Shown here: positions 1 through 64,000 of the stretch, in pieces
How the letters are laid out: each line of letters begins with the position of its first letter
Numbering within the stretch: position 1 is the stretch's first letter
IMG/VR virus record: IMGVR_UViG_3300028197_000003
Location: 32,001-96,000 of that record
DNA from: a virus
DNA length: 64,000 bases
Direction: 5' to 3' (one strand)
Position numbers and translations under genes: made by a program
The notes under the pieces: generated by a model
What the model was told of the DNA's origin: nothing
What the model saw: only the letters and a program-made list of their open reading frames with translations
The model's database searches: none

Positions 1-5
1 GCACT

Positions 6-3000
6 GTGCTAAAACCAAATACACAGCACTTTGCATATTGGAATGGTACTGATATGACAGATGATAACTCATATGTTGTACCTAAACTGATTGAGGTTAC
101 TCCTGGAAGTGGTTCTTTCCAGATCGGTGAAGCAATCCGTGGATATGCTTTTAGCAATCAAGTAAACAGTCAAGGATTTGACATTCGTTTCCGTCTTGCT
201 TCACCAAACCATAAGGATGGTCCATTCAATTCTCCGACCATCATTTATAACCAAAACCCATACAACACTAATGTGGGTCTGTCTTCTGCATACTCTGAGA
301 CTACTACCGTACTGAACGTTGACACTCAGGCATTGAACCAAAAGTCTGATGCTAATTTCTTTGGCACTCTGCAGACTGGTATGGTTTTGGTAGGAGAGTC
401 CAGTGGTGCTCAAGCAACTGTTGCAGATGTTCGTCTGATTACTGACGAAACTGGATGTGTCCAAGGTTGTTATTACATCCCAGGAGACCTGTTCAGGGAC
501 GGGGATCACACTGCATCAATGCGTCAAGTTCGTCCTGAGAATTTGATTCCTGGTAAGAACGTTAGTATTACTAGTTCTGAGTTCTTCAGTGAAGGTTTTG
601 AGATCACTGAGACAACTGTGATCAGAACAGAACCTGCTCTGCCTGAACCAGTGATCAACAACATTACTAATATTACTAACAATACTACAAATAACATCAC
701 CAATGTTACAAATAACGTTCGTAACGTCCAGAACGTCCAGAATGTTACAAACGTTACAAACGTTCAGGAGAACAACAACGACGATCCTTTGGCACAGTCC
801 TTTGTAGTTACTGATAGTCCTGGTATTTTCATGACTGGTGTGGATATGTTCTTCCAGAGCAGATCTGAAACCATTCCACTCAAGGTTCGTATTGTTCCTT
901 TGGAAAATGGTTATCCTTCTGTGAAGGTGATGAAGCATAGTGAAGTTGAATTGAACCCAGATCAAGTCAATATTTCTAACAACGGTTCTGTTCCTACTCG
1001 CTTTACTTTCCCTGCACCTGTCTACCTGCCTGCAGGTGACTATGCTTTCTATCTTGGTTCTGCATCTGGTGATTATGACGCCTGGATTTCTCAGGTGGGT
1101 GAATCAGACATCAACACTCTGAACATCAACCAGTTCCAAAAAGTTGTAGTTGCTAAGCAACCTGCTCAAGGGTCTTTGTTCAAAGCACAGAGCAACAACA
1201 CCTGGACTGCTTCACAGTTAGAAGACTTGAAGTATGTGTCTTATAAAGCAAAGTTCACTGCAAATACAGCAAGCATTCGACTTTATAATCCACAACTAAA
1301 TCTCTACGGCACAAGAAACAAACTTCCAACTAACCCAGTTGAAACATTTGCTAAGCGGGTGTTTGTTGGTCTATCCTCCGGTATGGAGAACAACCCTCAT
1401 ATCGTTGAGGGAACCATCGTGTCTCAAGCAAATAACACTACCGCTCGCGGTGTGGTTGCTGAGAAATTATCTCACCTGGGAGTTGCTGCAAACACAATCA
1501 AAATCACTAATTCGGGTTCTGATTATGAAGATGGCACTTACAGCAACGTTTCTTTACTGACCGTCACTGGTCGTGGTCTGTCTGGAGTTGGCATTGTAAC
1601 CGTCAGTAGTGGTGCTATCACCCAAGCAACCGTCAAGGGATTCCAAACTGGAGAAGGTTATAAAGTTGGTGATACTCTGACTGCCAACCTTGGTACTAAG
1701 GGTCTAGGAAACAACCTTCTTCTAACTGTTGGTGTTACCACTGCTGTTAGTGGTTTGGTCTTGACCAATGTGTCAGGTTCTGATTTCAATACTAGTGATG
1801 CAGTCTCTTATATTCCTACTGCTGGTGCTGGTGTTGGTATTGCTTCAGTGCAGGGGGCAATTGTTCCTGACACTGTAACTATCAATACTGATGAGTACGA
1901 TGGTCGCCATTTCAAGGTCAACCATCCCAATCATGGTAACCACTCTGGCACATCGTTTGTGACTCTAGAAGGCATTACTGGTGACAGTGTTCCTACTCGC
2001 CTCAGTGTTGGTTATGCCGCAAGTGTCACCTCTGTTGTGAGTGTGGCAAGCAGTATTGGATTCAACATGTTTGAAGGTGCTCAAGTCACTCCTAGCAATC
2101 CCGGTTTTGCCGTGATTGGTGATGAGATCATCAGTTACACATCTGTTGGTACCAACCAACTGACAGGAACAATTACTCGTAACATTGATAACTCTATTGT
2201 TATGAACCATGAAATTGATGCTCCTGTTCAGAAGTATGAACTTGCTGGCGTCTCCCTCCGTAAGATCAATAAGCAGCATAATTTCACTGATGTCGCTAAT
2301 TCTATTGATGGCAAAATCGGTTTTGATTATTATTATCTGAAGCATGGTGGTAGTAACTTCTTTGCTAAAGATAAAATTGGTGGTGGTGATCGTGGACGTG
2401 GTTCTGCAAACATTGCATTTGATACCGTCAACCCTAACATTGCTCATAGTGCTCCTACCGGCACACAAGTGACAGGCAAAATACGTACCACTTCTGGTAC
2501 TAGTGTGGACGGTTCTGAGGCATCATTCTTGGATCAAGGATTTGAGGACATTTCTTTACTTGGCAAAACTGAGTTCAAAACTACTCGAATCATCGCTTCC
2601 CGCGATAATGAGCAACAGAAGAATACCTTGCTGACTTTGCCTGGTGCTAAGTCCTTCACTTTTGAAGCAACTATGAGTAGTGATAATGAGAATGTGTCTC
2701 CTGTAATTGACGTATTCAAGTCATCTATCCTTACAGAATCTAATCGGATCAACAATCCCGTTTCTAACTATAAGACTGACCGTCGTACTAATGGAACTGA
2801 AGATCCTCACAATATGATCTATCAGACAAAGGAAGTTCTCCTTGAGAACCCTTCCACTTCTCTGAAAGTTCTCTTCGCTACCAACCGCCCTGCTGCAAGT
2901 GACATTCGTGTCTTGTATCGTTTGAAGCGTGAAGACGCTGCTGACTTTGATAAGGTGTTTGAACTGATGCCTGGTTTCAGCAACCTGGATTCGGATGGTG

Positions 3001-3200
3001 ACATCCTCAACGCGAAGAACAACGATGGTAAGACCGACAAGAAGACTTCTGCAAGTCTTGAGGGTCACTTCAATGAGTACGAGTACACCGCAAACAACGT
3101 TCCTGCTTTTACAGCATTCCAAGTGAAGATTGTATTCAATAGCACGAACTCTGCAGAGGCACCCAAACTTCTAGATTTCCGCACCATTGCAGTTGCATAA
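6..3200 (+). CDS. Large virion structural protein, tail/baseplate-associated cyanophage type; probably 5'-truncated by the window edge
   Basis: 1064-aa ORF rich in G/T/S/N; DPLAQSF motif and C-terminal PxLxDFRxIAxA recalled from large T4-like cyanophage structural proteins; no ATG start in the window. Confidence 0.7.
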   Translation: MLKPNTQHFAYWNGTDMTDDNSYVVPKLIEVTPGSGSFQIGEAIRGYAFSNQVNSQGFDIRFRLASPNHKDGPFNSPTIIYNQNPYNTNVGLSSAYSETTTVLNVDTQALNQKSDANFFGTLQTGMVLVGESSGAQATVADVRLITDETGCVQGCYYIPGDLFRDGDHTASMRQVRPENLIPGKNVSITSSEFFSEGFEITETTVIRTEPALPEPVINNITNITNNTTNNITNVTNNVRNVQNVQNVTNVTNVQENNNDDPLAQSFVVTDSPGIFMTGVDMFFQSRSETIPLKVRIVPLENGYPSVKVMKHSEVELNPDQVNISNNGSVPTRFTFPAPVYLPAGDYAFYLGSASGDYDAWISQVGESDINTLNINQFQKVVVAKQPAQGSLFKAQSNNTWTASQLEDLKYVSYKAKFTANTASIRLYNPQLNLYGTRNKLPTNPVETFAKRVFVGLSSGMENNPHIVEGTIVSQANNTTARGVVAEKLSHLGVAANTIKITNSGSDYEDGTYSNVSLLTVTGRGLSGVGIVTVSSGAITQATVKGFQTGEGYKVGDTLTANLGTKGLGNNLLLTVGVTTAVSGLVLTNVSGSDFNTSDAVSYIPTAGAGVGIASVQGAIVPDTVTINTDEYDGRHFKVNHPNHGNHSGTSFVTLEGITGDSVPTRLSVGYAASVTSVVSVASSIGFNMFEGAQVTPSNPGFAVIGDEIISYTSVGTNQLTGTITRNIDNSIVMNHEIDAPVQKYELAGVSLRKINKQHNFTDVANSIDGKIGFDYYYLKHGGSNFFAKDKIGGGDRGRGSANIAFDTVNPNIAHSAPTGTQVTGKIRTTSGTSVDGSEASFLDQGFEDISLLGKTEFKTTRIIASRDNEQQKNTLLTLPGAKSFTFEATMSSDNENVSPVIDVFKSSILTESNRINNPVSNYKTDRRTNGTEDPHNMIYQTKEVLLENPSTSLKVLFATNRPAASDIRVLYRLKREDAADFDKVFELMPGFSNLDSDGDILNAKNNDGKTDKKTSASLEGHFNEYEYTANNVPAFTAFQVKIVFNSTNSAEAPKLLDFRTIAVA
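723..767 (+). repeat. Five tandem 9-nt units encoding N-V-(Q/T)
   Basis: aacgtccag aacgtccag aatgttaca aacgttaca aacgttcag. Confidence 0.9.
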
Positions 3201-3332
3201 ATGAAAGATCAAAGCGATCGTAAGGTCGCTAAGAGAATCATCAAACTTGCAAAGAAAAATCCGGAGTATTACACTCCGGAAGAAATACTTTATGCTAAAA
3301 TGATCAAACGTGTAAATAAAAAGAAAAAATGA
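3201..3332 (+). CDS. Small basic hypothetical protein (43 aa)
   Basis: Not in ORF track; ATG directly after upstream TAA; MKDQSDRKVAKRIIKLAKKNPEYYTPEEILYAKMIKRVNKKKK. Confidence 0.7.
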   Translation: MKDQSDRKVAKRIIKLAKKNPEYYTPEEILYAKMIKRVNKKKK

Positions 3333-3359
3333 GTTGGGGTTTTCTCTGGGAGTTTCTCT

Positions 3360-3554
3360 ATGAACAAGAAGATCAAGGTGAAGGATCATCCGAATCTAGT
3401 GAGGGATCCGAATAATAACGCTATTGTATCCACAGACAAAAGAGGATACCAAAAATATATTGCTGAACGTGAAGAAAAAATTAGCAAAAATAATAAAATT
3501 GCAGAGTTGGAAAAACGACTAGCATATCTAGAGAAAGTATTACTTGAAAGGTGA
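3360..3554 (+). CDS. Hypothetical protein (64 aa)
   Basis: ATG ORF with GGGAG upstream; coiled-coil-like C-terminus. Confidence 0.75.
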   Translation: MNKKIKVKDHPNLVRDPNNNAIVSTDKRGYQKYIAEREEKISKNNKIAELEKRLAYLEKVLLER

Positions 3555-3556
3555 AC

Positions 3557-3564
3557 TATAAATA
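3557..3564 (+). promoter_or_regulatory. T4-type late promoter TATAAATA
   Basis: Exact gp55 consensus about 22 nt before ORF 3587. Confidence 0.85.
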
Positions 3565-3586
3565 ATAGTACCAAAGAACTCGGAAA

Positions 3587-3922
3587 ATGGCAGTCCCCGT
3601 CGTCAATATTCAAATTGAACAGGGGACTCATTTTTCCGCGACATATAATATTACTGGAGCTGATGGGAATCCTTTAGACCTTTCTAATCATAGCATTTCA
3701 GCTAAGATGGGTAAGTATGAAGGTTCTCAAGGTATTGGATTTGGTGTAACTTTCGGTGGCACTCCTTCCCAAGGTAAAATTACTATATCACTTACTGATG
3801 TAGTAAGTGGTATTGTCACTTCTGGTAGATATAATTATGATGTTTTGGCTAAGAATGATATTACCGGAAAGTCCACAAAAGTAATTAGTGGGCAGGCTCA
3901 AGTAAATGCGACGATTACCTGA
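3587..3922 (+). CDS. Small beta-rich virion/baseplate-associated protein
   Basis: 111 aa; IxIEQGxxF...DL...GRYxYDVL pattern of phage baseplate-upper-like domains; late promoter. Confidence 0.55.
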   Translation: MAVPVVNIQIEQGTHFSATYNITGADGNPLDLSNHSISAKMGKYEGSQGIGFGVTFGGTPSQGKITISLTDVVSGIVTSGRYNYDVLAKNDITGKSTKVISGQAQVNATIT

Positions 3923-4302
3923 TGGAAAACCAGTATTTCGTATCACTTTCAAGCGATGGTGGTTTTGCAGTTTCTTTATCTGATGATGGTCTTGCTGCAT
4001 TAGAAGCAGGATCTTTTTCAGTTTCTTTGCAATCTTTAGGAGATACATCTAGTGGAGGAGGAGGTGTGAGTCGGTTATTCAATCTTGATGATGTCAACAC
4101 AACTAATTTGACTGGAGCAACTGACAAGTTTGTTCTAATTTATGATGGTCCATCAAACTCTTTCAAGTTTGTAAACCCAGATGAGGTTGTTGACAATGCA
4201 ATTGCTGACTCACCGGGTCCCGCAGGACTTACTGATACTGCTATTGACTATCTTGACACTGCCCTTGATGACAAGATAGATCTAGATGGTGGAACTTTCT
4301 GA
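3922..4302 (+). CDS. Hypothetical fibre-associated protein
   Basis: 126 aa; start overlaps upstream stop; ends IDLDGGTF. Confidence 0.65.
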   Translation: MENQYFVSLSSDGGFAVSLSDDGLAALEAGSFSVSLQSLGDTSSGGGGVSRLFNLDDVNTTNLTGATDKFVLIYDGPSNSFKFVNPDEVVDNAIADSPGPAGLTDTAIDYLDTALDDKIDLDGGTF

Positions 4303-4315
4303 GTAGTTCTACTTC

Positions 4316-4321
4316 TAAATA
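4316..4321 (+). promoter_or_regulatory. Late promoter TAAATA
   Basis: Core late motif upstream of the 1430-aa fibre gene. Confidence 0.7.
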
Positions 4322-4379
4322 TAGAAGATGAATGCATTCGTGATTCTTCAGTGAATATTCAAAATCACAAATAAAGTAA

Positions 4380-7300
4380 ATGGCTGCACCTGTTTTACAG
4401 TTCAAGCGCGGTAGTCTTGCCGCCCTCCCCGGTCTGCAGGCTGGCGAACCCGGTTGGGTGACCGACAGTTATGACCTTTTTGTGGGTATTGACTCCAATA
4501 CAAGTAACAATAAAGTTGTTGGATCTGCTCGTTACTGGACCCGCGAAGGCACTACATCTGGTAGTGCAGTCCGGATGGTTGAGGGTACGAACAACGGACA
4601 ACACTACGTCTCTTTAGGTGCTCCTGCCGCACTAACTTCTAGTGAGGAGTATATCCTTCCTGCCGCTGCTGTAGCAGGCGGGTACATGAAGGTAGACGGA
4701 TCAGGCAATATGTCCTGGTCTACAGAAATTGATATTGATACCCCTCTCTCGGTGTTGGACATCGACGGTGGTACTGATATTGGTGCTGACCTGGCTGATG
4801 GCGACCTCCTGATTGTTGATGACGGCGGCGGAGGGACGAACCGAAAGACGGCACTGTCTCGCGTCAAGACTTATGTTCTTGGTGGTGGTGCTGGTGCTAG
4901 TTTTGCTGCTATCAATGTTTCTGGCATTGGTTCTATTGCTTTTGTCAAGAGCAGCACTGGTACCTTTACTGGTGTCGTTACTGCCTCTTCCTTTGACGGC
5001 GACCTTGCTACTAGCAACCTGACTGGTACGGTTGCTAATAATCAACTTACTAATAGTACAGTTTCTTTTGGTGGCATTTCACTGGCACTGGGTGCCGCTG
5101 ATGCTACTCCTGCTTTCAACCTGCAAGATGCAACCGGTTATCTGACTTCCAACTTGGTTGGAACGATCACCAATGCTCAGTTGGCTGGTTCGATTGTTGA
5201 TGGCAAACTAAATCAGATCACATCTGCTAATAAGGTTGATGTTTCTGCTATTGACATTGATGGTGCTACCGACATCGGTGCTGACCTAGTTGATGCTGAT
5301 CTTCTGGTTGTAGATGACGGTGCTGGTGGCACCAACCGTAAGACGGCAATGTCCCGCGTCAAGGATTATGTCCTTGGTGGTGGTGCTGGTGCAAAATTCG
5401 TAAACCTCCAGGCAACTGGCATTACGACCACCGTCCAGTTACAAACAGTTGACATCAATGTGTCTGCTGGTGCAACTGTTACCGGTGCTCTTGATGTTGA
5501 TGGTGGTGCAAACATTGCTTCTGGTCTGACCGTAACTGGTGGACTGACTGCAAACTCCGCAATTGTTTCTGACCTGACTGACGGTCGTGTCGTTCTTGCT
5601 GGTACTTCTGGAGAACTGGAAGACAGTGGCAACCTGACCTTCAACGGTTCAACTCTTGCTGTAACGGGTGCTGCAACTGTATCCACAAATCTAGGAGTTT
5701 CTGGAGAGGCAACTCTTGCTTCTGCCACCATTAGTGACCTGACCGATAACCGGGTTCTGATTGCTGGTACTGCTGGTGCAGTTGAAGACAGCGGCAACCT
5801 GACCTTCGACGGTTCTGATCTGGGCGTGACCGGTGATGTCACCGCTTCAGGCACTGTCCAAGCTGCAAACGTCACTGCTACTACCGCAGCAACTCTTGCT
5901 TCTGCTGCTGTCCAAGACCTGACTAATGGTCGGGTGGTTCTGGCAGGTGCTGGTGGTGAACTGGGTGATGACTCTGGTCTTACCTACGGTGACAACGATC
6001 TCCGTGTTACTGGTGGCATCAACGCTACTGGTATTGCCTCTGCTACCTCGTTTGCAACGGGTGCTGAAGGTTCTGCAATCATTGTTACCAGTGACACGAT
6101 CACTGGTCCTTCTTCGATCACCCTTGACCCTGCTGCTCTCAACGACAACAGCGGTACGGTGTTCATTCTAGGTGACCTGCAAGTCAAGGGCACCACGACT
6201 CAAGTTGACTCCACCACGGTTTCTGTTGCCGACTTGGCAATCGAAGTTGCTAAGGGTGCTGCCAACGATGCTGCTGCCAACGGTGGTGGTTTCACGGTTG
6301 ATTCAGGTGATGGTGACAAGACCTTCCACTTTGAAGCACTGGGTGACAACTTCGGTTCTTCTGAAAACCTGAACCTCGCTTCTGGCAAAGTCCTCAAGGT
6401 CGCCAACACTGAGATTCTGAGTGCTGCTGCACTTGCTTCTAGCGTTAGCGTTGACGTTGCTTCCATCAACTTGGATGGTGCAACTGCAATCGGTGCTGAC
6501 CTGGTTGACGCTGATCTCTTCCTGGTTGACGACGGTGCAGGCGGAACGAACCGCAAAATCACTGCTACTGAGATCAAGGATTACATGCTCGGCGGTGGTG
6601 CCGGTGCAAACTTCGCTGCAATCAACGTCTCCGGTATTTCTACCGTTGGGTTCGCTGAAGCTACAACCCTGAAGGTTGGTGCTGGTGCGACTGTCACGGG
6701 TGCTCTTGACGTAGACGGCGGTGCTAACATCGCTAGTGGTTTGGTTGCAAACTCCGCTAAAGTTTCTGACCTAACTTCTGGTCGCGTCGTTCTTGCTGGT
6801 ACTGACGGTGAGATCCAAGACAGCGGCAACCTGACCTTCGATGGTTCTACTGTCGGCGTCACTGGCGGCATCACCGTCTCTGGTGCTGTTGATGCAAACG
6901 GCGGCATGGATGTCGCTGGTGGTTTCGTCGCCAACTCTGCTAAGGTCTCTGACCTGACCTCTGGTCGCATTGTCCTTGCTGGCACTGCTGGCGAACTGGA
7001 AGACAACAGTGCACTTACCTTCAACGGATCAACCTTTGCTGTCACGGGTGCTGCAACTGTCAGCACTAACCTAACGGTTACTCAAGAACTGAGTGCTCGC
7101 GACGCTTCACTACGTAACGTAGTTTCCAGTGGTGTAATTACAGCAACCAACCTTCGCAACGCTGCTGCTGGTCTGCTTCCTCTGGTTGGTGTATCCAGTG
7201 CTTCTGGTCACACCGGCATCGTTACCGGATTCAAGTTCAACGGTACTGGCGTTGAAGCATACAAGGTTGAAGATGGCACTGCAACTGTCACCCTGTCGGG

Positions 7301-8672
7301 TGTTGCTGCTACTACCTTCACTTCAAGCAACACTATTGTTGCTACTCAAGGTCAAACTTCTTTCACCGTTGCCTCTGGTTTCCAAGAAGGTTTCTGTGAT
7401 GTCTATCACAACGGTGTTCGCCTGATCACCGGAACTGACTACACCCAAGGCGTTGATGGTCAGACCATTACTATCAACTCTGGTGCTACCGTTGGTGACG
7501 AACTTGAGTTTGTTGCCTGGAAGTCACTGGGTGACATTGTAAACATTGCATCACTCAAGACTGCCGGTAACCTAACGGTATCTGGTGTTGCAACTGCTAC
7601 TGGCGGTTTCGTTGGTAACCTTACTGGTGATGTCACCGGTACGGTTAGTAGTGGTAGTGGTTTAGGTGCAGGCACTGTTCCTCTAACTTCTCTGGATATC
7701 GACGGTGGTGCTGATATCGGTGCTGACCTGGTTGACGCTGATCTGCTGATCGTTGACGACGGTGCTGGCGGCACTAACAAAAAGACAGCACTGTCTCGCG
7801 TCAAGTCCTACGTGCTTGGCGGTGGATCTGGTGCAACATTTGCCGCGATCAACGTCACGGGTATTGCCACTAACACCTTCCTGCAATCTACCACCGCAAA
7901 CGTGGGTGCTGGACTGACAGTTGGCGGTGCAATTGACGGAAACGGCGGTGCAAACATCTCTGGTGGTGAGACCGTCCTTTCTTCCGCAACAGTCTCCGAT
8001 CTGACCGATGGTCGCATCGTAGTCGCGGGTGGATCTGGTGCTCTGGGAGATGACAGCAACCTCACCTGGGACGGATCAACCCTAGGAGTTGGTGGTGCTA
8101 TCAGCGGTTCCGGTGGTGCAAGCATCTCCGGCGGTGAAACCGTCATGTCCTCCGCTACAGTCTCTGACCTGACTTCTGGTCGTGTCGTGCTCGCGGGTGG
8201 ATCTGGTGCTCTCCAAGACAACGGTGGTCTGACTTACGACGGTTCTACCCTCGCAGTCACTGGTGCAGTAACCGTTAGCACCAACATGACCGTTAGCGGT
8301 GACCTGGTTGTTGAAGGTTCTACTACCCAGATCAACACAACCAACACCACAATCGAAGACGTTCTGCTTGAACTGCAGAAAGTAGACGGTGGTAACCTCA
8401 GTGCTGATACCAACAAAGACGTTGGTATCGTAATGAACTACTACAGCGGATCCGCTAAGAAGGCAGCAGTCTTCTGGGATGATTCTGCTGGACGTTTCGC
8501 TCTCGCAAGCGAGGCAACTGAGTCCGCAGGCGTCTTGGGTAGCATTACCTACGCTGGTCTGGAAGTTGGTTCCCTGTACCTGAATGACTGTGCTGGTCAG
8601 TCTCAAGTGATCTCCTGCTCCGGCACGACTCGCTCTCTTGAGAACATCACCATCGACGGGGGATCGTTCTGA
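4380..8672 (+). CDS. Long repetitive tail-fibre-like structural protein
   Basis: 1430 aa, G/A/T/S/D-rich; N-terminal LQFKRG...GEPG motif; two families of internal repeats. Confidence 0.8.
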   Translation: MAAPVLQFKRGSLAALPGLQAGEPGWVTDSYDLFVGIDSNTSNNKVVGSARYWTREGTTSGSAVRMVEGTNNGQHYVSLGAPAALTSSEEYILPAAAVAGGYMKVDGSGNMSWSTEIDIDTPLSVLDIDGGTDIGADLADGDLLIVDDGGGGTNRKTALSRVKTYVLGGGAGASFAAINVSGIGSIAFVKSSTGTFTGVVTASSFDGDLATSNLTGTVANNQLTNSTVSFGGISLALGAADATPAFNLQDATGYLTSNLVGTITNAQLAGSIVDGKLNQITSANKVDVSAIDIDGATDIGADLVDADLLVVDDGAGGTNRKTAMSRVKDYVLGGGAGAKFVNLQATGITTTVQLQTVDINVSAGATVTGALDVDGGANIASGLTVTGGLTANSAIVSDLTDGRVVLAGTSGELEDSGNLTFNGSTLAVTGAATVSTNLGVSGEATLASATISDLTDNRVLIAGTAGAVEDSGNLTFDGSDLGVTGDVTASGTVQAANVTATTAATLASAAVQDLTNGRVVLAGAGGELGDDSGLTYGDNDLRVTGGINATGIASATSFATGAEGSAIIVTSDTITGPSSITLDPAALNDNSGTVFILGDLQVKGTTTQVDSTTVSVADLAIEVAKGAANDAAANGGGFTVDSGDGDKTFHFEALGDNFGSSENLNLASGKVLKVANTEILSAAALASSVSVDVASINLDGATAIGADLVDADLFLVDDGAGGTNRKITATEIKDYMLGGGAGANFAAINVSGISTVGFAEATTLKVGAGATVTGALDVDGGANIASGLVANSAKVSDLTSGRVVLAGTDGEIQDSGNLTFDGSTVGVTGGITVSGAVDANGGMDVAGGFVANSAKVSDLTSGRIVLAGTAGELEDNSALTFNGSTFAVTGAATVSTNLTVTQELSARDASLRNVVSSGVITATNLRNAAAGLLPLVGVSSASGHTGIVTGFKFNGTGVEAYKVEDGTATVTLSGVAATTFTSSNTIVATQGQTSFTVASGFQEGFCDVYHNGVRLITGTDYTQGVDGQTITINSGATVGDELEFVAWKSLGDIVNIASLKTAGNLTVSGVATATGGFVGNLTGDVTGTVSSGSGLGAGTVPLTSLDIDGGADIGADLVDADLLIVDDGAGGTNKKTALSRVKSYVLGGGSGATFAAINVTGIATNTFLQSTTANVGAGLTVGGAIDGNGGANISGGETVLSSATVSDLTDGRIVVAGGSGALGDDSNLTWDGSTLGVGGAISGSGGASISGGETVMSSATVSDLTSGRVVLAGGSGALQDNGGLTYDGSTLAVTGAVTVSTNMTVSGDLVVEGSTTQINTTNTTIEDVLLELQKVDGGNLSADTNKDVGIVMNYYSGSAKKAAVFWDDSAGRFALASEATESAGVLGSITYAGLEVGSLYLNDCAGQSQVISCSGTTRSLENITIDGGSF
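4758..8270 (+). repeat. Intragenic protein repeats: 4 copies of a ~58-aa unit and 7 copies of a ~38-aa unit
   Basis: DGxxxIGADLxDxDLxxVDDGxGGTNxK units begin at 4758, 5253, 6468 and 7695; SAxVxDLTxxRxxxAGxxG...LT(F/Y/W) units occur seven times. Confidence 0.9.
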
Positions 8673-8676
8673 TAGG

Positions 8677-8682
8677 TAAATA
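8677..8682 (+). promoter_or_regulatory. Late promoter TAAATA
   Basis: Just after the fibre stop codon, upstream of the hairpin. Confidence 0.5.
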
Positions 8683-8697
8683 AAAACCTGATATATA

Positions 8698-8722
8698 GGG
8701 GGAGTTGACTCCCCCTTTTTTT
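8698..8722 (+). terminator. Rho-independent terminator
   Basis: GGGGGAG-ttga-CTCCCCC followed by T7. Confidence 0.9.
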
Positions 8723-8941
8723 ATGGAAAAAGAACAAGAACTGCAAAATCTTTTGCAAATCTATGTGAAAAGACTTTCAGATGAAACTGCTAGATCAGTT
8801 GCATATGAAGCACGCATTGGTGTGATGGGTCAACAGTTACAAATGATGGCAGAAGAAATTCAAAGACTTCGTCCAGCACCTGGAGATGCAGGACAGTTCC
8901 CTGAACCTAAAACTGGAGTTGGTAAAACAACTAAAAAATAA
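8723..8941 (+). CDS. Hypothetical coiled-coil protein (72 aa)
   Basis: ATG at 8723; the track's TTG 8705 lies inside the hairpin. Confidence 0.7.
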   Translation: MEKEQELQNLLQIYVKRLSDETARSVAYEARIGVMGQQLQMMAEEIQRLRPAPGDAGQFPEPKTGVGKTTKK

Positions 8942-9474
8942 TGGAGTCATATTTTGGCGGCATTTGGAAGGATGACTATGTTGGTCAACTGAAGCACTCA
9001 GGAGACGCTGTAGTCGATTACATCAATAAGTTATCTCCATCTAGTGTATTGGATGTAGGATGCGGTTACAACCGCCTCAAGGACCGTGTACCGGGGTTAG
9101 TTGGTATTGATCCATATAACAAAGAGGCACACTTACATATGTCTCTGGAGGAATACTATGAGTATGAATTTCCACCTGCTGATGTTGTTCTCTGTCTAGG
9201 ATCAATCAACTTCGGAACTGAAGAAGATATTGATAAACAGATTAGTATGTTAGATAAATTGTTTCTAAAAGATATTATTTTTAGGGTCAATCCAGGTATT
9301 GCTCATGATTGGGCAAATACTAATATTGATCAGATACAATGGTATGATTGGAACATTGAAAAGATAAATAAAATTACTGAAGAATACCAATACAATTTGA
9401 TATCACTGAAAGAAGAAACTACTTCTCAAGGACATCTAAGGTATTTTTTTCATTATGCTAAATACTCACGTTGA
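8941..9474 (+). CDS. Class I SAM-dependent methyltransferase
   Basis: Motif I VLDVGCG, acidic GIDP, DVVLCLGSI. Confidence 0.75.
   Translation: MESYFGGIWKDDYVGQLKHSGDAVVDYINKLSPSSVLDVGCGYNRLKDRVPGLVGIDPYNKEAHLHMSLEEYYEYEFPPADVVLCLGSINFGTEEDIDKQISMLDKLFLKDIIFRVNPGIAHDWANTNIDQIQWYDWNIEKINKITEEYQYNLISLKEETTSQGHLRYFFHYAKYSR
9459..9464 (+). promoter_or_regulatory. Late promoter TAAATA for the ferritin-like gene
   Basis: 23 nt before ATG 9488; purine-rich GAAAGGAA RBS between them. Confidence 0.65.
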
Positions 9475-9487
9475 AAGGAAATCCAAA

Positions 9488-10162
9488 ATGCTTTCTGGAA
9501 CCGATTTCGTAAAGAAAATCAAGGAAGGTAATAGGGAGCTGTTTGAGGCTTCCCGTAGTAACGTCCGTCGTTTCTTCGCTTCTGCCCCTAGCGAGGAGTA
9601 CCTCGTCGAGCACTTCCGTGGCCGCATGGTCAACGAAGCACAAAACATGTATGCGATTGCTGGTCAAGTAGCATCTGCCGACCCTAGCACCGACGTTCGC
9701 GACCTGGAGCTTCTTAGCAAGCAGGCATTGGACGAAGCAAAGCACTTCCGCATGGTCAAGGAAGTCATCGAGCACATCACTGGCGAAGAACTAGACGTTG
9801 CTGCTGCTTTCGCTGCTGAAGCAGGTAAGCCTCAAGCAAAGGGTGCTTCCCTGCTTGAGAAGTACGAAGCTGCTCAAGATCCTGCTGCCCTCGCTGCCTA
9901 TCAGCTCGTTGCTGAAGGTCGTGCACAAGCAGTCTGGTCTGAAATGGCCGAGTGTGTTGAAGATTCGTTTATCTCCACCCGCTACGCCTCCATTGCTAAG
10001 GATGAAGGTTTCCACAGCAACCTCGGCGGACGCTCACTGAGCCGTCTGGTTGAAGGTAGTGTGGAACTTCAAGATCGCGTTCTTGCTCTTGTCGAGCGTA
10101 TGCGTTCTGATCTTCTGGAGATCTCCCGCCAGAACACGGCTACACCTCTTGCCGTTGTTTGA
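9488..10162 (+). CDS. Ferritin-like di-iron carboxylate protein
   Basis: E-x32-ExxH (NE...DEAKH) and E-x29-ExxH (AE...DEGFH); predicted all-helical; 224 aa. Confidence 0.8.
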   Translation: MLSGTDFVKKIKEGNRELFEASRSNVRRFFASAPSEEYLVEHFRGRMVNEAQNMYAIAGQVASADPSTDVRDLELLSKQALDEAKHFRMVKEVIEHITGEELDVAAAFAAEAGKPQAKGASLLEKYEAAQDPAALAAYQLVAEGRAQAVWSEMAECVEDSFISTRYASIAKDEGFHSNLGGRSLSRLVEGSVELQDRVLALVERMRSDLLEISRQNTATPLAVV

Positions 10163-10775
10163 AGGTCTGACGACCTTCTCTAATAGTCTCGTCTAACCAA
10201 TGGTCTTTGACGGGACTTACATATTTTCCGTTGGCATCGCCGGTTATAAACTGGTCGATGCCATTGGTCGTTACAGGGAACTTTAGAATCTCCCCACAGT
10301 ATTTGATATAGTCTTCCTTCCACAAGAAAAAAGATTCGTGAGATAGGAAATGTGTTTCAATATATGGATCCTCTAAGAGGGATTTATAGTAACCTTTGGC
10401 AATCGGTAGGGTTACTTCTCCACCAACTCTTTCTTGTTGAAGTGCATTTATATTTTGATCTCTTGTAATAATTGCCACTACAGGTGTGTAACCAAGATGC
10501 ATTGCTTGATGACAAACTGCTGAAATCTTAGGTACCTGTCTGACACCATCATAGAAGAAAGGAACACTTACATTTGCTAGAAAAAAATCTCCCTCAGGAA
10601 ACTCTAACAACTCAGGATATACCCAATACTTGGCAAATGGTTCCTCATCAGATGGAACCCAGTAATTATCTTTGAGAGAATCCCACCCTACAACTTCTGG
10701 GTGCAAACTAAATATTCTTGCAAATAGGTGATTGCCTGATCCTTGTGGTCCGGTTGTGATAAGGAGTCTTTTCAT
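10140..10775 (-). CDS. Sulfotransferase/P-loop-fold protein, family B
   Basis: TGPQGSGNH loop and ITRDQN motif; paralog of 15190-15870. Confidence 0.6.
   Translation of the reverse strand: MKRLLITTGPQGSGNHLFARIFSLHPEVVGWDSLKDNYWVPSDEEPFAKYWVYPELLEFPEGDFFLANVSVPFFYDGVRQVPKISAVCHQAMHLGYTPVVAIITRDQNINALQQERVGGEVTLPIAKGYYKSLLEDPYIETHFLSHESFFLWKEDYIKYCGEILKFPVTTNGIDQFITGDANGKYVSPVKDHWLDETIREGRQTFKQRQEV
10709..10714 (+). promoter_or_regulatory. Late promoter TAAATA inside the opposite-strand gene
   Basis: About 60 nt before ATG 10774; AAGGAG RBS at 10761-10766. Confidence 0.5.
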
Positions 10776-11913
10776 GAGTAAACCGAAGTTTATATTTTTC
10801 TTAGGAGCATCATTTTCAGCAACAACTCCGCTGTATAAAATGCTTCGTAATCACATTACGAGTGGATTTGCTAAAGAACATCATTTGGCAGAAGTAGCAG
10901 AGATAGCGCAACAAATAAGATCTGGAATTTATACACCGACCGATAGAGATAATTTTCCCTTTTTATCAAGTTCAAAAAAATCTTCTACCTCATCATGGGT
11001 CGGTGGGGAAGAGTATAATGAAAAGTTATTGAGATGTAAAAAGAAGATTGATTGCGCCCAAAATTTTGGTACTAGTTCTGGTGAGATTATAACAGATTAT
11101 CCGGATTTTAGTAATTGGTCAATACAAAAATATGTTGATTACTACAAAAAATTGTGGGACAATAGAGGGGATGGTAGAGATGTATTAGTTGATTGGTCTA
11201 ATAGTAATGGTCGTTTAGATTATAATTTTATAAAAAATTTACTGGAAGCATTGAAGCAAGAGTTTGATGTCAGTGCTCTGATTATATGTAGAGACCCTGT
11301 GAGAAGGGCATGGTCTTGGTTGAACTATGCATGGAATGATTATTCAAAAGTTTATATGAAAGATCGTTACACTAATATTGACTCTGCCGCCAAAGCAGAA
11401 TTTGCAAAAATAAAACCATATCATCCACTCATTGAAAGTGTAGAAAAATCGTGTCCTGTGCACGTTTTGGTTATGGAAAAAGTATGGGAGGGTAATTCTT
11501 TTCTATCTAAAGAAGAGTCTCAAATAATTACTCAGTTGATTGGGAAACCTGACTTTGCCCCAAACCTATACTGTCCCGATAGAGGAAACAAAGCAATCCG
11601 TTATAAACATCAAAAAGACCAGTGGTGTTCTGATCATTTCAATATGTCAGATAAACAATACTATGAGTACAAAAATATTATGATTGATCATTATGATGGA
11701 TGGAAAGGAGATCTTCCTGAGGGGTGGGGATCTCCAATGGATTATGAAACAAACTGTTCCTTACCCATAGATGGCATAGAAGAACAGTACATCAAACCTG
11801 GAACTTATCGTAAGAGTGATGGAAAATTATATGTAGACTTTGATGGTTATGATGAATTATATAACGTTGAATATGTTGACCCATATTTTAGTGATAAATT
11901 TTCCAACCCATAA
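10774..11913 (+). CDS. Sulfotransferase-like protein, family A
   Basis: LGASFSATTPL (5'-PSB-like loop) and RDPVRRAWS (3'-PB-like); start MSKPKF chosen by alignment to paralogs. Confidence 0.65.
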   Translation: MSKPKFIFFLGASFSATTPLYKMLRNHITSGFAKEHHLAEVAEIAQQIRSGIYTPTDRDNFPFLSSSKKSSTSSWVGGEEYNEKLLRCKKKIDCAQNFGTSSGEIITDYPDFSNWSIQKYVDYYKKLWDNRGDGRDVLVDWSNSNGRLDYNFIKNLLEALKQEFDVSALIICRDPVRRAWSWLNYAWNDYSKVYMKDRYTNIDSAAKAEFAKIKPYHPLIESVEKSCPVHVLVMEKVWEGNSFLSKEESQIITQLIGKPDFAPNLYCPDRGNKAIRYKHQKDQWCSDHFNMSDKQYYEYKNIMIDHYDGWKGDLPEGWGSPMDYETNCSLPIDGIEEQYIKPGTYRKSDGKLYVDFDGYDELYNVEYVDPYFSDKFSNP

Positions 11914-11938
11914 AAAAAGGCAGGCGTTATGCCTGCCT
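11912..11938 (-). terminator. Intrinsic terminator for the DctP-like gene, possibly bidirectional
   Basis: AGGCAGGC-gttat-GCCTGCCT with an A7 tract on + (U tract on -). Confidence 0.8.
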
Positions 11939-11957
11939 ATAAAATCAAAACAGAAGT

Positions 11958-12914
11958 TTACTCTTCTGCATCGGTACCGTAGGCACGAATACGATCAGCA
12001 ACTCCCGCAGGAAGAGAAATCGTATCATACAATCCAGCAGTAGCTTGCTTGAATGCAGTACGCTCATCAGTAGTCATTTTGTTGACGGTAATTCCTTCAT
12101 TCGTGCACTTGACCTCAAGGTCAAACATCTCATCAACAGACCATTCTTGTTCCGCATCTGCGGTAACAATTGCTGCGTTTGCAATTTTGCCACGAAGTCC
12201 AGAATCTTTATCCAAAGACTTCCAAAAATCTTTCCGACAAACAATAGCTGCAACATTCATAGAATGTCGTGTATCATTGAGAGTCTTCATGACATCATCG
12301 CCTTCATTGGCGAAGAACTGAGTGTAGTTAGCATCTGCACCAGCAACGGTGCCATCTGTGACGGCTTGTTTGATCTGCTCTACTTCAAGAACAACAGGAG
12401 TAGCACCAATTGCTTCAAAAGTTTTTTTAGCAATTTCGTTGTCGTCGCATCGAATGGAAACCCCTAACAGATCATCGGTTGTATCGATTTCTTTAGTAGC
12501 AGGAATCATATTGTATCCACCAGCAAAAGTATATCCCAGACCCCTAACTACAGTATCTTCACGTCCCCATAGTCCTTTCAAAAGCTCAATTCCAACTTGA
12601 CCCGCTAAGGCGTTACTTGCCTCAACATAACTACTAAACAAATAAGGCATATCAAGAACTCTCAAATCTGAGTTGAGTTCAGCCAACTTGGACGTATATA
12701 TCTGACACATATCCAACTTACCCTCTCTAATGAGAGTAATAAAATCATTCCTGGTAACTGCTACACCTTCATTGTACTTCGTAGCAAACTCTGATAGTGT
12801 AAGAATTTCAACTTCAAATTCCCCAGGAGCAAGGATCTCAATTTCAGTAGCAAACTTCTCAGCAGTACGACGGAAAAGTTCAATAGGTTCATGTACCCAA
12901 CGTACTTTTTTCAT
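11958..12914 (-). CDS. dctP: TRAP-transporter substrate-binding (DctP-family) protein without signal peptide
   Basis: LDMPYLF, DLLGVSIR, FEAIGATPV, GTVAGAD, DTRH motifs typical of DctP; no hydrophobic N-terminal leader. Confidence 0.8.
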   Translation of the reverse strand: MKKVRWVHEPIELFRRTAEKFATEIEILAPGEFEVEILTLSEFATKYNEGVAVTRNDFITLIREGKLDMCQIYTSKLAELNSDLRVLDMPYLFSSYVEASNALAGQVGIELLKGLWGREDTVVRGLGYTFAGGYNMIPATKEIDTTDDLLGVSIRCDDNEIAKKTFEAIGATPVVLEVEQIKQAVTDGTVAGADANYTQFFANEGDDVMKTLNDTRHSMNVAAIVCRKDFWKSLDKDSGLRGKIANAAIVTADAEQEWSVDEMFDLEVKCTNEGITVNKMTTDERTAFKQATAGLYDTISLPAGVADRIRAYGTDAEE

Positions 12915-12941
12915 GCCTTATTGAGTTATGGTTCTATACTA

Positions 12942-12947
12942 TATTTA
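12942..12947 (-). promoter_or_regulatory. Late promoter TAAATA on the minus strand
   Basis: tattta on +, 27 nt upstream of the DctP-like ATG. Confidence 0.65.
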
Positions 12948-12991
12948 TTGTAATGTAACTGTTCCTAAATTATTATGATGCTTGTGAAAGG

Positions 12992-14038
12992 ATGAAACCT
13001 AAATTTATTTTGTTTCTTGGAGTAGGTTGGTCAGCAACAACTCCACTGTTTGCATCTATCAAAGAACATTTACTCTACGGCATTGAGAAGGAATGGTTTT
13101 ATCCCCAGATGTTGTTTGAAAGGAATTTTTACAAGTTCACAAATGATCATTTATGGAGAAAATCTTTAGATGAACTCAAGGTAAGAATAAGAAAATTTAG
13201 AGAGGGTGAGATACAGTTTCATCATGTGTCGAAGCACGATGTGTCAGAAAAAGCATTGAGTATCATAGAGCATCATGATCCTACTATCGAGAGATATATT
13301 GATTTTTACAAATGTCTCTGGGAAGAAGGGGTAAGTTACGATAAGAAGGCACTTGCAGATTTTTCAAATACAAATAGTGAATGTTTCTTTGTTGATAAAG
13401 GAATTCGATGGTATAGAAACTTTGTATCAGAATTGGATAAACATTTTGATGTTATTCAAGTTGCAATTTTTAGAGATCCAGTTAGGAGGTTTTTCTCAAA
13501 CGAGGTTTGGTTATATGACAACGCCGAGCATCTAGACATTGACACGGGTGGTCAAACTTTAGATCAGTGGTTTGAACATCGTATAGAACATCAGATTCCT
13601 TATGCCAAACTTATCAAGACTGCCATGTCTTGTGGTAAGACTGAATTTTTTGTTATGGAAGACGTATGGGAATCTGATACTGAAACCCAAATTGCTCGAC
13701 TACAAAAACTTTTTGCTGTCGATAGAGTAGAATTATATGACAATGCTTACTGTCCTGATAGAGGATCTAAAGCAATTAGATATAGTAACCTAATAGATCA
13801 ATGGACTAGTGATTCATTTGATATGCCAGATGATTTATATTATAAACTCAAAAAAATGATGAGTTTTCAGTACGAAGATTGGATAAAAATGTATGGCAAA
13901 TTGCCTGAAACTTGGGGCAGTCCTGCAGACTATAAGAAGAATCAGAGTTTACCGATAGGGAGACTACAGCACAAAGAGAACTTTGTTTATCCAGAGTTTT
14001 ATGAAGAGATTGATGGTCAAAATTATTGTCATAACTAG
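12992..14038 (+). CDS. Sulfotransferase-like protein, family A
   Basis: LGVGWSATTPL; RDPVRRFFS; YCPDRGSKAIRY. Confidence 0.65.
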   Translation: MKPKFILFLGVGWSATTPLFASIKEHLLYGIEKEWFYPQMLFERNFYKFTNDHLWRKSLDELKVRIRKFREGEIQFHHVSKHDVSEKALSIIEHHDPTIERYIDFYKCLWEEGVSYDKKALADFSNTNSECFFVDKGIRWYRNFVSELDKHFDVIQVAIFRDPVRRFFSNEVWLYDNAEHLDIDTGGQTLDQWFEHRIEHQIPYAKLIKTAMSCGKTEFFVMEDVWESDTETQIARLQKLFAVDRVELYDNAYCPDRGSKAIRYSNLIDQWTSDSFDMPDDLYYKLKKMMSFQYEDWIKMYGKLPETWGSPADYKKNQSLPIGRLQHKENFVYPEFYEEIDGQNYCHN

Positions 14039-14058
14039 TAAAGTGATTGTATAAAAAA

Positions 14059-15189
14059 ATGAAACCTAAATTTATACTATTTGTTGGTTATGGATGGGCA
14101 GCAACAACTCCATTATTCAATTCCCTAAAAGAACATCTACTTTTTGGTACTCAAAAAGAGATGCATTATTTTGAATTGATCTATAAAAAACAATATTACA
14201 AAGATCCTAAAAACTGGGGGGAAGGAGCCAAAGACCGTAGGGGATGGGAGAAAACTTTTGAATTACATTTAGCACGTGTCAAACAGACCAGGTATGGTGA
14301 AGATAATTATGATCAAAATATTTTTGTGCCAGATAAAGCATTTGATATTCTTGAAGATCCTAATACTTGTATAGAAAACTATATCAATTTTTATAAATCC
14401 ATTTGGGAAAAACATGCAGATGAGGGCAAGATACTTGCAGATTGGTCAAACTCAAATATTCTTCCGATAAACGATAAAACAGTAGGACTGCCTTTGTACA
14501 AAGAGTTTATACAAAGACTACAAGAACATTTTGATGTTACTCAAGTAGGAATTTTTAGAGATCCAGTTAGACGACTATTTTCAGAACATGTTTGGCATTG
14601 GGACAATGCAGATCTCCTTAGAATTGATAAAGGTTTACATCATACCGTAGAAACTTACTTAGAATTATATGCAAAAAAAGTTTTACCTTACAGTGATATT
14701 ATAGATGTCACTAGAAAATATGGTAAAACTGAATTTTTTGTTATGGAAGATATATGGGAGAACGATACTAAAAATCAACTTAGTCGATTAGAAAATCTTA
14801 TTGGTAAAGATATAAATTTATATGATAATGCTTACTCTCCTGATAGAGGATCTAAAGCAATTAGATATACTCTTTTGATTGATCAATGGAATAGTGATTC
14901 ATTTGATATGCCAGATGATTTATATTATAAACTAAAAAAAATACTTCAGTATCAATATGATTATTGGCCTAAAGTATTTGGTTGTCTTCCTGAGCAGTGG
15001 GGAACCCCTATAGACTACAAGAAAAATCAAAGTTTACCTATAGGAAGAATTGAACACGAAGGTAATTTTGTTCCTGAAGAAAATCGTGAACTAATTGATG
15101 GTGAATATTATTGGAAAGATTTCGATAATACATTTCTGCTTGATGGAATGGATGATTTTTTTACTAAATTTGAGGTTGTAAGTAAGTGA
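14059..15189 (+). CDS. Sulfotransferase-like protein, family A (tandem paralog)
   Basis: VGYGWAATTPL; RDPVRRLFS; ATG at 14059 matches paralog starts. Confidence 0.65.
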   Translation: MKPKFILFVGYGWAATTPLFNSLKEHLLFGTQKEMHYFELIYKKQYYKDPKNWGEGAKDRRGWEKTFELHLARVKQTRYGEDNYDQNIFVPDKAFDILEDPNTCIENYINFYKSIWEKHADEGKILADWSNSNILPINDKTVGLPLYKEFIQRLQEHFDVTQVGIFRDPVRRLFSEHVWHWDNADLLRIDKGLHHTVETYLELYAKKVLPYSDIIDVTRKYGKTEFFVMEDIWENDTKNQLSRLENLIGKDINLYDNAYSPDRGSKAIRYTLLIDQWNSDSFDMPDDLYYKLKKILQYQYDYWPKVFGCLPEQWGTPIDYKKNQSLPIGRIEHEGNFVPEENRELIDGEYYWKDFDNTFLLDGMDDFFTKFEVVSK

Positions 15190-15870
15190 TCAACAACACT
15201 TAGATGGTTTTTCTGGTTGTGGTCCTGTAGGTCCTTCAGTAAAAGGATCTAATGGAGCAGGAATTCCAGTTTTATTGCAGTCATCCAAAGGATTGTTTGC
15301 AACATATTGAATATACTTGTCGTTAGCATCTCGTTTCAAAATTTCATCTACACGTTTGTCATACCATGCAACTGGGATACCAATGTCTAGGTGTTTTAGA
15401 TACTCTTCTTTATAGAGATATAAAAGTTCGTAACTAAGAAAGGTTGGGTTGGGGAATTTTGACATCTGATCCAAGAAATACTTGGTGGTTAGTTCGCCCC
15501 TCAACCGCTGTTGTTGATTACGAAGTATGTTTTGATCACGACCAATTACAACTATTTTAGTTTTGATCCCCATATTTTCGGCAGACTTGCAAAACTGCAA
15601 TACGTTTGGACACCAATGGGTCCCTTTTTCTTTGATGCCGAGGGGGACACTAATAGAGGTAAAGTAATATTCCGACTGAGACCAATCGAAAGATTGCAGT
15701 TTATTGGGGTCTCTCCAATATTCTGCAAAAGGTTCTGCAAATCTATGTGCTTCCCAATAATTGTTCAGCAAAGATTTCCACCCATAGACATCATCGTGCA
15801 ATGAAAAGATTTTTGACCATAGATGGTTTCCCGATCCTTGAGGCCCAGTTAGTACAACGAGTGTCTTCAT
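15190..15870 (-). CDS. Sulfotransferase/P-loop-fold protein, family B
   Basis: TGPQGSGNH; IGRDQN; paralog of 10140-10775. Confidence 0.6.
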   Translation of the reverse strand: MKTLVVLTGPQGSGNHLWSKIFSLHDDVYGWKSLLNNYWEAHRFAEPFAEYWRDPNKLQSFDWSQSEYYFTSISVPLGIKEKGTHWCPNVLQFCKSAENMGIKTKIVVIGRDQNILRNQQQRLRGELTTKYFLDQMSKFPNPTFLSYELLYLYKEEYLKHLDIGIPVAWYDKRVDEILKRDANDKYIQYVANNPLDDCNKTGIPAPLDPFTEGPTGPQPEKPSKCC

Positions 15871-15891
15871 AATATAGTAACCTTCATACTA

Positions 15892-15900
15892 ATTATAACA
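15892..15900 (-). promoter_or_regulatory. Extended -10 sigma70-type promoter TGTTATAAT
   Basis: Perfect TGnTATAAT 21 nt before ATG 15870. Confidence 0.65.
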
Positions 15901-15902
15901 CC

Positions 15903-15908
15903 TAAATA
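15903..15908 (+). promoter_or_regulatory. Late promoter TAAATA
   Basis: Upstream of fibre-like gene 15973. Confidence 0.7.
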
Positions 15909-15972
15909 CTCCTATGCGAGAGTATATACTCTCAGTATCTAACTAGATGATCGCTACATAGCGACTACGTGA

Positions 15973-17133
15973 ATGTCATCTCCAAATATTAGGGTCAAAC
16001 GCTCAGCGATTGCTGGCAAGGTCCCACACTATCCAAACAGCCTAGAACTTGGCGAATTTGCGATCAACACAGCGGACGGCAAAGTCTTTATTGCCGCTGG
16101 TGTTGGAGCAGGTGTTACTGTACGCGAAGTTGGTATAAGCACCGGCAAGATTCTTAGTGGTATCGCTACGATTACCACGCTTGAAGCAACAAATTTTAGT
16201 GTAAGTAATACTATCGTTGGTATTTCCAGCGGTGCGAACAAGGTAGATACTGCAACTGACGGTGGTAACCAATGGCACCACGTTGGATTTTTAGATAATA
16301 GAACTGGATATCAAAAAATAAAGACTAACGGTCTTACTTACAACCCTAACACTGGCAAACTCTATGCTGGTATTGGTAGTTTTGGTAAGGTTAGTGGAGA
16401 AGCAACGGTTTCTCAACTAGTAGTCACTGGAGTAACCACTGTATCCACGATCAATGCTGATGCATTTGTTGGTGATGGATCTGCTCTTACTAACATTGGT
16501 GCTGCTACATCTATTTCATCTCAAGTTACAACCGCTACTCAAGGTCAGACCGCATTTACATCACCTGGTGCTCACAATGATGGAACTAAACAACTTACTG
16601 TAGAAGCATATATCAACGGTGTTCGCCAACGTAAAGATACTGACTTCAGTGTCTCATCTACAAGCACAGTAACCCTTAGTAGTGGTGCCAAGGTAGGTGA
16701 TGAGGTTCAAATTCAAGTTCATTATGGACATACTCTCGATCAAGAATCTTTTACTGCAACACAAGGTCAAACAGTATTTACAATCTCAGGTGATTTTGCT
16801 GCACAAAAAAACTTCAAAGTATTTTTGAATGGTATAAAATTACGTAAAACTACAGACTATACTACCGGTGCATCTATTGTCCTTGTGACCGGATGTAAAG
16901 TGGGAGACGAAGTTGATATATGTGGAGATCTTTCAGAAGATCAATATACTGCAACTGAAGGACAAACAACATTTATTCCAAGCGATACAAATATTTCTAC
17001 TAAAAACGCTCAAGTATATCTAAATGGGGTTTTACTACGAGCAGTAGATTGGTCATTTGGAGATACATCTATATCAATTACTAATGGCACAACTGTAGGT
17101 GACGAGATAGATGTCGTTGTAAGACGTAACTAA
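15973..17133 (+). CDS. Tail-fibre-like structural protein with three C-terminal repeat domains
   Basis: N-terminal IRVKRS...GEFAINTADGKVF; TAT(Q/E)GQT...(Y/F)xNG...VGDE repeated three times. Confidence 0.7.
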   Translation: MSSPNIRVKRSAIAGKVPHYPNSLELGEFAINTADGKVFIAAGVGAGVTVREVGISTGKILSGIATITTLEATNFSVSNTIVGISSGANKVDTATDGGNQWHHVGFLDNRTGYQKIKTNGLTYNPNTGKLYAGIGSFGKVSGEATVSQLVVTGVTTVSTINADAFVGDGSALTNIGAATSISSQVTTATQGQTAFTSPGAHNDGTKQLTVEAYINGVRQRKDTDFSVSSTSTVTLSSGAKVGDEVQIQVHYGHTLDQESFTATQGQTVFTISGDFAAQKNFKVFLNGIKLRKTTDYTTGASIVLVTGCKVGDEVDICGDLSEDQYTATEGQTTFIPSDTNISTKNAQVYLNGVLLRAVDWSFGDTSISITNGTTVGDEIDVVVRRN

Positions 17134-17136
17134 ATA
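17131..17136 (+). promoter_or_regulatory. Late promoter TAAATA
   Basis: Overlaps upstream stop, 20 nt before gp13. Confidence 0.75.
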
Positions 17137-17156
17137 GAAAAAAAGTCTTGGAATAA

Positions 17157-18002
17157 ATGGCGAACCCATCTACAAGACAGGAGTTAGTCGGTTACGCTAG
17201 GCGTCAACTAGGTGCTCCAGTCCTTGAAATAAACGTTGCTGATGAGCAAATTGAAGATCTGATGGATGATGCCATTCAGGTTTATCAAAATCGCCATATG
17301 GATGGCGTTGAATTGATGTACTTGAAGCATAAGATCACGCAGGACTTCCTTGATGCTACTCGCGCTAGGGCAGAAGATAAGTCAACTGGTATCACTACCA
17401 GTACAGGCACAGCAAATATTACTGGAATTGGCGTTACCACCTTTAGTTTTGAGGAGAACCAGAATTTCATCCAGGTTCCTGACGCGGTTATTGGGGTCGA
17501 AAGAATTTTCAAATTGGACAATCGTCTAATTTCGACGAACATGTTCAACATCAATTATCAGTTGATGCTGAATGATGTGTATTTTTTCAGTTCAATGGAA
17601 CTGATGGGATATACAATGACTAAAAGATATTTGGAAGACCTAGATCATATTTTACATCCTGAGAAAGCAATTCGTTTCAATCGTCGGCAGAACAGACTTT
17701 ATCTGGACGTTGATGGCAACAGTATGCAGGAAAATGATTACATCATTATCCGTTGCTATCGGGTTTTAGATCCCAACGATTTCCCAAAAGTATATAACGA
17801 TATCTTCCTGAAACGTTACTTTACTTCTCTCCTCAAAAAACAGTGGGGACAAAACCTAATCAAGTTCCAAGGTGTAAAATTGCCAGGTGGTGTTGAACTG
17901 AATGGTAGACAGATTTATGAAGATGCGGTTGGAGAAATTCAAGTATTAGAAGATAAGATGGCAAATGAGTATGAACTTCCTCCGCTTGATCTGATTGGAT
18001 AA
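17157..18002 (+). CDS. gp13: Neck protein gp13
   Basis: LGAPVLEINVADEQIED; KKQWGQNLIKFQGVKLPGGVELNG. Confidence 0.92.
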   Translation: MANPSTRQELVGYARRQLGAPVLEINVADEQIEDLMDDAIQVYQNRHMDGVELMYLKHKITQDFLDATRARAEDKSTGITTSTGTANITGIGVTTFSFEENQNFIQVPDAVIGVERIFKLDNRLISTNMFNINYQLMLNDVYFFSSMELMGYTMTKRYLEDLDHILHPEKAIRFNRRQNRLYLDVDGNSMQENDYIIIRCYRVLDPNDFPKVYNDIFLKRYFTSLLKKQWGQNLIKFQGVKLPGGVELNGRQIYEDAVGEIQVLEDKMANEYELPPLDLIG

Positions 18003-19396
18003 TGGCACTAAATCCCTTCTTTCAACAAGGCACCCCTGGTGAACAGGACCTCGTACAAGATCTGATAAATGAACAGATCCAAATGTATGGAGTGGAATTT
18101 ATTTACCTGCCTCGTATTTTTGTCAATACTAAGACTATTATGAGGGAGGTAACTTCTTCTAAGTTTACCAAATCATTTCCTATTGAAGGGTATATTGAGT
18201 CTTATGAAGGTTTTGATGCTGGATATAATCTACTAACAAAATTTGGAGTTCGTACTAACGCAGAGATGAAAATTGTCATCTCTCAAACTCGTTATCTAAA
18301 CTATATCACACCTTTGATGGTTGGTGCTCGTGGATTGACAAATGCACCCGTACGTCCTTATGAAGGAGATCTTATGTATTTCCCATACAGGGATCTACTG
18401 ATGGAGATCAAGTATGTTGATGACGTTAGTAACTTCTATCAACTACGTAAGAACTATACGTACACTCTGACGGTTGAACCGTTTGAGTATGAGGATGAAG
18501 TCATCCAGACTGGAGTCAATGTGATTGATGATGACTTCAAGACTGCTGGTTACAATGCTACTTTTGTTTTACTAGATGTTGGAAGCACTGCATCAGCAAC
18601 TGTAGGACTTGCCACTGGTATTCGTTATATCGATCTATTGAATGGTGGTAACGGTTGGAGTGCTGCCCCTAGAGTCAAAATTTCTCCTCCTGTAGGAGGG
18701 GGCACTACAGCAACTGCAGTTGCCATCACTAGCACTACAGGCACAAGTGCTTTCCGATCAACTTATATTAGTGACATCTTTATTACTAATCCTGGTGTAG
18801 GTTACACTGCAGTTCCTACTATTCAATTCATCTCTGAGGATGGTCTAGGATCTGGTGCAATTGCAAAAGTTGCTATCTCCACCAGTGGAGGCATTAGTAA
18901 TGTTATTGTTAGTAATGTTGGATCAGATTATGTACAGGCGGATCCTCCAGATATTACTTTCAATGCACCTCCTTCTGGGGGGCATATTGCCAAGGCACTT
19001 GCAGTCGTAGATACATTGGGTCGTTTGAATGCGATTCGTATCACTGATGCTGGTTCTGGATACACTTCCAACCCTACAATTACAGTAGGAGCAGCAGGCA
19101 CAGTTGGTGTTGGTACTTTCAATTATGGAGAAGTTATAAAAGGTCAATCCAGTCTCAGCACTGCGTTTGTTACTACTTGGAATGCTCCAACTCTTACTCT
19201 CAAAGCACGCAATCTGAGTGGTAACTTTAGTGTTGGCGAACTTATCGTGGACAATGAAGGAAGTGCGTATCGTCTAAATACCATCGATTATAATGATGAC
19301 GACTTCGCTCCCAGTTACAACTCGGGAGATACTATTCAGAACGAAGCAGATAGCATCTTAGATTTTACAGCGAAAAACCCCTTTGGTGAAGTGTAA
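18002..19396 (+). CDS. gp14: Neck protein gp14 with cyanophage-type C-terminal extension
   Basis: EQDLVQDLINEQIQMYG; PYEGDLMYFP; ends FTAKNPFGEV; position after gp13. Confidence 0.9.
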   Translation: MALNPFFQQGTPGEQDLVQDLINEQIQMYGVEFIYLPRIFVNTKTIMREVTSSKFTKSFPIEGYIESYEGFDAGYNLLTKFGVRTNAEMKIVISQTRYLNYITPLMVGARGLTNAPVRPYEGDLMYFPYRDLLMEIKYVDDVSNFYQLRKNYTYTLTVEPFEYEDEVIQTGVNVIDDDFKTAGYNATFVLLDVGSTASATVGLATGIRYIDLLNGGNGWSAAPRVKISPPVGGGTTATAVAITSTTGTSAFRSTYISDIFITNPGVGYTAVPTIQFISEDGLGSGAIAKVAISTSGGISNVIVSNVGSDYVQADPPDITFNAPPSGGHIAKALAVVDTLGRLNAIRITDAGSGYTSNPTITVGAAGTVGVGTFNYGEVIKGQSSLSTAFVTTWNAPTLTLKARNLSGNFSVGELIVDNEGSAYRLNTIDYNDDDFAPSYNSGDTIQNEADSILDFTAKNPFGEV

Positions 19397-20442
19397 TGGT
19401 TGGCAATTACTTTTACAATGAAACAATTCGGAAAACCGTAATTGCTTTCGGTACACTATTCAATAACATCAGCGTCAAAAAATTTGGCACTGATGGTAAG
19501 AGTATTAGTCAAATCAAAGTTCCTATTGCATACGGACCTATTCAACGGTTCCTTGCACGGATTGAACAGCAACCAAACTTTGATGACAATATTGCTATCA
19601 GTCTACCTAGATTGTCGTTTCAGTTGACATCATACGTCTACGACGCAAGTAGAAAAGCATCTCCTATTCAGAAGTTTACAATGCTGTCACCGACAGCAAA
19701 ATCTAAAGTAAAGAAGATGTATATGCCTGTCCCATATGACGTGGGATTTAGGTTGAGTTTTGCAGCAAAACTGCAAGACGATGCACTACAAATCATTGAA
19801 CAAATTTTACCATTCTTCCAACCTTCCTATAGCGTGACTATCAACATGCTTGAGGGAGTAAGTGAGAAACGTGATATTCCTTTTACTCTAACAAACGTTG
19901 GGTTTGTTGATGAATACGAAGGAGATTTTTCAACACGCAGATTTATACAATATGATCTTGATTTCGTAGCAAAGACGTATTTCTATCAAGAAGTGCCTAC
20001 GGACGAAAATGGAATTATCAAAAAAGTTCAAGTGGATTATTCTTCCGCTCTCCGTGCTCCAAGGGAACAGAGATACACCGTTGTTCCCCAAGCATCTAAA
20101 GATTATAATGAAGACGAATCGGGAAAAATTACTGCCGCCGTCGATAAAATAAAAACTCTTATCAAGGTAGCAAATGGATCACAGTACACAGTTGGTGCAT
20201 TCATTGAAATAAACAATGAAGTTATGAGAATCAAAGAAATTGATTCTAATAACCTGATTGTTCAAAGGGGTGTGTATAACACCAATATTGTTGAACATGC
20301 AGCAGATGACAGAATCAATCTAGTAAATAGTGTTGATAATGAACTAATTGAATTTGGGGACACATTCGGTTTTAGTGAATCTAGATCATTCTTTGGTGCA
20401 GATGGAAAATCGTTTAGTCCTAAAACTGGTACTGATTTATGA
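19396..20442 (+). CDS. gp15: Tail sheath stabiliser / tail completion protein gp15
   Basis: YFYNETIRKTVIAFGTLFN; LQIIEQILPFFQP. Confidence 0.92.
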   Translation: MVGNYFYNETIRKTVIAFGTLFNNISVKKFGTDGKSISQIKVPIAYGPIQRFLARIEQQPNFDDNIAISLPRLSFQLTSYVYDASRKASPIQKFTMLSPTAKSKVKKMYMPVPYDVGFRLSFAAKLQDDALQIIEQILPFFQPSYSVTINMLEGVSEKRDIPFTLTNVGFVDEYEGDFSTRRFIQYDLDFVAKTYFYQEVPTDENGIIKKVQVDYSSALRAPREQRYTVVPQASKDYNEDESGKITAAVDKIKTLIKVANGSQYTVGAFIEINNEVMRIKEIDSNNLIVQRGVYNTNIVEHAADDRINLVNSVDNELIEFGDTFGFSESRSFFGADGKSFSPKTGTDL

Positions 20443-20846
20443 CTCAACATTTTGATGCTATCGATAAAGCACTAGAGACTAAATCTGAAATTGTAAAAGA
20501 AACAAGAGCAATTTCAAAAAAATTGAGACCTGAAGACCCCGATAAAGATTATGAGTATTCTCGTGCTCAACTTTATAACTTAGTTGAGAAAGGACAAGAA
20601 GCAGTAAATGGTATTCTTGACGTTTGTATGGATACTCAGCACCCCAGAGCATATGAAGTTGCTGGTCAGTTGATCAAACACGTCGGTGATGTCACTGACA
20701 AAATTGTTGATTTGCAGAAAAAAATGAAAGATCTGAGTGCAGAAGATGGTCCCAAAAATGTTACTAATAATGCGTTGTTTGTAGGTAGCACAAGCGAACT
20801 ACAAAAAATGATCAAGAAGGGTCTTCTAAATAATACTGATAAGTAG
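20439..20846 (+). CDS. gp16: Terminase small subunit
   Basis: HPRAYEVAGQLIK; NNALFVGSTSELQK. Confidence 0.93.
   Translation: MTQHFDAIDKALETKSEIVKETRAISKKLRPEDPDKDYEYSRAQLYNLVEKGQEAVNGILDVCMDTQHPRAYEVAGQLIKHVGDVTDKIVDLQKKMKDLSAEDGPKNVTNNALFVGSTSELQKMIKKGLLNNTDK
20827..20832 (+). promoter_or_regulatory. Late promoter TAAATA
   Basis: At the 3' end of gp16, 22 nt before ORF 20855. Confidence 0.6.
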
Positions 20847-20854
20847 TTTCTCCA

Positions 20855-21649
20855 ATGTTATACACATATAAATTACCTATCTTTGAAGCACCTGGTGATG
20901 GTTTCGCTCGCATGAGTGATGATCAGTTCATAGATTACCAGAAGAAAAATCCTGGTGCGGCAGAAAAAGCGGCACAGGTAAGAAAGCAAGCACAAGCACG
21001 TGCCAATAAATCCAACAACACATCCAACAACACATCCAACAACACATCTACAGCAAAACCTTCAGGAAAGAAGGAGGTAGGAACCAGTGCCCTTGCCAAG
21101 CGTGGCGGTATTGTCAAAAGTAATTCACAAGGCAATCAGTCTAATAAGGTTGGTGGCTCTAGTGATAGCAAGCGTGTTGGTGCTGCTGGGGGCAAGGCAG
21201 TAGACATGGGTGTGAAGAAGGTGAATGTCCGTGATGTAACTCCTGGACAAAAGAAAGTTTCTGGTTCTTCTTCTTCATCGGATTCCGTTTCAGGAGGACA
21301 AAAGAAACTTTCTAGTGGAAGTGGATCGAATCAAAACCGTCCCCCTTCTGGGGCAGGTACTGATAGAGTTGCTCAAGGTGGTGCACTTGCGAAGAGAGCA
21401 CCTGAGAAAAAGACTGGCGGACCTACCAACTACACCGCAAAGAAAAATTATGTCAAGGCGAAGAGAGTTGCTGGCAAAGTTGGTGCTGCAGCACGAGTTG
21501 CAGGAAAAGCCGCAGTTGTTGCAGGAAAAGTTGGTAAGTACGCAATTGGAAACACTGCGGCTGCTTTTGGCAAGTCTAGTTGGAAGACCGAATCTAAACA
21601 ACTAAAGACATTTGGTCAGTTCATGATTGAAAGTGAAAACGGAAAGTAA
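20855..21649 (+). CDS. Low-complexity K/S/G-rich protein between gp16 and gp17
   Basis: 264 aa, basic, probably disordered. Confidence 0.7.
   Translation: MLYTYKLPIFEAPGDGFARMSDDQFIDYQKKNPGAAEKAAQVRKQAQARANKSNNTSNNTSNNTSTAKPSGKKEVGTSALAKRGGIVKSNSQGNQSNKVGGSSDSKRVGAAGGKAVDMGVKKVNVRDVTPGQKKVSGSSSSSDSVSGGQKKLSSGSGSNQNRPPSGAGTDRVAQGGALAKRAPEKKTGGPTNYTAKKNYVKAKRVAGKVGAAARVAGKAAVVAGKVGKYAIGNTAAAFGKSSWKTESKQLKTFGQFMIESENGK
21011..21046 (+). repeat. Three perfect 12-nt tandem repeats encoding SNNT
   Basis: tccaacaacaca x3. Confidence 0.95.
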
Positions 21650-21652
21650 TTT

Positions 21653-23311
21653 ATGACTAGGAGTGACGTATACCTTGGTAATCCTAATCTAAAAAAAGTA
21701 AATACCAAACAGGAATTTACCGAAGAAAACATCATCGAATATGTTCGATGTAAGAATGATCCCGTTTATTTTACAGAAAAATATATAAAAATTGTGAACG
21801 TGGACGAAGGTCTTGTCCCGTTCAACATGTATAAGTTTCAAAAAAAACTTATCAAAAATTTTCATCAAAACAGATTCAATATCTGTAAAATGCCTAGGCA
21901 GACTGGAAAGTCTACCACTGTTGTATCGTTTCTTCTTCACTACGCAATCTTCAATGATAACGTCAACATCGGAATCCTTGCAAACAAAGCAGCAACAGCT
22001 AGAGATCTCCTCGGCAGATTACAACTGGCGTACGAAAACCTGCCGCGCTGGATGCAGCAAGGCATTATAGCTTGGAACAAAGGATCTATGGAACTGGAGA
22101 ACGGTTCTAAGATCATTGCTGCATCTACCTCAGCATCTGCTGTCCGAGGTATGTCTTTCAACATTATCTTCCTGGACGAGTTTGCGTTTGTGGCAAACCA
22201 CTTGGCGGATGATTTCTTTGCGTCAGTATATCCTACAATCTCATCTGGTAAATCTTCTAAAGTAATTATCGTATCTACGCCTCACGGCATGAACCACTTC
22301 TACAGAATGTGGCATGATGCTGAGCGTGGTAAGAACGAGTATGTTCCTACTGAGGTACACTGGTCTGAAGTGCCAGGTAGAGATGCTAAGTGGAAAAAGC
22401 AAACTATTGCTAACACGTCAGAACAACAGTTCAAGATTGAGTTTGAGTGTGAATTCCTAGGATCTGTTGATACTTTGATAGCAGCATCAAAACTAAAAGC
22501 ACTGGTCTTTGAAGACCCAGTGAAAAGGAATGGCAAGTTATCTTTATATGAAACTCCACGTGAAAAACATGAGTACGTCATTACAGTTGACGTTGCACGT
22601 GGTGTAGGCAAAGACTATAGCACGTTCTGTGTTTTTGATATCACAGAGTATCCATATAAAATTGTAGGAGTTTATAGGGACAATGAAATCAAACCCATGA
22701 TCTTCCCATCAATTATTGAGGAAGTGGGTAGGGCATACAACAACGCACATGTTCTGGCAGAAGTCAATGACATCGGTGATCAGGTGGCATCTATTTTGTT
22801 CTATGACTTGGAGTATGAAAACCTGTTGATGGTTGCCATGCGTGGGCGTGCAGGTCAGCAAGTTGGTTCTGGGTTCTCTGGTGTCAAGACTCAGTTGGGT
22901 GTGAAGATGAGTCAGGTCACCAAGAAGGTGGGTTGCTCTAACCTCAAAACTCTGGTTGAGGATGACAAACTAATCTTCTGCGACTACAACATCATTGCAG
23001 AACTGACAACGTTCATCCAGAAGAAACAGTCGTTTGAGGCAGAGGAAGGTTGTAATGATGACCTTGCTATGTGCCTGGTTATCTTTGCATGGTTAGTTGC
23101 ACAGGATTATTTCAAGGAGATGACGGACCAAGATGTTCGTAAAAAAATATATGATGAACAGAAGAATGCTATTGAACAAGACATGGCACCTTTCGGTTTT
23201 GTATGCGACGGTTTTGATGAGATGGGTGGGGAAAGTATAGAGTCAGACGGTACGATTTGGAAAACTGATGAGTATGGAGATCGCTCTTACATGTGGGAGT
23301 ACCATTCCTAA
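21653..23311 (+). CDS. gp17: Terminase large subunit
   Basis: Walker A PRQTGKST; IFLDEFAF; VDVARG; NDDLAM. Confidence 0.97.
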   Translation: MTRSDVYLGNPNLKKVNTKQEFTEENIIEYVRCKNDPVYFTEKYIKIVNVDEGLVPFNMYKFQKKLIKNFHQNRFNICKMPRQTGKSTTVVSFLLHYAIFNDNVNIGILANKAATARDLLGRLQLAYENLPRWMQQGIIAWNKGSMELENGSKIIAASTSASAVRGMSFNIIFLDEFAFVANHLADDFFASVYPTISSGKSSKVIIVSTPHGMNHFYRMWHDAERGKNEYVPTEVHWSEVPGRDAKWKKQTIANTSEQQFKIEFECEFLGSVDTLIAASKLKALVFEDPVKRNGKLSLYETPREKHEYVITVDVARGVGKDYSTFCVFDITEYPYKIVGVYRDNEIKPMIFPSIIEEVGRAYNNAHVLAEVNDIGDQVASILFYDLEYENLLMVAMRGRAGQQVGSGFSGVKTQLGVKMSQVTKKVGCSNLKTLVEDDKLIFCDYNIIAELTTFIQKKQSFEAEEGCNDDLAMCLVIFAWLVAQDYFKEMTDQDVRKKIYDEQKNAIEQDMAPFGFVCDGFDEMGGESIESDGTIWKTDEYGDRSYMWEYHS

Positions 23312-23319
23312 AGTCCCAC

Positions 23320-23341
23320 TAAATAACCTTTTCCCTAAATA
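23320..23341 (+). promoter_or_regulatory. Tandem late promoters (TAAATA x2)
   Basis: 23320-23325 and 23336-23341 upstream of gp18. Confidence 0.75.
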
Positions 23342-23375
23342 TCTCTAGTCATCGTAGGGACAACAGGGAGTTAGA

Positions 23376-25556
23376 ATGGCACTTCGATTAGCATCTCCGG
23401 GTATTTCTATACGGGAAGTTGACCTAACTCGTGGTGGCGTTGATTTTACAACCAACGTCGTAGCAGGTTTTGTCGGTCCCTTTCGGAAAGGACCCGTAAA
23501 CGAGATTACTCGTATCAATAACGAGAAAGAACTCGTTGATGTTTTCGGGCAACCGGGAATTGGCAAGTCTGATTATCATTATGAGGTTTTTCTTTCCGCA
23601 TCACACTTCCTCTCATATGGAGGAAAATTAGATGTGGTACGTTGCAAGGGTGGAGACCTTGTAAACGCAAACGCAGCGGCTGGTTACGCACATACCACCA
23701 ACCTTTTGGTTGAAAATGAGGACGATTATTACAACAATCAAGCAGACGATCTTCACTGGTACTTTGCTGCTAAGAACCCTGGTGCTTGGTCAAACCAAGT
23801 AAAAGTCGCAGTTATCGATAACTTCGCTGACCAGACTGTTACCCCTACACTACAAACTGGCACCATTGCATCCAACGTGGCCGTTGGTATGGGTGTCACT
23901 CAGCATCTGACAGGACAAACTGTTGGTCTGGGAACGGTGACTGCCGCAACAGGTGTCCTAAAAGGTATCGTTACTGCCAAGACTGCTACAACAGTAGATA
24001 TTCGAGTTGTTAGCACAGTTATTGCAGGAACTGAAACTATTGTTGATTATCAGCAAAACTCCCAACGCGAATTCAAGACGGGTTCTCCCCTGAACTTCGT
24101 GAACAGTTCTGGAAACACTACTGCCATGGGGCAGACAGCTACTACTGCTGACTGGTACAACTCCCAAAACATTCTAACCAGTATTGCTGATGGTGGTACT
24201 GACTTAGTTACCTTACCTTGGCGCTCTGTTCTGAACCGTCCTCAGACCAGCAACTATACTTCAAATCGTGATGGCAACAATGATTCCCTTCACATTGTAG
24301 TTGTTGATGCTGGTGGTCAGGTAACTGGTGATGTAGGTTCTGTTCTAGAGAAGTTCGGCAACTTGTCTAAGTCCAGCGACGCTGAAGTTGCTGGTGGTCG
24401 TGATATTTACTACAAAGATTACATTGCTGAGAACTCTGCTTATCTCTGGGCAGGTGTTTCTCTGGTAAATGGAACTGACACTTTCAACAACACTGCACCT
24501 ATTGCTTCTGGATTTAGTGCTGGGTTTACGCCTCTCACCTCTGGTGCTGGTGCATGGGGTCAAGAATCTAAGGACCTCAAGTTCAACCTCGTAGGTAATG
24601 TCAAGTACACCCTTCTGGGTGGTCTGGACTACACCGGTATCGGAGTGTTCGATGCACCTCTAGGAGACCTCCTAACGTCTTATAACAAGTTTGCCGATCC
24701 TGTGGACAGCGACATTCGCTTCCTCCTTCAGGGTGGTGCATTCAAATCTAAAGAAGAAGAGCAGGCAAAAGCAAACAAGATGATCCAAATCTGCGAACTG
24801 CGGAAGGATTGTATTGCGTTTATTTCACCCTGCCGGAGTTCTCAAGTCAATGTGACTGAGTCTTCTGACAAACTGAAGAACACTCTTGAGTTCTTCTCAC
24901 CCATCACCTCCAGTTCATACGCCGTCTTTGACTCTGGTTACCAGTACGTATACGACCGCTTCAACAGGCAGTTCGTTTACATGCCGATTTCTGCTGACAT
25001 TGCTGGACTTTGTGCACGGACTGACCGGGATAATTTCCCTTGGTTCTCTCCTGCAGGTCAGGTGCGTGGTGGTTTGAACTTTGCTATCAAACTGGCGTTC
25101 AATCCTGGTCAGGATTCCCGAGATCAGCTTTATTCAAACCGGATCAACCCTGTCATCTCTCAACCTGGTGGCGGTATTATCCTGTTCGGAGACAAGACGG
25201 GTCTTTCCTTCGAGAGTGCGTTTGATCGCATCAACGTTCGTCGCCTCTTCATCACCCTGGAGAAAGCGATTGAGAACGCTGCTAAGTCTCAACTCTTTGA
25301 ACTCAATGATGCTGGAACTCGTTCCAACTTCATCAACATTGTCGAACCTTTCCTCCGCGACGTGCAAGCGAAGCGTGGTCTAACCGACTTCCTGCTCGTC
25401 TGTGATGAGACGAACAACACCCCCGATGCAATTGACCGCAATGAGTTTATTGCTGACATCTACCTCAAACCCGCCCGCTCGATCAACTTCATTGGTCTGA
25501 CGTTTGTTGCTACCCGCACTGGCGTTAGCTTTAGCGAAGTCGTCGGCACCGTCTGA
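23376..25556 (+). CDS. gp18: Tail sheath protein
   Basis: SPGISIREVDLT; PWFSPAGQVRG; RINVRRLF; KPARSINFI. Confidence 0.97.
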   Translation: MALRLASPGISIREVDLTRGGVDFTTNVVAGFVGPFRKGPVNEITRINNEKELVDVFGQPGIGKSDYHYEVFLSASHFLSYGGKLDVVRCKGGDLVNANAAAGYAHTTNLLVENEDDYYNNQADDLHWYFAAKNPGAWSNQVKVAVIDNFADQTVTPTLQTGTIASNVAVGMGVTQHLTGQTVGLGTVTAATGVLKGIVTAKTATTVDIRVVSTVIAGTETIVDYQQNSQREFKTGSPLNFVNSSGNTTAMGQTATTADWYNSQNILTSIADGGTDLVTLPWRSVLNRPQTSNYTSNRDGNNDSLHIVVVDAGGQVTGDVGSVLEKFGNLSKSSDAEVAGGRDIYYKDYIAENSAYLWAGVSLVNGTDTFNNTAPIASGFSAGFTPLTSGAGAWGQESKDLKFNLVGNVKYTLLGGLDYTGIGVFDAPLGDLLTSYNKFADPVDSDIRFLLQGGAFKSKEEEQAKANKMIQICELRKDCIAFISPCRSSQVNVTESSDKLKNTLEFFSPITSSSYAVFDSGYQYVYDRFNRQFVYMPISADIAGLCARTDRDNFPWFSPAGQVRGGLNFAIKLAFNPGQDSRDQLYSNRINPVISQPGGGIILFGDKTGLSFESAFDRINVRRLFITLEKAIENAAKSQLFELNDAGTRSNFINIVEPFLRDVQAKRGLTDFLLVCDETNNTPDAIDRNEFIADIYLKPARSINFIGLTFVATRTGVSFSEVVGTV

Positions 25557-25575
25557 TCAATAGGAGAATCAACTA

Positions 25576-26211
25576 ATGGCTTTAGATAGGAACATTTTTT
25601 CCATACCAAACAACGAACGATCTATTGATTCGTTCAAGTCTCGTCTGACGGGCGGCGGTGCTCGCGCTAATCTGTTTGAGGTTGAACTAAACTTCCCTCG
25701 GGGAGTTGGCATCTTTGATGAAGAAATCGAAGACACCACATACCGGATGATGATCAAGGGAGCACAACTCCCTGCTTCAAATATCCAGGAAGTGCTTGTC
25801 CCCTTCCGGGGTCGTCAACTCAAAGTTGCTGGGGATCGTCGTTTCGATCCTTGGACCATCAGTGTAATCAACGATGGTGACTTCAAACTCCGCGAAGCAT
25901 TTGAGCGGTGGTCAAACTTTATCACCAAAGTGTCTGATGGTTCTGGAACTGTCAACCCCAGTGAGTATTATGCTGACTGGACTGTGAACCAATTGGGTCG
26001 TGCAAGCACGAACCTCAATGTTCAGGGTAAGGACAACCCCGCACAACTTCCTGTGCTGCGTCGTTACTCAATGAAGGGTTGCTGGCCTAGTTCTGTTGGT
26101 GCTGTTGAGTTGTCTTACGACTCGGCAGATACCATCGAAGAATTCCAGGTTACCCTGCAAGTTCAGTGGTGGGCTGCTTACGACAGCAATAACGGTGATT
26201 CTGTGGTCTGA
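25576..26211 (+). CDS. gp19: Tail tube protein
   Basis: GGGARANLFEV; FRGRQLKVAGDRRFDPW. Confidence 0.96.
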   Translation: MALDRNIFSIPNNERSIDSFKSRLTGGGARANLFEVELNFPRGVGIFDEEIEDTTYRMMIKGAQLPASNIQEVLVPFRGRQLKVAGDRRFDPWTISVINDGDFKLREAFERWSNFITKVSDGSGTVNPSEYYADWTVNQLGRASTNLNVQGKDNPAQLPVLRRYSMKGCWPSSVGAVELSYDSADTIEEFQVTLQVQWWAAYDSNNGDSVV

Positions 26212-26217
26212 TAAATA
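26212..26217 (+). promoter_or_regulatory. Late promoter TAAATA
   Basis: Upstream of gp20. Confidence 0.75.
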
Positions 26218-26245
26218 TATTGATTAGACTAACACCCCTATTATT

Positions 26246-27904
26246 ATGACCAAACTTTTTGGTTTTTCAATTGATGATGAATCAAAAAAATCGAAAGGTA
26301 TAATCAGCCCTGTCGCTCCTAACAAGGAAGACGGATCTGATTACTACCTTTCTTCGGGTTTTTATGGACAGTATGTTGATATCGAAGGTGTCTTCAGGAC
26401 CGAGTTCGATATCATCAAACGCTACAGGGATATGTCCCTGCATCCAGAATGTGACACTGCTGTAGAGCACGTAGTCAATGAGGCAATTGTCTCAGATCTA
26501 AATGATTCCCCAGTGGAAATTGACCTTGACAACCTTCAAGTCGGGCAATCTCTCAAGAATGTTATTCGTGATGAATTCAAGAGTGTAAAAGATCTTCTTG
26601 AATTTGATAAGAAGTCGCATGAAATTTTCCGCAACTGGTATGTGGATGGGCGACTGTATTACCACAAGGTAATTGACGTACAGAAACCTGACGAAGGTAT
26701 CAAAGAAATTAGATATATCGACGCCCTCAAGATCAAGTTGATGAGGATCAAACCCAATGAAAGGGGTAAGGGTGTTCCTGATATGCCCATGCCGGATAAC
26801 GCTGCAATTAGTGTTACCAAAGATACTAAGATTCAAGAATTTTACACGTACTACCCTGCAGGTGTAGCGCAGAAGTATGGTTCTGTTGCAGGTAAGGGCG
26901 TACGAATCGCTAAGGATTCTATCTGTCATGTCACCTCTGGTCTGATTGATCGTAATAAGAAACTTACCCTATCTTACCTCCACAAAGCAATCAAAGGTTT
27001 GAACCAACTGCGGATGATTGAGGACTCCCTTGTCATCTACCGTATGTCACGGGCACCTGAACGTCGCATTTTCTACATTGATGTTGGTAACTTACCAAAG
27101 GTCAAGGCAGAGCAGTATTTACGGGACGTAATGAGTCGTTACCGTAACAAGTTGGTGTATGACGCTAACACTGGTGAAGTCAAAGACGACAAGAAGTTCA
27201 TGTCAATGTTGGAAGACTTCTGGCTTCCTCGCCGTGAAGGTGGTCGTGGTACAGAAATTACTACACTGCCTGGTGGACAGAATCTTGGCGAACTTGCTGA
27301 TATTGAATACTTCCAGAAGAAACTGTATCGTTCATTGAACGTTCCTGAGTCCCGCATCGCAGGTGACAGTGGATTCAACATGGGTCGCTCTAGTGAAATC
27401 CTTCGCGACGAACTGATGTTCAGTAAGTTCGTGGGTCGTCTCCGTAAACGTTTCTCTGCATTGTTCCTTGATCTACTAAAAACTCAGTTGATCCTCAAGA
27501 ACATCGTTACTCCCGAAGATTGGGAGAAGATGGCAGAGCATATTCAGTTTGATTATTTGTATGACAATCACTTTGCAGAACTCAAAGAAACTGAGTTGAT
27601 GAATGAAAGATTGAATGTCATGGTTCAAATTGAACCTTACATCGGTACCTACTACTCACGTGATTATGTGAAACGTAAGGTCTTACGTCAGACCGACGAA
27701 GAGATTATTGAGATGACACAGGAGATGGAAGAGGAAAATGCAACAGGGGAAGGAGTGCCGTTAGAAACTCAAAATGCAATCATGCAAGGTCAGATTGAGA
27801 ACGGTCAAATTGGTAATAATCAGAACGGTGCATCGGGTAAAGTCCCCACTGATCCTAATGATGGTGATGCGCCCCTTCTAGATATCAAGAAAGCCAAGAT
27901 ATAA
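26246..27904 (+). CDS. gp20: Portal vertex protein
   Basis: RAPERRIFYIDVGNLPK; EDFWLPRREGGRGTEITTLPGG. Confidence 0.98.
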   Translation: MTKLFGFSIDDESKKSKGIISPVAPNKEDGSDYYLSSGFYGQYVDIEGVFRTEFDIIKRYRDMSLHPECDTAVEHVVNEAIVSDLNDSPVEIDLDNLQVGQSLKNVIRDEFKSVKDLLEFDKKSHEIFRNWYVDGRLYYHKVIDVQKPDEGIKEIRYIDALKIKLMRIKPNERGKGVPDMPMPDNAAISVTKDTKIQEFYTYYPAGVAQKYGSVAGKGVRIAKDSICHVTSGLIDRNKKLTLSYLHKAIKGLNQLRMIEDSLVIYRMSRAPERRIFYIDVGNLPKVKAEQYLRDVMSRYRNKLVYDANTGEVKDDKKFMSMLEDFWLPRREGGRGTEITTLPGGQNLGELADIEYFQKKLYRSLNVPESRIAGDSGFNMGRSSEILRDELMFSKFVGRLRKRFSALFLDLLKTQLILKNIVTPEDWEKMAEHIQFDYLYDNHFAELKETELMNERLNVMVQIEPYIGTYYSRDYVKRKVLRQTDEEIIEMTQEMEEENATGEGVPLETQNAIMQGQIENGQIGNNQNGASGKVPTDPNDGDAPLLDIKKAKI

Positions 27905-27907
27905 ATA
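27900..27907 (+). promoter_or_regulatory. Late promoter TATAAATA
   Basis: Exact consensus overlapping the gp20 stop. Confidence 0.85.
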
Positions 27908-27933
27908 ACCTTTAGCGTTTCTACTACTTCGTA

Positions 27934-28152
27934 ATGGATACTGATCAACTTCTCGATATGATGGGTTCTAAAGAATCCACTCCCAGTGAAATTCATGATG
28001 CCATCAAAGCTTTGTTGACTCAAAAAGCTGCCGACACAGTAGGAGAAGTTACTCCTGCTGTTGCGGCAGGTATTTTTGGAGATACTTCAGGTGAAGATGC
28101 TCCAACAGATGAAGTAGAAACTGAAACTGAAACCGAAGAGGAGTCCGAGTGA
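27934..28152 (+). CDS. Small acidic prohead-core-like protein
   Basis: 72 aa with acidic tail; sits where T4 has gp67/gp68. Confidence 0.6.
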   Translation: MDTDQLLDMMGSKESTPSEIHDAIKALLTQKAADTVGEVTPAVAAGIFGDTSGEDAPTDEVETETETEEESE

Positions 28153-28709
28153 TGCAAGCACTGAAACTTGTAGCCGACCATGGTGAACTGTCAAGTAATG
28201 ATGCAACCACGGTTGCGTCCAGTGCTATCACTATTCAAAGTGGTCTGTTATATCTGGCATGTAGTTCTGAGAAAAAAAGTGGACACATCTCTGTGTGTAA
28301 CACTGTCGCAGAAGCTGGCATCGGATCGTTTCATATCGAGAAAGGACAAGGGTTCCTCTATCGTTATGGTCACCCGGCACATGCCAAGATCACTGGTGTC
28401 ACTAAAGGTGCAACCACGGTCATGGCGATCGATTTTGTAGACACCAAAATCAGTGTAGGAGATTTCGTAACTATGACCGGCGCTGCTGTCGGAGCATATA
28501 ACAGCACTTTAGCACACGTTGAAGTGACTGCGATTTCTGATCCTCAATCATATAATGCTTACTCTAAGACCATTACGGTCGATGCTGACACAGCATCATT
28601 AGGAGATTTTACTGGAACTGCAGAGATTTCTAAGTCCGTCATTGTGCGGCTTGCCCCTGAAACTTCTGATGGTTGCACTATGCATGTACACGAGGTCAAT
28701 CTAGCATGA
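28152..28709 (+). CDS. Hypothetical virion-associated protein
   Basis: 185 aa in the head operon between gp20 and gp21. Confidence 0.7.
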   Translation: MQALKLVADHGELSSNDATTVASSAITIQSGLLYLACSSEKKSGHISVCNTVAEAGIGSFHIEKGQGFLYRYGHPAHAKITGVTKGATTVMAIDFVDTKISVGDFVTMTGAAVGAYNSTLAHVEVTAISDPQSYNAYSKTITVDADTASLGDFTGTAEISKSVIVRLAPETSDGCTMHVHEVNLA

Positions 28710-29353
28710 AACTTATCTCAGAAGAAATTGAAGCAGTAGATATTCTTACCGAAGAGAAAGACGGTAAGAAAACTCTGTATATTCAAGGACCTTTTCTCCA
28801 AGCAGAAGTTGTAAACCGGAACAAACGGTGCTATGGCCTCGGCACTATGGTCAAAGAGGTTGCTCGTTACAACGATTCTTATACCAATAAGGGTCGTGCC
28901 CTTGGTGAACTGGGTCACCCAGATGGTCCCCAGATCAATCTGGATCGAGTGTCCCACAAGATTGTGTCGTTGACTCAAGAAGGTAATAACTTTGTAGGTA
29001 AGGCACAAATTTTGTCTACCCCCATGGGCAAAATTGCTGAGTCTCTCATTAGTGAGGGTGTAAAACTTGGCGTTTCCTCTAGGGGAATGGGATCCATTAC
29101 TCAGCGTGATGGTATCAGTTATGTTGGCGAAGATTTTATGCTCGCCACCGCTGCTGATATTGTTGCCGATCCTTCTGCTCCCGACGCTTTTGTGGACGGA
29201 ATTATGGAAGGAAAGGAATGGGTCTGGGAAGGTAGTGTACTTCGCGAAAAGTCTTGTAAGGCAATTGAAGAGAGTATAAATACCGCTGTAGACGAAGGAG
29301 TGCTTGAGGCACACAAGTTGCGCCTTTTTGCACAATTCCTTTCAGATCTATAA
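28706..29353 (+). CDS. gp21: Prohead protease
   Basis: MKLISEE; ALGELGHP; GVSSRGMGS; ADPSAPDAFV. Confidence 0.96.
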   Translation: MKLISEEIEAVDILTEEKDGKKTLYIQGPFLQAEVVNRNKRCYGLGTMVKEVARYNDSYTNKGRALGELGHPDGPQINLDRVSHKIVSLTQEGNNFVGKAQILSTPMGKIAESLISEGVKLGVSSRGMGSITQRDGISYVGEDFMLATAADIVADPSAPDAFVDGIMEGKEWVWEGSVLREKSCKAIEESINTAVDEGVLEAHKLRLFAQFLSDL

Positions 29354-29358
29354 AACTC

Positions 29359-29364
29359 TAAATA
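29359..29364 (+). promoter_or_regulatory. Late promoter TAAATA
   Basis: Upstream of gp22. Confidence 0.75.
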
Positions 29365-29400
29365 ATAACAGCAATAACTAGGACTTACGGAAACTAACCG

Positions 29401-30492
29401 ATGGCTGAAGCGAAACAAACACTAGATGAAATGGAGAACCAGGTTACTAAAGGTGCGTCTAAAGCGGATCCTATGCCCAAGGCTCCCAACTACGTGCCTG
29501 ATAACGCCGCGATCGAAGATCTCGGTGGACCCACTCCTACTAATTCCAGACCAGATGACGACAGCAATAAGCTGAAGACACCTGGCGCATCCTTTGCCCA
29601 ATCAGGCGACGTTCAATTTAGGAACGCCGCTGGCAAAGTTCAACTTCCAGGACCTGCTGCTCTGAAGAGCACTGGTTATGGAAAAGGTGCCAACGAAGAA
29701 ACCGAATCCGAGGAAGAGGTGGTTGCAGAAACCCCCAAAACCAAAGATCCTGTTGTTGCTGAAGAAGAGCAAGTCGAAGCCATCGATATCGATGTGTCTG
29801 AAGACGTTGCTGCTTTACTCGAAGGAGAAGAACTCTCTGCCGAGTTCCAAGAAAAGACCGCTACAATCTTTGAAGCTGCTGTACGTAGCAAGATTGATCA
29901 AGTGGCAAGCACTCTGGAAGCTCAGTTCAGCGAAGCATTTGACCAAGAGGTCTCTAGCTTCAAGACTGAGATGACCGAGCGTGTTGATTCATACCTAGAG
30001 TTCGTTGCGAACGAGTGGATCAACGAGAATGCGCTGCAGGTCGAATCAGGAATCCGAAGTGAACTTTCGGAATCCTTTATGACGGGTCTCAAAGCCCTCT
30101 TTGAAGAACATTATGTTGAAATCCCTGAAGATAAATATGATGTCTTAGAAGCAATGACTTCTAAGTTAGATGAAATGGAGACAAAACTCAACGAACAGAT
30201 CGACAGCAACGTCGCATTGACTCAGCGACTGTCGGCGTCTGTTTCTGACAACATCCTCGATGAAGTAAGTGAAGGTTTGGCGCTGTCCCAAAAGGACAAG
30301 CTTTCGGAACTCTCTAAAGGTGTTGAGTTTGAAAGTGAAGAACAGTACCGGGAAAAGCTCGCTACTCTCAAGGAATCGTATTTTACGAAACCTGTAGTTG
30401 AGTCCCAAGAAGTTAGCAGCGAAGAGAGCCTCGTCGAAGATTACTCTCCGTCAATGAACGCATATCTCAATGCTCTAACTAAGTTCCAATAG
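29401..30492 (+). CDS. gp22: Prohead core scaffold protein
   Basis: KTATIFEAAV; VDSYLEFVANEW; position before gp23. Confidence 0.93.
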   Translation: MAEAKQTLDEMENQVTKGASKADPMPKAPNYVPDNAAIEDLGGPTPTNSRPDDDSNKLKTPGASFAQSGDVQFRNAAGKVQLPGPAALKSTGYGKGANEETESEEEVVAETPKTKDPVVAEEEQVEAIDIDVSEDVAALLEGEELSAEFQEKTATIFEAAVRSKIDQVASTLEAQFSEAFDQEVSSFKTEMTERVDSYLEFVANEWINENALQVESGIRSELSESFMTGLKALFEEHYVEIPEDKYDVLEAMTSKLDEMETKLNEQIDSNVALTQRLSASVSDNILDEVSEGLALSQKDKLSELSKGVEFESEEQYREKLATLKESYFTKPVVESQEVSSEESLVEDYSPSMNAYLNALTKFQ

Positions 30493-30534
30493 TATTAGAA
30501 CAACACCCCCCCAACACCCTAATAGGTATACCCA

Positions 30535-31941
30535 ATGTTCAATTCTGGATCTCTCCAGAAGAAGTGGGCACCTCTGCTAGAGGCCGAAGGTCTTGATTCA
30601 ATCAAGGATTCCCACCGCAGAGCTGTAACAGCCCAACTTCTCGAAAACCAAGAACGTTTTCTCCGTGAGGAGCGTGCCTTCCTGAGCGAAGGACCCCCTA
30701 CGGTCAACACAGATCCCGGCGGCGCAGGCGTTGCTGGTTTTAGTGGCGGCGCTGGTGCCGCTGGTCCTGTCGCAGGTTTCGACCCTGTGCTGATCAGCTT
30801 GATCCGTCGCTCCATGCCCAACCTGGTCGCTTATGACCTCGCTGGTGTTCAGCCGATGAACGGTCCTACTGGACTGATCTTCGCAATGCGTTCACGCTAC
30901 GACGGTCAGTCTGGCACAGAAGCATTCTTCAACGAGCCCGATTCGGCATTCTCCGCACAGAACTCTAACGCCAGCTTGGCACAGGGTGACTACACCGGAG
31001 CAACTGATGGTGGTACTGCTGTTGGTTTTGGTACGACCGCCCAAGGTGGTAGCAACCCATCCATCCTCAACGGTGGTGCAGACAACGCTTACAGCACTGG
31101 ACAAGGTTTCAACACCCAAGCTTCTGAAGCACTGGGCGATGGTTCCTCGAACGACTTCCGTGAGATGGCGTTCAGCATCGAGAAAGTCTCGGTGACCGCC
31201 AAATCACGTGCCCTGAAGGCCGAGTACAGCCTTGAGCTTGCTCAAGACTTGAAGGCAATTCATGGTTTGGATGCCGAAGCGGAACTCGCCAACATCCTCA
31301 GCACAGAAATCCTTGCTGAGATCAACCGCGAGATCATCCGTACGATCTACAAGTCCGCCGAAGCTGGTGCTCAAACAAACACTGCCACAACTGGCGTGTT
31401 CGACCTTGACACCGACAGCAACGGTCGTTGGATGGTTGAGAAGTTCAAAGGAATGATCTTCCAACTGGAGCGTGATGCTAACGCCATCGCTCAAAGAACT
31501 CGTCGCGGGAAGGGTAATATCCTCCTTTGCTCCGCTGATGTTGCTTCTGCTCTGACCGCCGCTGGTCAACTGGACTACACCCCTGCCCTGTCAGCCAACA
31601 TGACTGTTGATGACACCGGCAACACCTTCGCTGGTGTGCTCAACGGTCGCTATCGCGTCTATATTGACCCGTTTGCTGCTAACTTGAGTCCTGATCAGTA
31701 TTACGTGATGGGCTACAAGGGTTCTAACCCTTATGACGCCGGTCTGTTCTACTGTCCTTACGTGCCCCTGCAAATGGTTCGCGCCGTTGGTCAGGACACC
31801 TTCCAGCCCAAAATTGGCTTCAAGACCCGCTACGGCATGGTCGCCAACCCTTACGCCGAAGGCACCACACAGGGTCTCGGACGTATTACCGCTGGTTCTA
31901 ACCGCTACTACCGTCGCGTCAAGGTCCAAAACCTTATGTGA
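30535..31941 (+). CDS. gp23: Major capsid protein
   Basis: GVQPMNGPTGLIFAMR; AKSRALKAEYSLELAQDLKAIHG; FQPKIGFKTRYG. Confidence 0.99.
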   Translation: MFNSGSLQKKWAPLLEAEGLDSIKDSHRRAVTAQLLENQERFLREERAFLSEGPPTVNTDPGGAGVAGFSGGAGAAGPVAGFDPVLISLIRRSMPNLVAYDLAGVQPMNGPTGLIFAMRSRYDGQSGTEAFFNEPDSAFSAQNSNASLAQGDYTGATDGGTAVGFGTTAQGGSNPSILNGGADNAYSTGQGFNTQASEALGDGSSNDFREMAFSIEKVSVTAKSRALKAEYSLELAQDLKAIHGLDAEAELANILSTEILAEINREIIRTIYKSAEAGAQTNTATTGVFDLDTDSNGRWMVEKFKGMIFQLERDANAIAQRTRRGKGNILLCSADVASALTAAGQLDYTPALSANMTVDDTGNTFAGVLNGRYRVYIDPFAANLSPDQYYVMGYKGSNPYDAGLFYCPYVPLQMVRAVGQDTFQPKIGFKTRYGMVANPYAEGTTQGLGRITAGSNRYYRRVKVQNLM

Positions 31942-31960
31942 TCACGGATCACAGTCACCA

Positions 31961-31987
31961 AGACTCCCTTCGGGGGGTCTTTTTTTA
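31961..31987 (+). terminator. gp23 terminator with UUCG loop
   Basis: AGACTCCC-ttcg-GGGGGTCT followed by a T tract. Confidence 0.92.
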
Positions 31988-32428
31988 TGAGTATCTAATT
32001 ACAATCTTTTTATGTTGGGTAGTCTTATCACTACACTGGTAATGCGTTACTTTACCGTTTAGTAGACCAGTTGCTCTAGCAATGAGATCCATAGCAGCAA
32101 GTCTATCTGCTTCAGGACCTGCTTCAGGTTTCATTCTATGCTTCTTCCACATCTCAGCAACCATATCAACATTATGAACAACACCAATATGTTGTGGTGG
32201 TTGTGATTGCCACTCGTCTAGTTTCTCTTGCGTAGTATCTTGAATATTGAAAGGAGTATCACTTTCAATAAATTCTTCGTTCATTTTTTTATATGTTTCT
32301 GGCGTAATTTTCATATTGTTTTTCATTGACCAACAGGGTTTACAGAGAGGAACCATCCTCAATTGAGGGCACTGATCCGCTGGAGTTAGTTTACCACAAG
32401 AACTACATTCTATCTCCCACATTTTCAT
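31985..32428 (-). CDS. Hypothetical protein with N-terminal CxxC...CxxC
   Basis: 147 aa; CSSC and CKPC; start uncertain. Confidence 0.55.
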   Translation of the reverse strand: MKMWEIECSSCGKLTPADQCPQLRMVPLCKPCWSMKNNMKITPETYKKMNEEFIESDTPFNIQDTTQEKLDEWQSQPPQHIGVVHNVDMVAEMWKKHRMKPEAGPEADRLAAMDLIARATGLLNGKVTHYQCSDKTTQHKKIVIRYS

Positions 32429-32724
32429 AATGTTCTTTCTAACCTTTCTGTTGGTTGGTCAGGGAAGTCTCTTGGTCTGCTATCAGTAGCATTATCAGTT
32501 TTAGGTGAACCTTCGTTTGCCTTCATAGTATGCTGATAGTTTGCTCTTGGGTATCTGATACGAAAAGGATCAGGCATCCAGTAGGTTACCTGCCATTCCT
32601 GTTCAGGACATAGTTCAAGATGTTTCTCTACAGTATGAGAAAAACTCCCAATTTGAATGTACCCATCGTGACTAACGCATCTTCCGTTCCCAGTATCAAC
32701 CAGGAATAACATCTTACTACTCAT
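32425..32724 (-). CDS. Hypothetical protein (99 aa)
   Basis: MSSKMLFLVD start overlaps the upstream stop (ATGA coupling). Confidence 0.7.
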   Translation of the reverse strand: MSSKMLFLVDTGNGRCVSHDGYIQIGSFSHTVEKHLELCPEQEWQVTYWMPDPFRIRYPRANYQHTMKANEGSPKTDNATDSRPRDFPDQPTERLERTL

Positions 32725-32870
32725 AGCATTTCTTGCTCTGGGTTGAGATTCTTGACAAATTGCACAGGATCCCTTTCGGACTTGTGTACCCAATGATATC
32801 GCATGCATTCAAACATGTGATCCCACATTGTAACACACGTGTAGTCAGATTTTTTACTTTCTGTTGTCAC
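32721..32870 (-). CDS. Small hypothetical protein (49 aa, GTG start)
   Basis: Not in track; MTTESKKSDYTCVTMWDHMFECMRYHWVHKSERDPVQFVKNLNPEQEML; directly downstream of a minus-strand late promoter. Confidence 0.6.
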   Translation of the reverse strand: MTTESKKSDYTCVTMWDHMFECMRYHWVHKSERDPVQFVKNLNPEQEML

Positions 32871-32882
32871 AATTTTTGATTT

Positions 32883-32902
32883 TATTTATAGTAATGTAAA
32901 TA
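32883..32902. promoter_or_regulatory. Divergent late promoters
   Basis: TATAAATA on - (32883-32890) and TAAATA on + (32897-32902). Confidence 0.7.
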
Positions 32903-32965
32903 AGTTAGAAATGTTAGTAAACAAACACAAAGTTGCATAGATAGTATGTCGAATTGGGATTTCAC

Positions 32966-33124
32966 ATGCACAACATTATTTCAAACAACCAGTTGAATGA
33001 ATGGGGTCGAATCCAAATGCTAGAAGAGGAAAATACTAGAATCAATGACTACTATGAATGCATCATTGAATGTGATGAGGGAGGAGCTGCCTGTAAACGA
33101 ATATGTAAAGAAATTTTAGTATAG
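32966..33124 (+). CDS. Small Cys-rich protein (52 aa)
   Basis: Not in track; MHNIISNNQLNEW...NDYYECIIECDEGGAACKRICKEILV; followed by a terminator. Confidence 0.7.
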   Translation: MHNIISNNQLNEWGRIQMLEEENTRINDYYECIIECDEGGAACKRICKEILV

Positions 33125-33134
33125 GTACCACTAC

Positions 33135-33163
33135 AAACCTCCCCTTCCTAGGGGGGGTTTTTT
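33135..33163 (+). terminator. Rho-independent terminator
   Basis: AAACCTCCCCT-tcct-AGGGGGGGTTT then TTT. Confidence 0.85.
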
Positions 33164-33176
33164 GCTATAGTAAATA
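33163..33176 (+). promoter_or_regulatory. Extended -10 (TGCTATAGT) overlapping a late promoter TAAATA
   Basis: tgctatag taaata immediately after the terminator. Confidence 0.6.
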
Positions 33177-33196
33177 GGGATGACGCTGATGCAACC

Positions 33197-33397
33197 ATGA
33201 AAGACCAGAACGCTATTTTGGATTCCGAAAGCAAACAGGTCAAGTGGAACCGTGGGTTAGATCTTTTCATTGAATCAGTTTTGAAACCGGATTCAACACT
33301 TAGAGACTGTGCTCACAACCAGCAGTGCTATAATGAACTTATGGATGTCAGGCAAGACGTTCTTCAGTATCTGAAATCTAAACGTTGGTATGCCTAA
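33197..33397 (+). CDS. Hypothetical protein (66 aa)
   Basis: ATG ORF downstream of promoters. Confidence 0.7.
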   Translation: MKDQNAILDSESKQVKWNRGLDLFIESVLKPDSTLRDCAHNQQCYNELMDVRQDVLQYLKSKRWYA

Positions 33398-33554
33398 AAA
33401 CTCAGTAACTAGGGAAGAGTTGATCACCCGAGTTCTCAAACTAAAAACAGAATTGTATGATGGTTCCTGGTCTGCTAAAAACAGGGACTGGCACGAAGGT
33501 GGACAGAGTTCTTTGAATAGAGTTCTTGATCTATTAGAAGAGTATCGCTTCTAA
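33390..33554 (+). CDS. Hypothetical protein (54 aa)
   Basis: Not in track; MPKNSVTREELITRVLKLKTELYDG...YRF; overlaps upstream stop. Confidence 0.65.
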   Translation: MPKNSVTREELITRVLKLKTELYDGSWSAKNRDWHEGGQSSLNRVLDLLEEYRF

Positions 33555-33578
33555 ATAGCTCGTTGCTGCTATTAGCTT

Positions 33579-34157
33579 TTGAAAACTGGAGTTAGGGGTG
33601 CTACTCCTCCATATCAACTAAACGAACCCACAAACAGGAACTTCCTGAGTATTGTTGGATTCAATTTTATTTTGAATCGTTGCCCTAAGGTTAGTTTTTA
33701 TTGTAACCAGGCAAATATCCCAGACATTACTTTAGGGGTAGCAAACCAGGCAAGTTATTTGAGAGACATTCCTGTACCTGGAGACAAACTTCAGTATGGA
33801 GATCTTTCTCTTCAGTTCATGGTTGACGAAAACTGTGAAAATTATTTGCAGATCTATGACTGGATCACAGGACTGGGATATCCAGAGTCCTTACAGCAGT
33901 ATGAAGATCTAAAACGAAACAGCAGGTTCTATCCTAATGAAGATGCTCCATTCAATGAGCGTTCTGATGGAACTTTGATTGTCTTGAACAGTGATTATAA
34001 CCCAGCGGTGAAAATCAAATTCAAGGATATGTTTCCAATCAACCTGTCAGGCATACCTTTCAGTGCTATTGAAACAGAAGAACGTTACTTTACAGCATCG
34101 GTAACCTTCAAGTATACTATTTTTGATATGATTGATGTCCTTGGAAAGAAAGTCTAG
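33579..34157 (+). CDS. gp3: Tail completion / tube terminator gp3
   Basis: NRNFLS..GF; ANIPDITLG; PGDKLQYGDL; TAAATA at 33552-33557. Confidence 0.88.
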   Translation: MKTGVRGATPPYQLNEPTNRNFLSIVGFNFILNRCPKVSFYCNQANIPDITLGVANQASYLRDIPVPGDKLQYGDLSLQFMVDENCENYLQIYDWITGLGYPESLQQYEDLKRNSRFYPNEDAPFNERSDGTLIVLNSDYNPAVKIKFKDMFPINLSGIPFSAIETEERYFTASVTFKYTIFDMIDVLGKKV

Positions 34158-34593
34158 TCCTCTTAGTCTCGAAAACATCCAAGAGATGTGGACTAAAGAT
34201 GCCGTAATGAATCAGGATGAGTTGGACACGGAATCACTGAAGATTCCCCAATTACATGCCAAGTATTATGGGCTATATAATACAATCCTACTGATGAGGA
34301 AACAAAACGAACAAATTTACAGTTCGTTGTTGCTTCAAAGGAGAAATTTTTACACTGGTAAGGCAACTGCTGCTGTATATGAAGCAGAACCATTTCCTTA
34401 CAAGGTCAGAGATAAGGATGACCTCAAGTTATATCTTGAGTCTGACGAGAAGTTATCCAAAACGAGACTAAAAATTGAATACTTCGATTCAATGTTGAAA
34501 TACTTAGAAGAAATTCTAAGGCAGATAACGAATCGCACGTATCAAATCAAAAATGCGATTGAGTGGCGCAGGTTCTCTTCAGGTTATGGCTGA
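34135..34593 (+). CDS. uvsY: Recombination mediator UvsY
   Basis: ESLKIPQLHAKY; RTYQIKNAIEW; position. Confidence 0.9.
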   Translation: MSLERKSSPLSLENIQEMWTKDAVMNQDELDTESLKIPQLHAKYYGLYNTILLMRKQNEQIYSSLLLQRRNFYTGKATAAVYEAEPFPYKVRDKDDLKLYLESDEKLSKTRLKIEYFDSMLKYLEEILRQITNRTYQIKNAIEWRRFSSGYG

Positions 34594-36034
34594 TCTTATC
34601 ATAAAAAAGAAGAATGAAGTATATCTCGTTGTAGAATGTGATCCACATATACAGCATGAACTTCAGGACCAATTTACTTTTGAGGTTCCTGGTGCAAAAT
34701 TCATGCCTCAATACAGAAGTAAGTATTGGGATGGTAAAATTAGATTATTCAATGTCCAGAAAGGAGAAATCTACGTAGGTCTTCTGGATAAAGTCTGTCA
34801 ATTTTGTAAGAGATATAATTATACCTTTGAATTCAAAGACTCAAAGCACTACGGTCTACCGTACCAGGAAGATCCCGGTATCTCTGTACGAGGAGTAAAG
34901 GATTGGTTGGAGGTAATCTCCAAATATACTCCTAGAGACTATCAAATTGATGGCGTCTACGATGCCTTGAAAAGAAAACGACGATTGATTATTTCCCCGA
35001 CCGGTTCGGGCAAGTCTTTGATGATCTACGCTGTTGTGCAGTATCATGCTGCCCATCAAAGAAAGATCTTGGTCATTGTTCCTACCACATCTTTGGTAGA
35101 ACAAATGTATAAAGACTTTGACGAGTATGGTTTGGATGCTCAAAATGAATGTCATAAAATATATGGTGGTCGAGATATAAACAGTAGTAAGAATATTATT
35201 ATATCAACTTGGCAGTCAATTTACAAGTTAGATAAAAAATGGTTTAGACAATTTGACGTAGTTATTGGTGACGAAGCACATAACTTCAAGTCTAAATCTT
35301 TGGTAGGCATCATGACCAAGATGCATGACACTGCCTATCGTTACGGATTCACTGGTACATTAGATGGTACCCAAACTCACAAGTGGGTATTAGAAGGACT
35401 GTTTGGTCCCTCGTATAAAATTATCAATACAAAAGAACTGCAGGATGCAGGTTACTTAGCACAGTTGAACATCAAAGTTTTACTGTTGAAGCATAAACAA
35501 AATCCATTTGATACGTATGAGGAAGAAGTGCAGTATCTTATTGGTCATGAAAAGAGAAACAAGTTTATAAAAAACCTAGTCCTAGACATAAAAGGCAATA
35601 CGTTGATCCTGTTTAGTCGGGTTGCCGCACATGGAGAGGTTCTTTTCAACCTCATAAATACTGATGACCGGAAGGTATTTTTTATTCATGGTGGAGTTGA
35701 TGTCGAAGAACGGGAATCAGTTAGGTCTATTGCAGAGACTGAAAACGACGCCATCATCATCGCTTCTTTCGGAACTTTTTCAACAGGTATCAATATAAAG
35801 AACTTACACAACGTGGTCTTTGCATCACCAAGTAAGTCTCGAATCAGGACACTTCAATCAATCGGGAGGGTGCTACGGAAGAGTGATTCTAAATTGAATG
35901 CAACTCTATACGATATAGCAGATGATTGTAAGAAGGGTCAAAAAACAAACTACACGCTGAACCATCTTATAGAACGTATCAAATACTATAACGAAGAAAA
36001 GTTCAACTATGACATCATCCAAATCAAGCTCTGA
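34586..36034 (+). CDS. uvsW: SF2 helicase UvsW
   Basis: SPTGSGKS; GDEAH; LQSIGRVLR. Confidence 0.95.
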   Translation: MADLIIKKKNEVYLVVECDPHIQHELQDQFTFEVPGAKFMPQYRSKYWDGKIRLFNVQKGEIYVGLLDKVCQFCKRYNYTFEFKDSKHYGLPYQEDPGISVRGVKDWLEVISKYTPRDYQIDGVYDALKRKRRLIISPTGSGKSLMIYAVVQYHAAHQRKILVIVPTTSLVEQMYKDFDEYGLDAQNECHKIYGGRDINSSKNIIISTWQSIYKLDKKWFRQFDVVIGDEAHNFKSKSLVGIMTKMHDTAYRYGFTGTLDGTQTHKWVLEGLFGPSYKIINTKELQDAGYLAQLNIKVLLLKHKQNPFDTYEEEVQYLIGHEKRNKFIKNLVLDIKGNTLILFSRVAAHGEVLFNLINTDDRKVFFIHGGVDVEERESVRSIAETENDAIIIASFGTFSTGINIKNLHNVVFASPSKSRIRTLQSIGRVLRKSDSKLNATLYDIADDCKKGQKTNYTLNHLIERIKYYNEEKFNYDIIQIKL

Positions 36035-36458
36035 CAATCCATATGACGAGTTCATAGCAGCAGTCAAGCTGGTTTCTGGTGAGGAGATTCTTTCTACGAT
36101 TATGGTTATTGCAGATGATGACGATAAAGTCATCTTTGATAATCCTATTATCTGTGAAGAAATCCGTTCAAGAGGAGGTAAAGGCACTCCAGTGGGATAT
36201 AAGTTTGAACCTTGGATGAGAATGACAGACGAAGAAGTCTTCATTGTAGATATGGATCGTATTATTACTATCTCTGAAATAAAAGATGAAGATGTAATCA
36301 GTACCTATAAGAACATTATTGCATCAGGATTCACTAGAGAACATCCTGAACTCTCTAAAGAGATGGGGTTTATAAACACAGTAGAGAAAGCAAGAGATAC
36401 CTTTGAAGGAATCTATAAGGCAGAAGATGCCTCTAAGAATCCTAAAGATGCTTTATAG
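36009..36458 (+). CDS. Hypothetical protein (possible Sm-like fold)
   Basis: VKLVSGEEI; F.PWM; located between uvsW and gp55. Confidence 0.7.
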   Translation: MTSSKSSSDNPYDEFIAAVKLVSGEEILSTIMVIADDDDKVIFDNPIICEEIRSRGGKGTPVGYKFEPWMRMTDEEVFIVDMDRIITISEIKDEDVISTYKNIIASGFTREHPELSKEMGFINTVEKARDTFEGIYKAEDASKNPKDAL

Positions 36459-36503
36459 TGTTCTAAAGTAAGCTATAGCGTCCCGATCAACCCTGACAGA
36501 GTT

Positions 36504-36532
36504 AGTCTATATGCATTCTGCAGTCTTGTCAA
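36504..36532 (-). promoter_or_regulatory. sigma70-type antisense promoter TTGACA-N17-TAGACT
   Basis: Perfect -35 and 17-nt spacer on the minus strand; no minus-strand gene downstream. Confidence 0.55.
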
Positions 36533-36536
36533 GCTG

Positions 36537-36545
36537 TGCTATACT
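36537..36545 (+). promoter_or_regulatory. Extended -10 promoter TGCTATACT for gp55
   Basis: 22 nt before the gp55 ATG. Confidence 0.65.
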
Positions 36546-36567
36546 ATGAAGATGAAGATCCAATAAG

Positions 36568-37038
36568 ATGACCCGAAAGCGTTCTGAACACTACGTAAAT
36601 AACAAAGAGTTTCTTGTTGCGATCATTGCTTACAAGCAAGAGATCTCTGATGCGGAGGTACTTGGGAAACCAAAACCCCGCATTACAAACTATTTGGGTG
36701 AATGTTTTTTGAAGATAGCAACGCATCTATCTTACAAACCAAACTTTGTCAACTACATGTTCAAAGATGATATGGTTTGTGATGGTATTGAGAACTGTGT
36801 CCAATACATCAACAACTTCAACCCAGAGAAGTCTAAGAATCCTTTTGCTTACTTCACTCAGATCATTCACTACGCTTTCTTGCGTAGGATTCAGAAGGAG
36901 AAGAAGCAGTTAGAGATCCGTCAGAAGATCATTGAGCGGTCAGGGTTTGAGGAAGTGTTTTCTACTGATGACAACTCCAATCATTCTGAGTACAATTCCA
37001 TCAAAGATGCAGTTCAGTACAGGAACAACTACCGATGA
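36568..37038 (+). CDS. gp55: Late-transcription sigma factor
   Basis: HYVNNKEF; NPFAYFTQIIHYAFLRRIQKEK. Confidence 0.96.
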   Translation: MTRKRSEHYVNNKEFLVAIIAYKQEISDAEVLGKPKPRITNYLGECFLKIATHLSYKPNFVNYMFKDDMVCDGIENCVQYINNFNPEKSKNPFAYFTQIIHYAFLRRIQKEKKQLEIRQKIIERSGFEEVFSTDDNSNHSEYNSIKDAVQYRNNYR

Positions 37039-37289
37039 ACATTCTTTTTGAAAAGTGCGAAAAAGAAAAAGCAGAAGACAGAGGTCTTCCTTACACTGCC
37101 TATTTGATTACATACAAAGTCGATGGAGTTGAGACATACGACATTGCTACCTGTGGAAAAACTACCGATCTGTTTGACCACTATTACGACACCTATAAAA
37201 AAGATTTTATTAGGTTTGACCAAGCACAAGGTAGAGTCAGTCCTAAACTTTACGGTTACAAATCTCCAGAAACTTCTAAAAAACGGTAA
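37035..37289 (+). CDS. Hypothetical protein (84 aa)
   Basis: ATGA-coupled to gp55. Confidence 0.7.
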   Translation: MNILFEKCEKEKAEDRGLPYTAYLITYKVDGVETYDIATCGKTTDLFDHYYDTYKKDFIRFDQAQGRVSPKLYGYKSPETSKKR

Positions 37290-37921
37290 TGGCTTTTTTA
37301 GTCCACAACTTACCTCCTATACCTGTCAAGGTTAGGAAAGAGTTTCTTTATGATCATGAATATGGACATGGAGAATTTACTGAAGGTATTTGGGTAAGTG
37401 TCAAGAGTGTTCAGTACAAAGCACTTTATTTTGAAACTATGCTTCCTGAGTATGGTGCTTTATTTGATAAACTACCTTTGAGTGCATTTGTTTGGAAAGA
37501 AGATCATGGCGATCTTTCACTAGATACGCTACAATTGTGGGACTGCTTTGATTACAATCTTACTGTAATTGAAAAACCTATACTTTCACGTTGTGAATTC
37601 TTTGGTAAAGATAAGCAGATGCACCCTGGTGAATACATGTTCACCATAGATACTTGCCATAGCGAGTCATCTACACTAGACACTGGTTTCAGTCAAGATG
37701 ATCCTGAGCACAAGTCTTTCAACATCATTAGACTTGACAACGGACAATTTGCTGCTCAACCAAACAATCGTGTCATCTGGAAAGACATGAGTCTTATTCC
37801 AGCAGGCACAAAAATGCCAGACTTCAAAGTTTGTACTCAAAACTACCGAGTTGAAAACTCGGATAAGTGGACAGTAGGACACTCTGAAGAATGGATGTAC
37901 AAAACAGAGGACGGAGCATGA
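37289..37921 (+). CDS. Hypothetical protein (210 aa)
   Basis: Coupled ORF in the gp55-gp47 operon. Confidence 0.75.
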   Translation: MAFLVHNLPPIPVKVRKEFLYDHEYGHGEFTEGIWVSVKSVQYKALYFETMLPEYGALFDKLPLSAFVWKEDHGDLSLDTLQLWDCFDYNLTVIEKPILSRCEFFGKDKQMHPGEYMFTIDTCHSESSTLDTGFSQDDPEHKSFNIIRLDNGQFAAQPNNRVIWKDMSLIPAGTKMPDFKVCTQNYRVENSDKWTVGHSEEWMYKTEDGA

Positions 37922-38121
37922 AAATTCTCACTCTTGAGGATTACGAAAAGGCTGGTGAATTATTCTGGCCAAAGTATTGGTACGTTGCTAAGGAACTTGG
38001 CGAAGGTGCTAAATCAGAAGACATCTTGAAAGTCATGGAGTCACTCGGTGGGGTTGCTCTAAAACTTGCAACAGAAAATAAAGAAGGACCCTTTGGTTTC
38101 AACAAAAAAAATGATCAATGA
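37918..38121 (+). CDS. Hypothetical protein (67 aa)
   Basis: MKILTLEDYEKAG; ATGA overlaps at both ends. Confidence 0.7.
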   Translation: MKILTLEDYEKAGELFWPKYWYVAKELGEGAKSEDILKVMESLGGVALKLATENKEGPFGFNKKNDQ

Positions 38122-39158
38122 AAGTTGCTATCATCACAGACCAGCACTTTGGATTCAAGAAAGGATCCAGACTGTATCATGAATACTTTCTAAAATTCTA
38201 TGAAGAAACTTTCTTTCCTATGTTGGAAAGAGAAGGTATCAAAACTGTACTTGACCTTGGAGATACTTTTGACAACCGTAAAGGTGTTGATTTATATTCT
38301 CTGGACTGGGCGAAAAGAAATTATTTCGACCGTCTTCGATCTATGGGGATATCTGTGGTTTCTGTTGTGGGCAATCACACCGCCTTCTATAAAAACACTA
38401 ATGACATCAATACTATCGATCTACTCTTACGAGAGTACGATAACGTTCGTATTATTGGTGACTGCGAAGAAGTAGATATTGGTGGTCTTCCTGTTCTATT
38501 CATTCCTTGGATCAATCAGGAAAACAAAGAGCACACATATAAAACAATCAAAGAGTCCAAAGCAAAAGTTGCTATGGGTCATTTGGAACTCAATGGTTTT
38601 GTTGCTACTCATGGTCATGTCATGGAGCATGGTAATGACATTGAGGTTTACAAGAAATTTGACCGTGTTCTTTCAGGACACTTCCATACTAGGTCTAGTA
38701 ATGGACAAATCTATTACATCGGTAATCCATACGAGATGTTCTGGAGTGATGTAAATGATAAGCGTGGGTGTGTGATCTTCGATACCGAAGACTTCACCAT
38801 GAAGAACGTAGATAATCCAAACACTTTATACAAAGTGATCAAGTATTCTGACACTCCCCGTCAGTTGTTCAAGTTCAGTGAGTATTCGGGAAAGATTGTC
38901 AAGGTAGTTGTATTCAAGAAGAGTAGTGATAAAGAATACAATCGTTTTATGGCGGCACTTGCAAAGGTAAACCCAGTTGAGATCAAGGTTATTGAAAAGT
39001 CAGAGTACATCTTTATGGATGCTGACTTTGCTGAACAGACAGAAGATACTATGACTCTGTTGAATAAGTACGTAGATGAATTAGAGACAAATCTAAATAA
39101 ATCTAAGATCAAAGATATACTTACTGAAGCATACCAACTAGCGTGCGAGGGTATCTAA
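38118..39158 (+). CDS. gp47: Recombination endonuclease subunit (Mre11/SbcD-like)
   Basis: TDQHFG; LGDTFD; VGNH; SGHFH. Confidence 0.95.
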   Translation: MKVAIITDQHFGFKKGSRLYHEYFLKFYEETFFPMLEREGIKTVLDLGDTFDNRKGVDLYSLDWAKRNYFDRLRSMGISVVSVVGNHTAFYKNTNDINTIDLLLREYDNVRIIGDCEEVDIGGLPVLFIPWINQENKEHTYKTIKESKAKVAMGHLELNGFVATHGHVMEHGNDIEVYKKFDRVLSGHFHTRSSNGQIYYIGNPYEMFWSDVNDKRGCVIFDTEDFTMKNVDNPNTLYKVIKYSDTPRQLFKFSEYSGKIVKVVVFKKSSDKEYNRFMAALAKVNPVEIKVIEKSEYIFMDADFAEQTEDTMTLLNKYVDELETNLNKSKIKDILTEAYQLACEGI

Positions 39159-39416
39159 GTGCACATAATCACCCCGATAGAAACTAAGAACGAAGGCGCA
39201 TTTGCCGTTGTTGATGAAACGGGTGAGAAAGTTGTATTCTTTTTTGTAGAACGTGACGATGCAGAAAGATATGTTATGATGTTAGAATGTAATGGACTCG
39301 ATTCTGAAATGGAAGTTGTAGACATTGCTGACAAAGCTGCTATTGCAGCATGTGAACGAACGGGTACTAAGTACGCGATCATCAATAAGAATGACCTTGT
39401 AATCCCTGTTGAATGA
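39159..39416 (+). CDS. Hypothetical protein (85 aa, GTG start)
   Basis: Fills the gap between gp47 and gp46. Confidence 0.7.
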   Translation: MHIITPIETKNEGAFAVVDETGEKVVFFFVERDDAERYVMMLECNGLDSEMEVVDIADKAAIAACERTGTKYAIINKNDLVIPVE

Positions 39417-41122
39417 TTCTCTTCAAAGAAATTCGTTATAAAAACTTTTTATCATCTGGGAATCATTTTACTAAAATCAATCTAGACACAAGCAAGGATA
39501 CCTTGATTGTTGGTCAGAATGGTGCAGGTAAAAGTACAATTCTTGATGCACTGACCTTCTCACTGTTTAGTAAACCTTTTCGTAAGGTGAACAAACCGCA
39601 ACTGGTCAACAGTGTCAATGAACGTGACTGCCTAGTAGAAATCTTGTTTGTCATTGGCACGACTGAGTACAAGGTGGTTCGTGGAATCAAACCTAATATT
39701 TTTGAGATCTATAAAGACGGATCTAAATTCAATGAAGATTGTGATGCTAAAGAGCAGCAGCAATTCCTTGAAAAGCAAATCCTCAAACTGAACTACAAAT
39801 CGTTTACTCAGATCGTCATCCTGGGTAGTGCTAGTTTTGTACCGTTCATGCAACTCTCAGCAGCACACCGCAGAGAGGTCATAGAAGACCTCCTAGACAT
39901 CTCTGTGTTCTCATCCATGTCTGAGATCATCAAAGGGCGTCTGAAGGACTCCAAGGATGGTCTGAAGGTGCTAGAGTTGAAGAAGGAATCTGTAGCAGAC
40001 AAAATTCTGATGCAGAAACGGTTCATCAAAACTCTGGAGGAGTCTTCTCAAAATGATATCACTTCCAAACAGGAGGAGATCCAGTTACTGGATCAAGAGT
40101 CAGGGGACTACCAAATCAAGATTGCGGATCTCCTGGAAGAAAGCGAAGACCTTCAAACAGCAATCCAAGGATTTACTTCTTCAGGCGATACTGTAAAGAA
40201 ACTGAATCAATTCAAAGCAAAACTTCAAACAAAAGAACTTAGTTCATCAAAAGAGATCAAGTTCTTTGAAGAAAATACGGTATGCCCTACATGTACACAA
40301 ACCATTGATGATGCATTTAGGGTAAATAAGATTGAACATCTCCAGCAACTTCTAATAAAGCACGTTGATAGTCTTACTCAAATTGAGAACGCAATCACTG
40401 CTGAGGAGGAGAAAGAACAACAGTTTCTTACTCTGCAAAAGGAGATCACTACCATCACGCATGAAATTTCTCAGTACAATCTTAGAATCTCTAATTCAAG
40501 AAAACGAAAGTCAACTCTGGAATCAGAAATTCAAAACCTTACCGATAGCATTGAGAACCGATCTACTGAAGACGACAAACTATCAGAATACAAGGAGAAA
40601 TTGCGAGCGGTACTGCAGAAATTAGAAGAAACTAATAATACGTTTGACTATTTGACTCAAGGTAATTTACTACTAAAAGACGATGGCGTAAAGAGTTCGA
40701 TTATTAGGAAGTATCTTCCGATGATCAACAAACTCGTCAACGATTACTTGCAGCGGATGGATTTCTATATCAACTTCACGCTGGACGAGGAGTTCAACGA
40801 GAAGATCCAGACCCCTGTGCATGAGAAGTTCTCGTATGCATCCTTTAGTGAAGGAGAAAAGATGAGGATTGACCTTGCTCTCTTGTTCACGTGGAGGGAG
40901 ATTGCTCGTATGAAGAATAGCGTCGTCACCAATCTTCTTATTATGGACGAGGTGTTTGATTCATCTCTTGATGGGTTTGGAACTGAAGAGTTTTTGAAAA
41001 TTGTTCGCTTTGTGATAAAAGATGCTAATGTGTTTATCATTTCCCATAAGAACGAACTGTTTGACAAGTTCGACCATAGTCTTGAATTCAAGAAAATTGG
41101 TGGGTTTTCACAACTAGCTTGA
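39413..41122 (+). CDS. gp46: Recombination ATPase (Rad50/SbcC-like)
   Basis: GQNGAGKST; CPTC zinc hook; FSEGEK; LIMDE. Confidence 0.96.
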   Translation: MILFKEIRYKNFLSSGNHFTKINLDTSKDTLIVGQNGAGKSTILDALTFSLFSKPFRKVNKPQLVNSVNERDCLVEILFVIGTTEYKVVRGIKPNIFEIYKDGSKFNEDCDAKEQQQFLEKQILKLNYKSFTQIVILGSASFVPFMQLSAAHRREVIEDLLDISVFSSMSEIIKGRLKDSKDGLKVLELKKESVADKILMQKRFIKTLEESSQNDITSKQEEIQLLDQESGDYQIKIADLLEESEDLQTAIQGFTSSGDTVKKLNQFKAKLQTKELSSSKEIKFFEENTVCPTCTQTIDDAFRVNKIEHLQQLLIKHVDSLTQIENAITAEEEKEQQFLTLQKEITTITHEISQYNLRISNSRKRKSTLESEIQNLTDSIENRSTEDDKLSEYKEKLRAVLQKLEETNNTFDYLTQGNLLLKDDGVKSSIIRKYLPMINKLVNDYLQRMDFYINFTLDEEFNEKIQTPVHEKFSYASFSEGEKMRIDLALLFTWREIARMKNSVVTNLLIMDEVFDSSLDGFGTEEFLKIVRFVIKDANVFIISHKNELFDKFDHSLEFKKIGGFSQLA

Positions 41123-41152
41123 CAACTCACCAGAAAAGATGTACTCTAAATA
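41119..41152 (+). promoter_or_regulatory. Dual promoter: TTGACA-N17-TACTCT plus late TAAATA
   Basis: -35 at 41119, -10 at 41142, TAAATA at 41147. Confidence 0.75.
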
Positions 41153-41155
41153 AGT

Positions 41156-41228
41156 ATTCGTGCTTAGTCACGAATCTTTACACTACGTGGTCCTGTCGAA
41201 CCACTTCCATCTACGGGATATTTCCGTA
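41156..41228 (+). other. Three-hairpin structured 5' leader
   Basis: ATTCGTG/CACGAAT, GTGGT/ACCAC and TACGG/CCGTA stems in series. Confidence 0.5.
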
Positions 41229-41243
41229 AGTAACCTAACAACC

Positions 41244-41615
41244 ATGATCAAGCCTTTTCTCGCAGCCTCTGCTGCTCTGTTCGCTTCAGCCGGTGCAGTA
41301 TTTGCTGGACCCTATGTCAACGTAGAATCCAATGCCTCCTGGACGGGTGCGGATTACAATTCGGCCACCACAGATTTTCACGTGGGGTACGAAGGACTTC
41401 TGGGTGACTCTGCTTCATACTACGTTCAAGGCGGCGCTAGTGTAGTCTCCCCTGACGGCAGCGAAAGCGACACCGTTCCTTCTGGTAAGGCAGGCGTCAA
41501 TTTCGCTGCTACTGAAGCAGTAGGTGTCTATGGTGAAGTCTCCTTCTTGGGAAGTGGAGACAGTGCTATCGACCGTGGATACGGTGGTAAACTCGGAGTC
41601 AAGTACAATTTCTGA
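41244..41615 (+). CDS. Small porin-like outer-membrane beta-barrel protein
   Basis: Signal peptide MIKPFLAASAALFASAGAVFA; alternating beta pattern; C-terminal GVKYNF. Confidence 0.7.
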   Translation: MIKPFLAASAALFASAGAVFAGPYVNVESNASWTGADYNSATTDFHVGYEGLLGDSASYYVQGGASVVSPDGSESDTVPSGKAGVNFAATEAVGVYGEVSFLGSGDSAIDRGYGGKLGVKYNF

Positions 41616-41645
41616 TCAGAAGTAAAGTACAACTTCTAATTTTAC

Positions 41646-41672
41646 AGGGGGGTCTTCGGACCCCCTTTTTTT
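41646..41672 (+). terminator. Terminator with UUCG loop
   Basis: GGGGGTC-ttcg-GACCCCC followed by T7; TAAATA at 41674-41679. Confidence 0.92.
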
Positions 41673-41702
41673 CTAAATAGCCTCGAATATTATTAGTCTG
41701 GC

Positions 41703-42353
41703 ATGGTTATCCCTCAAACAGGGAGTCAACTATCAACCCAACAGGCACCTGAGAAGCGAAGTTCATCTTTGAAATGGTTTGCCTTAGGGCTTGGTGGATT
41801 ACTTGGCATTTCTCATCTCGCCATGATTGGTATGCTTGTAGGTAACAAGCAGATGGTTTACCCCAACCTCAATCTTCCCGTAAGCGACTATACTTCTTAT
41901 GAAGCGGAGGTAGGACCCCAAGGTTATCGGGTCAAGTACAACTCCAATGATCCAAAAACTCTCAGTAGAGTTCAGGAATTAGAACTGGATAAGTCTGCTG
42001 AACGACCTGGAGGTCTTTTTGGTGGTGGAAGTCCCCGAAGAAGTTCTGAGAAACGTACTCAGAAAAGTGTAGAAGAATATACAATGCAGGGTACTCTCAA
42101 CATGCAGAATGAGGGTGGTCTCCCAAAGATCATTGCAGCATCAGACCTGAACGTCGCGTGTATCGAGGCGGTCGGTGGTGGCAAGAGCCAAGGAAAACTC
42201 CTAGGTGCTAGTCTTGGTGCTGCGGCTGCTCCCGCTTTCATGGGGATTCCTATTGTTGGACCTCTTTTAGGTGGTATTGTTACTATGTTCTCCTCTGATA
42301 AAGCAGCCGAAATTGGTGGCAACATGGCAGAAAACTTCTCGGATGACTGCTAA
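41703..42353 (+). CDS. Membrane protein with N-terminal TM helix and C-terminal glycine-zipper-like segment
   Basis: WFALGLGGLLGISHLAMIGML; LLGASLGAAAA...LLGGIV. Confidence 0.7.
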   Translation: MVIPQTGSQLSTQQAPEKRSSSLKWFALGLGGLLGISHLAMIGMLVGNKQMVYPNLNLPVSDYTSYEAEVGPQGYRVKYNSNDPKTLSRVQELELDKSAERPGGLFGGGSPRRSSEKRTQKSVEEYTMQGTLNMQNEGGLPKIIAASDLNVACIEAVGGGKSQGKLLGASLGAAAAPAFMGIPIVGPLLGGIVTMFSSDKAAEIGGNMAENFSDDC

Positions 42354-43209
42354 TCTTCATATCAATGCAGGGGCAGCGTACTCAGGTACAAAACCCCTGT
42401 GTTATAGCATTGAAAAAACTGGGTATGCACCTATGGGGGAGGATCGGAAAACAGAACCGAACCTCCTTTATTATTTGTCCCTTCAAGAGTCAGAGGCACA
42501 GTGGTACTGGGAGTCTCAGCATAGTCATAGGACCCAATCCTACATCAAAAAGAATTACACACTCTCTGACTACATTGAGTATGTGAAGAATAGAAATGGG
42601 TTGTTGGATTTTTCTAATAGCAATCAAGCATTACCTGATTATTTCCTGAAAATTATTGCCCCAATACTTCAAAAAGAATTCAATGTTACTGTCACGCTAA
42701 TCTGGAGAGACCCTGTTAGGAGATCTTATTCTCAACTCTCAGACATCTATCAAAAGAAAACTGGCAAGAAACAAACTCCTCAGTGGAAAATTCACAAGAC
42801 ATCTAATCTCAAAAAAGATCTAGCGGAAAGGCGTAAGTGGAGAGAAATTTCTGATAAATTTCCTACTAGCATTTCTTTTTGGAAACACTGTGTCGAGAAT
42901 AGAGACTGGCATATCTGTGACTATGCAGAAATCTATAAACGCTGGCAGTGCTTTGACAATATTCAACACCTGATCATGGAAGACTTGTGGTCATGTGATT
43001 CTGAACTCCTTCTGTTGGAAGAACTTCTTGACCGCCCTGTCGGTGTTCTATATGATAATGCTTACTGTTCTGCTGGGATTGCTGAAGGTCATCAGCAAAC
43101 TGATATGGAAGTTTTGAGTGAAGAAGATATTGCCTGGGGTCAAGATCAAATGTCATGGGTATATAATAATTTCAAAGATAGTTTTGGTTATATACCTTCT
43201 TCGTGGTAG
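42343..43209 (+). CDS. Sulfotransferase-like protein, divergent family A
   Basis: NAGAAYSGTKPL; WRDPVRRSYS; LYDNAYC. Confidence 0.6.
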   Translation: MTANLHINAGAAYSGTKPLCYSIEKTGYAPMGEDRKTEPNLLYYLSLQESEAQWYWESQHSHRTQSYIKKNYTLSDYIEYVKNRNGLLDFSNSNQALPDYFLKIIAPILQKEFNVTVTLIWRDPVRRSYSQLSDIYQKKTGKKQTPQWKIHKTSNLKKDLAERRKWREISDKFPTSISFWKHCVENRDWHICDYAEIYKRWQCFDNIQHLIMEDLWSCDSELLLLEELLDRPVGVLYDNAYCSAGIAEGHQQTDMEVLSEEDIAWGQDQMSWVYNNFKDSFGYIPSSW

Positions 43210-43218
43210 TCTGTAATT

Positions 43219-43413
43219 ATGAAATTCCTAACGAATCCAGGTACGCTAACTTCCCTTCTAATGTTGGGAACGCTAGCACTGATAGGGGCACTGCATAACC
43301 ATGCCCACTTCACAATGGATAAGGATGCAGATGCTTATGTGAGGCAGTGGTGTAGAGCATCAGCAGAAAACAAAAAGACCTGCATCAGTTATGGCGGAAA
43401 CATGGACTATTGA
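43219..43413 (+). CDS. Small membrane-anchored hypothetical protein
   Basis: 64 aa, hydrophobic N-terminus. Confidence 0.6.
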   Translation: MKFLTNPGTLTSLLMLGTLALIGALHNHAHFTMDKDADAYVRQWCRASAENKKTCISYGGNMDY

Positions 43414-43438
43414 CAAAACTTTATCTTTACTATATACT
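43410..43438 (+). promoter_or_regulatory. sigma70 promoter TTGACA-N17-TATACT
   Basis: Near-consensus; 27 nt before hli. Confidence 0.85.
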
Positions 43439-43465
43439 ATGTGAAGAATCATTACGGAACGTATC

Positions 43466-43684
43466 ATGACTGTTACAACTGAGGATGGTGGACGTACAAA
43501 CATGTATGCCACAGAACCTAGGATGTATATTTCAGAGACTGACGCAGAGCGTTATGGTTCCGAGACATATGCAGAACGTGCCGAAAAACTAAATGGACGT
43601 ACTGCTATGGTTGGATTTGTTGCTGCTGTTGTCTCTTATGCTTTCAGTGGTAGCGTATTCTTTTTTGGTGCGTTCGGATTCTAA
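43466..43684 (+). CDS. hli: High-light-inducible protein
   Basis: AEKLNGRTAMVGFVAA chlorophyll-binding-type motif. Confidence 0.92.
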   Translation: MTVTTEDGGRTNMYATEPRMYISETDAERYGSETYAERAEKLNGRTAMVGFVAAVVSYAFSGSVFFFGAFGF

Positions 43685-43908
43685 TGATTGAACTTCTCAC
43701 TTATTATGTGATTGGCGGTGCTCTTATTATTGGACCACCTGCAATCTTCCTGATCATTGCTATGATGGGAGCTATCCAAAATACGAAAGGTCGTATGGTT
43801 GGATACAAAGACCACAAAACTTACGGTGATAGTTCTATCTACGACCCATCACCAAAATTACCAGTAGATCAAACCAAATTTTACCTCACTTTAGGAGAAC
43901 ATTCGTGA
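43684..43908 (+). CDS. Small membrane protein (74 aa)
   Basis: N-terminal TM segment; coupled to hli. Confidence 0.65.
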   Translation: MIELLTYYVIGGALIIGPPAIFLIIAMMGAIQNTKGRMVGYKDHKTYGDSSIYDPSPKLPVDQTKFYLTLGEHS

Positions 43909-44009
43909 AAGAAGCAGAACGTATCAACGGTTGGGCAGCAATGCTTGGTGTAATTGCAGCAATGGGTGCTTATGCATCTACAGGACAAATCATTCCAGGT
44001 ATTTGGTAA
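43905..44009 (+). CDS. hli: Second, minimal high-light-inducible protein (34 aa, GTG start)
   Basis: Not in track; MKEAERINGWAAMLGVIAAMGAYASTGQIIPGIW. Confidence 0.88.
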   Translation: MKEAERINGWAAMLGVIAAMGAYASTGQIIPGIW

Positions 44010-44077
44010 TGGCATTTATAGCAGTAGCACTACTGTTGCTAATTCCAATTGGTGCAGCAGTTAGGAAATCGTCATGA
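44009..44077 (+). CDS. Hydrophobic micro-peptide (22 aa)
   Basis: MAFIAVALLLLIPIGAAVRKSS; start/stop overlaps at both ends. Confidence 0.45.
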   Translation: MAFIAVALLLLIPIGAAVRKSS

Positions 44078-44211
44078 GTATAGAATGGGCACAGACAGTT
44101 ATTTTTCTCGTGGCACCATTTTTCTTTATGTTACTGTTGATTGAAACTGAGGATGACGATGGTCCACCAGACGGTGGACTAATGACACCAGTATTTCAAG
44201 GGACTACTTGA
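44074..44211 (+). CDS. Single-TM micro-protein with acidic DDD-GG-LMTP tail (45 aa)
   Basis: MSIEWAQTVIFLVAPFFFMLLLIETEDDDGPPDGGLMTPVFQGTT. Confidence 0.6.
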   Translation: MSIEWAQTVIFLVAPFFFMLLLIETEDDDGPPDGGLMTPVFQGTT

Positions 44212-44226
44212 TTAGTCCCTTTTTTT
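44199..44226 (+). terminator. Terminator of the hli operon
   Basis: AGGGACTA-cttgat-TAGTCCCT followed by T6. Confidence 0.9.
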
Positions 44227-44227
44227 G

Positions 44228-44236
44228 TGCTATAGT
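44228..44236 (+). promoter_or_regulatory. Extended -10 promoter TGCTATAGT for gp45
   Basis: Directly after the terminator, 19 nt before gp45. Confidence 0.65.
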
Positions 44237-44255
44237 TTAGCCTGTAAACTTCATT

Positions 44256-44942
44256 ATGAAACTCCGAGATACTATGAGACTGTCAGAAAAGACACTAAAG
44301 ATTCTGCAGAACTTTACGACGATCAATCAGTCTCTCTTCTTCAAAGAAGGTAATAAACTGCGAACAATTTCTGTCATGAAGAACGTTCTGGCAGAAGCGG
44401 AGATCGAGGAGTACATTCCTCGCGACTTTGCAATCTACGACCTACCTCAGTTTTTGAATACACTGTCTCTGTACAGGTCTCCTGAGGTGGATGTTTCTAC
44501 CAACACATCTCATGCCATTATCAAGGATGGTAACAACCGGGCAAAATTCTTCTTCTCTGATCCTAGTGTGATCGTTGCTCCTCCTGAAAAGGAGATGCAA
44601 TTGCCAAGCGAAGATGTTTCTTTTGCACTGACTGAAGCCGACCTGATTCGGATTCTAAAGTCTTCTTCTATCATGCAACTTCCCGATATGTCGGTGGTTG
44701 GTGAAGATGGGAGCGTAAAACTTGTGGTATCTGATAGGAAAAACGATACATCTAACGAGTATTCAATCCAAGTTGGTCAGACCGATCGATCGTTCTCCTT
44801 CAATTTCAAGATTGAGAACATTCGTTTGATCCCTAAAGACTATCAAGTAATTATTTCTGCCAAGAATTTGGCAAAATTCTCCAATAAAGATTACAACCTC
44901 ACTTACTTTATTGCTCTTGAGCCGGACTCTTCCTGCGAATAA
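44256..44942 (+). CDS. gp45: Sliding clamp
   Basis: LQNFTTINQS; FAIYDLPQFL; YFIALEP. Confidence 0.95.
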   Translation: MKLRDTMRLSEKTLKILQNFTTINQSLFFKEGNKLRTISVMKNVLAEAEIEEYIPRDFAIYDLPQFLNTLSLYRSPEVDVSTNTSHAIIKDGNNRAKFFFSDPSVIVAPPEKEMQLPSEDVSFALTEADLIRILKSSSIMQLPDMSVVGEDGSVKLVVSDRKNDTSNEYSIQVGQTDRSFSFNFKIENIRLIPKDYQVIISAKNLAKFSNKDYNLTYFIALEPDSSCE

Positions 44943-44944
44943 AC

Positions 44945-45208
44945 ATGGTTACTTCACATGGGCATTGGTTAGGTCAACTTTCTCTAGCGTTAGAGAAACT
45001 TGATTGGCCTAATGATGCAGAGATCTTAGTAGAAATTGGTGGCACTCAAGTAAGTGGCATTGAACAACCAGAAGGTTACAATGAGAAGTGGGCATCTCCA
45101 TTTGGTCATCGTAAGTACAACAAAGATGCCTTTATTGTTATCAAACAAAAAGAAACTGTAATTTCTAGTAAACCACCAGCACCGAAAGAACCTGATGAGT
45201 CAAAATGA
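44945..45208 (+). CDS. Hypothetical protein (87 aa)
   Basis: ATG ORF in the gp45-gp44 operon. Confidence 0.7.
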   Translation: MVTSHGHWLGQLSLALEKLDWPNDAEILVEIGGTQVSGIEQPEGYNEKWASPFGHRKYNKDAFIVIKQKETVISSKPPAPKEPDESK

Positions 45209-45353
45209 AAACTTCTTTTGTGAAGTTGATGACGATGGAATTTTGACTTTCCCTCAAGAACTCCTTGAGAAAACTGGTTGGAAGGAAGGAGACGTGTTAG
45301 AGTGGACTCCTAATGATGATGGGTCTTTTTCTTTGAGGAAACAGAATGAGTGA
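45195..45353 (+). CDS. AbrB/MazE/SpoVT-family DNA-binding protein (52 aa)
   Basis: Not in track; EVDDDGILTFPQELLEKTGWKEGDVLEW. Confidence 0.75.
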   Translation: MSQNENFFCEVDDDGILTFPQELLEKTGWKEGDVLEWTPNDDGSFSLRKQNE

Positions 45354-46290
45354 TGAATTTCTTTGGGTCGAAAAGTATCGACCTAAAACAATTGATGAGT
45401 GCATTCTTCCCAAGTCGATAAAGACGACTTTTACGGAGTTTGTAAATAGCGGTGAGATTCCTAATCTATTGCTTTCTGGTCCACCTGGAATAGGTAAGAC
45501 GACAGTAGCAAAGGCATTATGTCTTGAACTTGGAGCTGACTGCTATGTCATCAACGGATCAGATGAAGGAAGATTCCTGGACACGGTTCGTAATAAAGCA
45601 AAGAATTTCGCTTCAACTGTTTCTCTTACGTCTGAATCTAAGCACAAGGTCATCATCATTGATGAGGCAGATAATACTACACATGATGTACAACTCCTCC
45701 TCCGAGCTAACATCGAGGCGTTTTACAACAACTGTAGGTTTATCTTCACGTGCAATTACAAGAACAAAATTATTGAACCTCTCCACAGCCGATGCGCGGT
45801 GGTCGATTTCGGAGTTACAGGGAAAGAAAAACAACTGATTGCTGCTGGTTTCTTCAAGCGGTTGACTCAGATTCTTCAGATGGAGGGTGTTGAGTATGAA
45901 CCAAAAGTTGCAGTAGAACTTATCAATAAACACTTTCCTGATTGGAGACGTGTATTGAATGAGTGTCAAAGATATGCAACTAGTGGTAGAATAGATACAG
46001 GAGTTCTAGCAGACTTTAGTAACGTACAGGTCAATGAATTAGTTTCTTATATTAGTAAGAAGCAGTACCCCAATGTGCGGAAGTGGATTGTTCAAAATTT
46101 AGATAATGATCCCAATACAATCCTTAGAAAATTGTATGACTCAATCTATGAGCATATGAAACCAAAGTCTATTCCTGAGGCGGTACTAATTATTGCAAAA
46201 TACCAGTACCAGTCTGCTTTTGCAGCAGATCAAGAGATCAATCTCTTAGCAGCAATGACAGAAATTATGGTCAACTGCGAATTCAAGTAA
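45346..46290 (+). CDS. gp44: Clamp loader large subunit
   Basis: WVEKYRP; GPPGIGKT; IIIDEAD; LHSRC. Confidence 0.96.
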   Translation: MSDEFLWVEKYRPKTIDECILPKSIKTTFTEFVNSGEIPNLLLSGPPGIGKTTVAKALCLELGADCYVINGSDEGRFLDTVRNKAKNFASTVSLTSESKHKVIIIDEADNTTHDVQLLLRANIEAFYNNCRFIFTCNYKNKIIEPLHSRCAVVDFGVTGKEKQLIAAGFFKRLTQILQMEGVEYEPKVAVELINKHFPDWRRVLNECQRYATSGRIDTGVLADFSNVQVNELVSYISKKQYPNVRKWIVQNLDNDPNTILRKLYDSIYEHMKPKSIPEAVLIIAKYQYQSAFAADQEINLLAAMTEIMVNCEFK

Positions 46291-46303
46291 TCTAATCAGT
46301 TCA

Positions 46304-47200
46304 ATGAAGTGTCTTGTAACAGGCGGTGCTGGATTCATCGGATCCCATATCGTTTCACGTCTTCTTCGTGATAATCATGAAGTCGTAGTCATTGATAACG
46401 AATCAGCGGAAGCAAACGATGCTTTCAACTGGTACGAGAATGACGTAGAGAACCATATCGAAGACATTCGTGACATCGAAGCATGTCGCCATATCTTCAA
46501 GGGTGTTGAGGTTGTGTTCCATTTGGCAGCACACTCTCGAATCCAATTAGCAATGGAGAATCCTTTTGATTGTGTTACCACAAACGTGGTAGGAACCTGC
46601 AACATGCTTGAACTTGCACGAGAAGTAGGTGTGAGTAGGTTTATCAATTCTTCTACTTCTTCTTCGTATGGTTTGAATAATCAACCACCTTTGATTGAGT
46701 TCATGCCTTCTGATTGTTTGAATCATTATTCAGCAAGTAAGGTATCTGCAGAGAAGTTCTGTTATATGTACTATCGTTTGCATATGTTGCGGACAGTATC
46801 TCTCCGATACTTCAACGTTTACGGTCCTCGTCAACCTTTGAAGGGACCATATGCACCGGTCATTGGTCTGTTCCAAGAACAGAAACGTCGTGGTGAACCT
46901 ATGACCATCGTTGGTGATGGTGAGCAACGTCGTGACTTCACTCACGTCGATGATGTAGTCGAGGCAAACATTTGTGCCATGAATAATTTGATTTCTATTG
47001 AATCAATCAACATTGGTACAGGAACTAATTACTCTATGAATCAAGTTGCTGACATGATTGGCGGTGATAGAGTTTATATCCCAGCACGTAAAGGAGAATC
47101 TAGAGAAACTCTTGCGGATATCTCAAGAGCTAAATCTATGCTAGGATGGGAACCTAAGATTACATTAGAGGATCAACTTACAAATCATGATCAACTTTGA
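46304..47200 (+). CDS. NAD-dependent nucleotide-sugar epimerase/dehydratase (extended SDR)
   Basis: TGGAGFIG; YSASK; LRYFNVYGP; RDFTHVDD. Confidence 0.92.
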   Translation: MKCLVTGGAGFIGSHIVSRLLRDNHEVVVIDNESAEANDAFNWYENDVENHIEDIRDIEACRHIFKGVEVVFHLAAHSRIQLAMENPFDCVTTNVVGTCNMLELAREVGVSRFINSSTSSSYGLNNQPPLIEFMPSDCLNHYSASKVSAEKFCYMYYRLHMLRTVSLRYFNVYGPRQPLKGPYAPVIGLFQEQKRRGEPMTIVGDGEQRRDFTHVDDVVEANICAMNNLISIESINIGTGTNYSMNQVADMIGGDRVYIPARKGESRETLADISRAKSMLGWEPKITLEDQLTNHDQL

Positions 47201-47705
47201 CAATATCAATCTTGAAGAATTTTTTGGTTGCGTTGACGCAACTAATACTCCTCAGATGAAGTCAAATACTTTCAAGACAATTCGTACATGGTTACAAGAA
47301 AATTCATTCGCTAAGTGGAGTAACGGACAAGTAGATTACGTTGGTGATTACATGGATGGTGTGGACTTCAAGTCTGCTGAACATAATTACGAGATGAAAG
47401 GAACTCTCGGTATGTTCAATAAGAATGGCAGCACCAAAAGTGTTGTGTTGAAAAACTTCCGAGGTGATGTCTCATTTGTAGATAAAACCTTTGACTACAT
47501 GCTTTTGGTGGACACTAGGAATATGTCTATCGCAGTCACTGATTGGGAAACTGTTGAGAAACGTACCTATTACACTCCATCTTCCCCTTGTGCCAAGTTC
47601 AAACTAGAACCGGGGGACTATACTATGCTGGCAGAGAACGTCACTCCTTCTACTAAAAACACTACAGCAGACGTTCTCCTCAATAACTTCCAAGACATTC
47701 TTTGA
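47187..47705 (+). CDS. Putative PD-(D/E)xK endonuclease
   Basis: LQE...DGVDF...YEMKG spacing fits the E...D...ExK pattern; abuts dam. Confidence 0.45.
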   Translation: MINFDNINLEEFFGCVDATNTPQMKSNTFKTIRTWLQENSFAKWSNGQVDYVGDYMDGVDFKSAEHNYEMKGTLGMFNKNGSTKSVVLKNFRGDVSFVDKTFDYMLLVDTRNMSIAVTDWETVEKRTYYTPSSPCAKFKLEPGDYTMLAENVTPSTKNTTADVLLNNFQDIL

Positions 47706-48526
47706 TGGCACTCGCCAAAACTCCTCTTCGTTATCCCGGTGGTAAATCCCGTGCAACTACACAGATCTACAATCATCTGCCTCGCCTGTCTGGTTATAGG
47801 GAGTATCGTGAATGTTTCTTGGGTGGAGGATCAATGGCGATCTTCATCACACAAAAATACCCTACCCTCCCCGTCGTCTGTAGTGACCTCTACGAACCCT
47901 TAGTCAACTTTTGGATCCATCTTCGCGACGACGGGGAAAAGATGGCAGAAGATCTTCTAAAACTAAAGCGACAGCACGACAATCATGAGTCTGCTCGTGA
48001 ACTATTCATCGAATCTAAGAGACTACTCAATGACGAATCCAATAATGACTCTTTACTGCGTGCTGTCAGTTTTTATATTATCAATAAGTGTTCTTTTTCT
48101 GGTCTCACCGAGTCGTCCTCCTTCAGCAAACAAGCAAGTGTCTCCAACTTCAGTGAACGGGGCATCATGCGACTGCCAACAACTTCCAAAATAATTCGTA
48201 ATTGGACTATCTTACATCAGTCTTACGAGAAGTTATTGGAAGGAGATGATGCTTTGGTATACCTTGACCCTCCCTATGACATCAAGGACAACTTGTATGG
48301 TAAGAAAGGTGGTATGCATAAAGGATTTGATCATGATAAGTTTGCTCGTGACTGCTGCTGGTCTAGCAACGATTGCATCATTAGTTACAACTCAGATCAA
48401 CTAGTCCAAGAACGATTTGAAAATTGGAAAGCAGCAGAGTTTGATCTTACATACACCATGAGATCAGTCGGTGAGTATATGAAGGATCAAACAAAAAGAA
48501 AAGAGTTGTTACTTATGAACTATTAG
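47705..48526 (+). CDS. dam: DNA adenine methyltransferase (D12 class, Dam-like)
   Basis: LRYPGGKS; FLGGGS; YLDPPY. Confidence 0.92.
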   Translation: MALAKTPLRYPGGKSRATTQIYNHLPRLSGYREYRECFLGGGSMAIFITQKYPTLPVVCSDLYEPLVNFWIHLRDDGEKMAEDLLKLKRQHDNHESARELFIESKRLLNDESNNDSLLRAVSFYIINKCSFSGLTESSSFSKQASVSNFSERGIMRLPTTSKIIRNWTILHQSYEKLLEGDDALVYLDPPYDIKDNLYGKKGGMHKGFDHDKFARDCCWSSNDCIISYNSDQLVQERFENWKAAEFDLTYTMRSVGEYMKDQTKRKELLLMNY

Positions 48527-48548
48527 GAAGGTACCTAGATAGTAATGC

Positions 48549-48860
48549 ATGACTGAACTTATGCTTTCTACAAAATATCGCCTGCGTCTTGAAGGTATCT
48601 GTAGAAAGATTGTACTTGGCGAAGAAGTTCCTTTAGATGACATGATCTGGGCAAACAAGATGTCCAAGGCAAACACCACTGCTAGAACGTGGTTGAATCG
48701 TGCAAGAAGAGAAGTAATGAATCCTGGTGATGGTCTTTACAATGATTTGAATTTGGGATCACCAGATCCATCTGATCACAAAACTGCATTTGGTGATGCT
48801 GATGATATAATGGAGTGGTTCCGCGAAGATCGTAGCGATGATTGGCGACAAAGAGACTAG
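48549..48860 (+). CDS. Hypothetical protein (103 aa)
   Basis: ATG ORF in operon. Confidence 0.7.
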   Translation: MTELMLSTKYRLRLEGICRKIVLGEEVPLDDMIWANKMSKANTTARTWLNRARREVMNPGDGLYNDLNLGSPDPSDHKTAFGDADDIMEWFREDRSDDWRQRD

Positions 48861-49293
48861 TCTCCAAGCATGGTTCAAGAAACTTTCAAAACCTAGTGAG
48901 TTGTTTGGTGGAATGCCACCATGCCCTTTTGCCAAATCTGCCTTTCTAAAAAATAAGGTTGAGGTAATCGACTATGTAGACTTCCCGCAGATTGTGGGAT
49001 ACATGGCACAGGAATGGAATAAAGAGGTAGTTATATTTGTCATGCAGGATCAGAGTGCCGAGTGGGTAACAGATCTAGCAGAAAAATGCAATAGGGTTTA
49101 CCCCGAGTTTTTATTTTTAGAAGAGCATCCTGATCTTGTAGAGGAAGTTGGTGGTATGCTTTTGAACAGTGGACTTGTTCTCCTTCTAGTACAGAAAAGA
49201 AATGAGTTAGAGGAAGCTAGAGATGAATTGAAAAAGACCAATTATTATGATAAGTGGACAAATGAATTGAAGGAAAGAATTTTCAACCGATAG
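48838..49293 (+). CDS. Hypothetical protein with PPCPFA motif
   Basis: 151 aa; FLFLEEHP. Confidence 0.65.
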   Translation: MIGDKETSLQAWFKKLSKPSELFGGMPPCPFAKSAFLKNKVEVIDYVDFPQIVGYMAQEWNKEVVIFVMQDQSAEWVTDLAEKCNRVYPEFLFLEEHPDLVEEVGGMLLNSGLVLLLVQKRNELEEARDELKKTNYYDKWTNELKERIFNR

Positions 49294-49299
49294 ATACTG

Positions 49300-49308
49300 T
49301 GGTATACT
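49300..49308 (+). promoter_or_regulatory. Extended -10 promoter TGGTATACT
   Basis: 20 nt before ORF 49329. Confidence 0.6.
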
Positions 49309-49328
49309 GTTAGCATTCATTGTTTCTG

Positions 49329-49472
49329 ATGGAAAAACCTGCTGACTTGTGGCAAGATATGGCAACCCTCAATGCATTGTATGAGGAGTTATGCTGGGAT
49401 CCTGGAGTAGTTCTAGAATTTATTCCTGACTACGAGAACAACTGTATTATTATTCGCAAACAGAATGCCTGA
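49329..49472 (+). CDS. Small protein (47 aa) with AbrB-like C-terminal half
   Basis: Not in track; MEKPADLWQDMATLNALYEELCWDPGVVLEFIPDYENNCIIIRKQNA. Confidence 0.6.
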   Translation: MEKPADLWQDMATLNALYEELCWDPGVVLEFIPDYENNCIIIRKQNA

Positions 49473-49848
49473 ATTGAAGGATTGGTTGAAGTCAATCAAC
49501 GAGACTAAGACTAATCTTATTGATGAAGATCCACTCCTAGAGTCCAAGTATCTTCCCTATATTATCAATCGATGTTTGTCTGGGCATATTGACTCATTGA
49601 TGTTTGTCAATGAAATGAATATCAATCATTCTCTTGAGTATAAATTACAATACGATTTTTTACTAAATACTCTGAGATCTAAGAAGAGATTTTCTCCTTG
49701 GGTCAGAAAAGATGAGCTAGTGAATCTCCAGATTGTCAAAAAATACTATGGGTATTCTGACGATAAGGCAAAGCAAGTGCTTCCTCTTTTATCTAACGAA
49801 CAGTTAGACATTATTCGACAAAAACTTGAGACCGGAGGGTTGCAATGA
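49465..49848 (+). CDS. gp62: Clamp loader small subunit
   Basis: LKDWLKSIN; YLPYIINRCLS; KRFSPW. Confidence 0.92.
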   Translation: MPELKDWLKSINETKTNLIDEDPLLESKYLPYIINRCLSGHIDSLMFVNEMNINHSLEYKLQYDFLLNTLRSKKRFSPWVRKDELVNLQIVKKYYGYSDDKAKQVLPLLSNEQLDIIRQKLETGGLQ

Positions 49849-50279
49849 ATAGTGGAGAACCAATTTACGAATGGTCCCCTGCAAAAATGATTGAAGTGGT
49901 TCTGCAAGAACCCGACGACTTTCTAAAAGTACGTGAAACACTGACTAGAATCGGTGTTGCTTCCCGTAAAGAAAAGAAACTCTATCAGTCTTGTCATATT
50001 CTGCATAAGCAAGGTAGATATTTTATCGTTCACTTCAAGGAACTGTTTGCTCTGGATGGTAAGAGAGCGAACTTGACCATCAATGATGTGCAACGTCGTA
50101 ATCGTATTGTCAATCTCTTAGTTGATTGGGGATTAGTCTTGATCTCTGAAGAGAACCTTGCAAATATTGCAGAGGTTTCACCACTGAATCAAATCAAAGT
50201 GATTTCTTTCCGTGAAAAAGGTGAGTGGTCATTAGAGACTAAGTACAATATTGGTAAGAAGAAAACCCAAGAAGACTGA
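49845..50279 (+). CDS. regA: Translational repressor RegA
   Basis: DDFLKVRETLTRIG; LYQSCHILHKQGRYFIVHFKELF. Confidence 0.97.
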   Translation: MNSGEPIYEWSPAKMIEVVLQEPDDFLKVRETLTRIGVASRKEKKLYQSCHILHKQGRYFIVHFKELFALDGKRANLTINDVQRRNRIVNLLVDWGLVLISEENLANIAEVSPLNQIKVISFREKGEWSLETKYNIGKKKTQED

Positions 50280-50286
50280 GTTAGGT

Positions 50287-50294
50287 TATAAATA
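50287..50294 (+). promoter_or_regulatory. Late promoter TATAAATA for hsp20
   Basis: Exact consensus. Confidence 0.85.
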
Positions 50295-50351
50295 AGTGTG
50301 GATGCCTTCGGGGTCCACACAAAAAACATCTGCCTTTACAGGAGATCTACT

Positions 50352-50792
50352 ATGTCTAACATCGAGAAATTTCGTGCAGCCGGTCTGCCGGATCTAATTG
50401 ATCGTATCAATAAGAATTCGCTTGGTTGGGATACATCATTCAACCAATTTTGGGAGTCCAACACGGTTGGTAACTATCCTCCCTATAACATTATCCAACT
50501 CAGTAACCACGAAACACGCCTAGAGATTGCACTGGCGGGGTTCAAGAGAGAGGAAGTCAAAGTATACTCTGAGTATGGCAAACTTGTCGTACAAGGTAAT
50601 CATGAAAGTGAGGATCCACGAGAAGCAAAGGTTGAGTATGTGCACCGTGGTCTTGCCAACCGTAGCTTTGAGCGTGCTTGGACGCTTAGTGAGGACGTAA
50701 AAATCGATAGTGTTACTTTTGAAGATGGACTTTTGATCGTAACACTAAAGAAAATTGTTCCTGATCATCATGCCCGAAAGGAGTACCTCTAA
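50352..50792 (+). CDS. hsp20: Small heat-shock protein
   Basis: YPPYNI; EIALAGF; HRGLANRSFER; DGLL; AGGAGA RBS before ATG 50352. Confidence 0.95.
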   Translation: MSNIEKFRAAGLPDLIDRINKNSLGWDTSFNQFWESNTVGNYPPYNIIQLSNHETRLEIALAGFKREEVKVYSEYGKLVVQGNHESEDPREAKVEYVHRGLANRSFERAWTLSEDVKIDSVTFEDGLLIVTLKKIVPDHHARKEYL

Positions 50793-50795
50793 ATA
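50790..50795 (+). promoter_or_regulatory. Late promoter TAAATA
   Basis: Overlaps the hsp20 stop, upstream of the nucleotidyltransferase gene. Confidence 0.65.
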
Positions 50796-50817
50796 CTACG
50801 ATGACAGTCGTAATTTA

Positions 50818-51558
50818 GTGTACAATAGAGTCCTTCATCATATCAAAGCATCAGATCTGCGGGAAACTGCAGGTCTGACTTTGCGTTTTAGGGATGACTT
50901 GAATCCTAAGTTTTGGATTGCGGGTAAACTGAGACCAGAAGTGCGCCGTGCACTGATGAATTTTGCAAAAGCGTTTGCAGATTTTGTTGATCTGGAAGAT
51001 TCTGCAATCCAAGACGTGTTGATGCTTGGTGGTAATGCTGGATACAACTATACTCAGTACAGTGACATTGATGTTCACCTCGTTATCGATCCAAAACTTA
51101 TACCAAAATGTGATCCGGATCTAATCTCGGATTATTTTATGGACAAGAAGACGTTATGGGAACTAACTCATGATGTCAAAGTCTTTGGAGCACCTGTAGA
51201 ACCATACATTGAACGCCCTGGTATTACTAGAAAGGTAAGTCAAGGTGTTTATAGTGTTCTAAAAAACAAGTGGGTGCAGGAACCGCAAAAATTTGATGGT
51301 GATATTGATGAATTTGAACTGACTAAGAAAACAAACAACCTGAAGAACAAGATTGACATCTTGATTCAGACAGAAAAACCTGAAGCACTCAAGTCAATCG
51401 TCAAGAAACTCCGCGCCGCACGTTCATCCTCGCTTGATAAGTATGGTGAGTATGGTTTTGAGAACCTTGTTTTCAAAGAGTTGCGAAACTCTGGGTATAT
51501 TGATAAGATGCGTAAGTCCATGGTACAATTGAAGAACAGAAGATTATCCCTTCCATGA
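50818..51558 (+). CDS. Pol-beta-superfamily nucleotidyltransferase (GTG start inferred)
   Basis: LGGNAGYNYTQYSDIDVH fits the G[G/S]...DxD motif. Confidence 0.7.
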   Translation: MYNRVLHHIKASDLRETAGLTLRFRDDLNPKFWIAGKLRPEVRRALMNFAKAFADFVDLEDSAIQDVLMLGGNAGYNYTQYSDIDVHLVIDPKLIPKCDPDLISDYFMDKKTLWELTHDVKVFGAPVEPYIERPGITRKVSQGVYSVLKNKWVQEPQKFDGDIDEFELTKKTNNLKNKIDILIQTEKPEALKSIVKKLRAARSSSLDKYGEYGFENLVFKELRNSGYIDKMRKSMVQLKNRRLSLP

Positions 51559-51824
51559 TCCAAATTTTAGTATTGAAGAATGATTTGGTCCTAATCTCAC
51601 GAGTAGAGGAGATTGGTACTGAATTGGGGGAACCCGACTGCAAACTCATCAAACCTTATAAGGTTATCTTGCATGAGGGTGGGTGTACCGATGACGTAAC
51701 TTACGAATCGTGGCCAGAGTTTACAGAGCAAAAGGAATTGATGATTCACTCTGATAGTATTCTGACCATAGTTGAACCTAACAAGCATCAACTTGAAAAA
51801 TACCAGCAGGTTACCGCTGAATGA
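51555..51824 (+). CDS. Hypothetical protein (89 aa)
   Basis: ATGA-coupled on both sides; upstream of gp43. Confidence 0.7.
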   Translation: MIQILVLKNDLVLISRVEEIGTELGEPDCKLIKPYKVILHEGGCTDDVTYESWPEFTEQKELMIHSDSILTIVEPNKHQLEKYQQVTAE

Positions 51825-54316
51825 GGTTTTACACTAACGTGCAGATGGTCGGCAACGATTTTCTGGTCCGTGGGTATGAAAACGGTAGTCCTATCAAAAC
51901 TAGAGAGAGCTATCAACCTACATTATTTGTTCCATCACGTAAGAAAACTCATTTCAAAACACTGGACGGCAAGTATGTCCAGAGCATTCAACCAGGTACA
52001 GTTAGGGATTGTCGTGAGTTCTACAAAACTCATGGTGACGTAGAGAACTTCGATATCTACGGTAATAATCGGTACGTATACCAGTACATATCTGATAAGT
52101 ATCCAGAAGACGAGATCAAGTTCGACATCAAAAAGATGAAGGTGGTTACCATCGACATCGAGGTGTCTGCTGAGAAAGGATTTCCTACAGTAGAGAACTG
52201 TGATGAGGAAATGCTTTGCATTACCCTACAGAATTACGCTACGAAGCGTATTCTTACCTTTGGTGTGGGTGCATATAATAATACTGACCCTATGGTCAAG
52301 TATGTGCAGTGTAATGATGAGTATGATTTACTTCAACACTTCATTACATATTGGCAGAGTGAGACTCCTGATGTGGTAACCGGGTGGAACTGTCAATTGT
52401 ACGACATTCCGTACCTATGTAAGCGCATCACACGTGTCTTGGGTCAGAAGATGTGTAAGAAGATGTCTCCATGGGGTCTAGTGACTGCTGAGGAGATGTT
52501 TATTATGCATCGTGAGCGCCTTGTCTATGACATTGCAGGTGTTACAGTCCTTGATTACATGGACTTGTACAAAAAATTTACCTATAAGGCACAAGAAAGT
52601 TATAGATTAGATTACATTGGTGAAGTTGAACTTGGTGAGAAGAAGTTAGATCACTCTGAGTACGATAGTTTCAAGGATTTCTATGCTAACGACTGGCAAA
52701 AGTTTGTCAGGTACAACATCCAAGACGTGAGATTGGTTGACTCCCTTGAGGAGAAGATGAAACTGATCGAACTTGCTATCACTATGGCATATGATGCCAA
52801 GGTGAACTTCACAGACGTGTTCTATCAGGTACGGATGTGGGACATGATCATCTATAACGACCTGAAGAAAAAAGGTATCGTTATTCCACCCAAAGCAGAC
52901 GAAGTAAAGAATGAAAAGTATGCTGGTGCCTATGTAAAAGAACCAAAACCTGGCATTTATGAATGGGTTGTGAGTTTTGACTTGAACTCATTGTATCCAC
53001 ACCTCATCATGCAGTACAATATCTCTCCTGAGACACTGTTAGATGAGAGATACCCCTCTGTCAGCGTCGATAAACTACTGAATAAGGAAGTAGACCTGTC
53101 GGGTCTTGAGGACGTTACTGTGTGCCCTAATGGCGCTATGTTTACCACTAAAACACGTGGGTTCCTGCCCAAATTGATGGACAGGATCTACAGTGAACGG
53201 GTGGTCTTCAAGAAAAAGATGATCCAAGCAAAGAAGGAGTACGAAAAAAATCCTACGAAGGCGTTGGAGAAAGAAATTGCCAGGTGTAACAACATTCAGA
53301 TGGCAAAGAAGATCCAACTAAACTCTGCTTATGGTGCCATTGGCAACAATTACTTCCGGTATTACAAACTAGAGAACGCTGAGGCGATTACTCTGGGGGG
53401 TCAGTTCAGCATCCGTTGGATTGAAAACCGGATGAATCTATATCTAAACAAATTACTCAACACTAAAGACCATGACTACGTCATTGCTTCCGATACTGAC
53501 AGTATCTATTTGTGTCTTGATTTACTTGTCAATAGTGTATTTGATGTACAAAAAGTTTCTAAAGAGAGGATTGTTGACTTCCTCAATGACGCCTGCGAGA
53601 AGCGATTTGAACCATACATATCGAAATGCTACGAGGAACTCTCGACGTATGTGAATGCATACGATCAGAAGATGTTCATGAAGAGAGAAACTATTGCTGA
53701 ACGTGGTATTTGGACTGCCAAGAAGCGATATATCCTCAATGCATGGGATATTGAGGGTGTGAGGTTTGCTGAACCAAAACTCAAGATCATGGGTATCGAA
53801 GCAGTCAAGTCATCTACCCCTGCACCTTGCCGTCAGATGATCAAAGACGCTTTGAAGATCATCATGACTAAAACTGAAGATGATGTAATTGATTACATTG
53901 ATAAGGTGCGTCGTGAGTTCAAAAAAATGGATCCTGCTGCTGTTTCTTTCCCCCGATCATGTAACAATCTGGACAAATATAAGAGTTCACTGTCCATTTA
54001 TGGAAAGGGTACACCTATTCATGTCCGAGGTTCATTGCTTTACAACCATTACTTGAAGAAGCATAAGTTAGACTCTAAATATAATGCTATCAACAACGGC
54101 GACAAGGTAAAGTTCTGCTATTTGACCAAACCCAACCCAACTCAAGAGAATGTGATCTCTTTTGTGGGCGATTTTCCAAAAGAATTGGGTCTAGCAAACT
54201 ATGTTGACTATACGTTGATGTTTGATAAATCATTTGTTGAACCGTTGAAGGCGGTTCTGGATGCTATTGGCTGGTCAGTTGAGAAAACTGCAACGCTGGA
54301 CCTTTTCTTTGTCTGA
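51821..54316 (+). CDS. gp43: Family B DNA polymerase
   Basis: TIDIEV exonuclease motif; SFDLNSLYP; KIQLNSAYG; ASDTDS. Confidence 0.98.
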   Translation: MRFYTNVQMVGNDFLVRGYENGSPIKTRESYQPTLFVPSRKKTHFKTLDGKYVQSIQPGTVRDCREFYKTHGDVENFDIYGNNRYVYQYISDKYPEDEIKFDIKKMKVVTIDIEVSAEKGFPTVENCDEEMLCITLQNYATKRILTFGVGAYNNTDPMVKYVQCNDEYDLLQHFITYWQSETPDVVTGWNCQLYDIPYLCKRITRVLGQKMCKKMSPWGLVTAEEMFIMHRERLVYDIAGVTVLDYMDLYKKFTYKAQESYRLDYIGEVELGEKKLDHSEYDSFKDFYANDWQKFVRYNIQDVRLVDSLEEKMKLIELAITMAYDAKVNFTDVFYQVRMWDMIIYNDLKKKGIVIPPKADEVKNEKYAGAYVKEPKPGIYEWVVSFDLNSLYPHLIMQYNISPETLLDERYPSVSVDKLLNKEVDLSGLEDVTVCPNGAMFTTKTRGFLPKLMDRIYSERVVFKKKMIQAKKEYEKNPTKALEKEIARCNNIQMAKKIQLNSAYGAIGNNYFRYYKLENAEAITLGGQFSIRWIENRMNLYLNKLLNTKDHDYVIASDTDSIYLCLDLLVNSVFDVQKVSKERIVDFLNDACEKRFEPYISKCYEELSTYVNAYDQKMFMKRETIAERGIWTAKKRYILNAWDIEGVRFAEPKLKIMGIEAVKSSTPAPCRQMIKDALKIIMTKTEDDVIDYIDKVRREFKKMDPAAVSFPRSCNNLDKYKSSLSIYGKGTPIHVRGSLLYNHYLKKHKLDSKYNAINNGDKVKFCYLTKPNPTQENVISFVGDFPKELGLANYVDYTLMFDKSFVEPLKAVLDAIGWSVEKTATLDLFFV

Positions 54317-54325
54317 TGCTATAAT
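54317..54325 (+). promoter_or_regulatory. Extended -10 promoter TGCTATAAT
   Basis: Perfect TGnTATAAT directly after the gp43 stop. Confidence 0.7.
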
Positions 54326-54344
54326 CAAACTACTCTGAGACTCT

Positions 54345-54515
54345 ATGGAACTTCCTATTACTGATAAAGAACTAGTAACAATCATCAACGCTCTGCGTCT
54401 TGGTGGTGACACTTCTCTTTATCAAAAACTGAATACTATTCACCAAATCCGTAAGGATAATCCTGGTGGTCCGTACAAAAAAATTGCTAGAGAGCAGTTC
54501 GGTTACGTTATCTAA
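54345..54515 (+). CDS. Hypothetical protein (56 aa)
   Basis: Not in track; MELPITDKELVTIINALRLGGDTSLYQKL...; TAATG coupling to next gene. Confidence 0.65.
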   Translation: MELPITDKELVTIINALRLGGDTSLYQKLNTIHQIRKDNPGGPYKKIAREQFGYVI

Positions 54516-54973
54516 TGTTTTTTGAAAAAGTGAGTCTGGTAACAGGCGGGTTTGACCCTATTCATAGTGGTCATTTGCATTATTTTGACTGTGCTAAAGA
54601 TTTTTCAGACTACCTGGTGGTAGGTTTGAATGGTGATCCCTGGTTGAAACGTAAGAAAGGTCAGTATTTTCAGTCTTGGACTGAGCGTGCTGACATCGTT
54701 CGCCATTTGGATATGGTTGACGCTGTGGTATCATGGGACGACGCTGATGACAGTGCCTGTGGTGCTATTGCTAAGTCCTTAGAGATTGCAGAGACAGTTG
54801 TCTTCTGTAATGGTGGTGATCGTGGTGCTGATAACACTCCAGAACTCCAACGATATAAAGATGACCCACGTGTTATCTTTGAATGGGGTGTTGGAGGACA
54901 AGAAAAAATGAATAGCAGTTCGTGGATTCTCCACGGATATTTTGAGAGGCAACGCAAACTACTAGGTATTTGA
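54515..54973 (+). CDS. Cytidylyltransferase-like protein (HIGH family, RfaE/TagD-like)
   Basis: TGGFDPIHSGH; FCNGGDR; K.NSSSWIL. Confidence 0.85.
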   Translation: MFFEKVSLVTGGFDPIHSGHLHYFDCAKDFSDYLVVGLNGDPWLKRKKGQYFQSWTERADIVRHLDMVDAVVSWDDADDSACGAIAKSLEIAETVVFCNGGDRGADNTPELQRYKDDPRVIFEWGVGGQEKMNSSSWILHGYFERQRKLLGI

Positions 54974-54974
54974 C

Positions 54975-55985
54975 ATGGACTTTTTCAAAGACATCATCAA
55001 GGAGATTGGAGATGACTTCACCAAACTCGCATCGGATGTTGACGATACGGAGCGATTTGTTGACACTGGTTCTTACATTTTCAATGCCCTTGTTAGTGGC
55101 AGCATTTATGGGGGAATTAGTGGTGACAGAATTACCGCTATTGCAGGTGAAACCTCAACAGGTAAAACTTTCTTCTCTCTCGCTGTAGTCAAAGATTTTC
55201 TAGAGAAGAACCCTGATGGTGGGGTCATGTATTTTGATACAGAATCTGCTATCAAGAAGAACATGCTGGTGGCACGTGGCATTGACTTGCAGAGGTTTGG
55301 TCATGTGCAGGTTGTAACAATTGAGCAGTTCCGAAACCGAGCACTAAAGATTGTAGACAAATACCTAAGTATTCCTGAAGGTGATCGCAAACCCATGATG
55401 TTTGTCCTAGATTCTCTAGGCATGCTTTCCACTGAAAAGGAGATCAGAGATGTCCTTGAAGACAAGCAAACTCGCGACATGACTAAAAGTCAACTTGTCA
55501 AGGGTGCTTTCCGTATGCTCACACTCAAACTAGGTCAAGCTCATGTGCCGCTCATTGTCACCAACCATACGTATGATGTCATCGGAGCTTACGTACCAAC
55601 TAAAGAGATGGGAGGAGGTTCTGGACTCAAGTATGCAGCAAGTACAATCATCTATCTCAGTAAGGCAAAGGAGAAGGATGGAACAGAGATCGTCGGAAAC
55701 ATTATCAAGGCTAAGACAGTCAAGTCTCGTTTGAGTCGTGAAAATAAGGTTGCTGCTATTCGTCTTTATTACGACGAACGTGGTCTTGATCGCTACTACG
55801 GTCTACTGGATCTTGGTGAGTCCTCTGGTGTGATCAAGAAAGTTGGTAACAGGTATGAGATTGACGGTAAAAAGGTGTATGCTAAAGAGGTATACTCCAA
55901 TCCTGAAAAGTATTTCACGGAAGATCTTATGTCTCAACTCGATGAGGCGGCACAAAAAGAGTTCACTTACGGTGGGGGTGAATGA
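54975..55985 (+). CDS. uvsX: RecA-like recombinase
   Basis: AGETSTGKT; FDTE; MGGGSGLKYAAS. Confidence 0.96.
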   Translation: MDFFKDIIKEIGDDFTKLASDVDDTERFVDTGSYIFNALVSGSIYGGISGDRITAIAGETSTGKTFFSLAVVKDFLEKNPDGGVMYFDTESAIKKNMLVARGIDLQRFGHVQVVTIEQFRNRALKIVDKYLSIPEGDRKPMMFVLDSLGMLSTEKEIRDVLEDKQTRDMTKSQLVKGAFRMLTLKLGQAHVPLIVTNHTYDVIGAYVPTKEMGGGSGLKYAASTIIYLSKAKEKDGTEIVGNIIKAKTVKSRLSRENKVAAIRLYYDERGLDRYYGLLDLGESSGVIKKVGNRYEIDGKKVYAKEVYSNPEKYFTEDLMSQLDEAAQKEFTYGGGE

Positions 55986-57370
55986 CCGAAAGGATCCCGC
56001 TAACGATCCTCAGCAATCTGGTCACAGATGAAAACTATGCACGGCAGGTACTGCCGTTCATAGAACCCGATTACTTTGAAGAAAGGACTGATCGGGTAGT
56101 CTTTGAGCAGGTTGCTTCTTTTCTATCTGAGTATGATGCTCTCCCTAGTAAGGAGGTTCTTCATATTGAGATTGAAAAACGGACAGATATTACTCAAGAC
56201 GAGCACACCACTATCACTCAGTTGGTGTCCTCTTTGGAAGCAAGTGAGTCTGAGTCTAAGTGGTTGCTTGACACTACTGAATCGTGGTGTAAGCAACGTG
56301 CCATCTACCTAGCACTAATCAAAAGTATTCAGGTTGCTGATGGTGCTGATGAAAATCTCGCTCCCGATGCAATTCCTGGTATCCTTTCCGATGCTCTTGC
56401 TGTCGGGTTTGATCAAAGTGTCGGGCATGATTACCTTGACGATGCTGAGGCTCGCTATGAGTATTATCATCGGATTGAGAATAAAATTCCTTTTGATCTT
56501 GAATATTTCAATAAGATTACTTCGGGTGGACTCAGTGATAAGACTCTCAACATTGCTTTAGCTGGCACTGGTGTTGGTAAGTCTTTGTTCATGTGTCACC
56601 TTGCTGCTAGTGTTCTTCTCCAAGGGAAAAATGTTCTATACATTACAATGGAGATGTCTGAAGAGAAAATTGCAGAGAGGATTGACGCTAACCTTTTAGA
56701 TGTCAACATCTCAGATATACAGAATGTACCTGAACAAACTTTCAAAAAGAAAATTGCAAAGATTGTATCCAAAACATCTGGTCATCTGATTGTCAAAGAA
56801 TATCCTACTGCTTCCGCACATGTAGGACATTTTCGTGCACTGCTTCAGGAGTTGAAGTTGAAAAAATCCTTCATTCCTGATATAATATTTGTGGACTATC
56901 TCAACATATGTGCTTCATCTCGATATAGAGGTGCTGCCAATGTGAATTCTTATTCTTATGTCAAAGCAATCGCAGAAGAACTCCGGGGGCTCGCGGTCGA
57001 AACCGTTGTCCCAGTGGTCTCAGCTACGCAGACTACTCGCTCTGGTTTTTCTAGTTCAGATCCTAACCTTACTGATACTTCTGAATCATTTGGCCTTCCA
57101 GCTACCGCTGATCTTATGTTCGCTTTGGTTTCTACCGAAGATATGGAACGACTTAGCCAAATAATGGTCAAGCAGTTGAAGAATCGTTACAACGATATCA
57201 ACATGCACAAGAGGTTTGTCGTAGGGATTGACCGTGCTAAGATGAGACTGTACGACTGCGAGCAGACAGCACAGGATGACCTGGTTGACGACATCGTAGA
57301 AGTACAACACATGTCTAAAGAAGACAACACCAAATCCAAATCAAAATTCGACGACTTCAAATGGGAGTAG
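55982..57370 (+). CDS. gp41: Replicative helicase
   Basis: LAGTGVGKS; FVDYL; SATQTTRSG; KQLKNRY. Confidence 0.97.
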   Translation: MTERIPLTILSNLVTDENYARQVLPFIEPDYFEERTDRVVFEQVASFLSEYDALPSKEVLHIEIEKRTDITQDEHTTITQLVSSLEASESESKWLLDTTESWCKQRAIYLALIKSIQVADGADENLAPDAIPGILSDALAVGFDQSVGHDYLDDAEARYEYYHRIENKIPFDLEYFNKITSGGLSDKTLNIALAGTGVGKSLFMCHLAASVLLQGKNVLYITMEMSEEKIAERIDANLLDVNISDIQNVPEQTFKKKIAKIVSKTSGHLIVKEYPTASAHVGHFRALLQELKLKKSFIPDIIFVDYLNICASSRYRGAANVNSYSYVKAIAEELRGLAVETVVPVVSATQTTRSGFSSSDPNLTDTSESFGLPATADLMFALVSTEDMERLSQIMVKQLKNRYNDINMHKRFVVGIDRAKMRLYDCEQTAQDDLVDDIVEVQHMSKEDNTKSKSKFDDFKWE

Positions 57371-57762
57371 ATTTTTCTAGTTACCAACACTTTGTAAACA
57401 CAGTGACAAGTAAAGAATCACAAGATTCTGATGCTTTCATCTATCGTTTGCAAGAACTTGGTAGCGAAATTCCAATCCAACGTCTTCTAACTGCTGCTGT
57501 AGGCATCTCTGCTGAAGGTGGTGAGTTTACGGAGATCGTAAAGAAAATGATTTTCCAAGGCAAACCTGCTAATGAGGAAAACTTGTACCACCTAAAGCGG
57601 GAATTGGGTGATGTAATGTGGTATGTGGCACAAGCATGCATGGCACTGGACGTGGACATGAATGAAGTGCTAGATATGAATATCAAAAAACTGGAATCCC
57701 GTTTCCCCGAGGGTACTTTCAGTGAGTTCTATTCAGAGAATCGTAAAGATGGAGACATCTAA
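57361..57762 (+). CDS. mazG: MazG-family nucleotide pyrophosphohydrolase
   Basis: EGGEFTEIVKK; ELGDVMWY; KLESRFP. Confidence 0.93.
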   Translation: MGVDFSSYQHFVNTVTSKESQDSDAFIYRLQELGSEIPIQRLLTAAVGISAEGGEFTEIVKKMIFQGKPANEENLYHLKRELGDVMWYVAQACMALDVDMNEVLDMNIKKLESRFPEGTFSEFYSENRKDGDI

Positions 57763-58438
57763 TCTTTGCATAACCTGCATCAAAATTGGAGACAAATTTG
57801 ATGCAGGTTATGTGAACAAACTCTATGATATGGTGCATCGTCAGATTGATGTACCATTTTTTTGTTTTACTGATAACCCTAGTGGCATCAAAGAAGGTGT
57901 TACTGTGGTTGAGATTGATGTTACTGAATATTCTCAATGGGAGAATTGGTGGCCAGCATGGTGGAAGATCAATATGTTTGTCCGCCCTGAAATACAGGAC
58001 TTCAAACGTAAAATCTTCTTTGATTTGGATGTGATTATCCATGGAGATCTTAGTAAAATTTATGAATTCAATAGTCCATTTGCTTTGGTCTATTCTTCTT
58101 GGAAAGGATTACAATTCCAAGTCAAAAACCCAACCAAATCGATGTTCAATTCCAGTGTAATTGCATGGGATGATGCAAAGCACATTTATGATCATTGGAT
58201 GCAGGATGCTAAGGGATTCGTTGCCAAGTATGCTGGAACTGATGACTTCTATCATAACGAAAAGATCAAAAGATATCGTCTCCCACCTATCATCTACTCA
58301 TATAGGGATGGTTGTATTCCAGGGCAACAAAATTGTTTAGAATTTAGACCATGGATGGGACTTGCTATTCTCCATCAGCACCCTAAGAACCATGAACTAG
58401 ACCCAAATATACATATTATTGCTAGGTATTGGGGATAG
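57749..58438 (+). CDS. Glycosyltransferase-like protein (GT-A fold)
   Basis: KIGDKF..GYV; WWKINMF; FFDLDVII (DxD); HQHPKNH. Confidence 0.7.
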   Translation: METSNLCITCIKIGDKFDAGYVNKLYDMVHRQIDVPFFCFTDNPSGIKEGVTVVEIDVTEYSQWENWWPAWWKINMFVRPEIQDFKRKIFFDLDVIIHGDLSKIYEFNSPFALVYSSWKGLQFQVKNPTKSMFNSSVIAWDDAKHIYDHWMQDAKGFVAKYAGTDDFYHNEKIKRYRLPPIIYSYRDGCIPGQQNCLEFRPWMGLAILHQHPKNHELDPNIHIIARYWG

Positions 58439-58440
58439 TA

Positions 58441-59538
58441 ATGGCAAAGATTGATCCAAAGCATCTCAAGAAATATACTGTCAAGTGGATTCTTTCTAAT
58501 GAACCACTTGATTTTTTTATGAGAATTGCTAAGTCATTCGAGCATCATATGGATCGCCGCATGCCTGGTAGAGTCAATTTTGAAATTATGTCTGCTCAAG
58601 AGTATGCAGTCAAGTATAATGATGGAGTTGAGATTGATCATGATGATGTGCTTAGATTGTTGAAAGAAAATGAGATCCAACTAGCAGATTTTCCTGCACC
58701 TTTGTTTGCACAAAAGATCAAAGAGCGTTATCAGAATCGTCAAACTAGGGGGAAAGATTTAGATTTTGTTGAAAGTGATTGGTCAAGCATTGAAATGCCA
58801 TTTCTTTTTAGAAATGAAACGCATGCCACTGCGTTTATGCAGTCCCATATGGGTGAACAACTTCTTTACTATCGTAATCAGTTGAAAGTAAAACCTATGG
58901 CAATGGTGTCTTGGGGTGGATCTAAATTGATTGCTGGGGACAAACCCTATATGTCACCTGAGGATTTTGAAGGTAGTAAAGTTAGTCTCCAATACCATAC
59001 TGCAGTAGCAGAGAAAATTTTTGAGTCTTTGGGTGCTGAGGTCACTGATTCTGACGCTGATGCATATGAGACAGACATGCCCTCCTTTGATATGTCTAAG
59101 AAGGTGGTTACTGAACTGAATCACAGCATCAATACTAATATTATCCTTGCATCTCATGAGTTCTGGAGGAATGTAATCAAGTGTGAGTGTGATTACAGAG
59201 AGCATACTAAAGAAGAAGAGGACGGTTGTCTAAGAAAACAATTGAAACGTGCATGCAATGAAGCAACACGTGATAGAGACGTGTGGAATGATGAAATGAC
59301 TGCTAAGTTTAGGCAAGAATGTGAGTCAAGAGGCATTGAGTTACATCAGGTATCTGACTCCACTCCTTTCAAAGAAAAGACTGCTTCTGTATATGATCAG
59401 TTTGTAAAATTCTTCTATGACGAACAGTTTATTGACAGTGAAAGTGAGGTTGTCAAGCATGACCTCAGAACAAGAGTCAATGATTTGTCTGACAACAGTA
59501 GAAGTGCTTGGTGTGACGACCTTACTATTGACCAATGA
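58441..59538 (+). CDS. dctP: Second DctP-like substrate-binding protein, no signal peptide
   Basis: IEMPFLF; PEDFEG; FESLGA; shares W..EP..F.R.A..F and KYN.GV with 11958-12914. Confidence 0.7.
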   Translation: MAKIDPKHLKKYTVKWILSNEPLDFFMRIAKSFEHHMDRRMPGRVNFEIMSAQEYAVKYNDGVEIDHDDVLRLLKENEIQLADFPAPLFAQKIKERYQNRQTRGKDLDFVESDWSSIEMPFLFRNETHATAFMQSHMGEQLLYYRNQLKVKPMAMVSWGGSKLIAGDKPYMSPEDFEGSKVSLQYHTAVAEKIFESLGAEVTDSDADAYETDMPSFDMSKKVVTELNHSINTNIILASHEFWRNVIKCECDYREHTKEEEDGCLRKQLKRACNEATRDRDVWNDEMTAKFRQECESRGIELHQVSDSTPFKEKTASVYDQFVKFFYDEQFIDSESEVVKHDLRTRVNDLSDNSRSAWCDDLTIDQ

Positions 59539-59840
59539 ACGAAGAACTAATTGACTCCATCATCAAGATGTACCGATCAACCTCAGAAGGTAGTCGGAGG
59601 ATGACAAAGAAACGACGAATGAATAGTTTTTGTCGTTTTGTATTGGCGCTTACTAGCAACGATAAATACAAAGAGTACCAAACACCTTTGATGGTGTGGG
59701 TTCAGAAGTATCAGGATCAAATTTACAGCAAACTAAGTGAAGAAGTTCTCGACCTTCATAACCGAAGCCCGCGTTACCAAAGCATCGCAAGAAGCGAAGC
59801 GTTTGGGACTAGTCGGGGACGGTCACGGCGATTGGTATGA
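59535..59840 (+). CDS. Hypothetical protein (101 aa)
   Basis: ATGA-coupled; 3' end overlaps the next ORF. Confidence 0.55.
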   Translation: MNEELIDSIIKMYRSTSEGSRRMTKKRRMNSFCRFVLALTSNDKYKEYQTPLMVWVQKYQDQIYSKLSEEVLDLHNRSPRYQSIARSEAFGTSRGRSRRLV

Positions 59841-60633
59841 CCGCCAAGGAAACCTAAAAGCAAAAACTGTCTCAGGTTTACTTCAAATGTACTCAGCATC
59901 TGCTGGGGATAAGGATGGACTTGGTACGTCAGGATCTAAAGCAGCATCGGTTGTAGCAAAAAGGACTACCGGTGATGGTGAAGACTATGGTAGGAAGGTA
60001 GCAACAGGGGGACCGTCATCTGCGGAACCCAATCCTAATTCCGCCAATGGACAAGCAAAAGCAGCACTCCAACAGGTCAGTCGGGATAACCCCCTTACAA
60101 TTGCCTTTGATAAGTTTGACTCTGACGAGGTAACTGCTAATATACTAGCCACAGTGGAAGAAATTTCCGGTGGCACTTACTACTATGTGTTTCCCAGTAG
60201 GGACACAAACATTCAAGAACTAAAAAATGCATATCCTGAGATTGGCGATGCCTTCGTTGATGACGCAAATGCAGAGACCATCTACGATGTCCTCTCCTCA
60301 CTCTATGAAAACGGTTTTGACGCGATTAGTATCGTTGTACGACAGTCAAGAGCAAAAGAAATCTCAGAGTTAGCACTCAAAGGGAACGGTCAACTATACA
60401 ACTATGTGATGCTAAACGTCATCCCTGTAGATGAACGTAGTGTTCGTGAACAGTATATTGCGGGTGATATTTTCCAGAACGGATCCTTTATTGAGTCTAA
60501 TGGAAAGACGGGGCAAGTGTTCCGTAGAGGTGCTAATCATCTGATCTGTATGGGTGAAGATAAGAAAATTTTTAGAGCATGGATTTCCGACTCTAAACAA
60601 GTAGATAAGTTTCTGTTACCCCAAGACTTTTGA
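59737..60633 (+). CDS. Degenerate cytidyltransferase-like protein with capsid-targeting-like N-terminus
   Basis: MKKFSTFITEA; LTIAFDKF where a TFGRFNPP...GH motif would be expected; REQYIAGDIF tail. Confidence 0.55.
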   Translation: MKKFSTFITEARVTKASQEAKRLGLVGDGHGDWYDRQGNLKAKTVSGLLQMYSASAGDKDGLGTSGSKAASVVAKRTTGDGEDYGRKVATGGPSSAEPNPNSANGQAKAALQQVSRDNPLTIAFDKFDSDEVTANILATVEEISGGTYYYVFPSRDTNIQELKNAYPEIGDAFVDDANAETIYDVLSSLYENGFDAISIVVRQSRAKEISELALKGNGQLYNYVMLNVIPVDERSVREQYIAGDIFQNGSFIESNGKTGQVFRRGANHLICMGEDKKIFRAWISDSKQVDKFLLPQDF

Positions 60634-60638
60634 CACAC

Positions 60639-60644
60639 TAAATA
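60639..60644 (+). promoter_or_regulatory. Late promoter TAAATA
   Basis: Upstream of ORF 60672. Confidence 0.7.
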
Positions 60645-60671
60645 ATTGAACGGTAAAATTACGTTCGTAAG

Positions 60672-62354
60672 ATGAGTAACCCTTGGGCACAGACGTATAA
60701 TGAATTGCGTCGTCCTTATCTTGAAGAGAAGAAGGCAAAGAAAGATCATGATGGTGACGGCAAAGTAGAAAGCGGTTCAAAAGAACACGCTGGTGCTGTT
60801 CACAATGCTATCCAACGTGCCAAGGGTGGTAAAGCGGATGGTCAGGACACTCGTAAAGAAGCATTCAGCATGGCTGCTGACCCTGAGAAACGGGCACTAC
60901 CTCGTCCTACTAGTAAGGCAGAGAATAAAAAAAGTATGAGCATGAGGTCTCGTGCTGTAAAGGCAGTGGGTACTCAGCGTCGCCAAGATAAGGAAGTTGG
61001 TATTTCTGGGAAGAAAAACCCAAGAGCACACGCTAAAGAAAGTGTCTGGGCTGGTAATTATCAAGGTCCTCTTTATGCTTCTTGGACTGCCGTCGAAGAA
61101 GGCAAGAAACAAATGCCTATGGTAAAGATGTACCGTAAGGCAGGTAATCTTGGACGTGATGGAAGTCCAGAGGCAATGGAACGTTCCAAGAAAATCACTG
61201 GTGTGATGAACGCTAACGCTGAAAGGCGTGCTGCTCATCGTGCAAAGGATGATGCTGCCAAGGATGCCAAGGCATCAAAGAAGATGAAAAAAGAAGAGGT
61301 TGAAGTAGAAGGTTACGTTCCTATGGATTCTGCAAAGAAGGAAAAGATTGGTCGTCAGTCTAATAAAGCTTATGCTAAGGAAGTTGTTGCTGCTCGTCAT
61401 GGTAAAGAAAAGGAGGCCAATAAGCAGATGCAACGTCGGATTGCAATGCAGGATCCTGCAGGACGTAAAGCATCACTAAAGAAAGAAGAAACTGCTATTG
61501 AAGAAGGCAGCATGTCAACAGCACGTAAAAACGTTGGTGCTTCTACTTGCTGGAAGGGTTACAAGGCAAAGGGAACCAAGAGCAAGGGTGGTCGTACTGT
61601 CCCCAATTGTGTCAAGGAACGTTCTGACTGGCGTGAAGAAATGGGGGATGACGGTTTTTTTTCCGAAGCCGCTAAGCGTCAAAATGATTTAGACATCAAG
61701 ACGAGCGGCGTCAAAAACAAAATTGAGATCAACCCTGAGATCAAAACTGAAGGTGTCGATAAGCGAAGAGCACCAGCAGAACTAGTTGCACGAATGAGTG
61801 CAAAAAGAGAAGGTGAGATGGCGCATGATGGTCCTAACAAACCAGCATCTGATGCTAAAGCACGGATCATGGCGAAGACTAAAAAAAAACGTGAGCAGGC
61901 AAAAGAAAACATCATGAAGGGTCCTCTTCTTCCTGGCGAAGGACGTAAGGTATTCCCTAAGGGTGCTGCACCTAAAGCGACTGGTGCAAAACTGCCTCTT
62001 CAAACGGCATCATATAATCCTATGCTTGACTCTGTAGAAGCACAAGCACTCCAGATGTTTGAGCGTACTCGTTACGCTAAAGAGAAAGGTACAGATTCTC
62101 AGACTGGTAAAGAGTCTAAGAGTGGTGGAACTATCAAACCTGGATCTGCTATGTCCAAGGTTCGTAAGAGTCTTGCTGGTCAAGGTCTAATGTCCTCTCG
62201 TGGCAAAGCGATCCAACCGCAAGGTAAAAAGAAGGATAAAGGTGCTAAAGGTTATCAAGGACAAACACCTGTAGATAAGATCAAGGGAAACCTTGCACGT
62301 AAGAGAGCACCAAAACCTAACCCATATAAACCACGTGCTGGGGAGTCTGATTGA
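60672..62354 (+). CDS. Basic low-complexity putative internal head protein
   Basis: 560 aa, K/R/A-rich; KKDHDGDG and CWKGYK...VPNCV modules. Confidence 0.65.
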   Translation: MSNPWAQTYNELRRPYLEEKKAKKDHDGDGKVESGSKEHAGAVHNAIQRAKGGKADGQDTRKEAFSMAADPEKRALPRPTSKAENKKSMSMRSRAVKAVGTQRRQDKEVGISGKKNPRAHAKESVWAGNYQGPLYASWTAVEEGKKQMPMVKMYRKAGNLGRDGSPEAMERSKKITGVMNANAERRAAHRAKDDAAKDAKASKKMKKEEVEVEGYVPMDSAKKEKIGRQSNKAYAKEVVAARHGKEKEANKQMQRRIAMQDPAGRKASLKKEETAIEEGSMSTARKNVGASTCWKGYKAKGTKSKGGRTVPNCVKERSDWREEMGDDGFFSEAAKRQNDLDIKTSGVKNKIEINPEIKTEGVDKRRAPAELVARMSAKREGEMAHDGPNKPASDAKARIMAKTKKKREQAKENIMKGPLLPGEGRKVFPKGAAPKATGAKLPLQTASYNPMLDSVEAQALQMFERTRYAKEKGTDSQTGKESKSGGTIKPGSAMSKVRKSLAGQGLMSSRGKAIQPQGKKKDKGAKGYQGQTPVDKIKGNLARKRAPKPNPYKPRAGESD

Positions 62355-63316
62355 TGAAAAGTTTTAGAGATTTCTTTGAAGATGTAGAACTTACTGACGC
62401 ATATGGTGAGACTTTTGCTGTCATTCATGACGTAGTAAAAGTTGAACCATTGAAACGTGCTAGATTCCCGAACGCCCCATTCCGTGAGGACGATGTAAAT
62501 GAGGTAGAGGAAGGTGCTGCCATGACCCAACAGGGTAGGGCAGAACATATGGCACAGCGGATGTTGAACCAGGCAAAGGGTGCTGCTGTCAGATATGATG
62601 CTGCTAAACAAGCAGCAAAGACTGTGAAAACCACAAGTGGTAGTACGAAAACCCGTGTAATGGAGAAATTCAAAACTCAATATGGTAAGAAAGATAAGAT
62701 GGCTCAGTCTTCTGAAAGGAAGACTTTGGGTCGTCGTTCTTCTACTAAAGATGGGTCTAAGCCAACTGGTTACGAATCTCCAAAAGAATTTCGTGACAAG
62801 TCTATGCCTCTCCGTAAATTCCGTGACCGGTTTCAAAAAGAAGGTGTTATTACTGGTGCATTAGCAGGTGCTGCATTGGTTGGCGGTGTTGCTTCTATGA
62901 TGAATAATGCAAAGAAAGCTACAAGTAAAGATAATCATAGTGATAAATCAGTTGGTAAACCAACTCTTCAGGGTGTAGCATCTGGGATTAGAAATAGAAA
63001 TGCTGCTTTGAAAAAGGCAATGAACAATTCTTTTGATCCCATTTCGTCTGGTGTTTCTATTTTTCTTGAAGGAAGTGCCTGGACAAAAAAGTCCGGGAAG
63101 AATCAGGAAGGTGGTCTCAATGAAAAAGGACGCAAGTCTTATGAGAAAGCAAATCCTGGTTCTGACCTAAAAGCACCCACGAAAACTAAGGGAAATCCTC
63201 GTCGTTCTTCGTTCTGTGCACGCATGAAGGGAATGAAAAGCAAGTTGACTTCTAAGAAAACTGCATCTGATCCAGATAGCAGAATCAATAAGTCACTTCG
63301 TAAGTGGGATTGCTGA
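62354..63316 (+). CDS. Basic modular putative internal head protein
   Basis: MKSFRDFFED; C-terminal AWT.K.GKN..GGLNEKGRKSY...SFCARM...LRKWDC module. Confidence 0.65.
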   Translation: MKSFRDFFEDVELTDAYGETFAVIHDVVKVEPLKRARFPNAPFREDDVNEVEEGAAMTQQGRAEHMAQRMLNQAKGAAVRYDAAKQAAKTVKTTSGSTKTRVMEKFKTQYGKKDKMAQSSERKTLGRRSSTKDGSKPTGYESPKEFRDKSMPLRKFRDRFQKEGVITGALAGAALVGGVASMMNNAKKATSKDNHSDKSVGKPTLQGVASGIRNRNAALKKAMNNSFDPISSGVSIFLEGSAWTKKSGKNQEGGLNEKGRKSYEKANPGSDLKAPTKTKGNPRRSSFCARMKGMKSKLTSKKTASDPDSRINKSLRKWDC

Positions 63317-63345
63317 ATATATAGTGTGATGTTGCAATGTAACTG

Positions 63346-63546
63346 ATGGCTTTTTTACTTCCACTCGCATCCAAAATTCTGATGGATGCTGTCGCCAAGA
63401 TTCCCGAGAATGAGGAACTGGGCGAACTTATGATCAACGTTTGCGTCACCATTCTTCGCAAGGCGGTTTCAATGACTAAAACTGAGATGGATGACATCCT
63501 CCTCGAACAAGTTGTTGCTGCTATCAAAGTAAAGGACGACGCCTAA
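63346..63546 (+). CDS. Hypothetical protein (66 aa)
   Basis: ATG ORF, helical. Confidence 0.65.
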   Translation: MAFLLPLASKILMDAVAKIPENEELGELMINVCVTILRKAVSMTKTEMDDILLEQVVAAIKVKDDA

Positions 63547-63548
63547 CC

Positions 63549-63554
63549 TAAATA
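63549..63554 (+). promoter_or_regulatory. Late promoter TAAATA
   Basis: 27 nt before ATG 63582. Confidence 0.7.
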
Positions 63555-63581
63555 TCTAAACGACTAACCTACGAGAAACAC

Positions 63582-64000
63582 ATGGCACTTTGGGGAGCAT
63601 CTGACGCAGACGAATCTAAACCCAAGAATCTGACTGCTGCCGAAAAGAAAGAAGTTTATGCTGCCGAAGCAGGTTGGGTCCTCCGTGGCGGGTCTACTCT
63701 CACCGGTTGTGACAATACCAATGCTACACCTGAAGTGCTGGTCGCTATTAGCGGTCTAGCAGTTTCTATTGGTGCTGCTGATATTACTGACATCAGACTG
63801 ATTACTTCATCCTTCAGCAAAGCTGCTGGTGGTACATTGTCTGTTCGCGTTTCGTTCAACGAAGAAGTGGATGTTACTGGCACCCCTCAACTCGAAGTTG
63901 TCAACGATACCAATAGCAACCACACCCTTTCCTATCTCTCAGGTACGGGCACCTATCGTCTCCTGTTTACGCTCGCCATTGCTGCTAACAATGCCGCAAC
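63582..64000 (+). CDS. Virion structural protein, 3'-truncated by the window edge
   Basis: Not in track (no stop); MALWGASDADESKPK...FNEEVDVTGTPQL; late promoter. Confidence 0.65.
   Translation, partial: MALWGASDADESKPKNLTAAEKKEVYAAEAGWVLRGGSTLTGCDNTNATPEVLVAISGLAVSIGAADITDIRLITSSFSKAAGGTLSVRVSFNEEVDVTGTPQLEVVNDTNSNHTLSYLSGTGTYRLLFTLAIAANNAA

Follow-up and report, generated by a model that had tools for sequence, protein, structure and literature searches.

Absence of TTAA from a cyanophage genome and its link to a family of predicted phage-borne nucleases

The window, that is, the whole 64,000-bp stretch of viral DNA analysed here, carries two overlapping genes encoding a small nuclease-like protein, ORF 47187, and a DNA methyltransferase; a gene for a second predicted nuclease, nuclease-2, is located elsewhere on the same genome (Table 1). 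ORF 47187 has no match in Pfam or NCBIfam, yet its AlphaFold2 model (pLDDT 86) retrieves restriction endonucleases as the best Foldseek hits in the PDB (Eco15I-N/NhoI, DpnI, ThaI, NaeI and PvuII). The methylase belongs to PF02086 (E 3e-27, 96 bits), and its best solved homologue is M.CbeI (7M6B), aligned over the full length with an E-value of 4.5e-45, compared with 2.5e-5 for DpnM; EcoDam and T4 Dam gave no match. The α/D12-class motifs X, I and IV (DPPY) are all present, and the enzyme is closer to M.CbeI than to the Dam enzymes. As judged by manual alignment, the guanine-contacting EcoDam arginine is replaced by Glu or Gln in the window methylase family. M.CbeI, DmtB and M.Ssp6803II methylate GGCC at N4 (PMC8616854, PMC3425538, PMC6105098), and phages carrying the window-methylase family display a GGCC observed-to-expected ratio (O/E) of 0.13–0.24, versus 0.73 in phages with neither gene. 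The window methylase is thus probably a GGCC (m4C) enzyme and not one for TTAA or GATC. The genome encodes no other D12 methylase and no PF01555 gene.

Table 1. Coordinates of the features discussed (window positions unless stated otherwise)
Feature	Position	Strand	Description
TTAA-free stretch	1..64000	.	Corresponds to genome positions 32,001-96,000 of a 192,351-bp genome that itself lacks TTAA
ORF 47187	47187..47705	+	172-aa PD-(D/E)xK nuclease-like protein; invariant D60, E69, K71
DNA methyltransferase, α/D12 class	47702..48526	+	274 aa; RYPGGK, FLGGGS and DPPY intact; overlaps the stop of ORF 47187
Nuclease-2	genome 187,729-188,271 (= L356:3729-4271), outside the window	+	Predicted PD-(D/E)xK, Type IIP-like endonuclease

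The initial annotation, made by reading the sequence, had proposed that TTAA is purged from the window and that several hundred sites would be expected at about 58% A+T. Exact counting bears this out in a stronger form than claimed. At 58% A+T the window contains no TTAA, whereas base composition predicts 447 sites, a first-order model 350 and a second-order Markov model 223; the entire genome has none against 693 (Markov model, z = -26). Codon junctions do avoid the tetramer, as had been suggested: coding sequences contain 0 sites versus 819±21 (minimum 756) in 100 within-gene synonymous codon shuffles. The 10.7 kb of intergenic DNA are likewise devoid of TTAA, and not a single TAA stop codon, out of 77, follows a T, compared with 29 TGA stops that do. 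The depletion therefore exceeds what both composition and codon usage predict. Since TTA and TAA are common in the window (892 and 962 occurrences), it does not result from a general scarcity of either trinucleotide. The other palindromes named in the annotation all occur; AATT, TATA, ATAT and GATC lie near expectation, CTAG at about 0.8 and GGCC at about 0.3.

Comparison with relatives visualizes how the sites disappeared. At 439 orthologous positions with TTAA in relatives, the replacements in this genome are diverse and depend on the reading frame (TCAA, TTGA, TAAA, TGAA, CTAA and others), and the encoded amino acids are kept in 61% of them. Synonymous recoding has removed TTAA from the genome. 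Furthermore, 420, 2,966 and 949 substitutions relative to three relatives created no TTAA, where 10, 46 and 19 were expected, and not one of 500 simulations reproduced zero gains. Selection against TTAA is still acting. Because the genome was assembled from a metagenome, and some sequencing platforms can make systematic errors at methylated motifs, one might suspect that a modified site was systematically misread, or alternatively that a neutral mutational bias destroys TTAA. Contigs from independent public runs are, however, identical to the window, those of several independent studies agree exactly or almost exactly, and others from independent metagenomes with 79–96% DNA identity also have zero TTAA, as does the cultured and independently sequenced phage S-ShM2. 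Neither explanation accounts for diverse, frame-dependent and mostly synonymous replacements, for the abundance of TTA and TAA, or for normal TTAA counts in close relatives of the same composition. The absence of TTAA is not an assembly artefact, and we assign a negligible probability to artefact and neutral bias alike.

Two sources of selection had been put forward, a host system with MseI-like specificity and a phage nuclease to which the phage is immune by lack of sites, with ORF 47187 as the candidate nuclease. The PD-(D/E)xK motif of ORF 47187, its predicted restriction-endonuclease-like fold and its overlap with a methylase gene, reminiscent of type II restriction-modification operons, agree with such a role, and all 16 TTAA-free loci in the sample of this family carry the ORF together with one distinct methylase clade. 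However, the zero-TTAA phages form a single clade on the gp44 tree, so that this association is attributable to shared ancestry. Across 67 loci with the ORF 47187 family, the pooled TTAA O/E is 0.92, versus 0.93 in phages with neither gene; GGCC is at 0.20 versus 0.73. The family and its methylase occur in TTAA-normal phages (for example with 104 of 106 and 208 of 213 expected sites), including a copy 88–91% identical to the nuclease of the TTAA-free relatives. Conversely, the ORF is missing at the locus in a TTAA-depleted sister clade, and no copy exists on G001, a strongly TTAA-depleted relative (133 kb). Its partner methylase, closest to the GGCC m4C enzyme M.CbeI, has kept all motifs in the TTAA-free phages. 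We thus reject ORF 47187 as the TTAA agent; such a function, whether alone or together with the adjacent methylase, is largely refuted and very improbable. We still favour the idea that a phage nuclease is responsible and that lack of sites makes the phage immune, but the gene originally named was the wrong one.

The more suitable candidate is nuclease-2, a protein of 180 residues (176 from the start common to relatives) that matches no Pfam family. An alignment of 22 members shows E54, D77, E86 and K88 conserved without exception, as expected for catalytic residues. The AlphaFold2 model (pLDDT 90.7) contains the α/β core typical of restriction endonucleases, and its best Foldseek matches in the PDB are I-Ssp6803I, NhoI, Eco15I-N, EcoRV and PvuII, with E-values from 5e-4 to 1e-2 and moderate TM-scores of 0.4–0.5. 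In relatives, the nuclease-2 gene overlaps that of a β-class N6-adenine methylase (PF01555, DPPY), and in many cases another methylase, characterized by SPPY, comes next. The genome studied here lacks an adjacent cognate methylase, and neither a PF01555 match nor a tblastn remnant was detected in it. Among TTAA-free phages with a lost or degenerate methylase, nuclease-2 displays a dN/dS of 0.09–0.23, indicating that the gene is retained under purifying selection after methylase loss.

To relate this gene to TTAA content, we considered 37 IMG/VR metagenomic loci with a nuclease-2 homologue (39–86% identical, G+C 34–46%). All 37 are depleted in TTAA (O/E 0 to 0.90, median 0.11), compared with a median near 0.97 for those cyanomyovirus loci that do not belong to the depleted clade. 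An intact adjacent DPPY methylase, overlapping the nuclease stop codon, is found in 25 loci with a TTAA O/E of 0–0.81, and only two of these (L372 and L373) have zero TTAA with an apparently intact methylase. In contrast, all eight loci in which the adjacent methylase is absent or degenerate (L363-L368, L393 and L396) are free of TTAA, against 363 expected in all, and so is the present genome. These eight loci and this genome fall into at least three separate lineages of the family tree, two of which are single loci on long branches. In the four loci with a degenerate methylase, TEPPSG or TEPPPG replaces DPPY, two internal deletions are present and motif I is altered; nevertheless, this dead-looking protein may keep some function, because its dN/dS is 0.18. 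Longer contigs give a matching picture: G003, with a degenerate methylase and a portal protein 89% identical to that of this phage, has 0 of 321 expected TTAA sites, G001, with intact methylases and a gp44 79% identical, has 114 of 574, and G002 has 298 of 671. The nuclease-2 family is linked to TTAA loss, and methylase decay forms a series. As the link is correlational and in part reflects shared ancestry, cleavage of TTAA by nuclease-2 is what we infer from these patterns.

Cultured phages encode only distant members of the family, 31–36% identical. S-ShM2, isolated on Synechococcus WH8102, has a solitary member and no PF01555 (β-class methylase) gene, and 100 kb of its genome contain 0 of 329 expected TTAA sites. 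This support is indirect, because the protein (SShM2_059) is only 31% identical to nuclease-2 and branches outside the main clade. S-BM3 harbours a truncated copy and has 45 of 323 sites. P-SSM7, with a distant member and two methylases, is TTAA-normal (0.97), and S-SSM4, with a solitary member, is near-normal (0.89) and entirely lacks TCGA; specificity is not uniform within the family. The family is absent from four complete records of TTAA-normal phages.

The selection might instead come from outside: natural hosts, or another external agent, would possess an MseI-like TTAA cutter, and the phage lineage would have lost every site; in that case the phage nuclease and methylase would be bystanders, or the methylase would once have served in counter-defence. 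Restriction avoidance of the host type is clearly at work here too, since AGTACT (0 of 35 expected), TTCGAA (0 of 19), GACGTC (0 of 18) and GTCGAC (0 of 15) are all missing and no phage nuclease was identified for these four words; RGCY is at 0.27. Such a multi-site profile is typical of host restriction, unrelated cyanophages likewise lack TTCGAA and GACGTC, and graded TTAA depletion across one phage clade is what varying host exposure would yield. Staphylococcus phage K is said to be without GATC. The phages surveyed in PMC6286503 include further cases in which host restriction has led to the complete disappearance of a 4-base site. On the other hand, S-ShM2 shares its isolation host with Sf-CH5, in which TTAA reaches 0.82 of expectation. 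Even in distant lineages, depletion goes with the nuclease-2 family and zero with the loss of its methylase, and the four TTAA-normal phages with complete records lack the family. Ten sampled picocyanobacterial genomes do not avoid TTAA (O/E 1.0–1.6, 0.4–14 sites per kb), a search of 401 picocyanobacterial genomes retrieved no nuclease-2 homologue, and no report of a cyanobacterial TTAA system came up in the literature. Purifying selection on the nuclease after methylase loss would be unexplained for a passenger gene. The proposal of an MseI-like host system is weakened by the same-host phages, the 401 genomes and the ten host TTAA counts, and we consider it unlikely, although the hosts may have an unrelated TTAA enzyme.

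The best explanation, and probably the correct one, is that nuclease-2 is a TTAA-directed phage enzyme that selected for the purge of its own sites, with immunity conferred by their absence. It would attack host or rival DNA, and we infer that the main selective pressure came from this nuclease and not from the host. Relatives that encode nuclease-2 with its cognate β-class methylase already avoid TTAA, likely because phage DNA that replicates fast is incompletely protected by methylation against the phage nuclease. In the present lineage the purge would then have run to completion, rendering the methylase useless, so that its gene decayed in some relatives and was lost from this genome. Nuclease-2 would have been kept under purifying selection. 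The genome would now be immune through its lack of sites; host DNA, and probably that of co-infecting phages, would stay cuttable, and selection would remove each newly arising TTAA. A broader reading has in our estimate an even chance of being right: T4-like cyanophages would recurrently use solitary 4-base-cutting endonucleases as weapons against host or rival DNA, elimination of the target word replacing methylation. The target word would be TTAA for this phage as for S-ShM2, while S-SSM4 may use TCGA, and a reproducible path would lead from a nuclease-methylase pair via depletion and complete purge to methylase decay and loss.

T4 tells its own DNA from that of its host by modified bases. 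How cyanomyoviruses distinguish their own unmodified DNA when degrading the host chromosome is the question touched here, and the model, if true, would provide an answer for one lineage: sequence-based self-recognition, with the target word erased from the phage genome. It would also mean that stable retention of a restriction enzyme does not require a methylase, and that genome-wide word loss can serve as a readout of specificity for uncharacterised phage nucleases. The same pattern is seen in the cultured phage S-ShM2, whose host Synechococcus WH8102 has been sequenced, and this pair permits direct testing. As practical by-products one would gain small 4-base-cutting enzymes not known before, together with a marker of phage-phage competition in the ocean.

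Among known systems, the window methylase resembles M.CbeI, DmtB and M.Ssp6803II (PMC3425538, PMC6105098; PDB 7M6B) in its full-length match to M.CbeI, its PF02086 domain and DPPY motif, and in the strong GGCC depletion of the phages carrying its family; identity is only about 35–40%, and activity and target are predicted. Unlike the cyanobacterial orphan methylases, for which no such arrangement is reported, the phage version is often coupled to a small ORF 47187-family nuclease. MseI and Tru9I are Type IIP enzymes that cut T^TAA and are accompanied by an N6-adenine methylase. Nuclease-2 would share with them the TTAA target, the small size and, in relatives, an adenine-type (β-class, PF01555) methylase partner, but its specificity is deduced from genome composition and not from homology. 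Chloroviruses such as PBCV-1 encode type II restriction-modification systems, and they too are lytic viruses with 4-base-cutter nuclease-methylase pairs able to break down host DNA and to spare viral DNA. Their protection relies on methylation, whereas here, with no cognate methylase gene, it would rely on site absence. As in the restriction-site (palindrome) avoidance of virulent phages (survey by Rusinov et al. 2018, PMC6286503), a short palindrome has been purged genome-wide by synonymous recoding and is held out by purifying selection. There the known selector is a host enzyme; here the loss tracks a phage-borne nuclease family, a count of exactly zero goes together with the loss of the methylase that the phages themselves encode, and TTAA is normal in Sf-CH5, which was isolated on the host strain of S-ShM2.

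Exact counting bears out the initial annotation, which had described the tetramer TTAA as purged from the whole window and had anticipated hundreds of sites at about 58% A+T. TTAA is absent from all 64 kb (58% A+T), where base composition predicts 447 sites and a second-order Markov model 223. Its trinucleotides are frequent, with 892 copies of TTA and 962 of TAA in the window, so the alternative that their general depletion explains the loss fails. Extended to the genome of 192,351 bp, the count is 0 versus 693 expected (Markov), and in coding sequence 0 versus 819±21 when synonymous codons are shuffled within genes, a null built on 228 crudely called genes. TTAA is likewise missing from the 10.7 kb of intergenic DNA, and among stop codons TAA never follows T, compared with 29 occurrences of TGA in that position. 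At 439 orthologous sites, TTAA of TTAA-normal relatives is replaced here by TCAA, TTGA, TAAA, TGAA, CTAA and many other words depending on the reading frame, and 61% of the replacements leave the amino acids unchanged, in agreement with the earlier remark that codon choice dodges the tetramer. Such diverse, frame-dependent and mostly synonymous replacement indicates recoding and rules out a base-calling artefact; contigs from independent public runs also match the window sequence identically. Compared with three relatives, on which this test rests, 420, 2,966 and 949 substitutions created not a single TTAA (expected 10, 46 and 19), indicating that selection against the word is still active.

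The viral record, of which the window covers positions 32,001–96,000 and which CheckV rates as complete, belongs to a marine T4-like cyanomyovirus with only ~72–74% DNA identity to any isolate. TTAA occurs at 0.8–1.1 of expectation in the isolates DSL-LC03, Sf-CH5 and S-SSM7 and in two single-cell viral records. Among the 81 sequences of a portal tree, all depleted rows fall in a single 16-row clade (support 100), with zero sites in the source phage and its two nearest contigs and 0.09–0.46 of expectation in their sister group; all rows outside this clade are near 1.

A PD-(D/E)xK candidate, ORF 47187, had originally been put forward as the agent of this loss. The 172-residue product carries an invariant D...ExK motif and has a predicted restriction-endonuclease-like fold; the gene's end overlaps the beginning of one for a D12-class methylase, and the pair is common between gp44 and gp62 in cyanomyoviruses. 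Among 83 loci with a nuclease of this family, TTAA is zero in 16 and 0.49–1.16 of expectation in the remainder. The 16 have one methylase clade in common, which initially seemed supportive, but the gp44 backbone tree places the TTAA-free phages in a single clade, so that the link reflects shared ancestry. We therefore reject ORF 47187 as the TTAA agent, also because TTAA-normal phages hold a nuclease 88–91% identical, at this locus the strongly depleted phages of the sister group carry the methylase without the nuclease, and the depleted 133-kb contig of a relative (G001) is devoid of any copy. Moreover, the partner methylase retains every catalytic motif in TTAA-free phages and is by far nearest to M.CbeI among solved homologues. 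For ORF 47187, a pattern scan of a genome-contig collection yielded no homologue in prokaryotes. When 1.84 billion proteins were searched with a profile, 83 clusters matched; the ten inspected derived from metagenome assemblies alone, under uninformative names, and the two genomic contexts inspected were phage-like and contained nothing bearing on TTAA. A remote homologue, with no methylase detected, lies on an 18.5-kb phage contig (L273, IMG 3300021356) that lacks ACGT (0/24), AGCT (0/35) and CCGG (0/7).

The best solved homologue of the window methylase is M.CbeI (E 4.5e-45), an alpha-class enzyme which, like the cyanobacterial DmtB and M.Ssp6803II, produces GG(m4C)C (PMC8616854, PMC3425538, PMC6105098). 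The notion of a 'dead' methylase is unsupported: every motif is preserved, and M.CbeI shares several of the clade-specific residues. In pooled loci, GGCC stands at 0.13–0.24 of expectation in phages with the module versus 0.73 in those with neither gene, and TTAA at 0.92 versus 0.93, a pattern that fits a GGCC-related function. ORF 47187 and its methylase thus probably form a separate, GGCC-directed module. In the genome-contig collection, the methylase is matched best by phage-like contigs that sit within metagenome-assembled or single-cell genomes; its matches in cyanobacteria show 30–37% identity, a level that leaves specificity unsettled. One contig binned with a Synechococcus MAG (JBJBBP010000001.1, 193,981 bp; L277/L444) carries the phage-type methylase; with a G+C content of 38.6% versus 53.5% in the main contig of the bin, it looks like a cyanophage genome. 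The module is also mosaic: at locus L124 the nuclease is 96% identical to that of L118, yet the methylase is 80% identical to the source phage's and only 64% to that of L118, indicating recombination between the two genes.

Candidate nuclease and methylase genes and their locations
Feature	Location	Strand	Description
ORF 47187	window 47187..47705	+	candidate of the initial annotation
Window methylase	window 47702..48526	+	D12/alpha class, adjoins ORF 47187
Nuclease-2	genome 187,729-188,271 = L356:3729-4271	+	solitary ORF resembling a nuclease, close to the right end of the genome
S-SSM4 family member	CYXG_00024 in NC_020875.1 (L403, L419-L423)		distant nuclease-2 homologue next to helicase
Degenerate methylase-like ORF	L365:8534-9157 and L366:8534-9157		adjoins nuclease-2

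TTAA loss accompanies a second candidate endonuclease, nuclease-2, of 180 residues (E54...D77...E86-x-K88). Its predicted model (pLDDT 90.7) resembles PD-(D/E)xK endonucleases, and no Pfam family matches it or its relatives in S-ShM2 and S-SSM4. TTAA is absent from its six close relatives in IMG/VR (0/348), and each of the 37 loci recovered through the family alignment at 39–86% identity is depleted (median observed/expected 0.11). At 25 loci nuclease-2 overlaps an intact PF01555 DPPY methylase, which among solved proteins is closest to M.MboIIA, M.RsrI and CcrM and is often followed by a second methylase with an SPPY motif; here TTAA ranges from 0 to 0.81 of expectation. At four loci the methylase carries TEPPSG or TEPPPG in place of DPPY, its motif I is altered and two segments are deleted, and in L363, L364, L393, L396 and the source genome it is missing; TTAA is zero in all of these. 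On the family tree, zero TTAA represents at least four independent changes, and loss or degeneration of the methylase falls into at least three separate lineages inside the main clade, with S-ShM2 as a further case beyond that clade; two of the lineages consist of one locus each on a long branch. Across whole contigs of relatives, TTAA counts are 0/321 in G003 (degenerate methylase), 114/574 in G001 (intact methylases) and 298/671 in G002. All 114 sites of G001 (L425–L431) lie outside the first 16.3 kb, home of the nuclease and methylase genes, so depletion is uneven along that genome. In TTAA-free phages whose methylase is missing or degenerate, nuclease-2 shows a dN/dS of 0.09–0.23 and hence is under purifying selection. 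The adjoining degenerate methylase-like ORF has a dN/dS of 0.18 between two relatives and may serve a non-catalytic role instead of being a decaying pseudogene.

Cultured isolates hold distant nuclease-2 family members (31–36% identical; gene cluster 'T4-GC 685'). In S-ShM2, a phage isolated on Synechococcus WH8102, the gene (SShM2_059) stands alone, PF01555 genes are lacking and TTAA is absent (0/329; 100 kb sampled); S-BM3, with a truncated copy, has 45/323. TTAA is normal in P-SSM7, which encodes a copy and two methylases, and near-normal (0.89) in S-SSM4, whose copy is solitary and which lacks TCGA (0/178; 100 kb sampled). These last two patterns imply more than one specificity in the family; the strategy in S-SSM4 may be the same, with TCGA as the word. 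No family member was found in four TTAA-normal phage genomes. A host TTAA enzyme may have been a co-driver of the loss. WH8102 seems not to impose TTAA loss, since Sf-CH5, isolated on this host too, is near-normal. No nuclease-2 homologue was found among 401 sampled picocyanobacterial genomes, and ten such genomes contain TTAA at or above expectation. CCGG is absent or almost absent in the four isolates (L404–L423), namely S-ShM2 (1/66), S-BM3 (0/59), P-SSM7 (0/37, also without CGCG and GCGC) and S-SSM4 (0/71), and near normal in the source genome (71 versus 85 expected in the window).

Ordinary restriction avoidance operates in this genome too, as indicated by the complete absence of AGTACT (0/35), TTCGAA (0/19), GACGTC (0/18) and GTCGAC (0/15) and by low RGCY counts. 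Codon shuffling predicts 28–58 occurrences for the first three words; TTCGAA and GACGTC are missing in Sf-CH5, S-SSM7 and AG-345-F15 as well. The RGCY words AGCT, GGCT, AGCC and GGCC reach 0.21–0.31 of expectation, with other NGCN words less depleted, a pattern that resembles CviJI and is common to many cyanomyoviruses. GGCC depletion peaks in phages with the M.CbeI-like methylase.

The simplest account of these sequence patterns is a phage-borne TTAA restriction-modification system with later loss of the methylase. Its carriers would gradually shed TTAA sites; in the source lineage the purge would have reached completion and the methylase would have disappeared; the nuclease would then stand alone, and the genome's lack of TTAA sites would make the phage immune to it. 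The original proposal of a phage nuclease paired with immunity by site absence is thus retained for nuclease-2, whose 37 recovered loci are all depleted, and abandoned for ORF 47187. We infer that the enzyme cleaves TTAA, which DNA it attacks (that of the host or of rivals) and what first drove the selection. The literature searched held nothing tying cyanophages to TTAA avoidance, nor any cyanobacterial TTAA system. A restriction enzyme retained without its methylase, with immunity by complete site erasure, appears undescribed there; restriction-site avoidance and virus-borne restriction-modification systems are each already known separately.

What the first reader, a model, noticed from the sequence alone, without database searches (positions are those of the whole stretch)
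8723..15870. Candidate undescribed tailoring system: methyltransferase + di-iron enzyme + five sulfotransferase-fold proteins + soluble ligand-binding protein
A 7-kb island embedded between fibre genes encodes a SAM methyltransferase, a ferritin-like di-iron protein, two families of sulfotransferase-fold proteins and a leaderless DctP. Most have late promoters (9459, 10709, 12942). The set looks like a methylation/oxidation/group-transfer pathway with a binding module rather than typical cyanophage auxiliary metabolism. Satellite members occur at 42343 and 58441. Possible targets (inference): virion glycans or fibres, host surface polysaccharide, or a small signalling molecule.
Basis: partly seen in the sequence, partly recalled or inferred. 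Interest (0 to 1): 0.82.

Follow-up and report, generated by a model that had tools for sequence, protein, structure and literature searches.

The report
Phage enzyme cassette between fibre genes
An uncultured marine cyanobacterial virus carries, among its tail genes, a widely conserved set of four late-expressed enzymes plus an inserted batch of odd sulfotransferase-like genes and a transporter-less binding protein, which probably decorate some surface molecule whose identity is unknown.

Summary
The window lies in a complete 192-kb T4-like cyanophage with psbA and psbD.

The 7-kb stretch is two layers, not one nine-gene system.
- **Conserved core:** a small ORF, a class-I methyltransferase, a ferritin-like di-iron protein and two paralogous 'GPQGSGNH' sulfotransferase-fold proteins. 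In related viral contigs the di-iron gene is present in 35 of 35 loci with room for it, and the methyltransferase in 26 of 27. The core always sits between the long fibre and the neck genes.
- **Lineage-specific insert, between the two paralogues:** three sulfotransferase-superfamily genes in which an aromatic residue replaces the catalytic lysine, and a signal-less orphan DctP. Most relatives have nothing at that junction; six carry a bilin reductase.

The sulfotransferase family's usual home is a second island beside the baseplate genes, outside the window.

Late-promoter motifs are confirmed. Marine metatranscriptome contigs identical to the window cover the core and the DctP.

A distant 472-kb contig links the methyltransferase, di-iron and GPQGSGNH genes to a carbamoyltransferase, an APS-kinase-like gene and TctA.

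Most likely this is an oxidise, methylate and add-an-anionic-group tailoring pathway. Its donor, product and target are unknown.

First readers of this scan noted the same cassette in other genomes.

The parts
8697..8716 (+). Terminator-like hairpin with a T-run after the 1430-aa fibre gene. It marks the upstream edge of the island.
   Evidence: 8-bp stem with 6 G-C pairs, then a T-run. The fibre ORF ends at 8672.
8723..8941 (+). Small 72-aa helical ORF that begins MEKEQELQ. Function unknown.
   Evidence: A relative is present in 21 of 80 related loci, always next to the methyltransferase or fibre gene.
8941..9474 (+). Class-I SAM methyltransferase-like protein, 177 aa. Part of the conserved core.
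   Evidence: Motif I (D38, G40, G42) and D57 are invariant. Atlas structure TM 0.85-0.90 to viral Methyltransf_11 clusters. Present in 26 of 27 loci with room for it. Pfam sub-threshold only.
9458..9464 (+). CTAAATA late-promoter-like box, 30 nt before the di-iron gene's ATG at 9488.
9488..10162 (+). Ferritin-like di-iron carboxylate protein, 224 aa counted from M12 of the longer ORF. Part of the conserved core. G+C is 0.53, as in the capsid gene.
   Evidence: Present in 35 of 35 loci with room for it. Highest contig depth in two RNA studies.
10140..10775 (-). Family B copy 1, 211 aa. Sulfotransferase/P-loop-fold protein with a TGPQGSGNH loop. Part of the conserved core.
10708..10714 (+). CTAAATA box 66 nt before the first family A gene. 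It lies inside the coding sequence of family B copy 1.
10774..11913 (+). Family A copy 1, 379 aa. Divergent sulfotransferase-superfamily protein with Phe at the position of the catalytic lysine. Part of the inserted cargo.
11918..11938 (-). Terminator-like hairpin after the DctP gene.
   Evidence: An RNA-library contig spans 11880-12917, from this hairpin to the gene's ATG at 12914.
11958..12914 (-). Signal-less DctP-family solute-binding protein, 318 aa. The conserved ligand-binding Arg is kept (GVSIR). Part of the inserted cargo.
12942..12948 (-). ATAAATA late-promoter-like box 28-34 nt before the DctP ATG.
12992..14038 (+). Family A copy 2, 348 aa. This is the copy that was modelled. Part of the inserted cargo.
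14059..15189 (+). Family A copy 3, 376 aa. Recent tandem duplicate of copy 2. Part of the inserted cargo.
   Evidence: 52% amino-acid identity to copy 2. 76% nucleotide identity over the last 300 nt.
15190..15870 (-). Family B copy 2, 226 aa. Same fold, with a proline-rich tail ending in Cys-Cys. Part of the conserved core.
42343..43209 (+). Satellite family A paralogue, about 288 aa, with Tyr at the catalytic-lysine position and the RDPVRR motif kept.
57722..58438 (+). Glycosyltransferase-like ORF, 238 aa, directly upstream of the second DctP-like gene.
   Evidence: phrog_1962 'glycosyltransferase', E 4.1e-10. No Pfam hit.
58441..59538 (+). Second, more divergent signal-less DctP-like protein, 365 aa.
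   Evidence: PF03480, E 4e-16..

Best explanation
**Anatomy (shown).** The stretch has two layers.

- **Layer 1, the conserved core.** It holds a small ORF, a SAM methyltransferase, a ferritin-like di-iron protein and two paralogous 'GPQGSGNH' sulfotransferase-fold proteins.
  - It is carried by an abundant uncultured clade of T4-like cyanophages, between the long fibre gene and the neck genes.
  - It is present in marine RNA libraries, and a late-promoter box precedes its di-iron gene.
- **Layer 2, the cargo.** It is dropped into the junction between the two paralogues and holds three copies of a divergent sulfotransferase-superfamily protein and a cytoplasmic, transporter-less DctP binding protein.
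  - The three copies keep the 3'-phosphate-binding motif but carry Trp or Phe in place of the catalytic lysine.

**Mechanism (inferred).**
- The core is a tailoring pathway made late in infection.
- The di-iron enzyme hydroxylates or otherwise oxidises a substrate.
- The methyltransferase and the sulfotransferase-fold proteins then cap it with a methyl group and an anionic group.
- The anionic group would come from a host-supplied 3'-phosphonucleotide donor: PAPS or a PAPS-like compound.
- Gene position and timing point to a virion surface component (fibre protein or its glycan) or a host envelope polysaccharide as the target.
- The family A copies belong functionally with the phage's second, Nod-factor-like island by the baseplate genes. 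That island holds SGNH-like proteins, a carbamoyltransferase, a radical SAM enzyme and a glycosyltransferase-like protein.
- The family A copies may or may not feed the same product as the core.
For: **Folds**
- Family A: Z 14.6, with only sulfotransferases in the top 50. Relatives hit Sulfotransfer_3 and Sulfotransfer_1.
- Family B: the top nine chains of 48,161 are sulfotransferases.
- Di-iron protein: ligands and ferritin-like hits.
- Methyltransferase.

**Core linkage**
- 69 of 80 loci hold two family B copies; 10 of the other 11 are cut by a contig end.
- The di-iron gene is present in 35 of 35 loci with room, the methyltransferase in 26 of 27.
- A distant 472-kb contig holds the di-iron protein at 63% identity, the methyltransferase at 35% and family B at 41-53%.
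- On that contig they lie in another order, with a carbamoyltransferase, an APS-kinase-like gene, TctA and a radical SAM gene.

**Insertion**
- Junction gap sizes and the bilin reductase at the same junction.

**Family A home**
- 204 family A copies in 73 other viral loci, next to the carbamoyltransferase, phrog_1574, gp25 and gp6.
- The same island sits at 1.4-12.6 kb of this genome.

**Active-site pattern across 94 family A relatives**
- R161 in 92, P163 in 94, S169 in 84, E223 in 93, K33 in 86, E34 in 74.
- At the catalytic-lysine position: W 59, F 15, Y 5, H 5, K 8.

**Timing and expression**
- The late motif is shared with structural genes.
- One metatranscriptome holds contigs with no differences from the window at 8680-10213 (depth 47), 11880-12917 (depth 11.7) and 14406-15872 (depth 34). 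It has no cover over parts of family A copies 1 and 2.
- A second study shows the di-iron gene at depth 22-54 against about 10 for the fibre gene.

**Precedent**
- Iyer et al. 2010 (PMC2938197) predicted bacterial operons that combine hydroxylases, methyltransferases, sulfotransferases and PAPS synthetases. They proposed T4 tail-collar-type or collagen-like proteins as the substrates.
Against: - No product, donor or substrate is shown.
- Both sulfotransferase-fold families lack the lysine or arginine that canonical enzymes need, so they may use another donor or be non-catalytic.
- The phage encodes no APS kinase.
- No glutamine amidotransferase (GATase or Peptidase_C26, the family classes expected for a Cj1417-type enzyme) was found. 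The other phosphoramidate-donor enzymes were not searched for.
- Synteny within one viral clade is partly inherited, so it is weak evidence for function. The only independent replicate is the 472-kb contig.
- The junction between the two family B genes also accepts an unrelated gene, so the cargo may have nothing to do with the core.
- I did not model the di-iron protein or the methyltransferase (structure cap reached).
- Contigs from RNA libraries cannot exclude DNA carry-over and give no strand or transcript ends.
Confidence: 0.45

Rival explanations
1. There is no pathway. The fibre-neck junction is a hypervariable spot where unrelated accessory genes pile up, and each gene acts alone. For example, the di-iron protein could be an iron or oxidative-stress protein, and DctP a metabolite sponge.
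For: - The junction between the two family B genes holds nothing, a bilin reductase, or family A with or without DctP in different relatives.
- DctP occurs only in the closest relatives.
- DctP has its own promoter box and terminator, and an RNA-library contig covers just that unit.
- JGI names the di-iron family 'rubrerythrin'.
Against: - The four core genes are kept together in 35 of 35 and 26 of 27 loci, while flanking structural proteins drop to 30-50% identity.
- Three of the four families recur together on a distant contig in another order.
Confidence: 0.2
2. The sulfotransferase-fold proteins transfer a group other than sulfate from a PAPS-like donor. One candidate is the phosphoramidate of the Campylobacter O-methyl phosphoramidate (MeOPN) system, which the methyltransferase would then O-methylate.
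For: - The catalytic lysine is replaced, while the 3'-phosphate-binding Arg and Ser are kept.
- Family A copy 1 weakly matches NCBIfam NF058596 'O-methyl phosphoramidate transferase' (E 0.005 and 5e-4, 15 bits).
- An APS-kinase-family gene sits in the distant cluster.
- Unchecked notes of this scan pair phosphoramidate-donor operons with sulfotransferase-shaped proteins.
Against: - 15 bits against a cut-off of 600.
- Only one of six paralogues gives the match.
- This phage has no GATase, Peptidase_C26 or APS-kinase gene.
- Marine picocyanobacteria are not known to me to make that donor (own knowledge).
Confidence: 0.1
3. The core is an auxiliary metabolic module that acts on a small host molecule such as a lipid, quinone, pigment or nucleotide-linked metabolite, not on a virion or envelope polymer.
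For: - Ferritin-like di-iron enzymes of this size typically act on small molecules (PaaA, AurF, aldehyde-deformylating oxygenase, Coq7; own knowledge).
- The best structural match of family B is the sulfotransferase domain of the Synechococcus olefin synthase (Z 10.2).
- Transporter parts sit in or beside the clusters: DctP here, TctA in the distant cluster.
Against: - The module sits inside the late structural gene block, with late-type promoter boxes.
- The olefin synthase match is tied with tyrosylprotein sulfotransferases (Z 10.1).
Confidence: 0.15
4. The sulfotransferase-fold proteins are pseudo-enzymes. They have lost catalysis and serve as binding or structural (possibly virion) proteins.
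For: - Loss of the catalytic lysine in both families.
- Location among structural genes.
- Family B copy 2 has a proline-rich tail ending in Cys-Cys.
Against: - Polar residues typical of active sites are strongly conserved. In family B: N15, H16, R111, D112, Q119, Q120, R122, E126 and E148. In family A: K33, E34, R161, S169 and E223.
- 8 of 94 family A relatives still carry the lysine.
Confidence: 0.1

Closest known systems
PAPS-dependent sulfotransferases (heparan-sulfate 3-OST and NST, tyrosylprotein sulfotransferase, CurM/olefin-synthase ST domains; Pfam Sulfotransfer_1 and Sulfotransfer_3)
   Same: - Same fold: family A Z 13-14.6 over about 225 residues, family B Z 8-10.2 over about 165 residues.
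- A strand-loop-helix at the N-terminus.
- Family A keeps the RDPxxRxxS 3'-phosphate-binding motif.
- Relatives of family A hit the Pfam models.
   Different: - The catalytic Lys/Arg of the 5'-phosphosulfate loop is Trp, Phe or Tyr in family A. Family B has GPQGSGNH, with no basic residue in the loop.
- In family B a Gln replaces the 3'-phosphate-binding Ser.
- The window's own proteins reach no Pfam cut-off.
- Families A and B are not detectably homologous to each other by profile comparison.
Nod-factor decoration enzymes of rhizobia (NodS methyltransferase, NodU/NolO carbamoyltransferase, NodH sulfotransferase)
   Same: The same mix of activities is encoded by this phage. A NodU-family carbamoyltransferase (Pfam E 1e-52) sits next to family A genes in the baseplate-side island, and a methyltransferase sits in the core.
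   Different: - No chitin-oligosaccharide synthase was identified by the scans run.
- The phage genes are split over two islands.
- SGNH-like, radical SAM and di-iron partners are added.
- The target is unknown.
Predicted bacterial hydroxylase, methyltransferase and sulfotransferase operons with tail-collar or collagen-like substrates (Iyer et al. 2010, PMC2938197)
   Same: The same logic of hydroxylating a structural protein and then methylating or sulfating it. A phage tail-fibre-type protein is the proposed substrate.
   Different: Those operons use 2-oxoglutarate/Fe(II) dioxygenases and encode PAPS synthetases. Here the oxidant is a ferritin-like di-iron protein, and no PAPS synthesis gene is present.
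Campylobacter jejuni O-methyl phosphoramidate (MeOPN) capsule modification (Cj1415-Cj1422)
   Same: A PAPS-like donor, transferases and SAM methyltransferases acting on a surface glycan. Family A copy 1 gives a weak match to the transferase family.
   Different: The match is far below the family cut-off. No glutamine amidotransferase or APS-kinase-like gene is present in this phage.
Ferritin-like di-iron oxygenases (PaaA/PaaC, AurF, RNR R2, DUF455)
   Same: The E...ExxH...E...ExxH ligand set with spacings of 33, 57 and 30 residues. Relatives give convergent weak hits to five such families.
   Different: - No family cut-off is reached.
- About 224 aa, with no partner subunits nearby.
- The family is essentially viral. 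Pattern scans with two of its motifs over one genome each for 185,579 prokaryote species gave only one weak hit.
TRAP-transporter solute-binding proteins (DctP, SiaP)
   Same: Pfam and NCBIfam membership, with the conserved ligand-binding Arg.
   Different: - No signal peptide.
- No DctQ or DctM in the genome.
- Its own late-type promoter box and terminator.

Membership tests
Sulfotransferase superfamily (PAPS-dependent) | Sulfotransferase fold: a P-loop-like alpha/beta core with the extra helices that set it apart from nucleotide kinases | tested here: met
   - Family A: Z 14.6-13.3, 222-235 residues aligned, and only sulfotransferases in the top 50.
- Family B: the nine best of 48,161 chains are sulfotransferases (Z 10.2-8.0), with kinases from Z 8.0 down. 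This is a weaker margin.
Sulfotransferase superfamily (PAPS-dependent) | 5'-phosphosulfate-binding loop with a catalytic Lys or Arg (PKxGTT type) | tested here: not met
   - Family A: W 59, F 15, Y 5, H 5 and K 8 of 94 at that position. The window's copies have F, W, W and Y.
- Family B: an invariant GPQGSGNH loop with no basic residue.
Sulfotransferase superfamily (PAPS-dependent) | 3'-phosphate-binding motif (Arg, then Ser eight residues later) | tested here: met
   - Family A: R161 in 92 of 94 and S169 in 84 of 94.
- Family B only partly: R111 is invariant, but Gln119 sits at the Ser position.
Sulfotransferase superfamily (PAPS-dependent) | Sequence match to a curated sulfotransferase model | tested here: inconclusive
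   - The window's proteins give no Pfam, NCBIfam or PHROG hit.
- 33 and 27 of 94 family A relatives hit Sulfotransfer_3 and Sulfotransfer_1 (best E 5e-7 and 2e-6).
Sulfotransferase superfamily (PAPS-dependent) | Transfer of sulfate from PAPS | not testable with these tools
   Needs biochemistry. The phage has no APS kinase gene.
Class I SAM-dependent methyltransferase | Rossmann-type fold with motif I (GxGxG) and an acidic residue at the end of strand 2 | tested here: met
   - VLDVGCG and GIDP are invariant in 18 relatives.
- The Atlas's own model gives TM 0.85 to a cluster in which 56% of members carry PF08241.
- Pfam cut-off not reached (TehB, E 0.11).
Ferritin-like di-iron carboxylate proteins | Two E...ExxH ligand sets on a four-helix bundle | tested here: inconclusive
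   - The ligand set is complete and invariant.
- Relatives give sub-threshold hits to PaaA_PaaC, AurF, Ribonuc_red_sm, DUF455 and Ferritin_2.
- I did not model the fold.
TRAP transporter solute-binding protein (DctP family) | Match to PF03480 or NF037995 above cut-off | tested here: met
   112.8 bits against a cut-off of 23.4, and NF037995 at 102 bits against 50.
TRAP transporter solute-binding protein (DctP family) | Export signal and cognate DctQ/DctM membrane subunits | tested here: not met
   - The HMM match starts at residue 17 of the longest ORF, and the N-terminus MKKVRWVHEP is not hydrophobic.
- The orthologue at 47% identity is the same.
- The genome has no DctM or DctQ.
MeOPN phosphoramidate transferases (NCBIfam NF058596) | Score above the family cut-off over the full 596-position model | tested here: not met
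   15-16 bits against a cut-off of 600, covering positions 274-381 only, in one paralogue only.

The most novel reading that the evidence does not exclude
An abundant uncultured cyanophage clade makes, late in infection, a dedicated enzyme set that chemically decorates its own tail fibres or their glycans. The set is a di-iron hydroxylase, a methyltransferase and lysine-less sulfotransferase-fold transferases. The added groups would be methyl plus sulfate or a related anionic group, taken from a non-canonical use of PAPS or from a PAPS-like donor. This would be a new type of virion post-assembly tailoring that tunes host recognition.
Probability: 0.15. Interest if true: 0.85.

Novelty: new variant of a known kind. 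Interest (0 to 1): 0.62.

Why it matters
**Scale.** The core genes are common in the ocean. There are 2,214 clusters of the GPQGSGNH protein and 2,435 of the di-iron protein at 90% identity, and at least 282 viral contigs. The core is absent from every cultured phage in GenBank's phage set and is found in marine metatranscriptomes.

**If it is a tailoring pathway,** it would be a virus-encoded chemistry acting on fibres or cell envelopes of the most abundant marine phototrophs. That bears directly on host range and adsorption.

**Enzymology.** Two sulfotransferase-fold families have dropped the canonical catalytic lysine but kept the 3'-phosphate site. They offer a direct way to ask what else this fold can transfer.

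**Method.** The analysis shows that the stretch splits into a conserved core and exchangeable cargo, so experiments can be aimed at four genes instead of nine.

Tried and rejected
- **DNA and protein searches against 50,697 GenBank phage records.**
  - The island DNA, the di-iron protein and both family B proteins gave nothing.
  - Family A matched only three unannotated contigs of 'Marine virus AG-345-D19'.
- **Single-sequence and profile searches against PDB sequences.** Nothing significant for family A, family B or the methyltransferase. The 8qai hit for the methyltransferase profile is a designed repeat protein, which I read as an artefact.
- **Profile comparison of family A with family B.** No detectable homology.
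- **Family A in genomes of 185,579 prokaryote species.** The pattern scan found none. This is limited by the exact patterns used, so it is no proof of absence.
- **The di-iron protein in the same collection.** One weak hit, in a Methylomirabilota genome.
- **Unknown proteins of the 472-kb contig (347, 353 and 323 aa) compared with the family A profile.** Not related.
- **PAPS or phosphoramidate donor genes in the phage.** No APS kinase, GATase or Peptidase_C26.
- **Rfam over 8000-17000.** No RNA family.
- **Sigma-70-type promoter scan.** Fewer sites than in shuffled sequence, so not informative.
- **The exact motif ATAAATA alone.** Not enriched (11 found against 10 expected). Only its combination with CTAAATA, strand bias and position before genes carries weight.
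- **RNA-library contigs.** They leave parts of family A copies 1 and 2 uncovered. I draw no conclusion from those holes.
- **Literature.** No paper in the library describes this cassette.

Full report
**What the window is.** The window is bases 32001-96000 of a complete 192,351-bp viral record. It encodes T4-type neck, sheath-stabiliser, terminase, portal and capsid genes. The genome also holds psbA and psbD, so this is a T4-like cyanophage. Its major capsid protein is at most 76% identical to cultured Synechococcus and Prochlorococcus phages. It is 86.5% identical to an unannotated single-cell-derived 'Marine virus AG-345-D19'. The phage therefore belongs to an uncultured clade.

**Checking the observation.** The nine ORFs are real. 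Only the DctP gene reaches a curated family cut-off (PF03480, E 2.5e-32), so I tested the other calls by other means.

- **Family A** (10774-11913, 12992-14038, 14059-15189).
  - The word-indexed search gave few close relatives (8 proteins). A full profile search found 607 clusters at 50% identity.
  - An AF2 model of the 348-aa copy has pLDDT 78.
  - All of its top 50 structural matches are sulfotransferases. Z is 14.6 to 3rnl and about 14 to heparan-sulfate 3-O- and N-sulfotransferases, with 222-235 residues aligned.
  - Of 94 diverse relatives, 33 hit Pfam Sulfotransfer_3 (best E 5e-7) and 27 hit Sulfotransfer_1 (best E 2e-6).
- **Family B** (10140-10775 and 15190-15870).
  - The two copies are 37% identical.
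  - The family has 2,214 homologue clusters, and the best 120 listed are 63-100% identical to the query.
  - The model has pLDDT 86.5.
  - In an exhaustive comparison with 48,161 PDB representatives, the nine best chains are sulfotransferases: olefin-synthase ST domain Z 10.2, tyrosylprotein sulfotransferases Z 10.1-9.4. P-loop kinases follow from Z 8.0 with fewer aligned residues.
- **Methyltransferase.** It keeps motif I and the strand-2 acidic residue and resembles viral Methyltransf_11 clusters.
- **Di-iron protein.** All six ligands are invariant. Its relatives give convergent weak hits to five ferritin-like families.
- **DctP.** It has no room for a signal peptide, and the genome holds no DctQ or DctM.
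- **Late promoters.**
  - The same motif precedes the fibre, neck, sheath, portal and scaffold genes.
  - 28 of the window's 30 copies lie on the coding strand.
- **Satellites.** The gene at 42343 is a family A paralogue and the gene at 58441 is a second DctP-like gene.

**Anatomy: a core and a cargo.** I fetched 80 viral contigs holding family B and 79 holding family A and placed all island proteins on them.

- Family B is present as two distinct copies in 69 of 80 loci. Ten of the other eleven are cut by a contig end.
- The di-iron gene is present in 35 of 35 loci that extend at least 900 bp beyond the first family B gene.
- The methyltransferase is present in 26 of 27 loci that extend at least 2.5 kb.
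- The order is always the same: neck genes, 386-aa structural gene, family B copy 2, family B copy 1, di-iron gene, methyltransferase, (small ORF), fibre gene.
- This order holds although the flanking 386-aa protein falls to 30-50% identity.
- The gap between the two family B genes is at most 331 bp in 47 of 69 loci. It exceeds 1.4 kb in only nine.
- In this window the gap is 4.4 kb and holds three family A genes and the DctP.
- Six other loci hold a ferredoxin-dependent bilin reductase at that junction (PF05996, E 1.7e-17).
- DctP occurs only in the six closest loci, and family A in 16 of 80.

So the 7-kb 'system' is a conserved four-enzyme core with exchangeable cargo inserted at a hot spot. 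Base composition agrees. The di-iron gene has 0.53 G+C, like the capsid gene at 0.55, while the family A genes have 0.31-0.35. Family A copies 2 and 3 are a recent tandem duplication. One RNA-library contig joins them into a single copy, which suggests copy-number variation between strains.

**Where family A normally lives.**

- In 73 other viral loci, family A occurs 204 times, about 2.8 copies per locus.
- There it lies next to a NodU-type carbamoyltransferase, a multi-copy 233-aa family, a phrog_1574 glycosyltransferase-like protein, sometimes a radical SAM enzyme, and baseplate genes gp25 and gp6.
- This genome has that island at 1.4-12.6 kb, outside the window. It holds five or six SGNH-like paralogues, two family A genes, the carbamoyltransferase, a 280-aa ORF, a radical SAM enzyme and the glycosyltransferase-like gene, followed by gp25 and gp6.
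- The window's three copies are therefore extra members of a family whose context resembles a Nod-factor-type glycan decoration toolkit.

**An independent look at the core.** A di-iron homologue at 63% identity lies on a 472-kb metagenome contig. The order there differs:

- carbamoyltransferase (42% identity);
- a 140-aa APS-kinase-family protein;
- methyltransferase (35% identity);
- a TctA transporter subunit;
- the di-iron protein;
- two unknown proteins and a DUF2061 protein;
- a family B homologue (41-53% identity);
- further unknown ORFs, then a radical SAM gene at the edge of the locus.

This is the best evidence that the methyltransferase, the di-iron protein and family B work together. 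It also ties them to the carbamoyltransferase island and to a kinase of the family that makes 3'-phosphorylated donors.

**Active sites.** Counts below are across 94 family A relatives with a mean column identity of 18%.

- The 3'-phosphate motif is kept: R161 in 92, P163 in 94, S169 in 84.
- K33 (86), E34 (74) and E223 (93) are also kept. E34 lies 21 residues after the loop, close to the spacing I recall for the catalytic Glu of heparan-sulfate 3-OST (own knowledge).
- The catalytic-lysine position is W (59), F (15), Y (5), H (5) or K (8).
- Family B has an invariant GPQGSGNH loop, an invariant Arg111 and a Gln where the Ser would be.

Both families thus look like conserved, probably active proteins that bind a 3'-phosphonucleotide but do not follow the canonical sulfuryl-transfer recipe. 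One paralogue weakly matches the Campylobacter O-methyl phosphoramidate transferase family (15 bits against a cut-off of 600). That is a lead only. The phage has no APS kinase, GATase or Peptidase_C26 genes.

**Expression.**

- One marine metatranscriptome holds contigs with no differences from the window. They cover the fibre gene (depth 39), the small ORF with the methyltransferase and di-iron genes (8680-10213, depth 47), the DctP unit from its terminator to its ATG (11880-12917, depth 11.7), and the end of family A copy 3 with family B copy 2 (depth 34). Parts of family A copies 1 and 2 have no cover.
- A second study shows the di-iron gene at depth 22-54 against about 10 for the fibre gene.
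- The uneven cover argues for RNA rather than DNA carry-over. Contigs give no strand, no transcript ends and only rough levels.

**Interpretation.**

- The best reading (confidence 0.45) is a late tailoring pathway.
- In it, oxidation by the di-iron enzyme is followed by methylation and by transfer of an anionic group from a host-made 3'-phosphonucleotide donor.
- Position and timing favour a fibre, a virion glycan or a cell-envelope polymer as the target.
- Iyer et al. 2010 predicted analogous bacterial operons with phage tail-collar-type substrates (PMC2938197).
- The rivals are:
  - unrelated genes at a hot spot (0.2);
  - a small-molecule auxiliary metabolic module (0.15);
  - phosphoramidate-type chemistry (0.1);
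  - pseudo-enzymes (0.1).
- The role of the cytoplasmic DctP is unresolved. Its separate transcription unit and narrow distribution argue that it is not an integral part of the core.

**Novelty and earlier notes.** No paper in the library describes the cassette. No GenBank phage carries the core. First readers of this scan had already noted the same cassette in other genomes. One follow-up had classed the di-iron protein as a late, codon-optimised ferritin-fold enzyme. My tests agree and add three things:

- the split into core and cargo;
- the link to the baseplate-side island;
- the distant 472-kb context.

I rate it a new variant of a known kind: a tailoring gene cluster built from known enzyme superfamilies, in a phage, with non-canonical sulfotransferase-fold members.

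Noticed in passing
window 9890-10090 (di-iron protein residues about 145-215): A profile of the di-iron family gives C-phycocyanin beta chains as its best PDB sequence hits (E 0.002). MAECVEDxFISxRY aligns with the bilin-binding Cys82 motif MAACLRDMEIILRY. No Pfam Phycobilisome hit appears among 20 members. Probably chance, but curious in a cyanophage whose relatives carry a bilin reductase next door.
   Followed up: partly
L171 1470-12610 (genome 1.4-12.6 kb, outside the window): A second, larger enzyme island just upstream of baseplate genes gp25 and gp6. It holds five or six SGNH/GDSL-like paralogues, two family A genes, a NodU-type carbamoyltransferase, a 280-aa ORF, a radical SAM enzyme and a phrog_1574 glycosyltransferase-like protein. 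It is conserved in 73 viral loci.
   Followed up: partly
L156 10819-11460, and five similar loci: A ferredoxin-dependent bilin reductase gene (PF05996, E 1.7e-17) sits between the two GPQGSGNH genes in six related contigs. The junction is therefore an insertion hot spot.
   Followed up: yes
L172 (472-kb ENA contig) 2900-11886: A distant cluster joins a carbamoyltransferase, a 140-aa APS-kinase-family protein, a methyltransferase, TctA, the di-iron protein, DUF2061 and a GPQGSGNH protein. The organism behind this very long contig was not identified.
   Followed up: partly
window 15190-15260 (C-terminus of family B copy 2): Copy 2 ends in a proline-rich tail and Cys-Cys. Many orthologues end in CC or CCGDKPCHC, while others lack the tail. 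It could be a metal site or an anchoring element.
   Followed up: no
window 13633-15112: Family A copies 2 and 3 are tandem duplicates, 76-77% identical in nucleotides over about 400 nt. An RNA-library contig joins 13806 to 14892 as if only one hybrid copy were present in another strain.
   Followed up: partly
window 10773-10776: The start codons of family B copy 1 (minus strand) and family A copy 1 (plus strand) overlap in a single CATG. The plus gene's CTAAATA box and AAGGAG ribosome-binding site lie inside the other gene's coding sequence.
   Followed up: no
window 57722-59538: A glycosyltransferase-like ORF (phrog_1962, E 4e-10) lies directly upstream of the second signal-less DctP-like gene. 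This is a second pairing of a group-transfer enzyme with an orphan binding protein.
   Followed up: partly
genome 140730-143060 (outside the window): Further carbamoyltransferase-like sequences match the carbamoyltransferase of the 472-kb contig at 24-40% identity.
   Followed up: no
window 9488-10162: The di-iron gene has 0.53 G+C, like the capsid (0.55) and fibre (0.52) genes. Its neighbours have 0.31-0.42. It also has the highest contig depth in two RNA studies.
   Followed up: partly

Follow-up and report, generated by a model that had tools for sequence, protein, structure and literature searches.

TRAP substrate-binding proteins are textbook parts of periplasmic transporters, and a phage gene that encodes one with neither an export signal nor transporter genes raises the question of what such a protein would do inside an infected cell. 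We examined a gene of this kind, hereafter DctP-1, in a 64,000-nt stretch of DNA (the window) that comprises bases 32001-96000 of a 192,351-bp IMG/VR virus record rated 100% complete by CheckV. The source phage is a marine T4-like cyanomyovirus whose gp43 shares 68% identity with that of Synechococcus phage S-SM2 and which also encodes UvsX, gp41, MazG, psbA, and psbD. The gene and the residue on which much of its interpretation turns are located as follows.

11958..12914, minus strand: DctP-1, a leaderless DctP-family coding sequence of 318 aa, the orphan copy (ORF, Pfam match, and AF2 model)
12450..12452, minus strand: codon for Arg155, which corresponds to SiaP Arg147 (carboxylate clamp) and aligns with the GLKIR Arg of 4p47, 4n8y, and 4o94

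DctP-1 was found to match the Pfam DctP family (PF03480; E 2.5e-32), with residues 17-298 covering profile positions 14-281 of 286, and the NCBIfam model NF037995 at 102 bits against a cut-off of 50. The TIGR00787 model was not reached, as the score of 105.6 bits fell under its cut-off of 175. The sequence also matches dozens of solved TRAP binding proteins, and an AlphaFold2 model built on 45 relatives, with a mean pLDDT of 95.7, aligned in Foldseek with the 4p47, IseP, SiaP, and DctP structures at TM scores of 0.80-0.87. Arg155 lies within GVSIRC and is fixed in all four orphan copies described below. The equivalent clamp Arg has a carboxylate role and is found in 96.8% of DctP-type proteins (PMC4646407).

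An in-frame TAA lies two codons 5' of the DctP-1 ATG, so that no leader is possible, and the alternative of an in-frame leader further upstream was excluded on the same ground. The conserved mature-domain start motif begins at residue 4. P0002 is a homologue at 92% identity that shares the first 26 residues of DctP-1; hydrophobicity over 12-residue stretches peaked at 0.97 within its first 45 residues, compared to about 1.9 or more by the same measure in most leadered relatives. Read together, these features firmly predict DctP-1 to be a soluble cytoplasmic protein. No match to DctQ (PF04290) or DctM (PF06808) was obtained at E<=1 anywhere in the complete 192-kb record. The original prediction of a DctP-family TRAP substrate-binding protein, lacking a signal peptide and DctQ/M and retaining the GVSIRC Arg, was therefore borne out on each of these points, the rest of the genome included.

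The same prediction had assigned the gene its own late promoter and terminator, and two candidate signals flank it.

11911..11938, minus strand: terminator-like hairpin and T-run 3' of DctP-1 (8-bp stem with 6 GC pairs, loop of 5, TTTTTTT)
12942..12949, minus strand: candidate late-promoter-like motif AATAAATA, 27 nt 5' of the ATG, a 7/8 match to T4 TATAAATA

The hairpin itself occupies 11938-11918 on the minus strand and is shared back-to-back with the convergent gene at 10732-11913; two terminator-like sites were found in the region compared to 0.6 expected from shuffles. The exact TATAAATA is absent 5' of DctP-1, and the 7-mer ATAAATA shows no enrichment across the window, with 11 occurrences against 10.1 expected, so the late promoter of DctP-1 is unproven, the 7/8 match being the one indication of late timing. 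The terminator is thus supported by its 8-bp hairpin and T7 run, whereas the late promoter could not be substantiated. It was also noted that the feature as first delimited, ending at 12947, takes in the promoter-like motif, while the ORF ends at 12914.

Contigs from four public RNA libraries, representing three studies, were then compared with positions 9400-16000. One 1038-nt contig of metatranscriptome X10 spans 11880-12917 with 0 mismatches; in the same library 10947-11830 and 12936-14040 are uncovered, and depths differ among the neighboring genes. Shorter pieces of the region, at 90-99% identity, were present in three more RNA runs drawn from two other studies. This gene-shaped patchiness hints weakly at a monocistronic DctP-1 transcript, in contigs that carry no timing, strand, or level and that, although taken from RNA libraries, are compatible with DNA carry-over.

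DctP-1 lies 44 and 77 nt from its neighbor genes, within an island composed of the following features.

9455-10162, plus strand: c44, ferritin-like, with a weak PaaA/PaaC match
10140-10775 and 15190-15870, minus strand: two c31 proteins, 211-226 aa, P-loop-like
10732-11913, 12992-14038, and 14047-15189, plus strand: three c32 paralogues, ~350-390 aa, sulfotransferase-like
15973-17133 and following: tail-fibre-like genes near DctP-1

Neither c32 nor c31 matched Pfam or PHROGs, and a megablast of 12 kb of the island against 50,697 GenBank phage records, a set that may omit records near this genome, gave no match. A link between DctP and sulfotransferase-like genes through the neighbors of locus L003 was considered and dropped, those neighbors being unrelated. 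As separate observations, an RNA contig in run X17 bridges 13806 to 14892 and points to a variant in which two c32 paralogues are fused or recombined, and the c44 contigs had the top mean depth among the contigs mapped in two metatranscriptomes (47 in X10 and 54 in X19).

We found that DctP-1 belongs to a much larger group. A profile search of 1.84 billion representatives recovered 344 relatives at E<1e-30, and a FastTree phylogeny built from 139 full-length representatives placed almost all of the leaderless proteins in one clade, with signal-peptide forms as its sister. At least 514 IMG/VR contigs from uncultured viruses encode leaderless DctP relatives, and the 30 distinct viral copies left by dereplication at 90% all lacked a leader; the cellular members of the clade were mostly from Bdellovibrionota MAGs. 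No clade member was encountered in the 50,697 GenBank phage records (with the same possible omissions), where the best matches for DctP-1 and for the relative P0013, at ~25% identity, were unannotated gut contigs and mislabelled bacterial records. The literature searched on viral and cyanophage DctP, on cytoplasmic orphan TRAP binding proteins, and on DUF2061 yielded no description of a leaderless DctP family. Fusions of DctP to enzymes or structural proteins were absent among proteins of 647-2000 aa, a comparison that bears only weakly on whether such forms exist.

The members of this clade share an N-terminal start motif, (K/R)W-V-x-x-HEP, which is common to DctP-1, and a signature of H98, Y130, S131, R135, T196, R199, T222, and R256, each present in 40-44 of 44 relatives. 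The canonical Arg was kept in only 20 of the 44 clade representatives. Signature residues were mapped to ligand contacts by sequence alignment to solved TRAP proteins, in which R135 precedes R155 by 20 residues, as SiaP Arg127 precedes Arg147, and E194-T195-T196 aligns with the canonical ENP ligand motif. The ligand-contact roles of these positions are presumably those established for SiaP.

The genes adjoining these proteins were clustered in 86 loci. From this examination a recurrent cassette was identified, composed of an 84-aa DUF2061 two-helix membrane protein (40 loci; e.g., L004:7691-7945), DctP, and one or two copies of a ~380-aa protein, P380 (65 loci). A second partner type, c22, carries an SGGADS motif, and a PP-loop gene of either type lies no more than three genes away from 20 of the 30 distinct viral DctPs. 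P380 contains an invariant WSGGIDST PP-loop and has no Pfam or NCBIfam match at cut-off. The P380 model (pLDDT 84) gave Z scores of 13.0 with TsnB9, 12.7 with human asparagine synthetase, 12.1 with beta-lactam synthetase, 10.6 with AsnB, and 10.1 with carbapenam synthetase, compared to 7.1 or less with all other folds. P380 is accordingly modelled as, and predicted to be, a stand-alone AsnB-like PP-loop synthetase, which shares the SGGxDS PP-loop with asparagine synthetase B, beta-lactam and carbapenam synthetase, and TsnB9 (Z 10.1-13.0) but has no glutaminase domain. Its ESM Atlas cluster relatives are 95-100% viral, and no match to it was found in the 50,697 GenBank phage records, subject to the same possible omissions.

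AsnB-type synthetases adenylate a carboxylate, and pairing such an enzyme with a carboxylate-binding fold would therefore make mechanistic sense. The cassette was found in replication, neck, and fibre-side modules and therefore moves as a unit. The nearest structural match of the cassette synthetase is a hydroxamate-forming AsnB relative, and bacterial members of DUF2061 are reported to respond to iron limitation or to be linked to Fur, in Caulobacter (PMC3751524) and in Shewanella (PMC12442407). On these grounds the parent cassette might, in a speculative and quite unlikely reading, make or handle a chelator-like acid amide. The earlier picture of a cytoplasmic protein with its Arg retained, without DctQ/M, and encoded in a terminator-bounded unit still stands, and that unit is seen in RNA libraries; that the usual partners would be AsnB-like and DUF2061 proteins in place of a transporter had not been foreseen.

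Comparable arrangements were noted in three Bdellovibrionota loci. Two of them (L093:2124-7888 and L136:5029-11151) combine a leaderless DctP and a PP-loop gene with a BKACE-type (3-keto-5-aminohexanoate-cleavage-type) enzyme, a short-chain dehydrogenase, and an AMP-forming ligase, the PP-loop gene of L136 being four genes from DctP, and L093 also encodes a 78-aa carrier-like protein and a multi-pass membrane protein. The third (L096:304-6942) holds BKACE, PP-loop, and DctP genes in one locus. By their gene content, these loci look like undescribed cytoplasmic biosynthetic clusters.

Neither partner is present in the phage studied here. P380/c22 had no match anywhere in its genome to the protein or to profile A3, and DUF2061 (PF09834) had none at E<=1. 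The island nevertheless corresponds to one that carries the full cassette: loci L015-L017 have the order c31, DUF2061, DctP, P380, c32, c31, c44, compared to c31, c32, c32, DctP, c32, c31, c44 in the window, where c32 is present in three copies against one in L015. Between the window and L015, identity is 94% for c44, 90% and 85% for the two c31 copies, 91% for a 281-aa protein, and 48% for DctP. Similarly, UvsX, gp41, and c6 share 89-92% identity with those of L003, a further partnered relative, against 48% for DctP-1.

In a maximum-likelihood tree (IQ-TREE), the orphans (the window copy, L008, and L010, with L009 as a fourth copy outside the tree) were nested in a partnered marine clade with L003 and L015 at bootstrap values of 99 and 87. 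The orphan stem measures 0.89 substitutions per site and is 5-13 times longer than those of its sisters (0.07-0.17). It could also represent an unsampled divergent allele acquired by recombination. All eight signature residues were replaced, with H98, Y130, S131, R135, T196, R199, T222, and R256 becoming E, F, A, N, N, Q, A, and Q, and the eight replacements are identical in 4/4 orphan copies. The invariants W6, H8, P10, F21, P90, G108, G132, G133, and E255 were all kept in DctP-1 (9/9), and the ORF is intact in each of the four copies. Variation among the four orphans touches 39 of 318 sites and spares all 26 signature sites (chance ~0.03). Omega spanned 0.17-0.64 in the orphans compared to 0.03-0.19 in partnered DctPs, as estimated from small counts of 17-38 changes per class, and the higher orphan values (0.34-0.64) also fit relaxed constraint. 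Judged by phylogeny, gene order, and alignment, DctP-1 is a derived orphan of the DUF2061/DctP/PP-loop cassette, in which the predicted pocket has been replaced and constraint retained.

DctP-1 is not the only DctP of this phage, as a second leaderless paralogue was detected in the replication module.

58429-59538, plus strand: DctP-2, a leaderless DctP-like paralogue of ~365 aa from the ATG at 58441, identified by its pairwise match to DctP-1

The two proteins share 23% identity (E 5e-29), with GSKVSL opposite GVSIRC, so that DctP-2 has Ser at the clamp-Arg position. DctP-2 lies 3' of MazG and of a 238-aa c5 gene (57722-58438) within the gp43-UvsX-gp41-MazG module. Its ortholog in L003-type relatives is directly 5' of a DUF2061-DctP-P380-c16 block that is missing here, and it shares 46% identity with the L003 ortholog even though its flanks reach 84-92%. 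The same c5-DctP2-c6 order recurs in L155-L159, whose DctP-2 copies are 79-99% identical. A 353-aa gene that follows a leadered bacterial homologue in L007 was also examined and was found not to be a relative of DctP-2.

The history that would best explain these results starts from an ancestral three-gene phage cassette, comprising the DUF2061 membrane protein, a leaderless DctP, and the AsnB-like PP-loop synthetase, in which DctP most likely held or delivered a carboxylic acid for adenylation by the synthetase. The DUF2061 and synthetase genes would have been lost in this phage lineage, and DctP would then have changed rapidly, with polar residues at positions aligned to the ligand contacts of the family being replaced and the fold and Arg155 being kept. 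DctP-1 would now bind, free of any enzyme, a different and probably still anionic small molecule in the infected cyanobacterium, acting as a buffer or, in roles compatible with its orphan state, as a sponge or sensor. Because its partner is lost and its pocket appears rebuilt, binding a small molecule alone inside the infected cell would be its most likely activity; we put the chances at about even that it works in the cytoplasm as a stand-alone binder whose pocket is new and whose small-molecule ligand is also new and probably anionic. That a ligand is bound, what kind it is, and what physiological purpose this serves are points that we infer from these comparisons. A more specific version, in which an enzyme-coupled binder became an autonomous sponge or sensor whose pocket was re-lined after synthetase loss and which sequesters a host metabolite or signal (e.g., a C/N-status acid, a sulfonate, or an immune messenger), appears quite unlikely.

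A gene made useless by the loss of its partners might instead be a decaying remnant that drifts towards loss and has no present function. The absence of both partners from the genome, the disappearance of eight polar signature residues along a long stem branch, and an orphan omega 2-10 times that of partnered copies are all in keeping with such decay. Set against this, all nine structural invariants and an intact ORF persist in four diverged copies after ~0.89 substitutions per site, omega remains <1, the 26 signature sites are invariant among orphans whereas 12% of all sites vary, the AF2 model still reaches a pLDDT of 95.7, and a gene-sized RNA contig is present. A conserved fold, a pocket replaced and then frozen, selection that is relaxed but real, and the presence of RNA together argue for a change of function rather than decay, and we consider the remnant unlikely. 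Another possibility is that DctP-1 has been re-partnered and serves a neighboring enzyme, for instance the flanking c32 paralogues, by binding their substrate or product, which might be a sulfated or sulfonated acid. The c32 genes flank all orphan copies and number three in the window against one in L015, and the conserved Arg can serve sulfonates in TRAP proteins, as in IseP 8t9t, which is among the best fold matches (TM 0.87). However, c32 also adjoins the complete cassette in L015-L017, so its adjacency to DctP-1 may only reflect the island; in addition, the flanking genes, with a promoter region and terminator of their own, run opposite to DctP-1, and the c32 proteins match no family and have no known activity. 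Service to these genes is therefore rated rather improbable.

The remaining alternatives concern host immunity and the virion. As an anti-defence sponge, DctP-1 would sequester a host immune signaling molecule in the manner of the Tad and Acb proteins, and the circumstantial case for this is that it is predicted to be cytoplasmic, partner-less, and likely an anion binder, and is found in RNA libraries and in a variable island. By analogy only, it and the sponges Tad1, Tad2, and Acb2 would all be phage-made cytoplasmic small-molecule binders. We know of no relationship between the DctP fold and the known phage sponges, however, and DctP-1 descends from a metabolic enzyme cassette in a family whose ligands are typically organic acids. 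No PADLOC match was found, in a library that consists of defence rather than anti-defence models. Nucleotide signals are likewise not typical DctP ligands (PMC4646407). The anti-defence role, which the original prediction had raised by analogy, found no support and appears very unlikely. The proposal that DctP-1 is a virion-borne module, extended here to export as a receptor-type module or to assistance of a host TRAP transporter, could draw on the tail-fibre-like genes nearby and on the late-promoter-like motif; it found no support otherwise, as homologues are also encoded in replication and neck modules, fusions to structural domains were absent among proteins of 647-2000 aa, DctP-1 has no leader and the phage no DctQ/M, and the control genome of Synechococcus elongatus gave no DctM match. 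We regard any such virion or transport role as extremely unlikely.

Similar to TRAP substrate-binding proteins (PF03480; H. influenzae SiaP, IseP 8t9t, and Oant_4429 4p47), DctP-1 has the two-lobe fold, the sequence match, and the clamp Arg; it differs from them in having no signal peptide and no DctQ/M, in falling below the TIGR00787 cut-off, and, by alignment, in lacking the second Arg (N135) and carrying Ala at the position of the ENP ligand Asn. With the leaderless DctP cassette it shares its nested place in the clade, the start motif, and the island of L015-L017, whereas both partners are absent genome-wide, 8/8 signature residues are replaced, and the branch is 5-13 times longer. P380, the AsnB-type member of the cassette, is absent from this phage. 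In the literature searched, we found no description of a large phage-centered DctP clade acting inside the cell beside a carboxylate-activating enzyme. The window amounts to a natural experiment: a phage closely related to cassette bearers has lost both the enzyme and the membrane protein, while its binding protein appears re-lined yet kept and expressed. A comparison of the ligands of partnered and orphan forms could reveal which acid these abundant marine phages handle, and also how such a protein takes on a different job.

Two further arrangements of the leaderless genes were observed. Some large phages (L068-L076; e.g., L073, a 244-kb contig) carry three leaderless DctPs and two P380 genes, interleaved with c43 genes of ~212-240 aa. 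On a small contig from a Polynucleobacter MAG bin (L113:3500-6936), a radical SAM/SPASM maturase-like gene lies between the PP-loop gene and a leaderless DctP.
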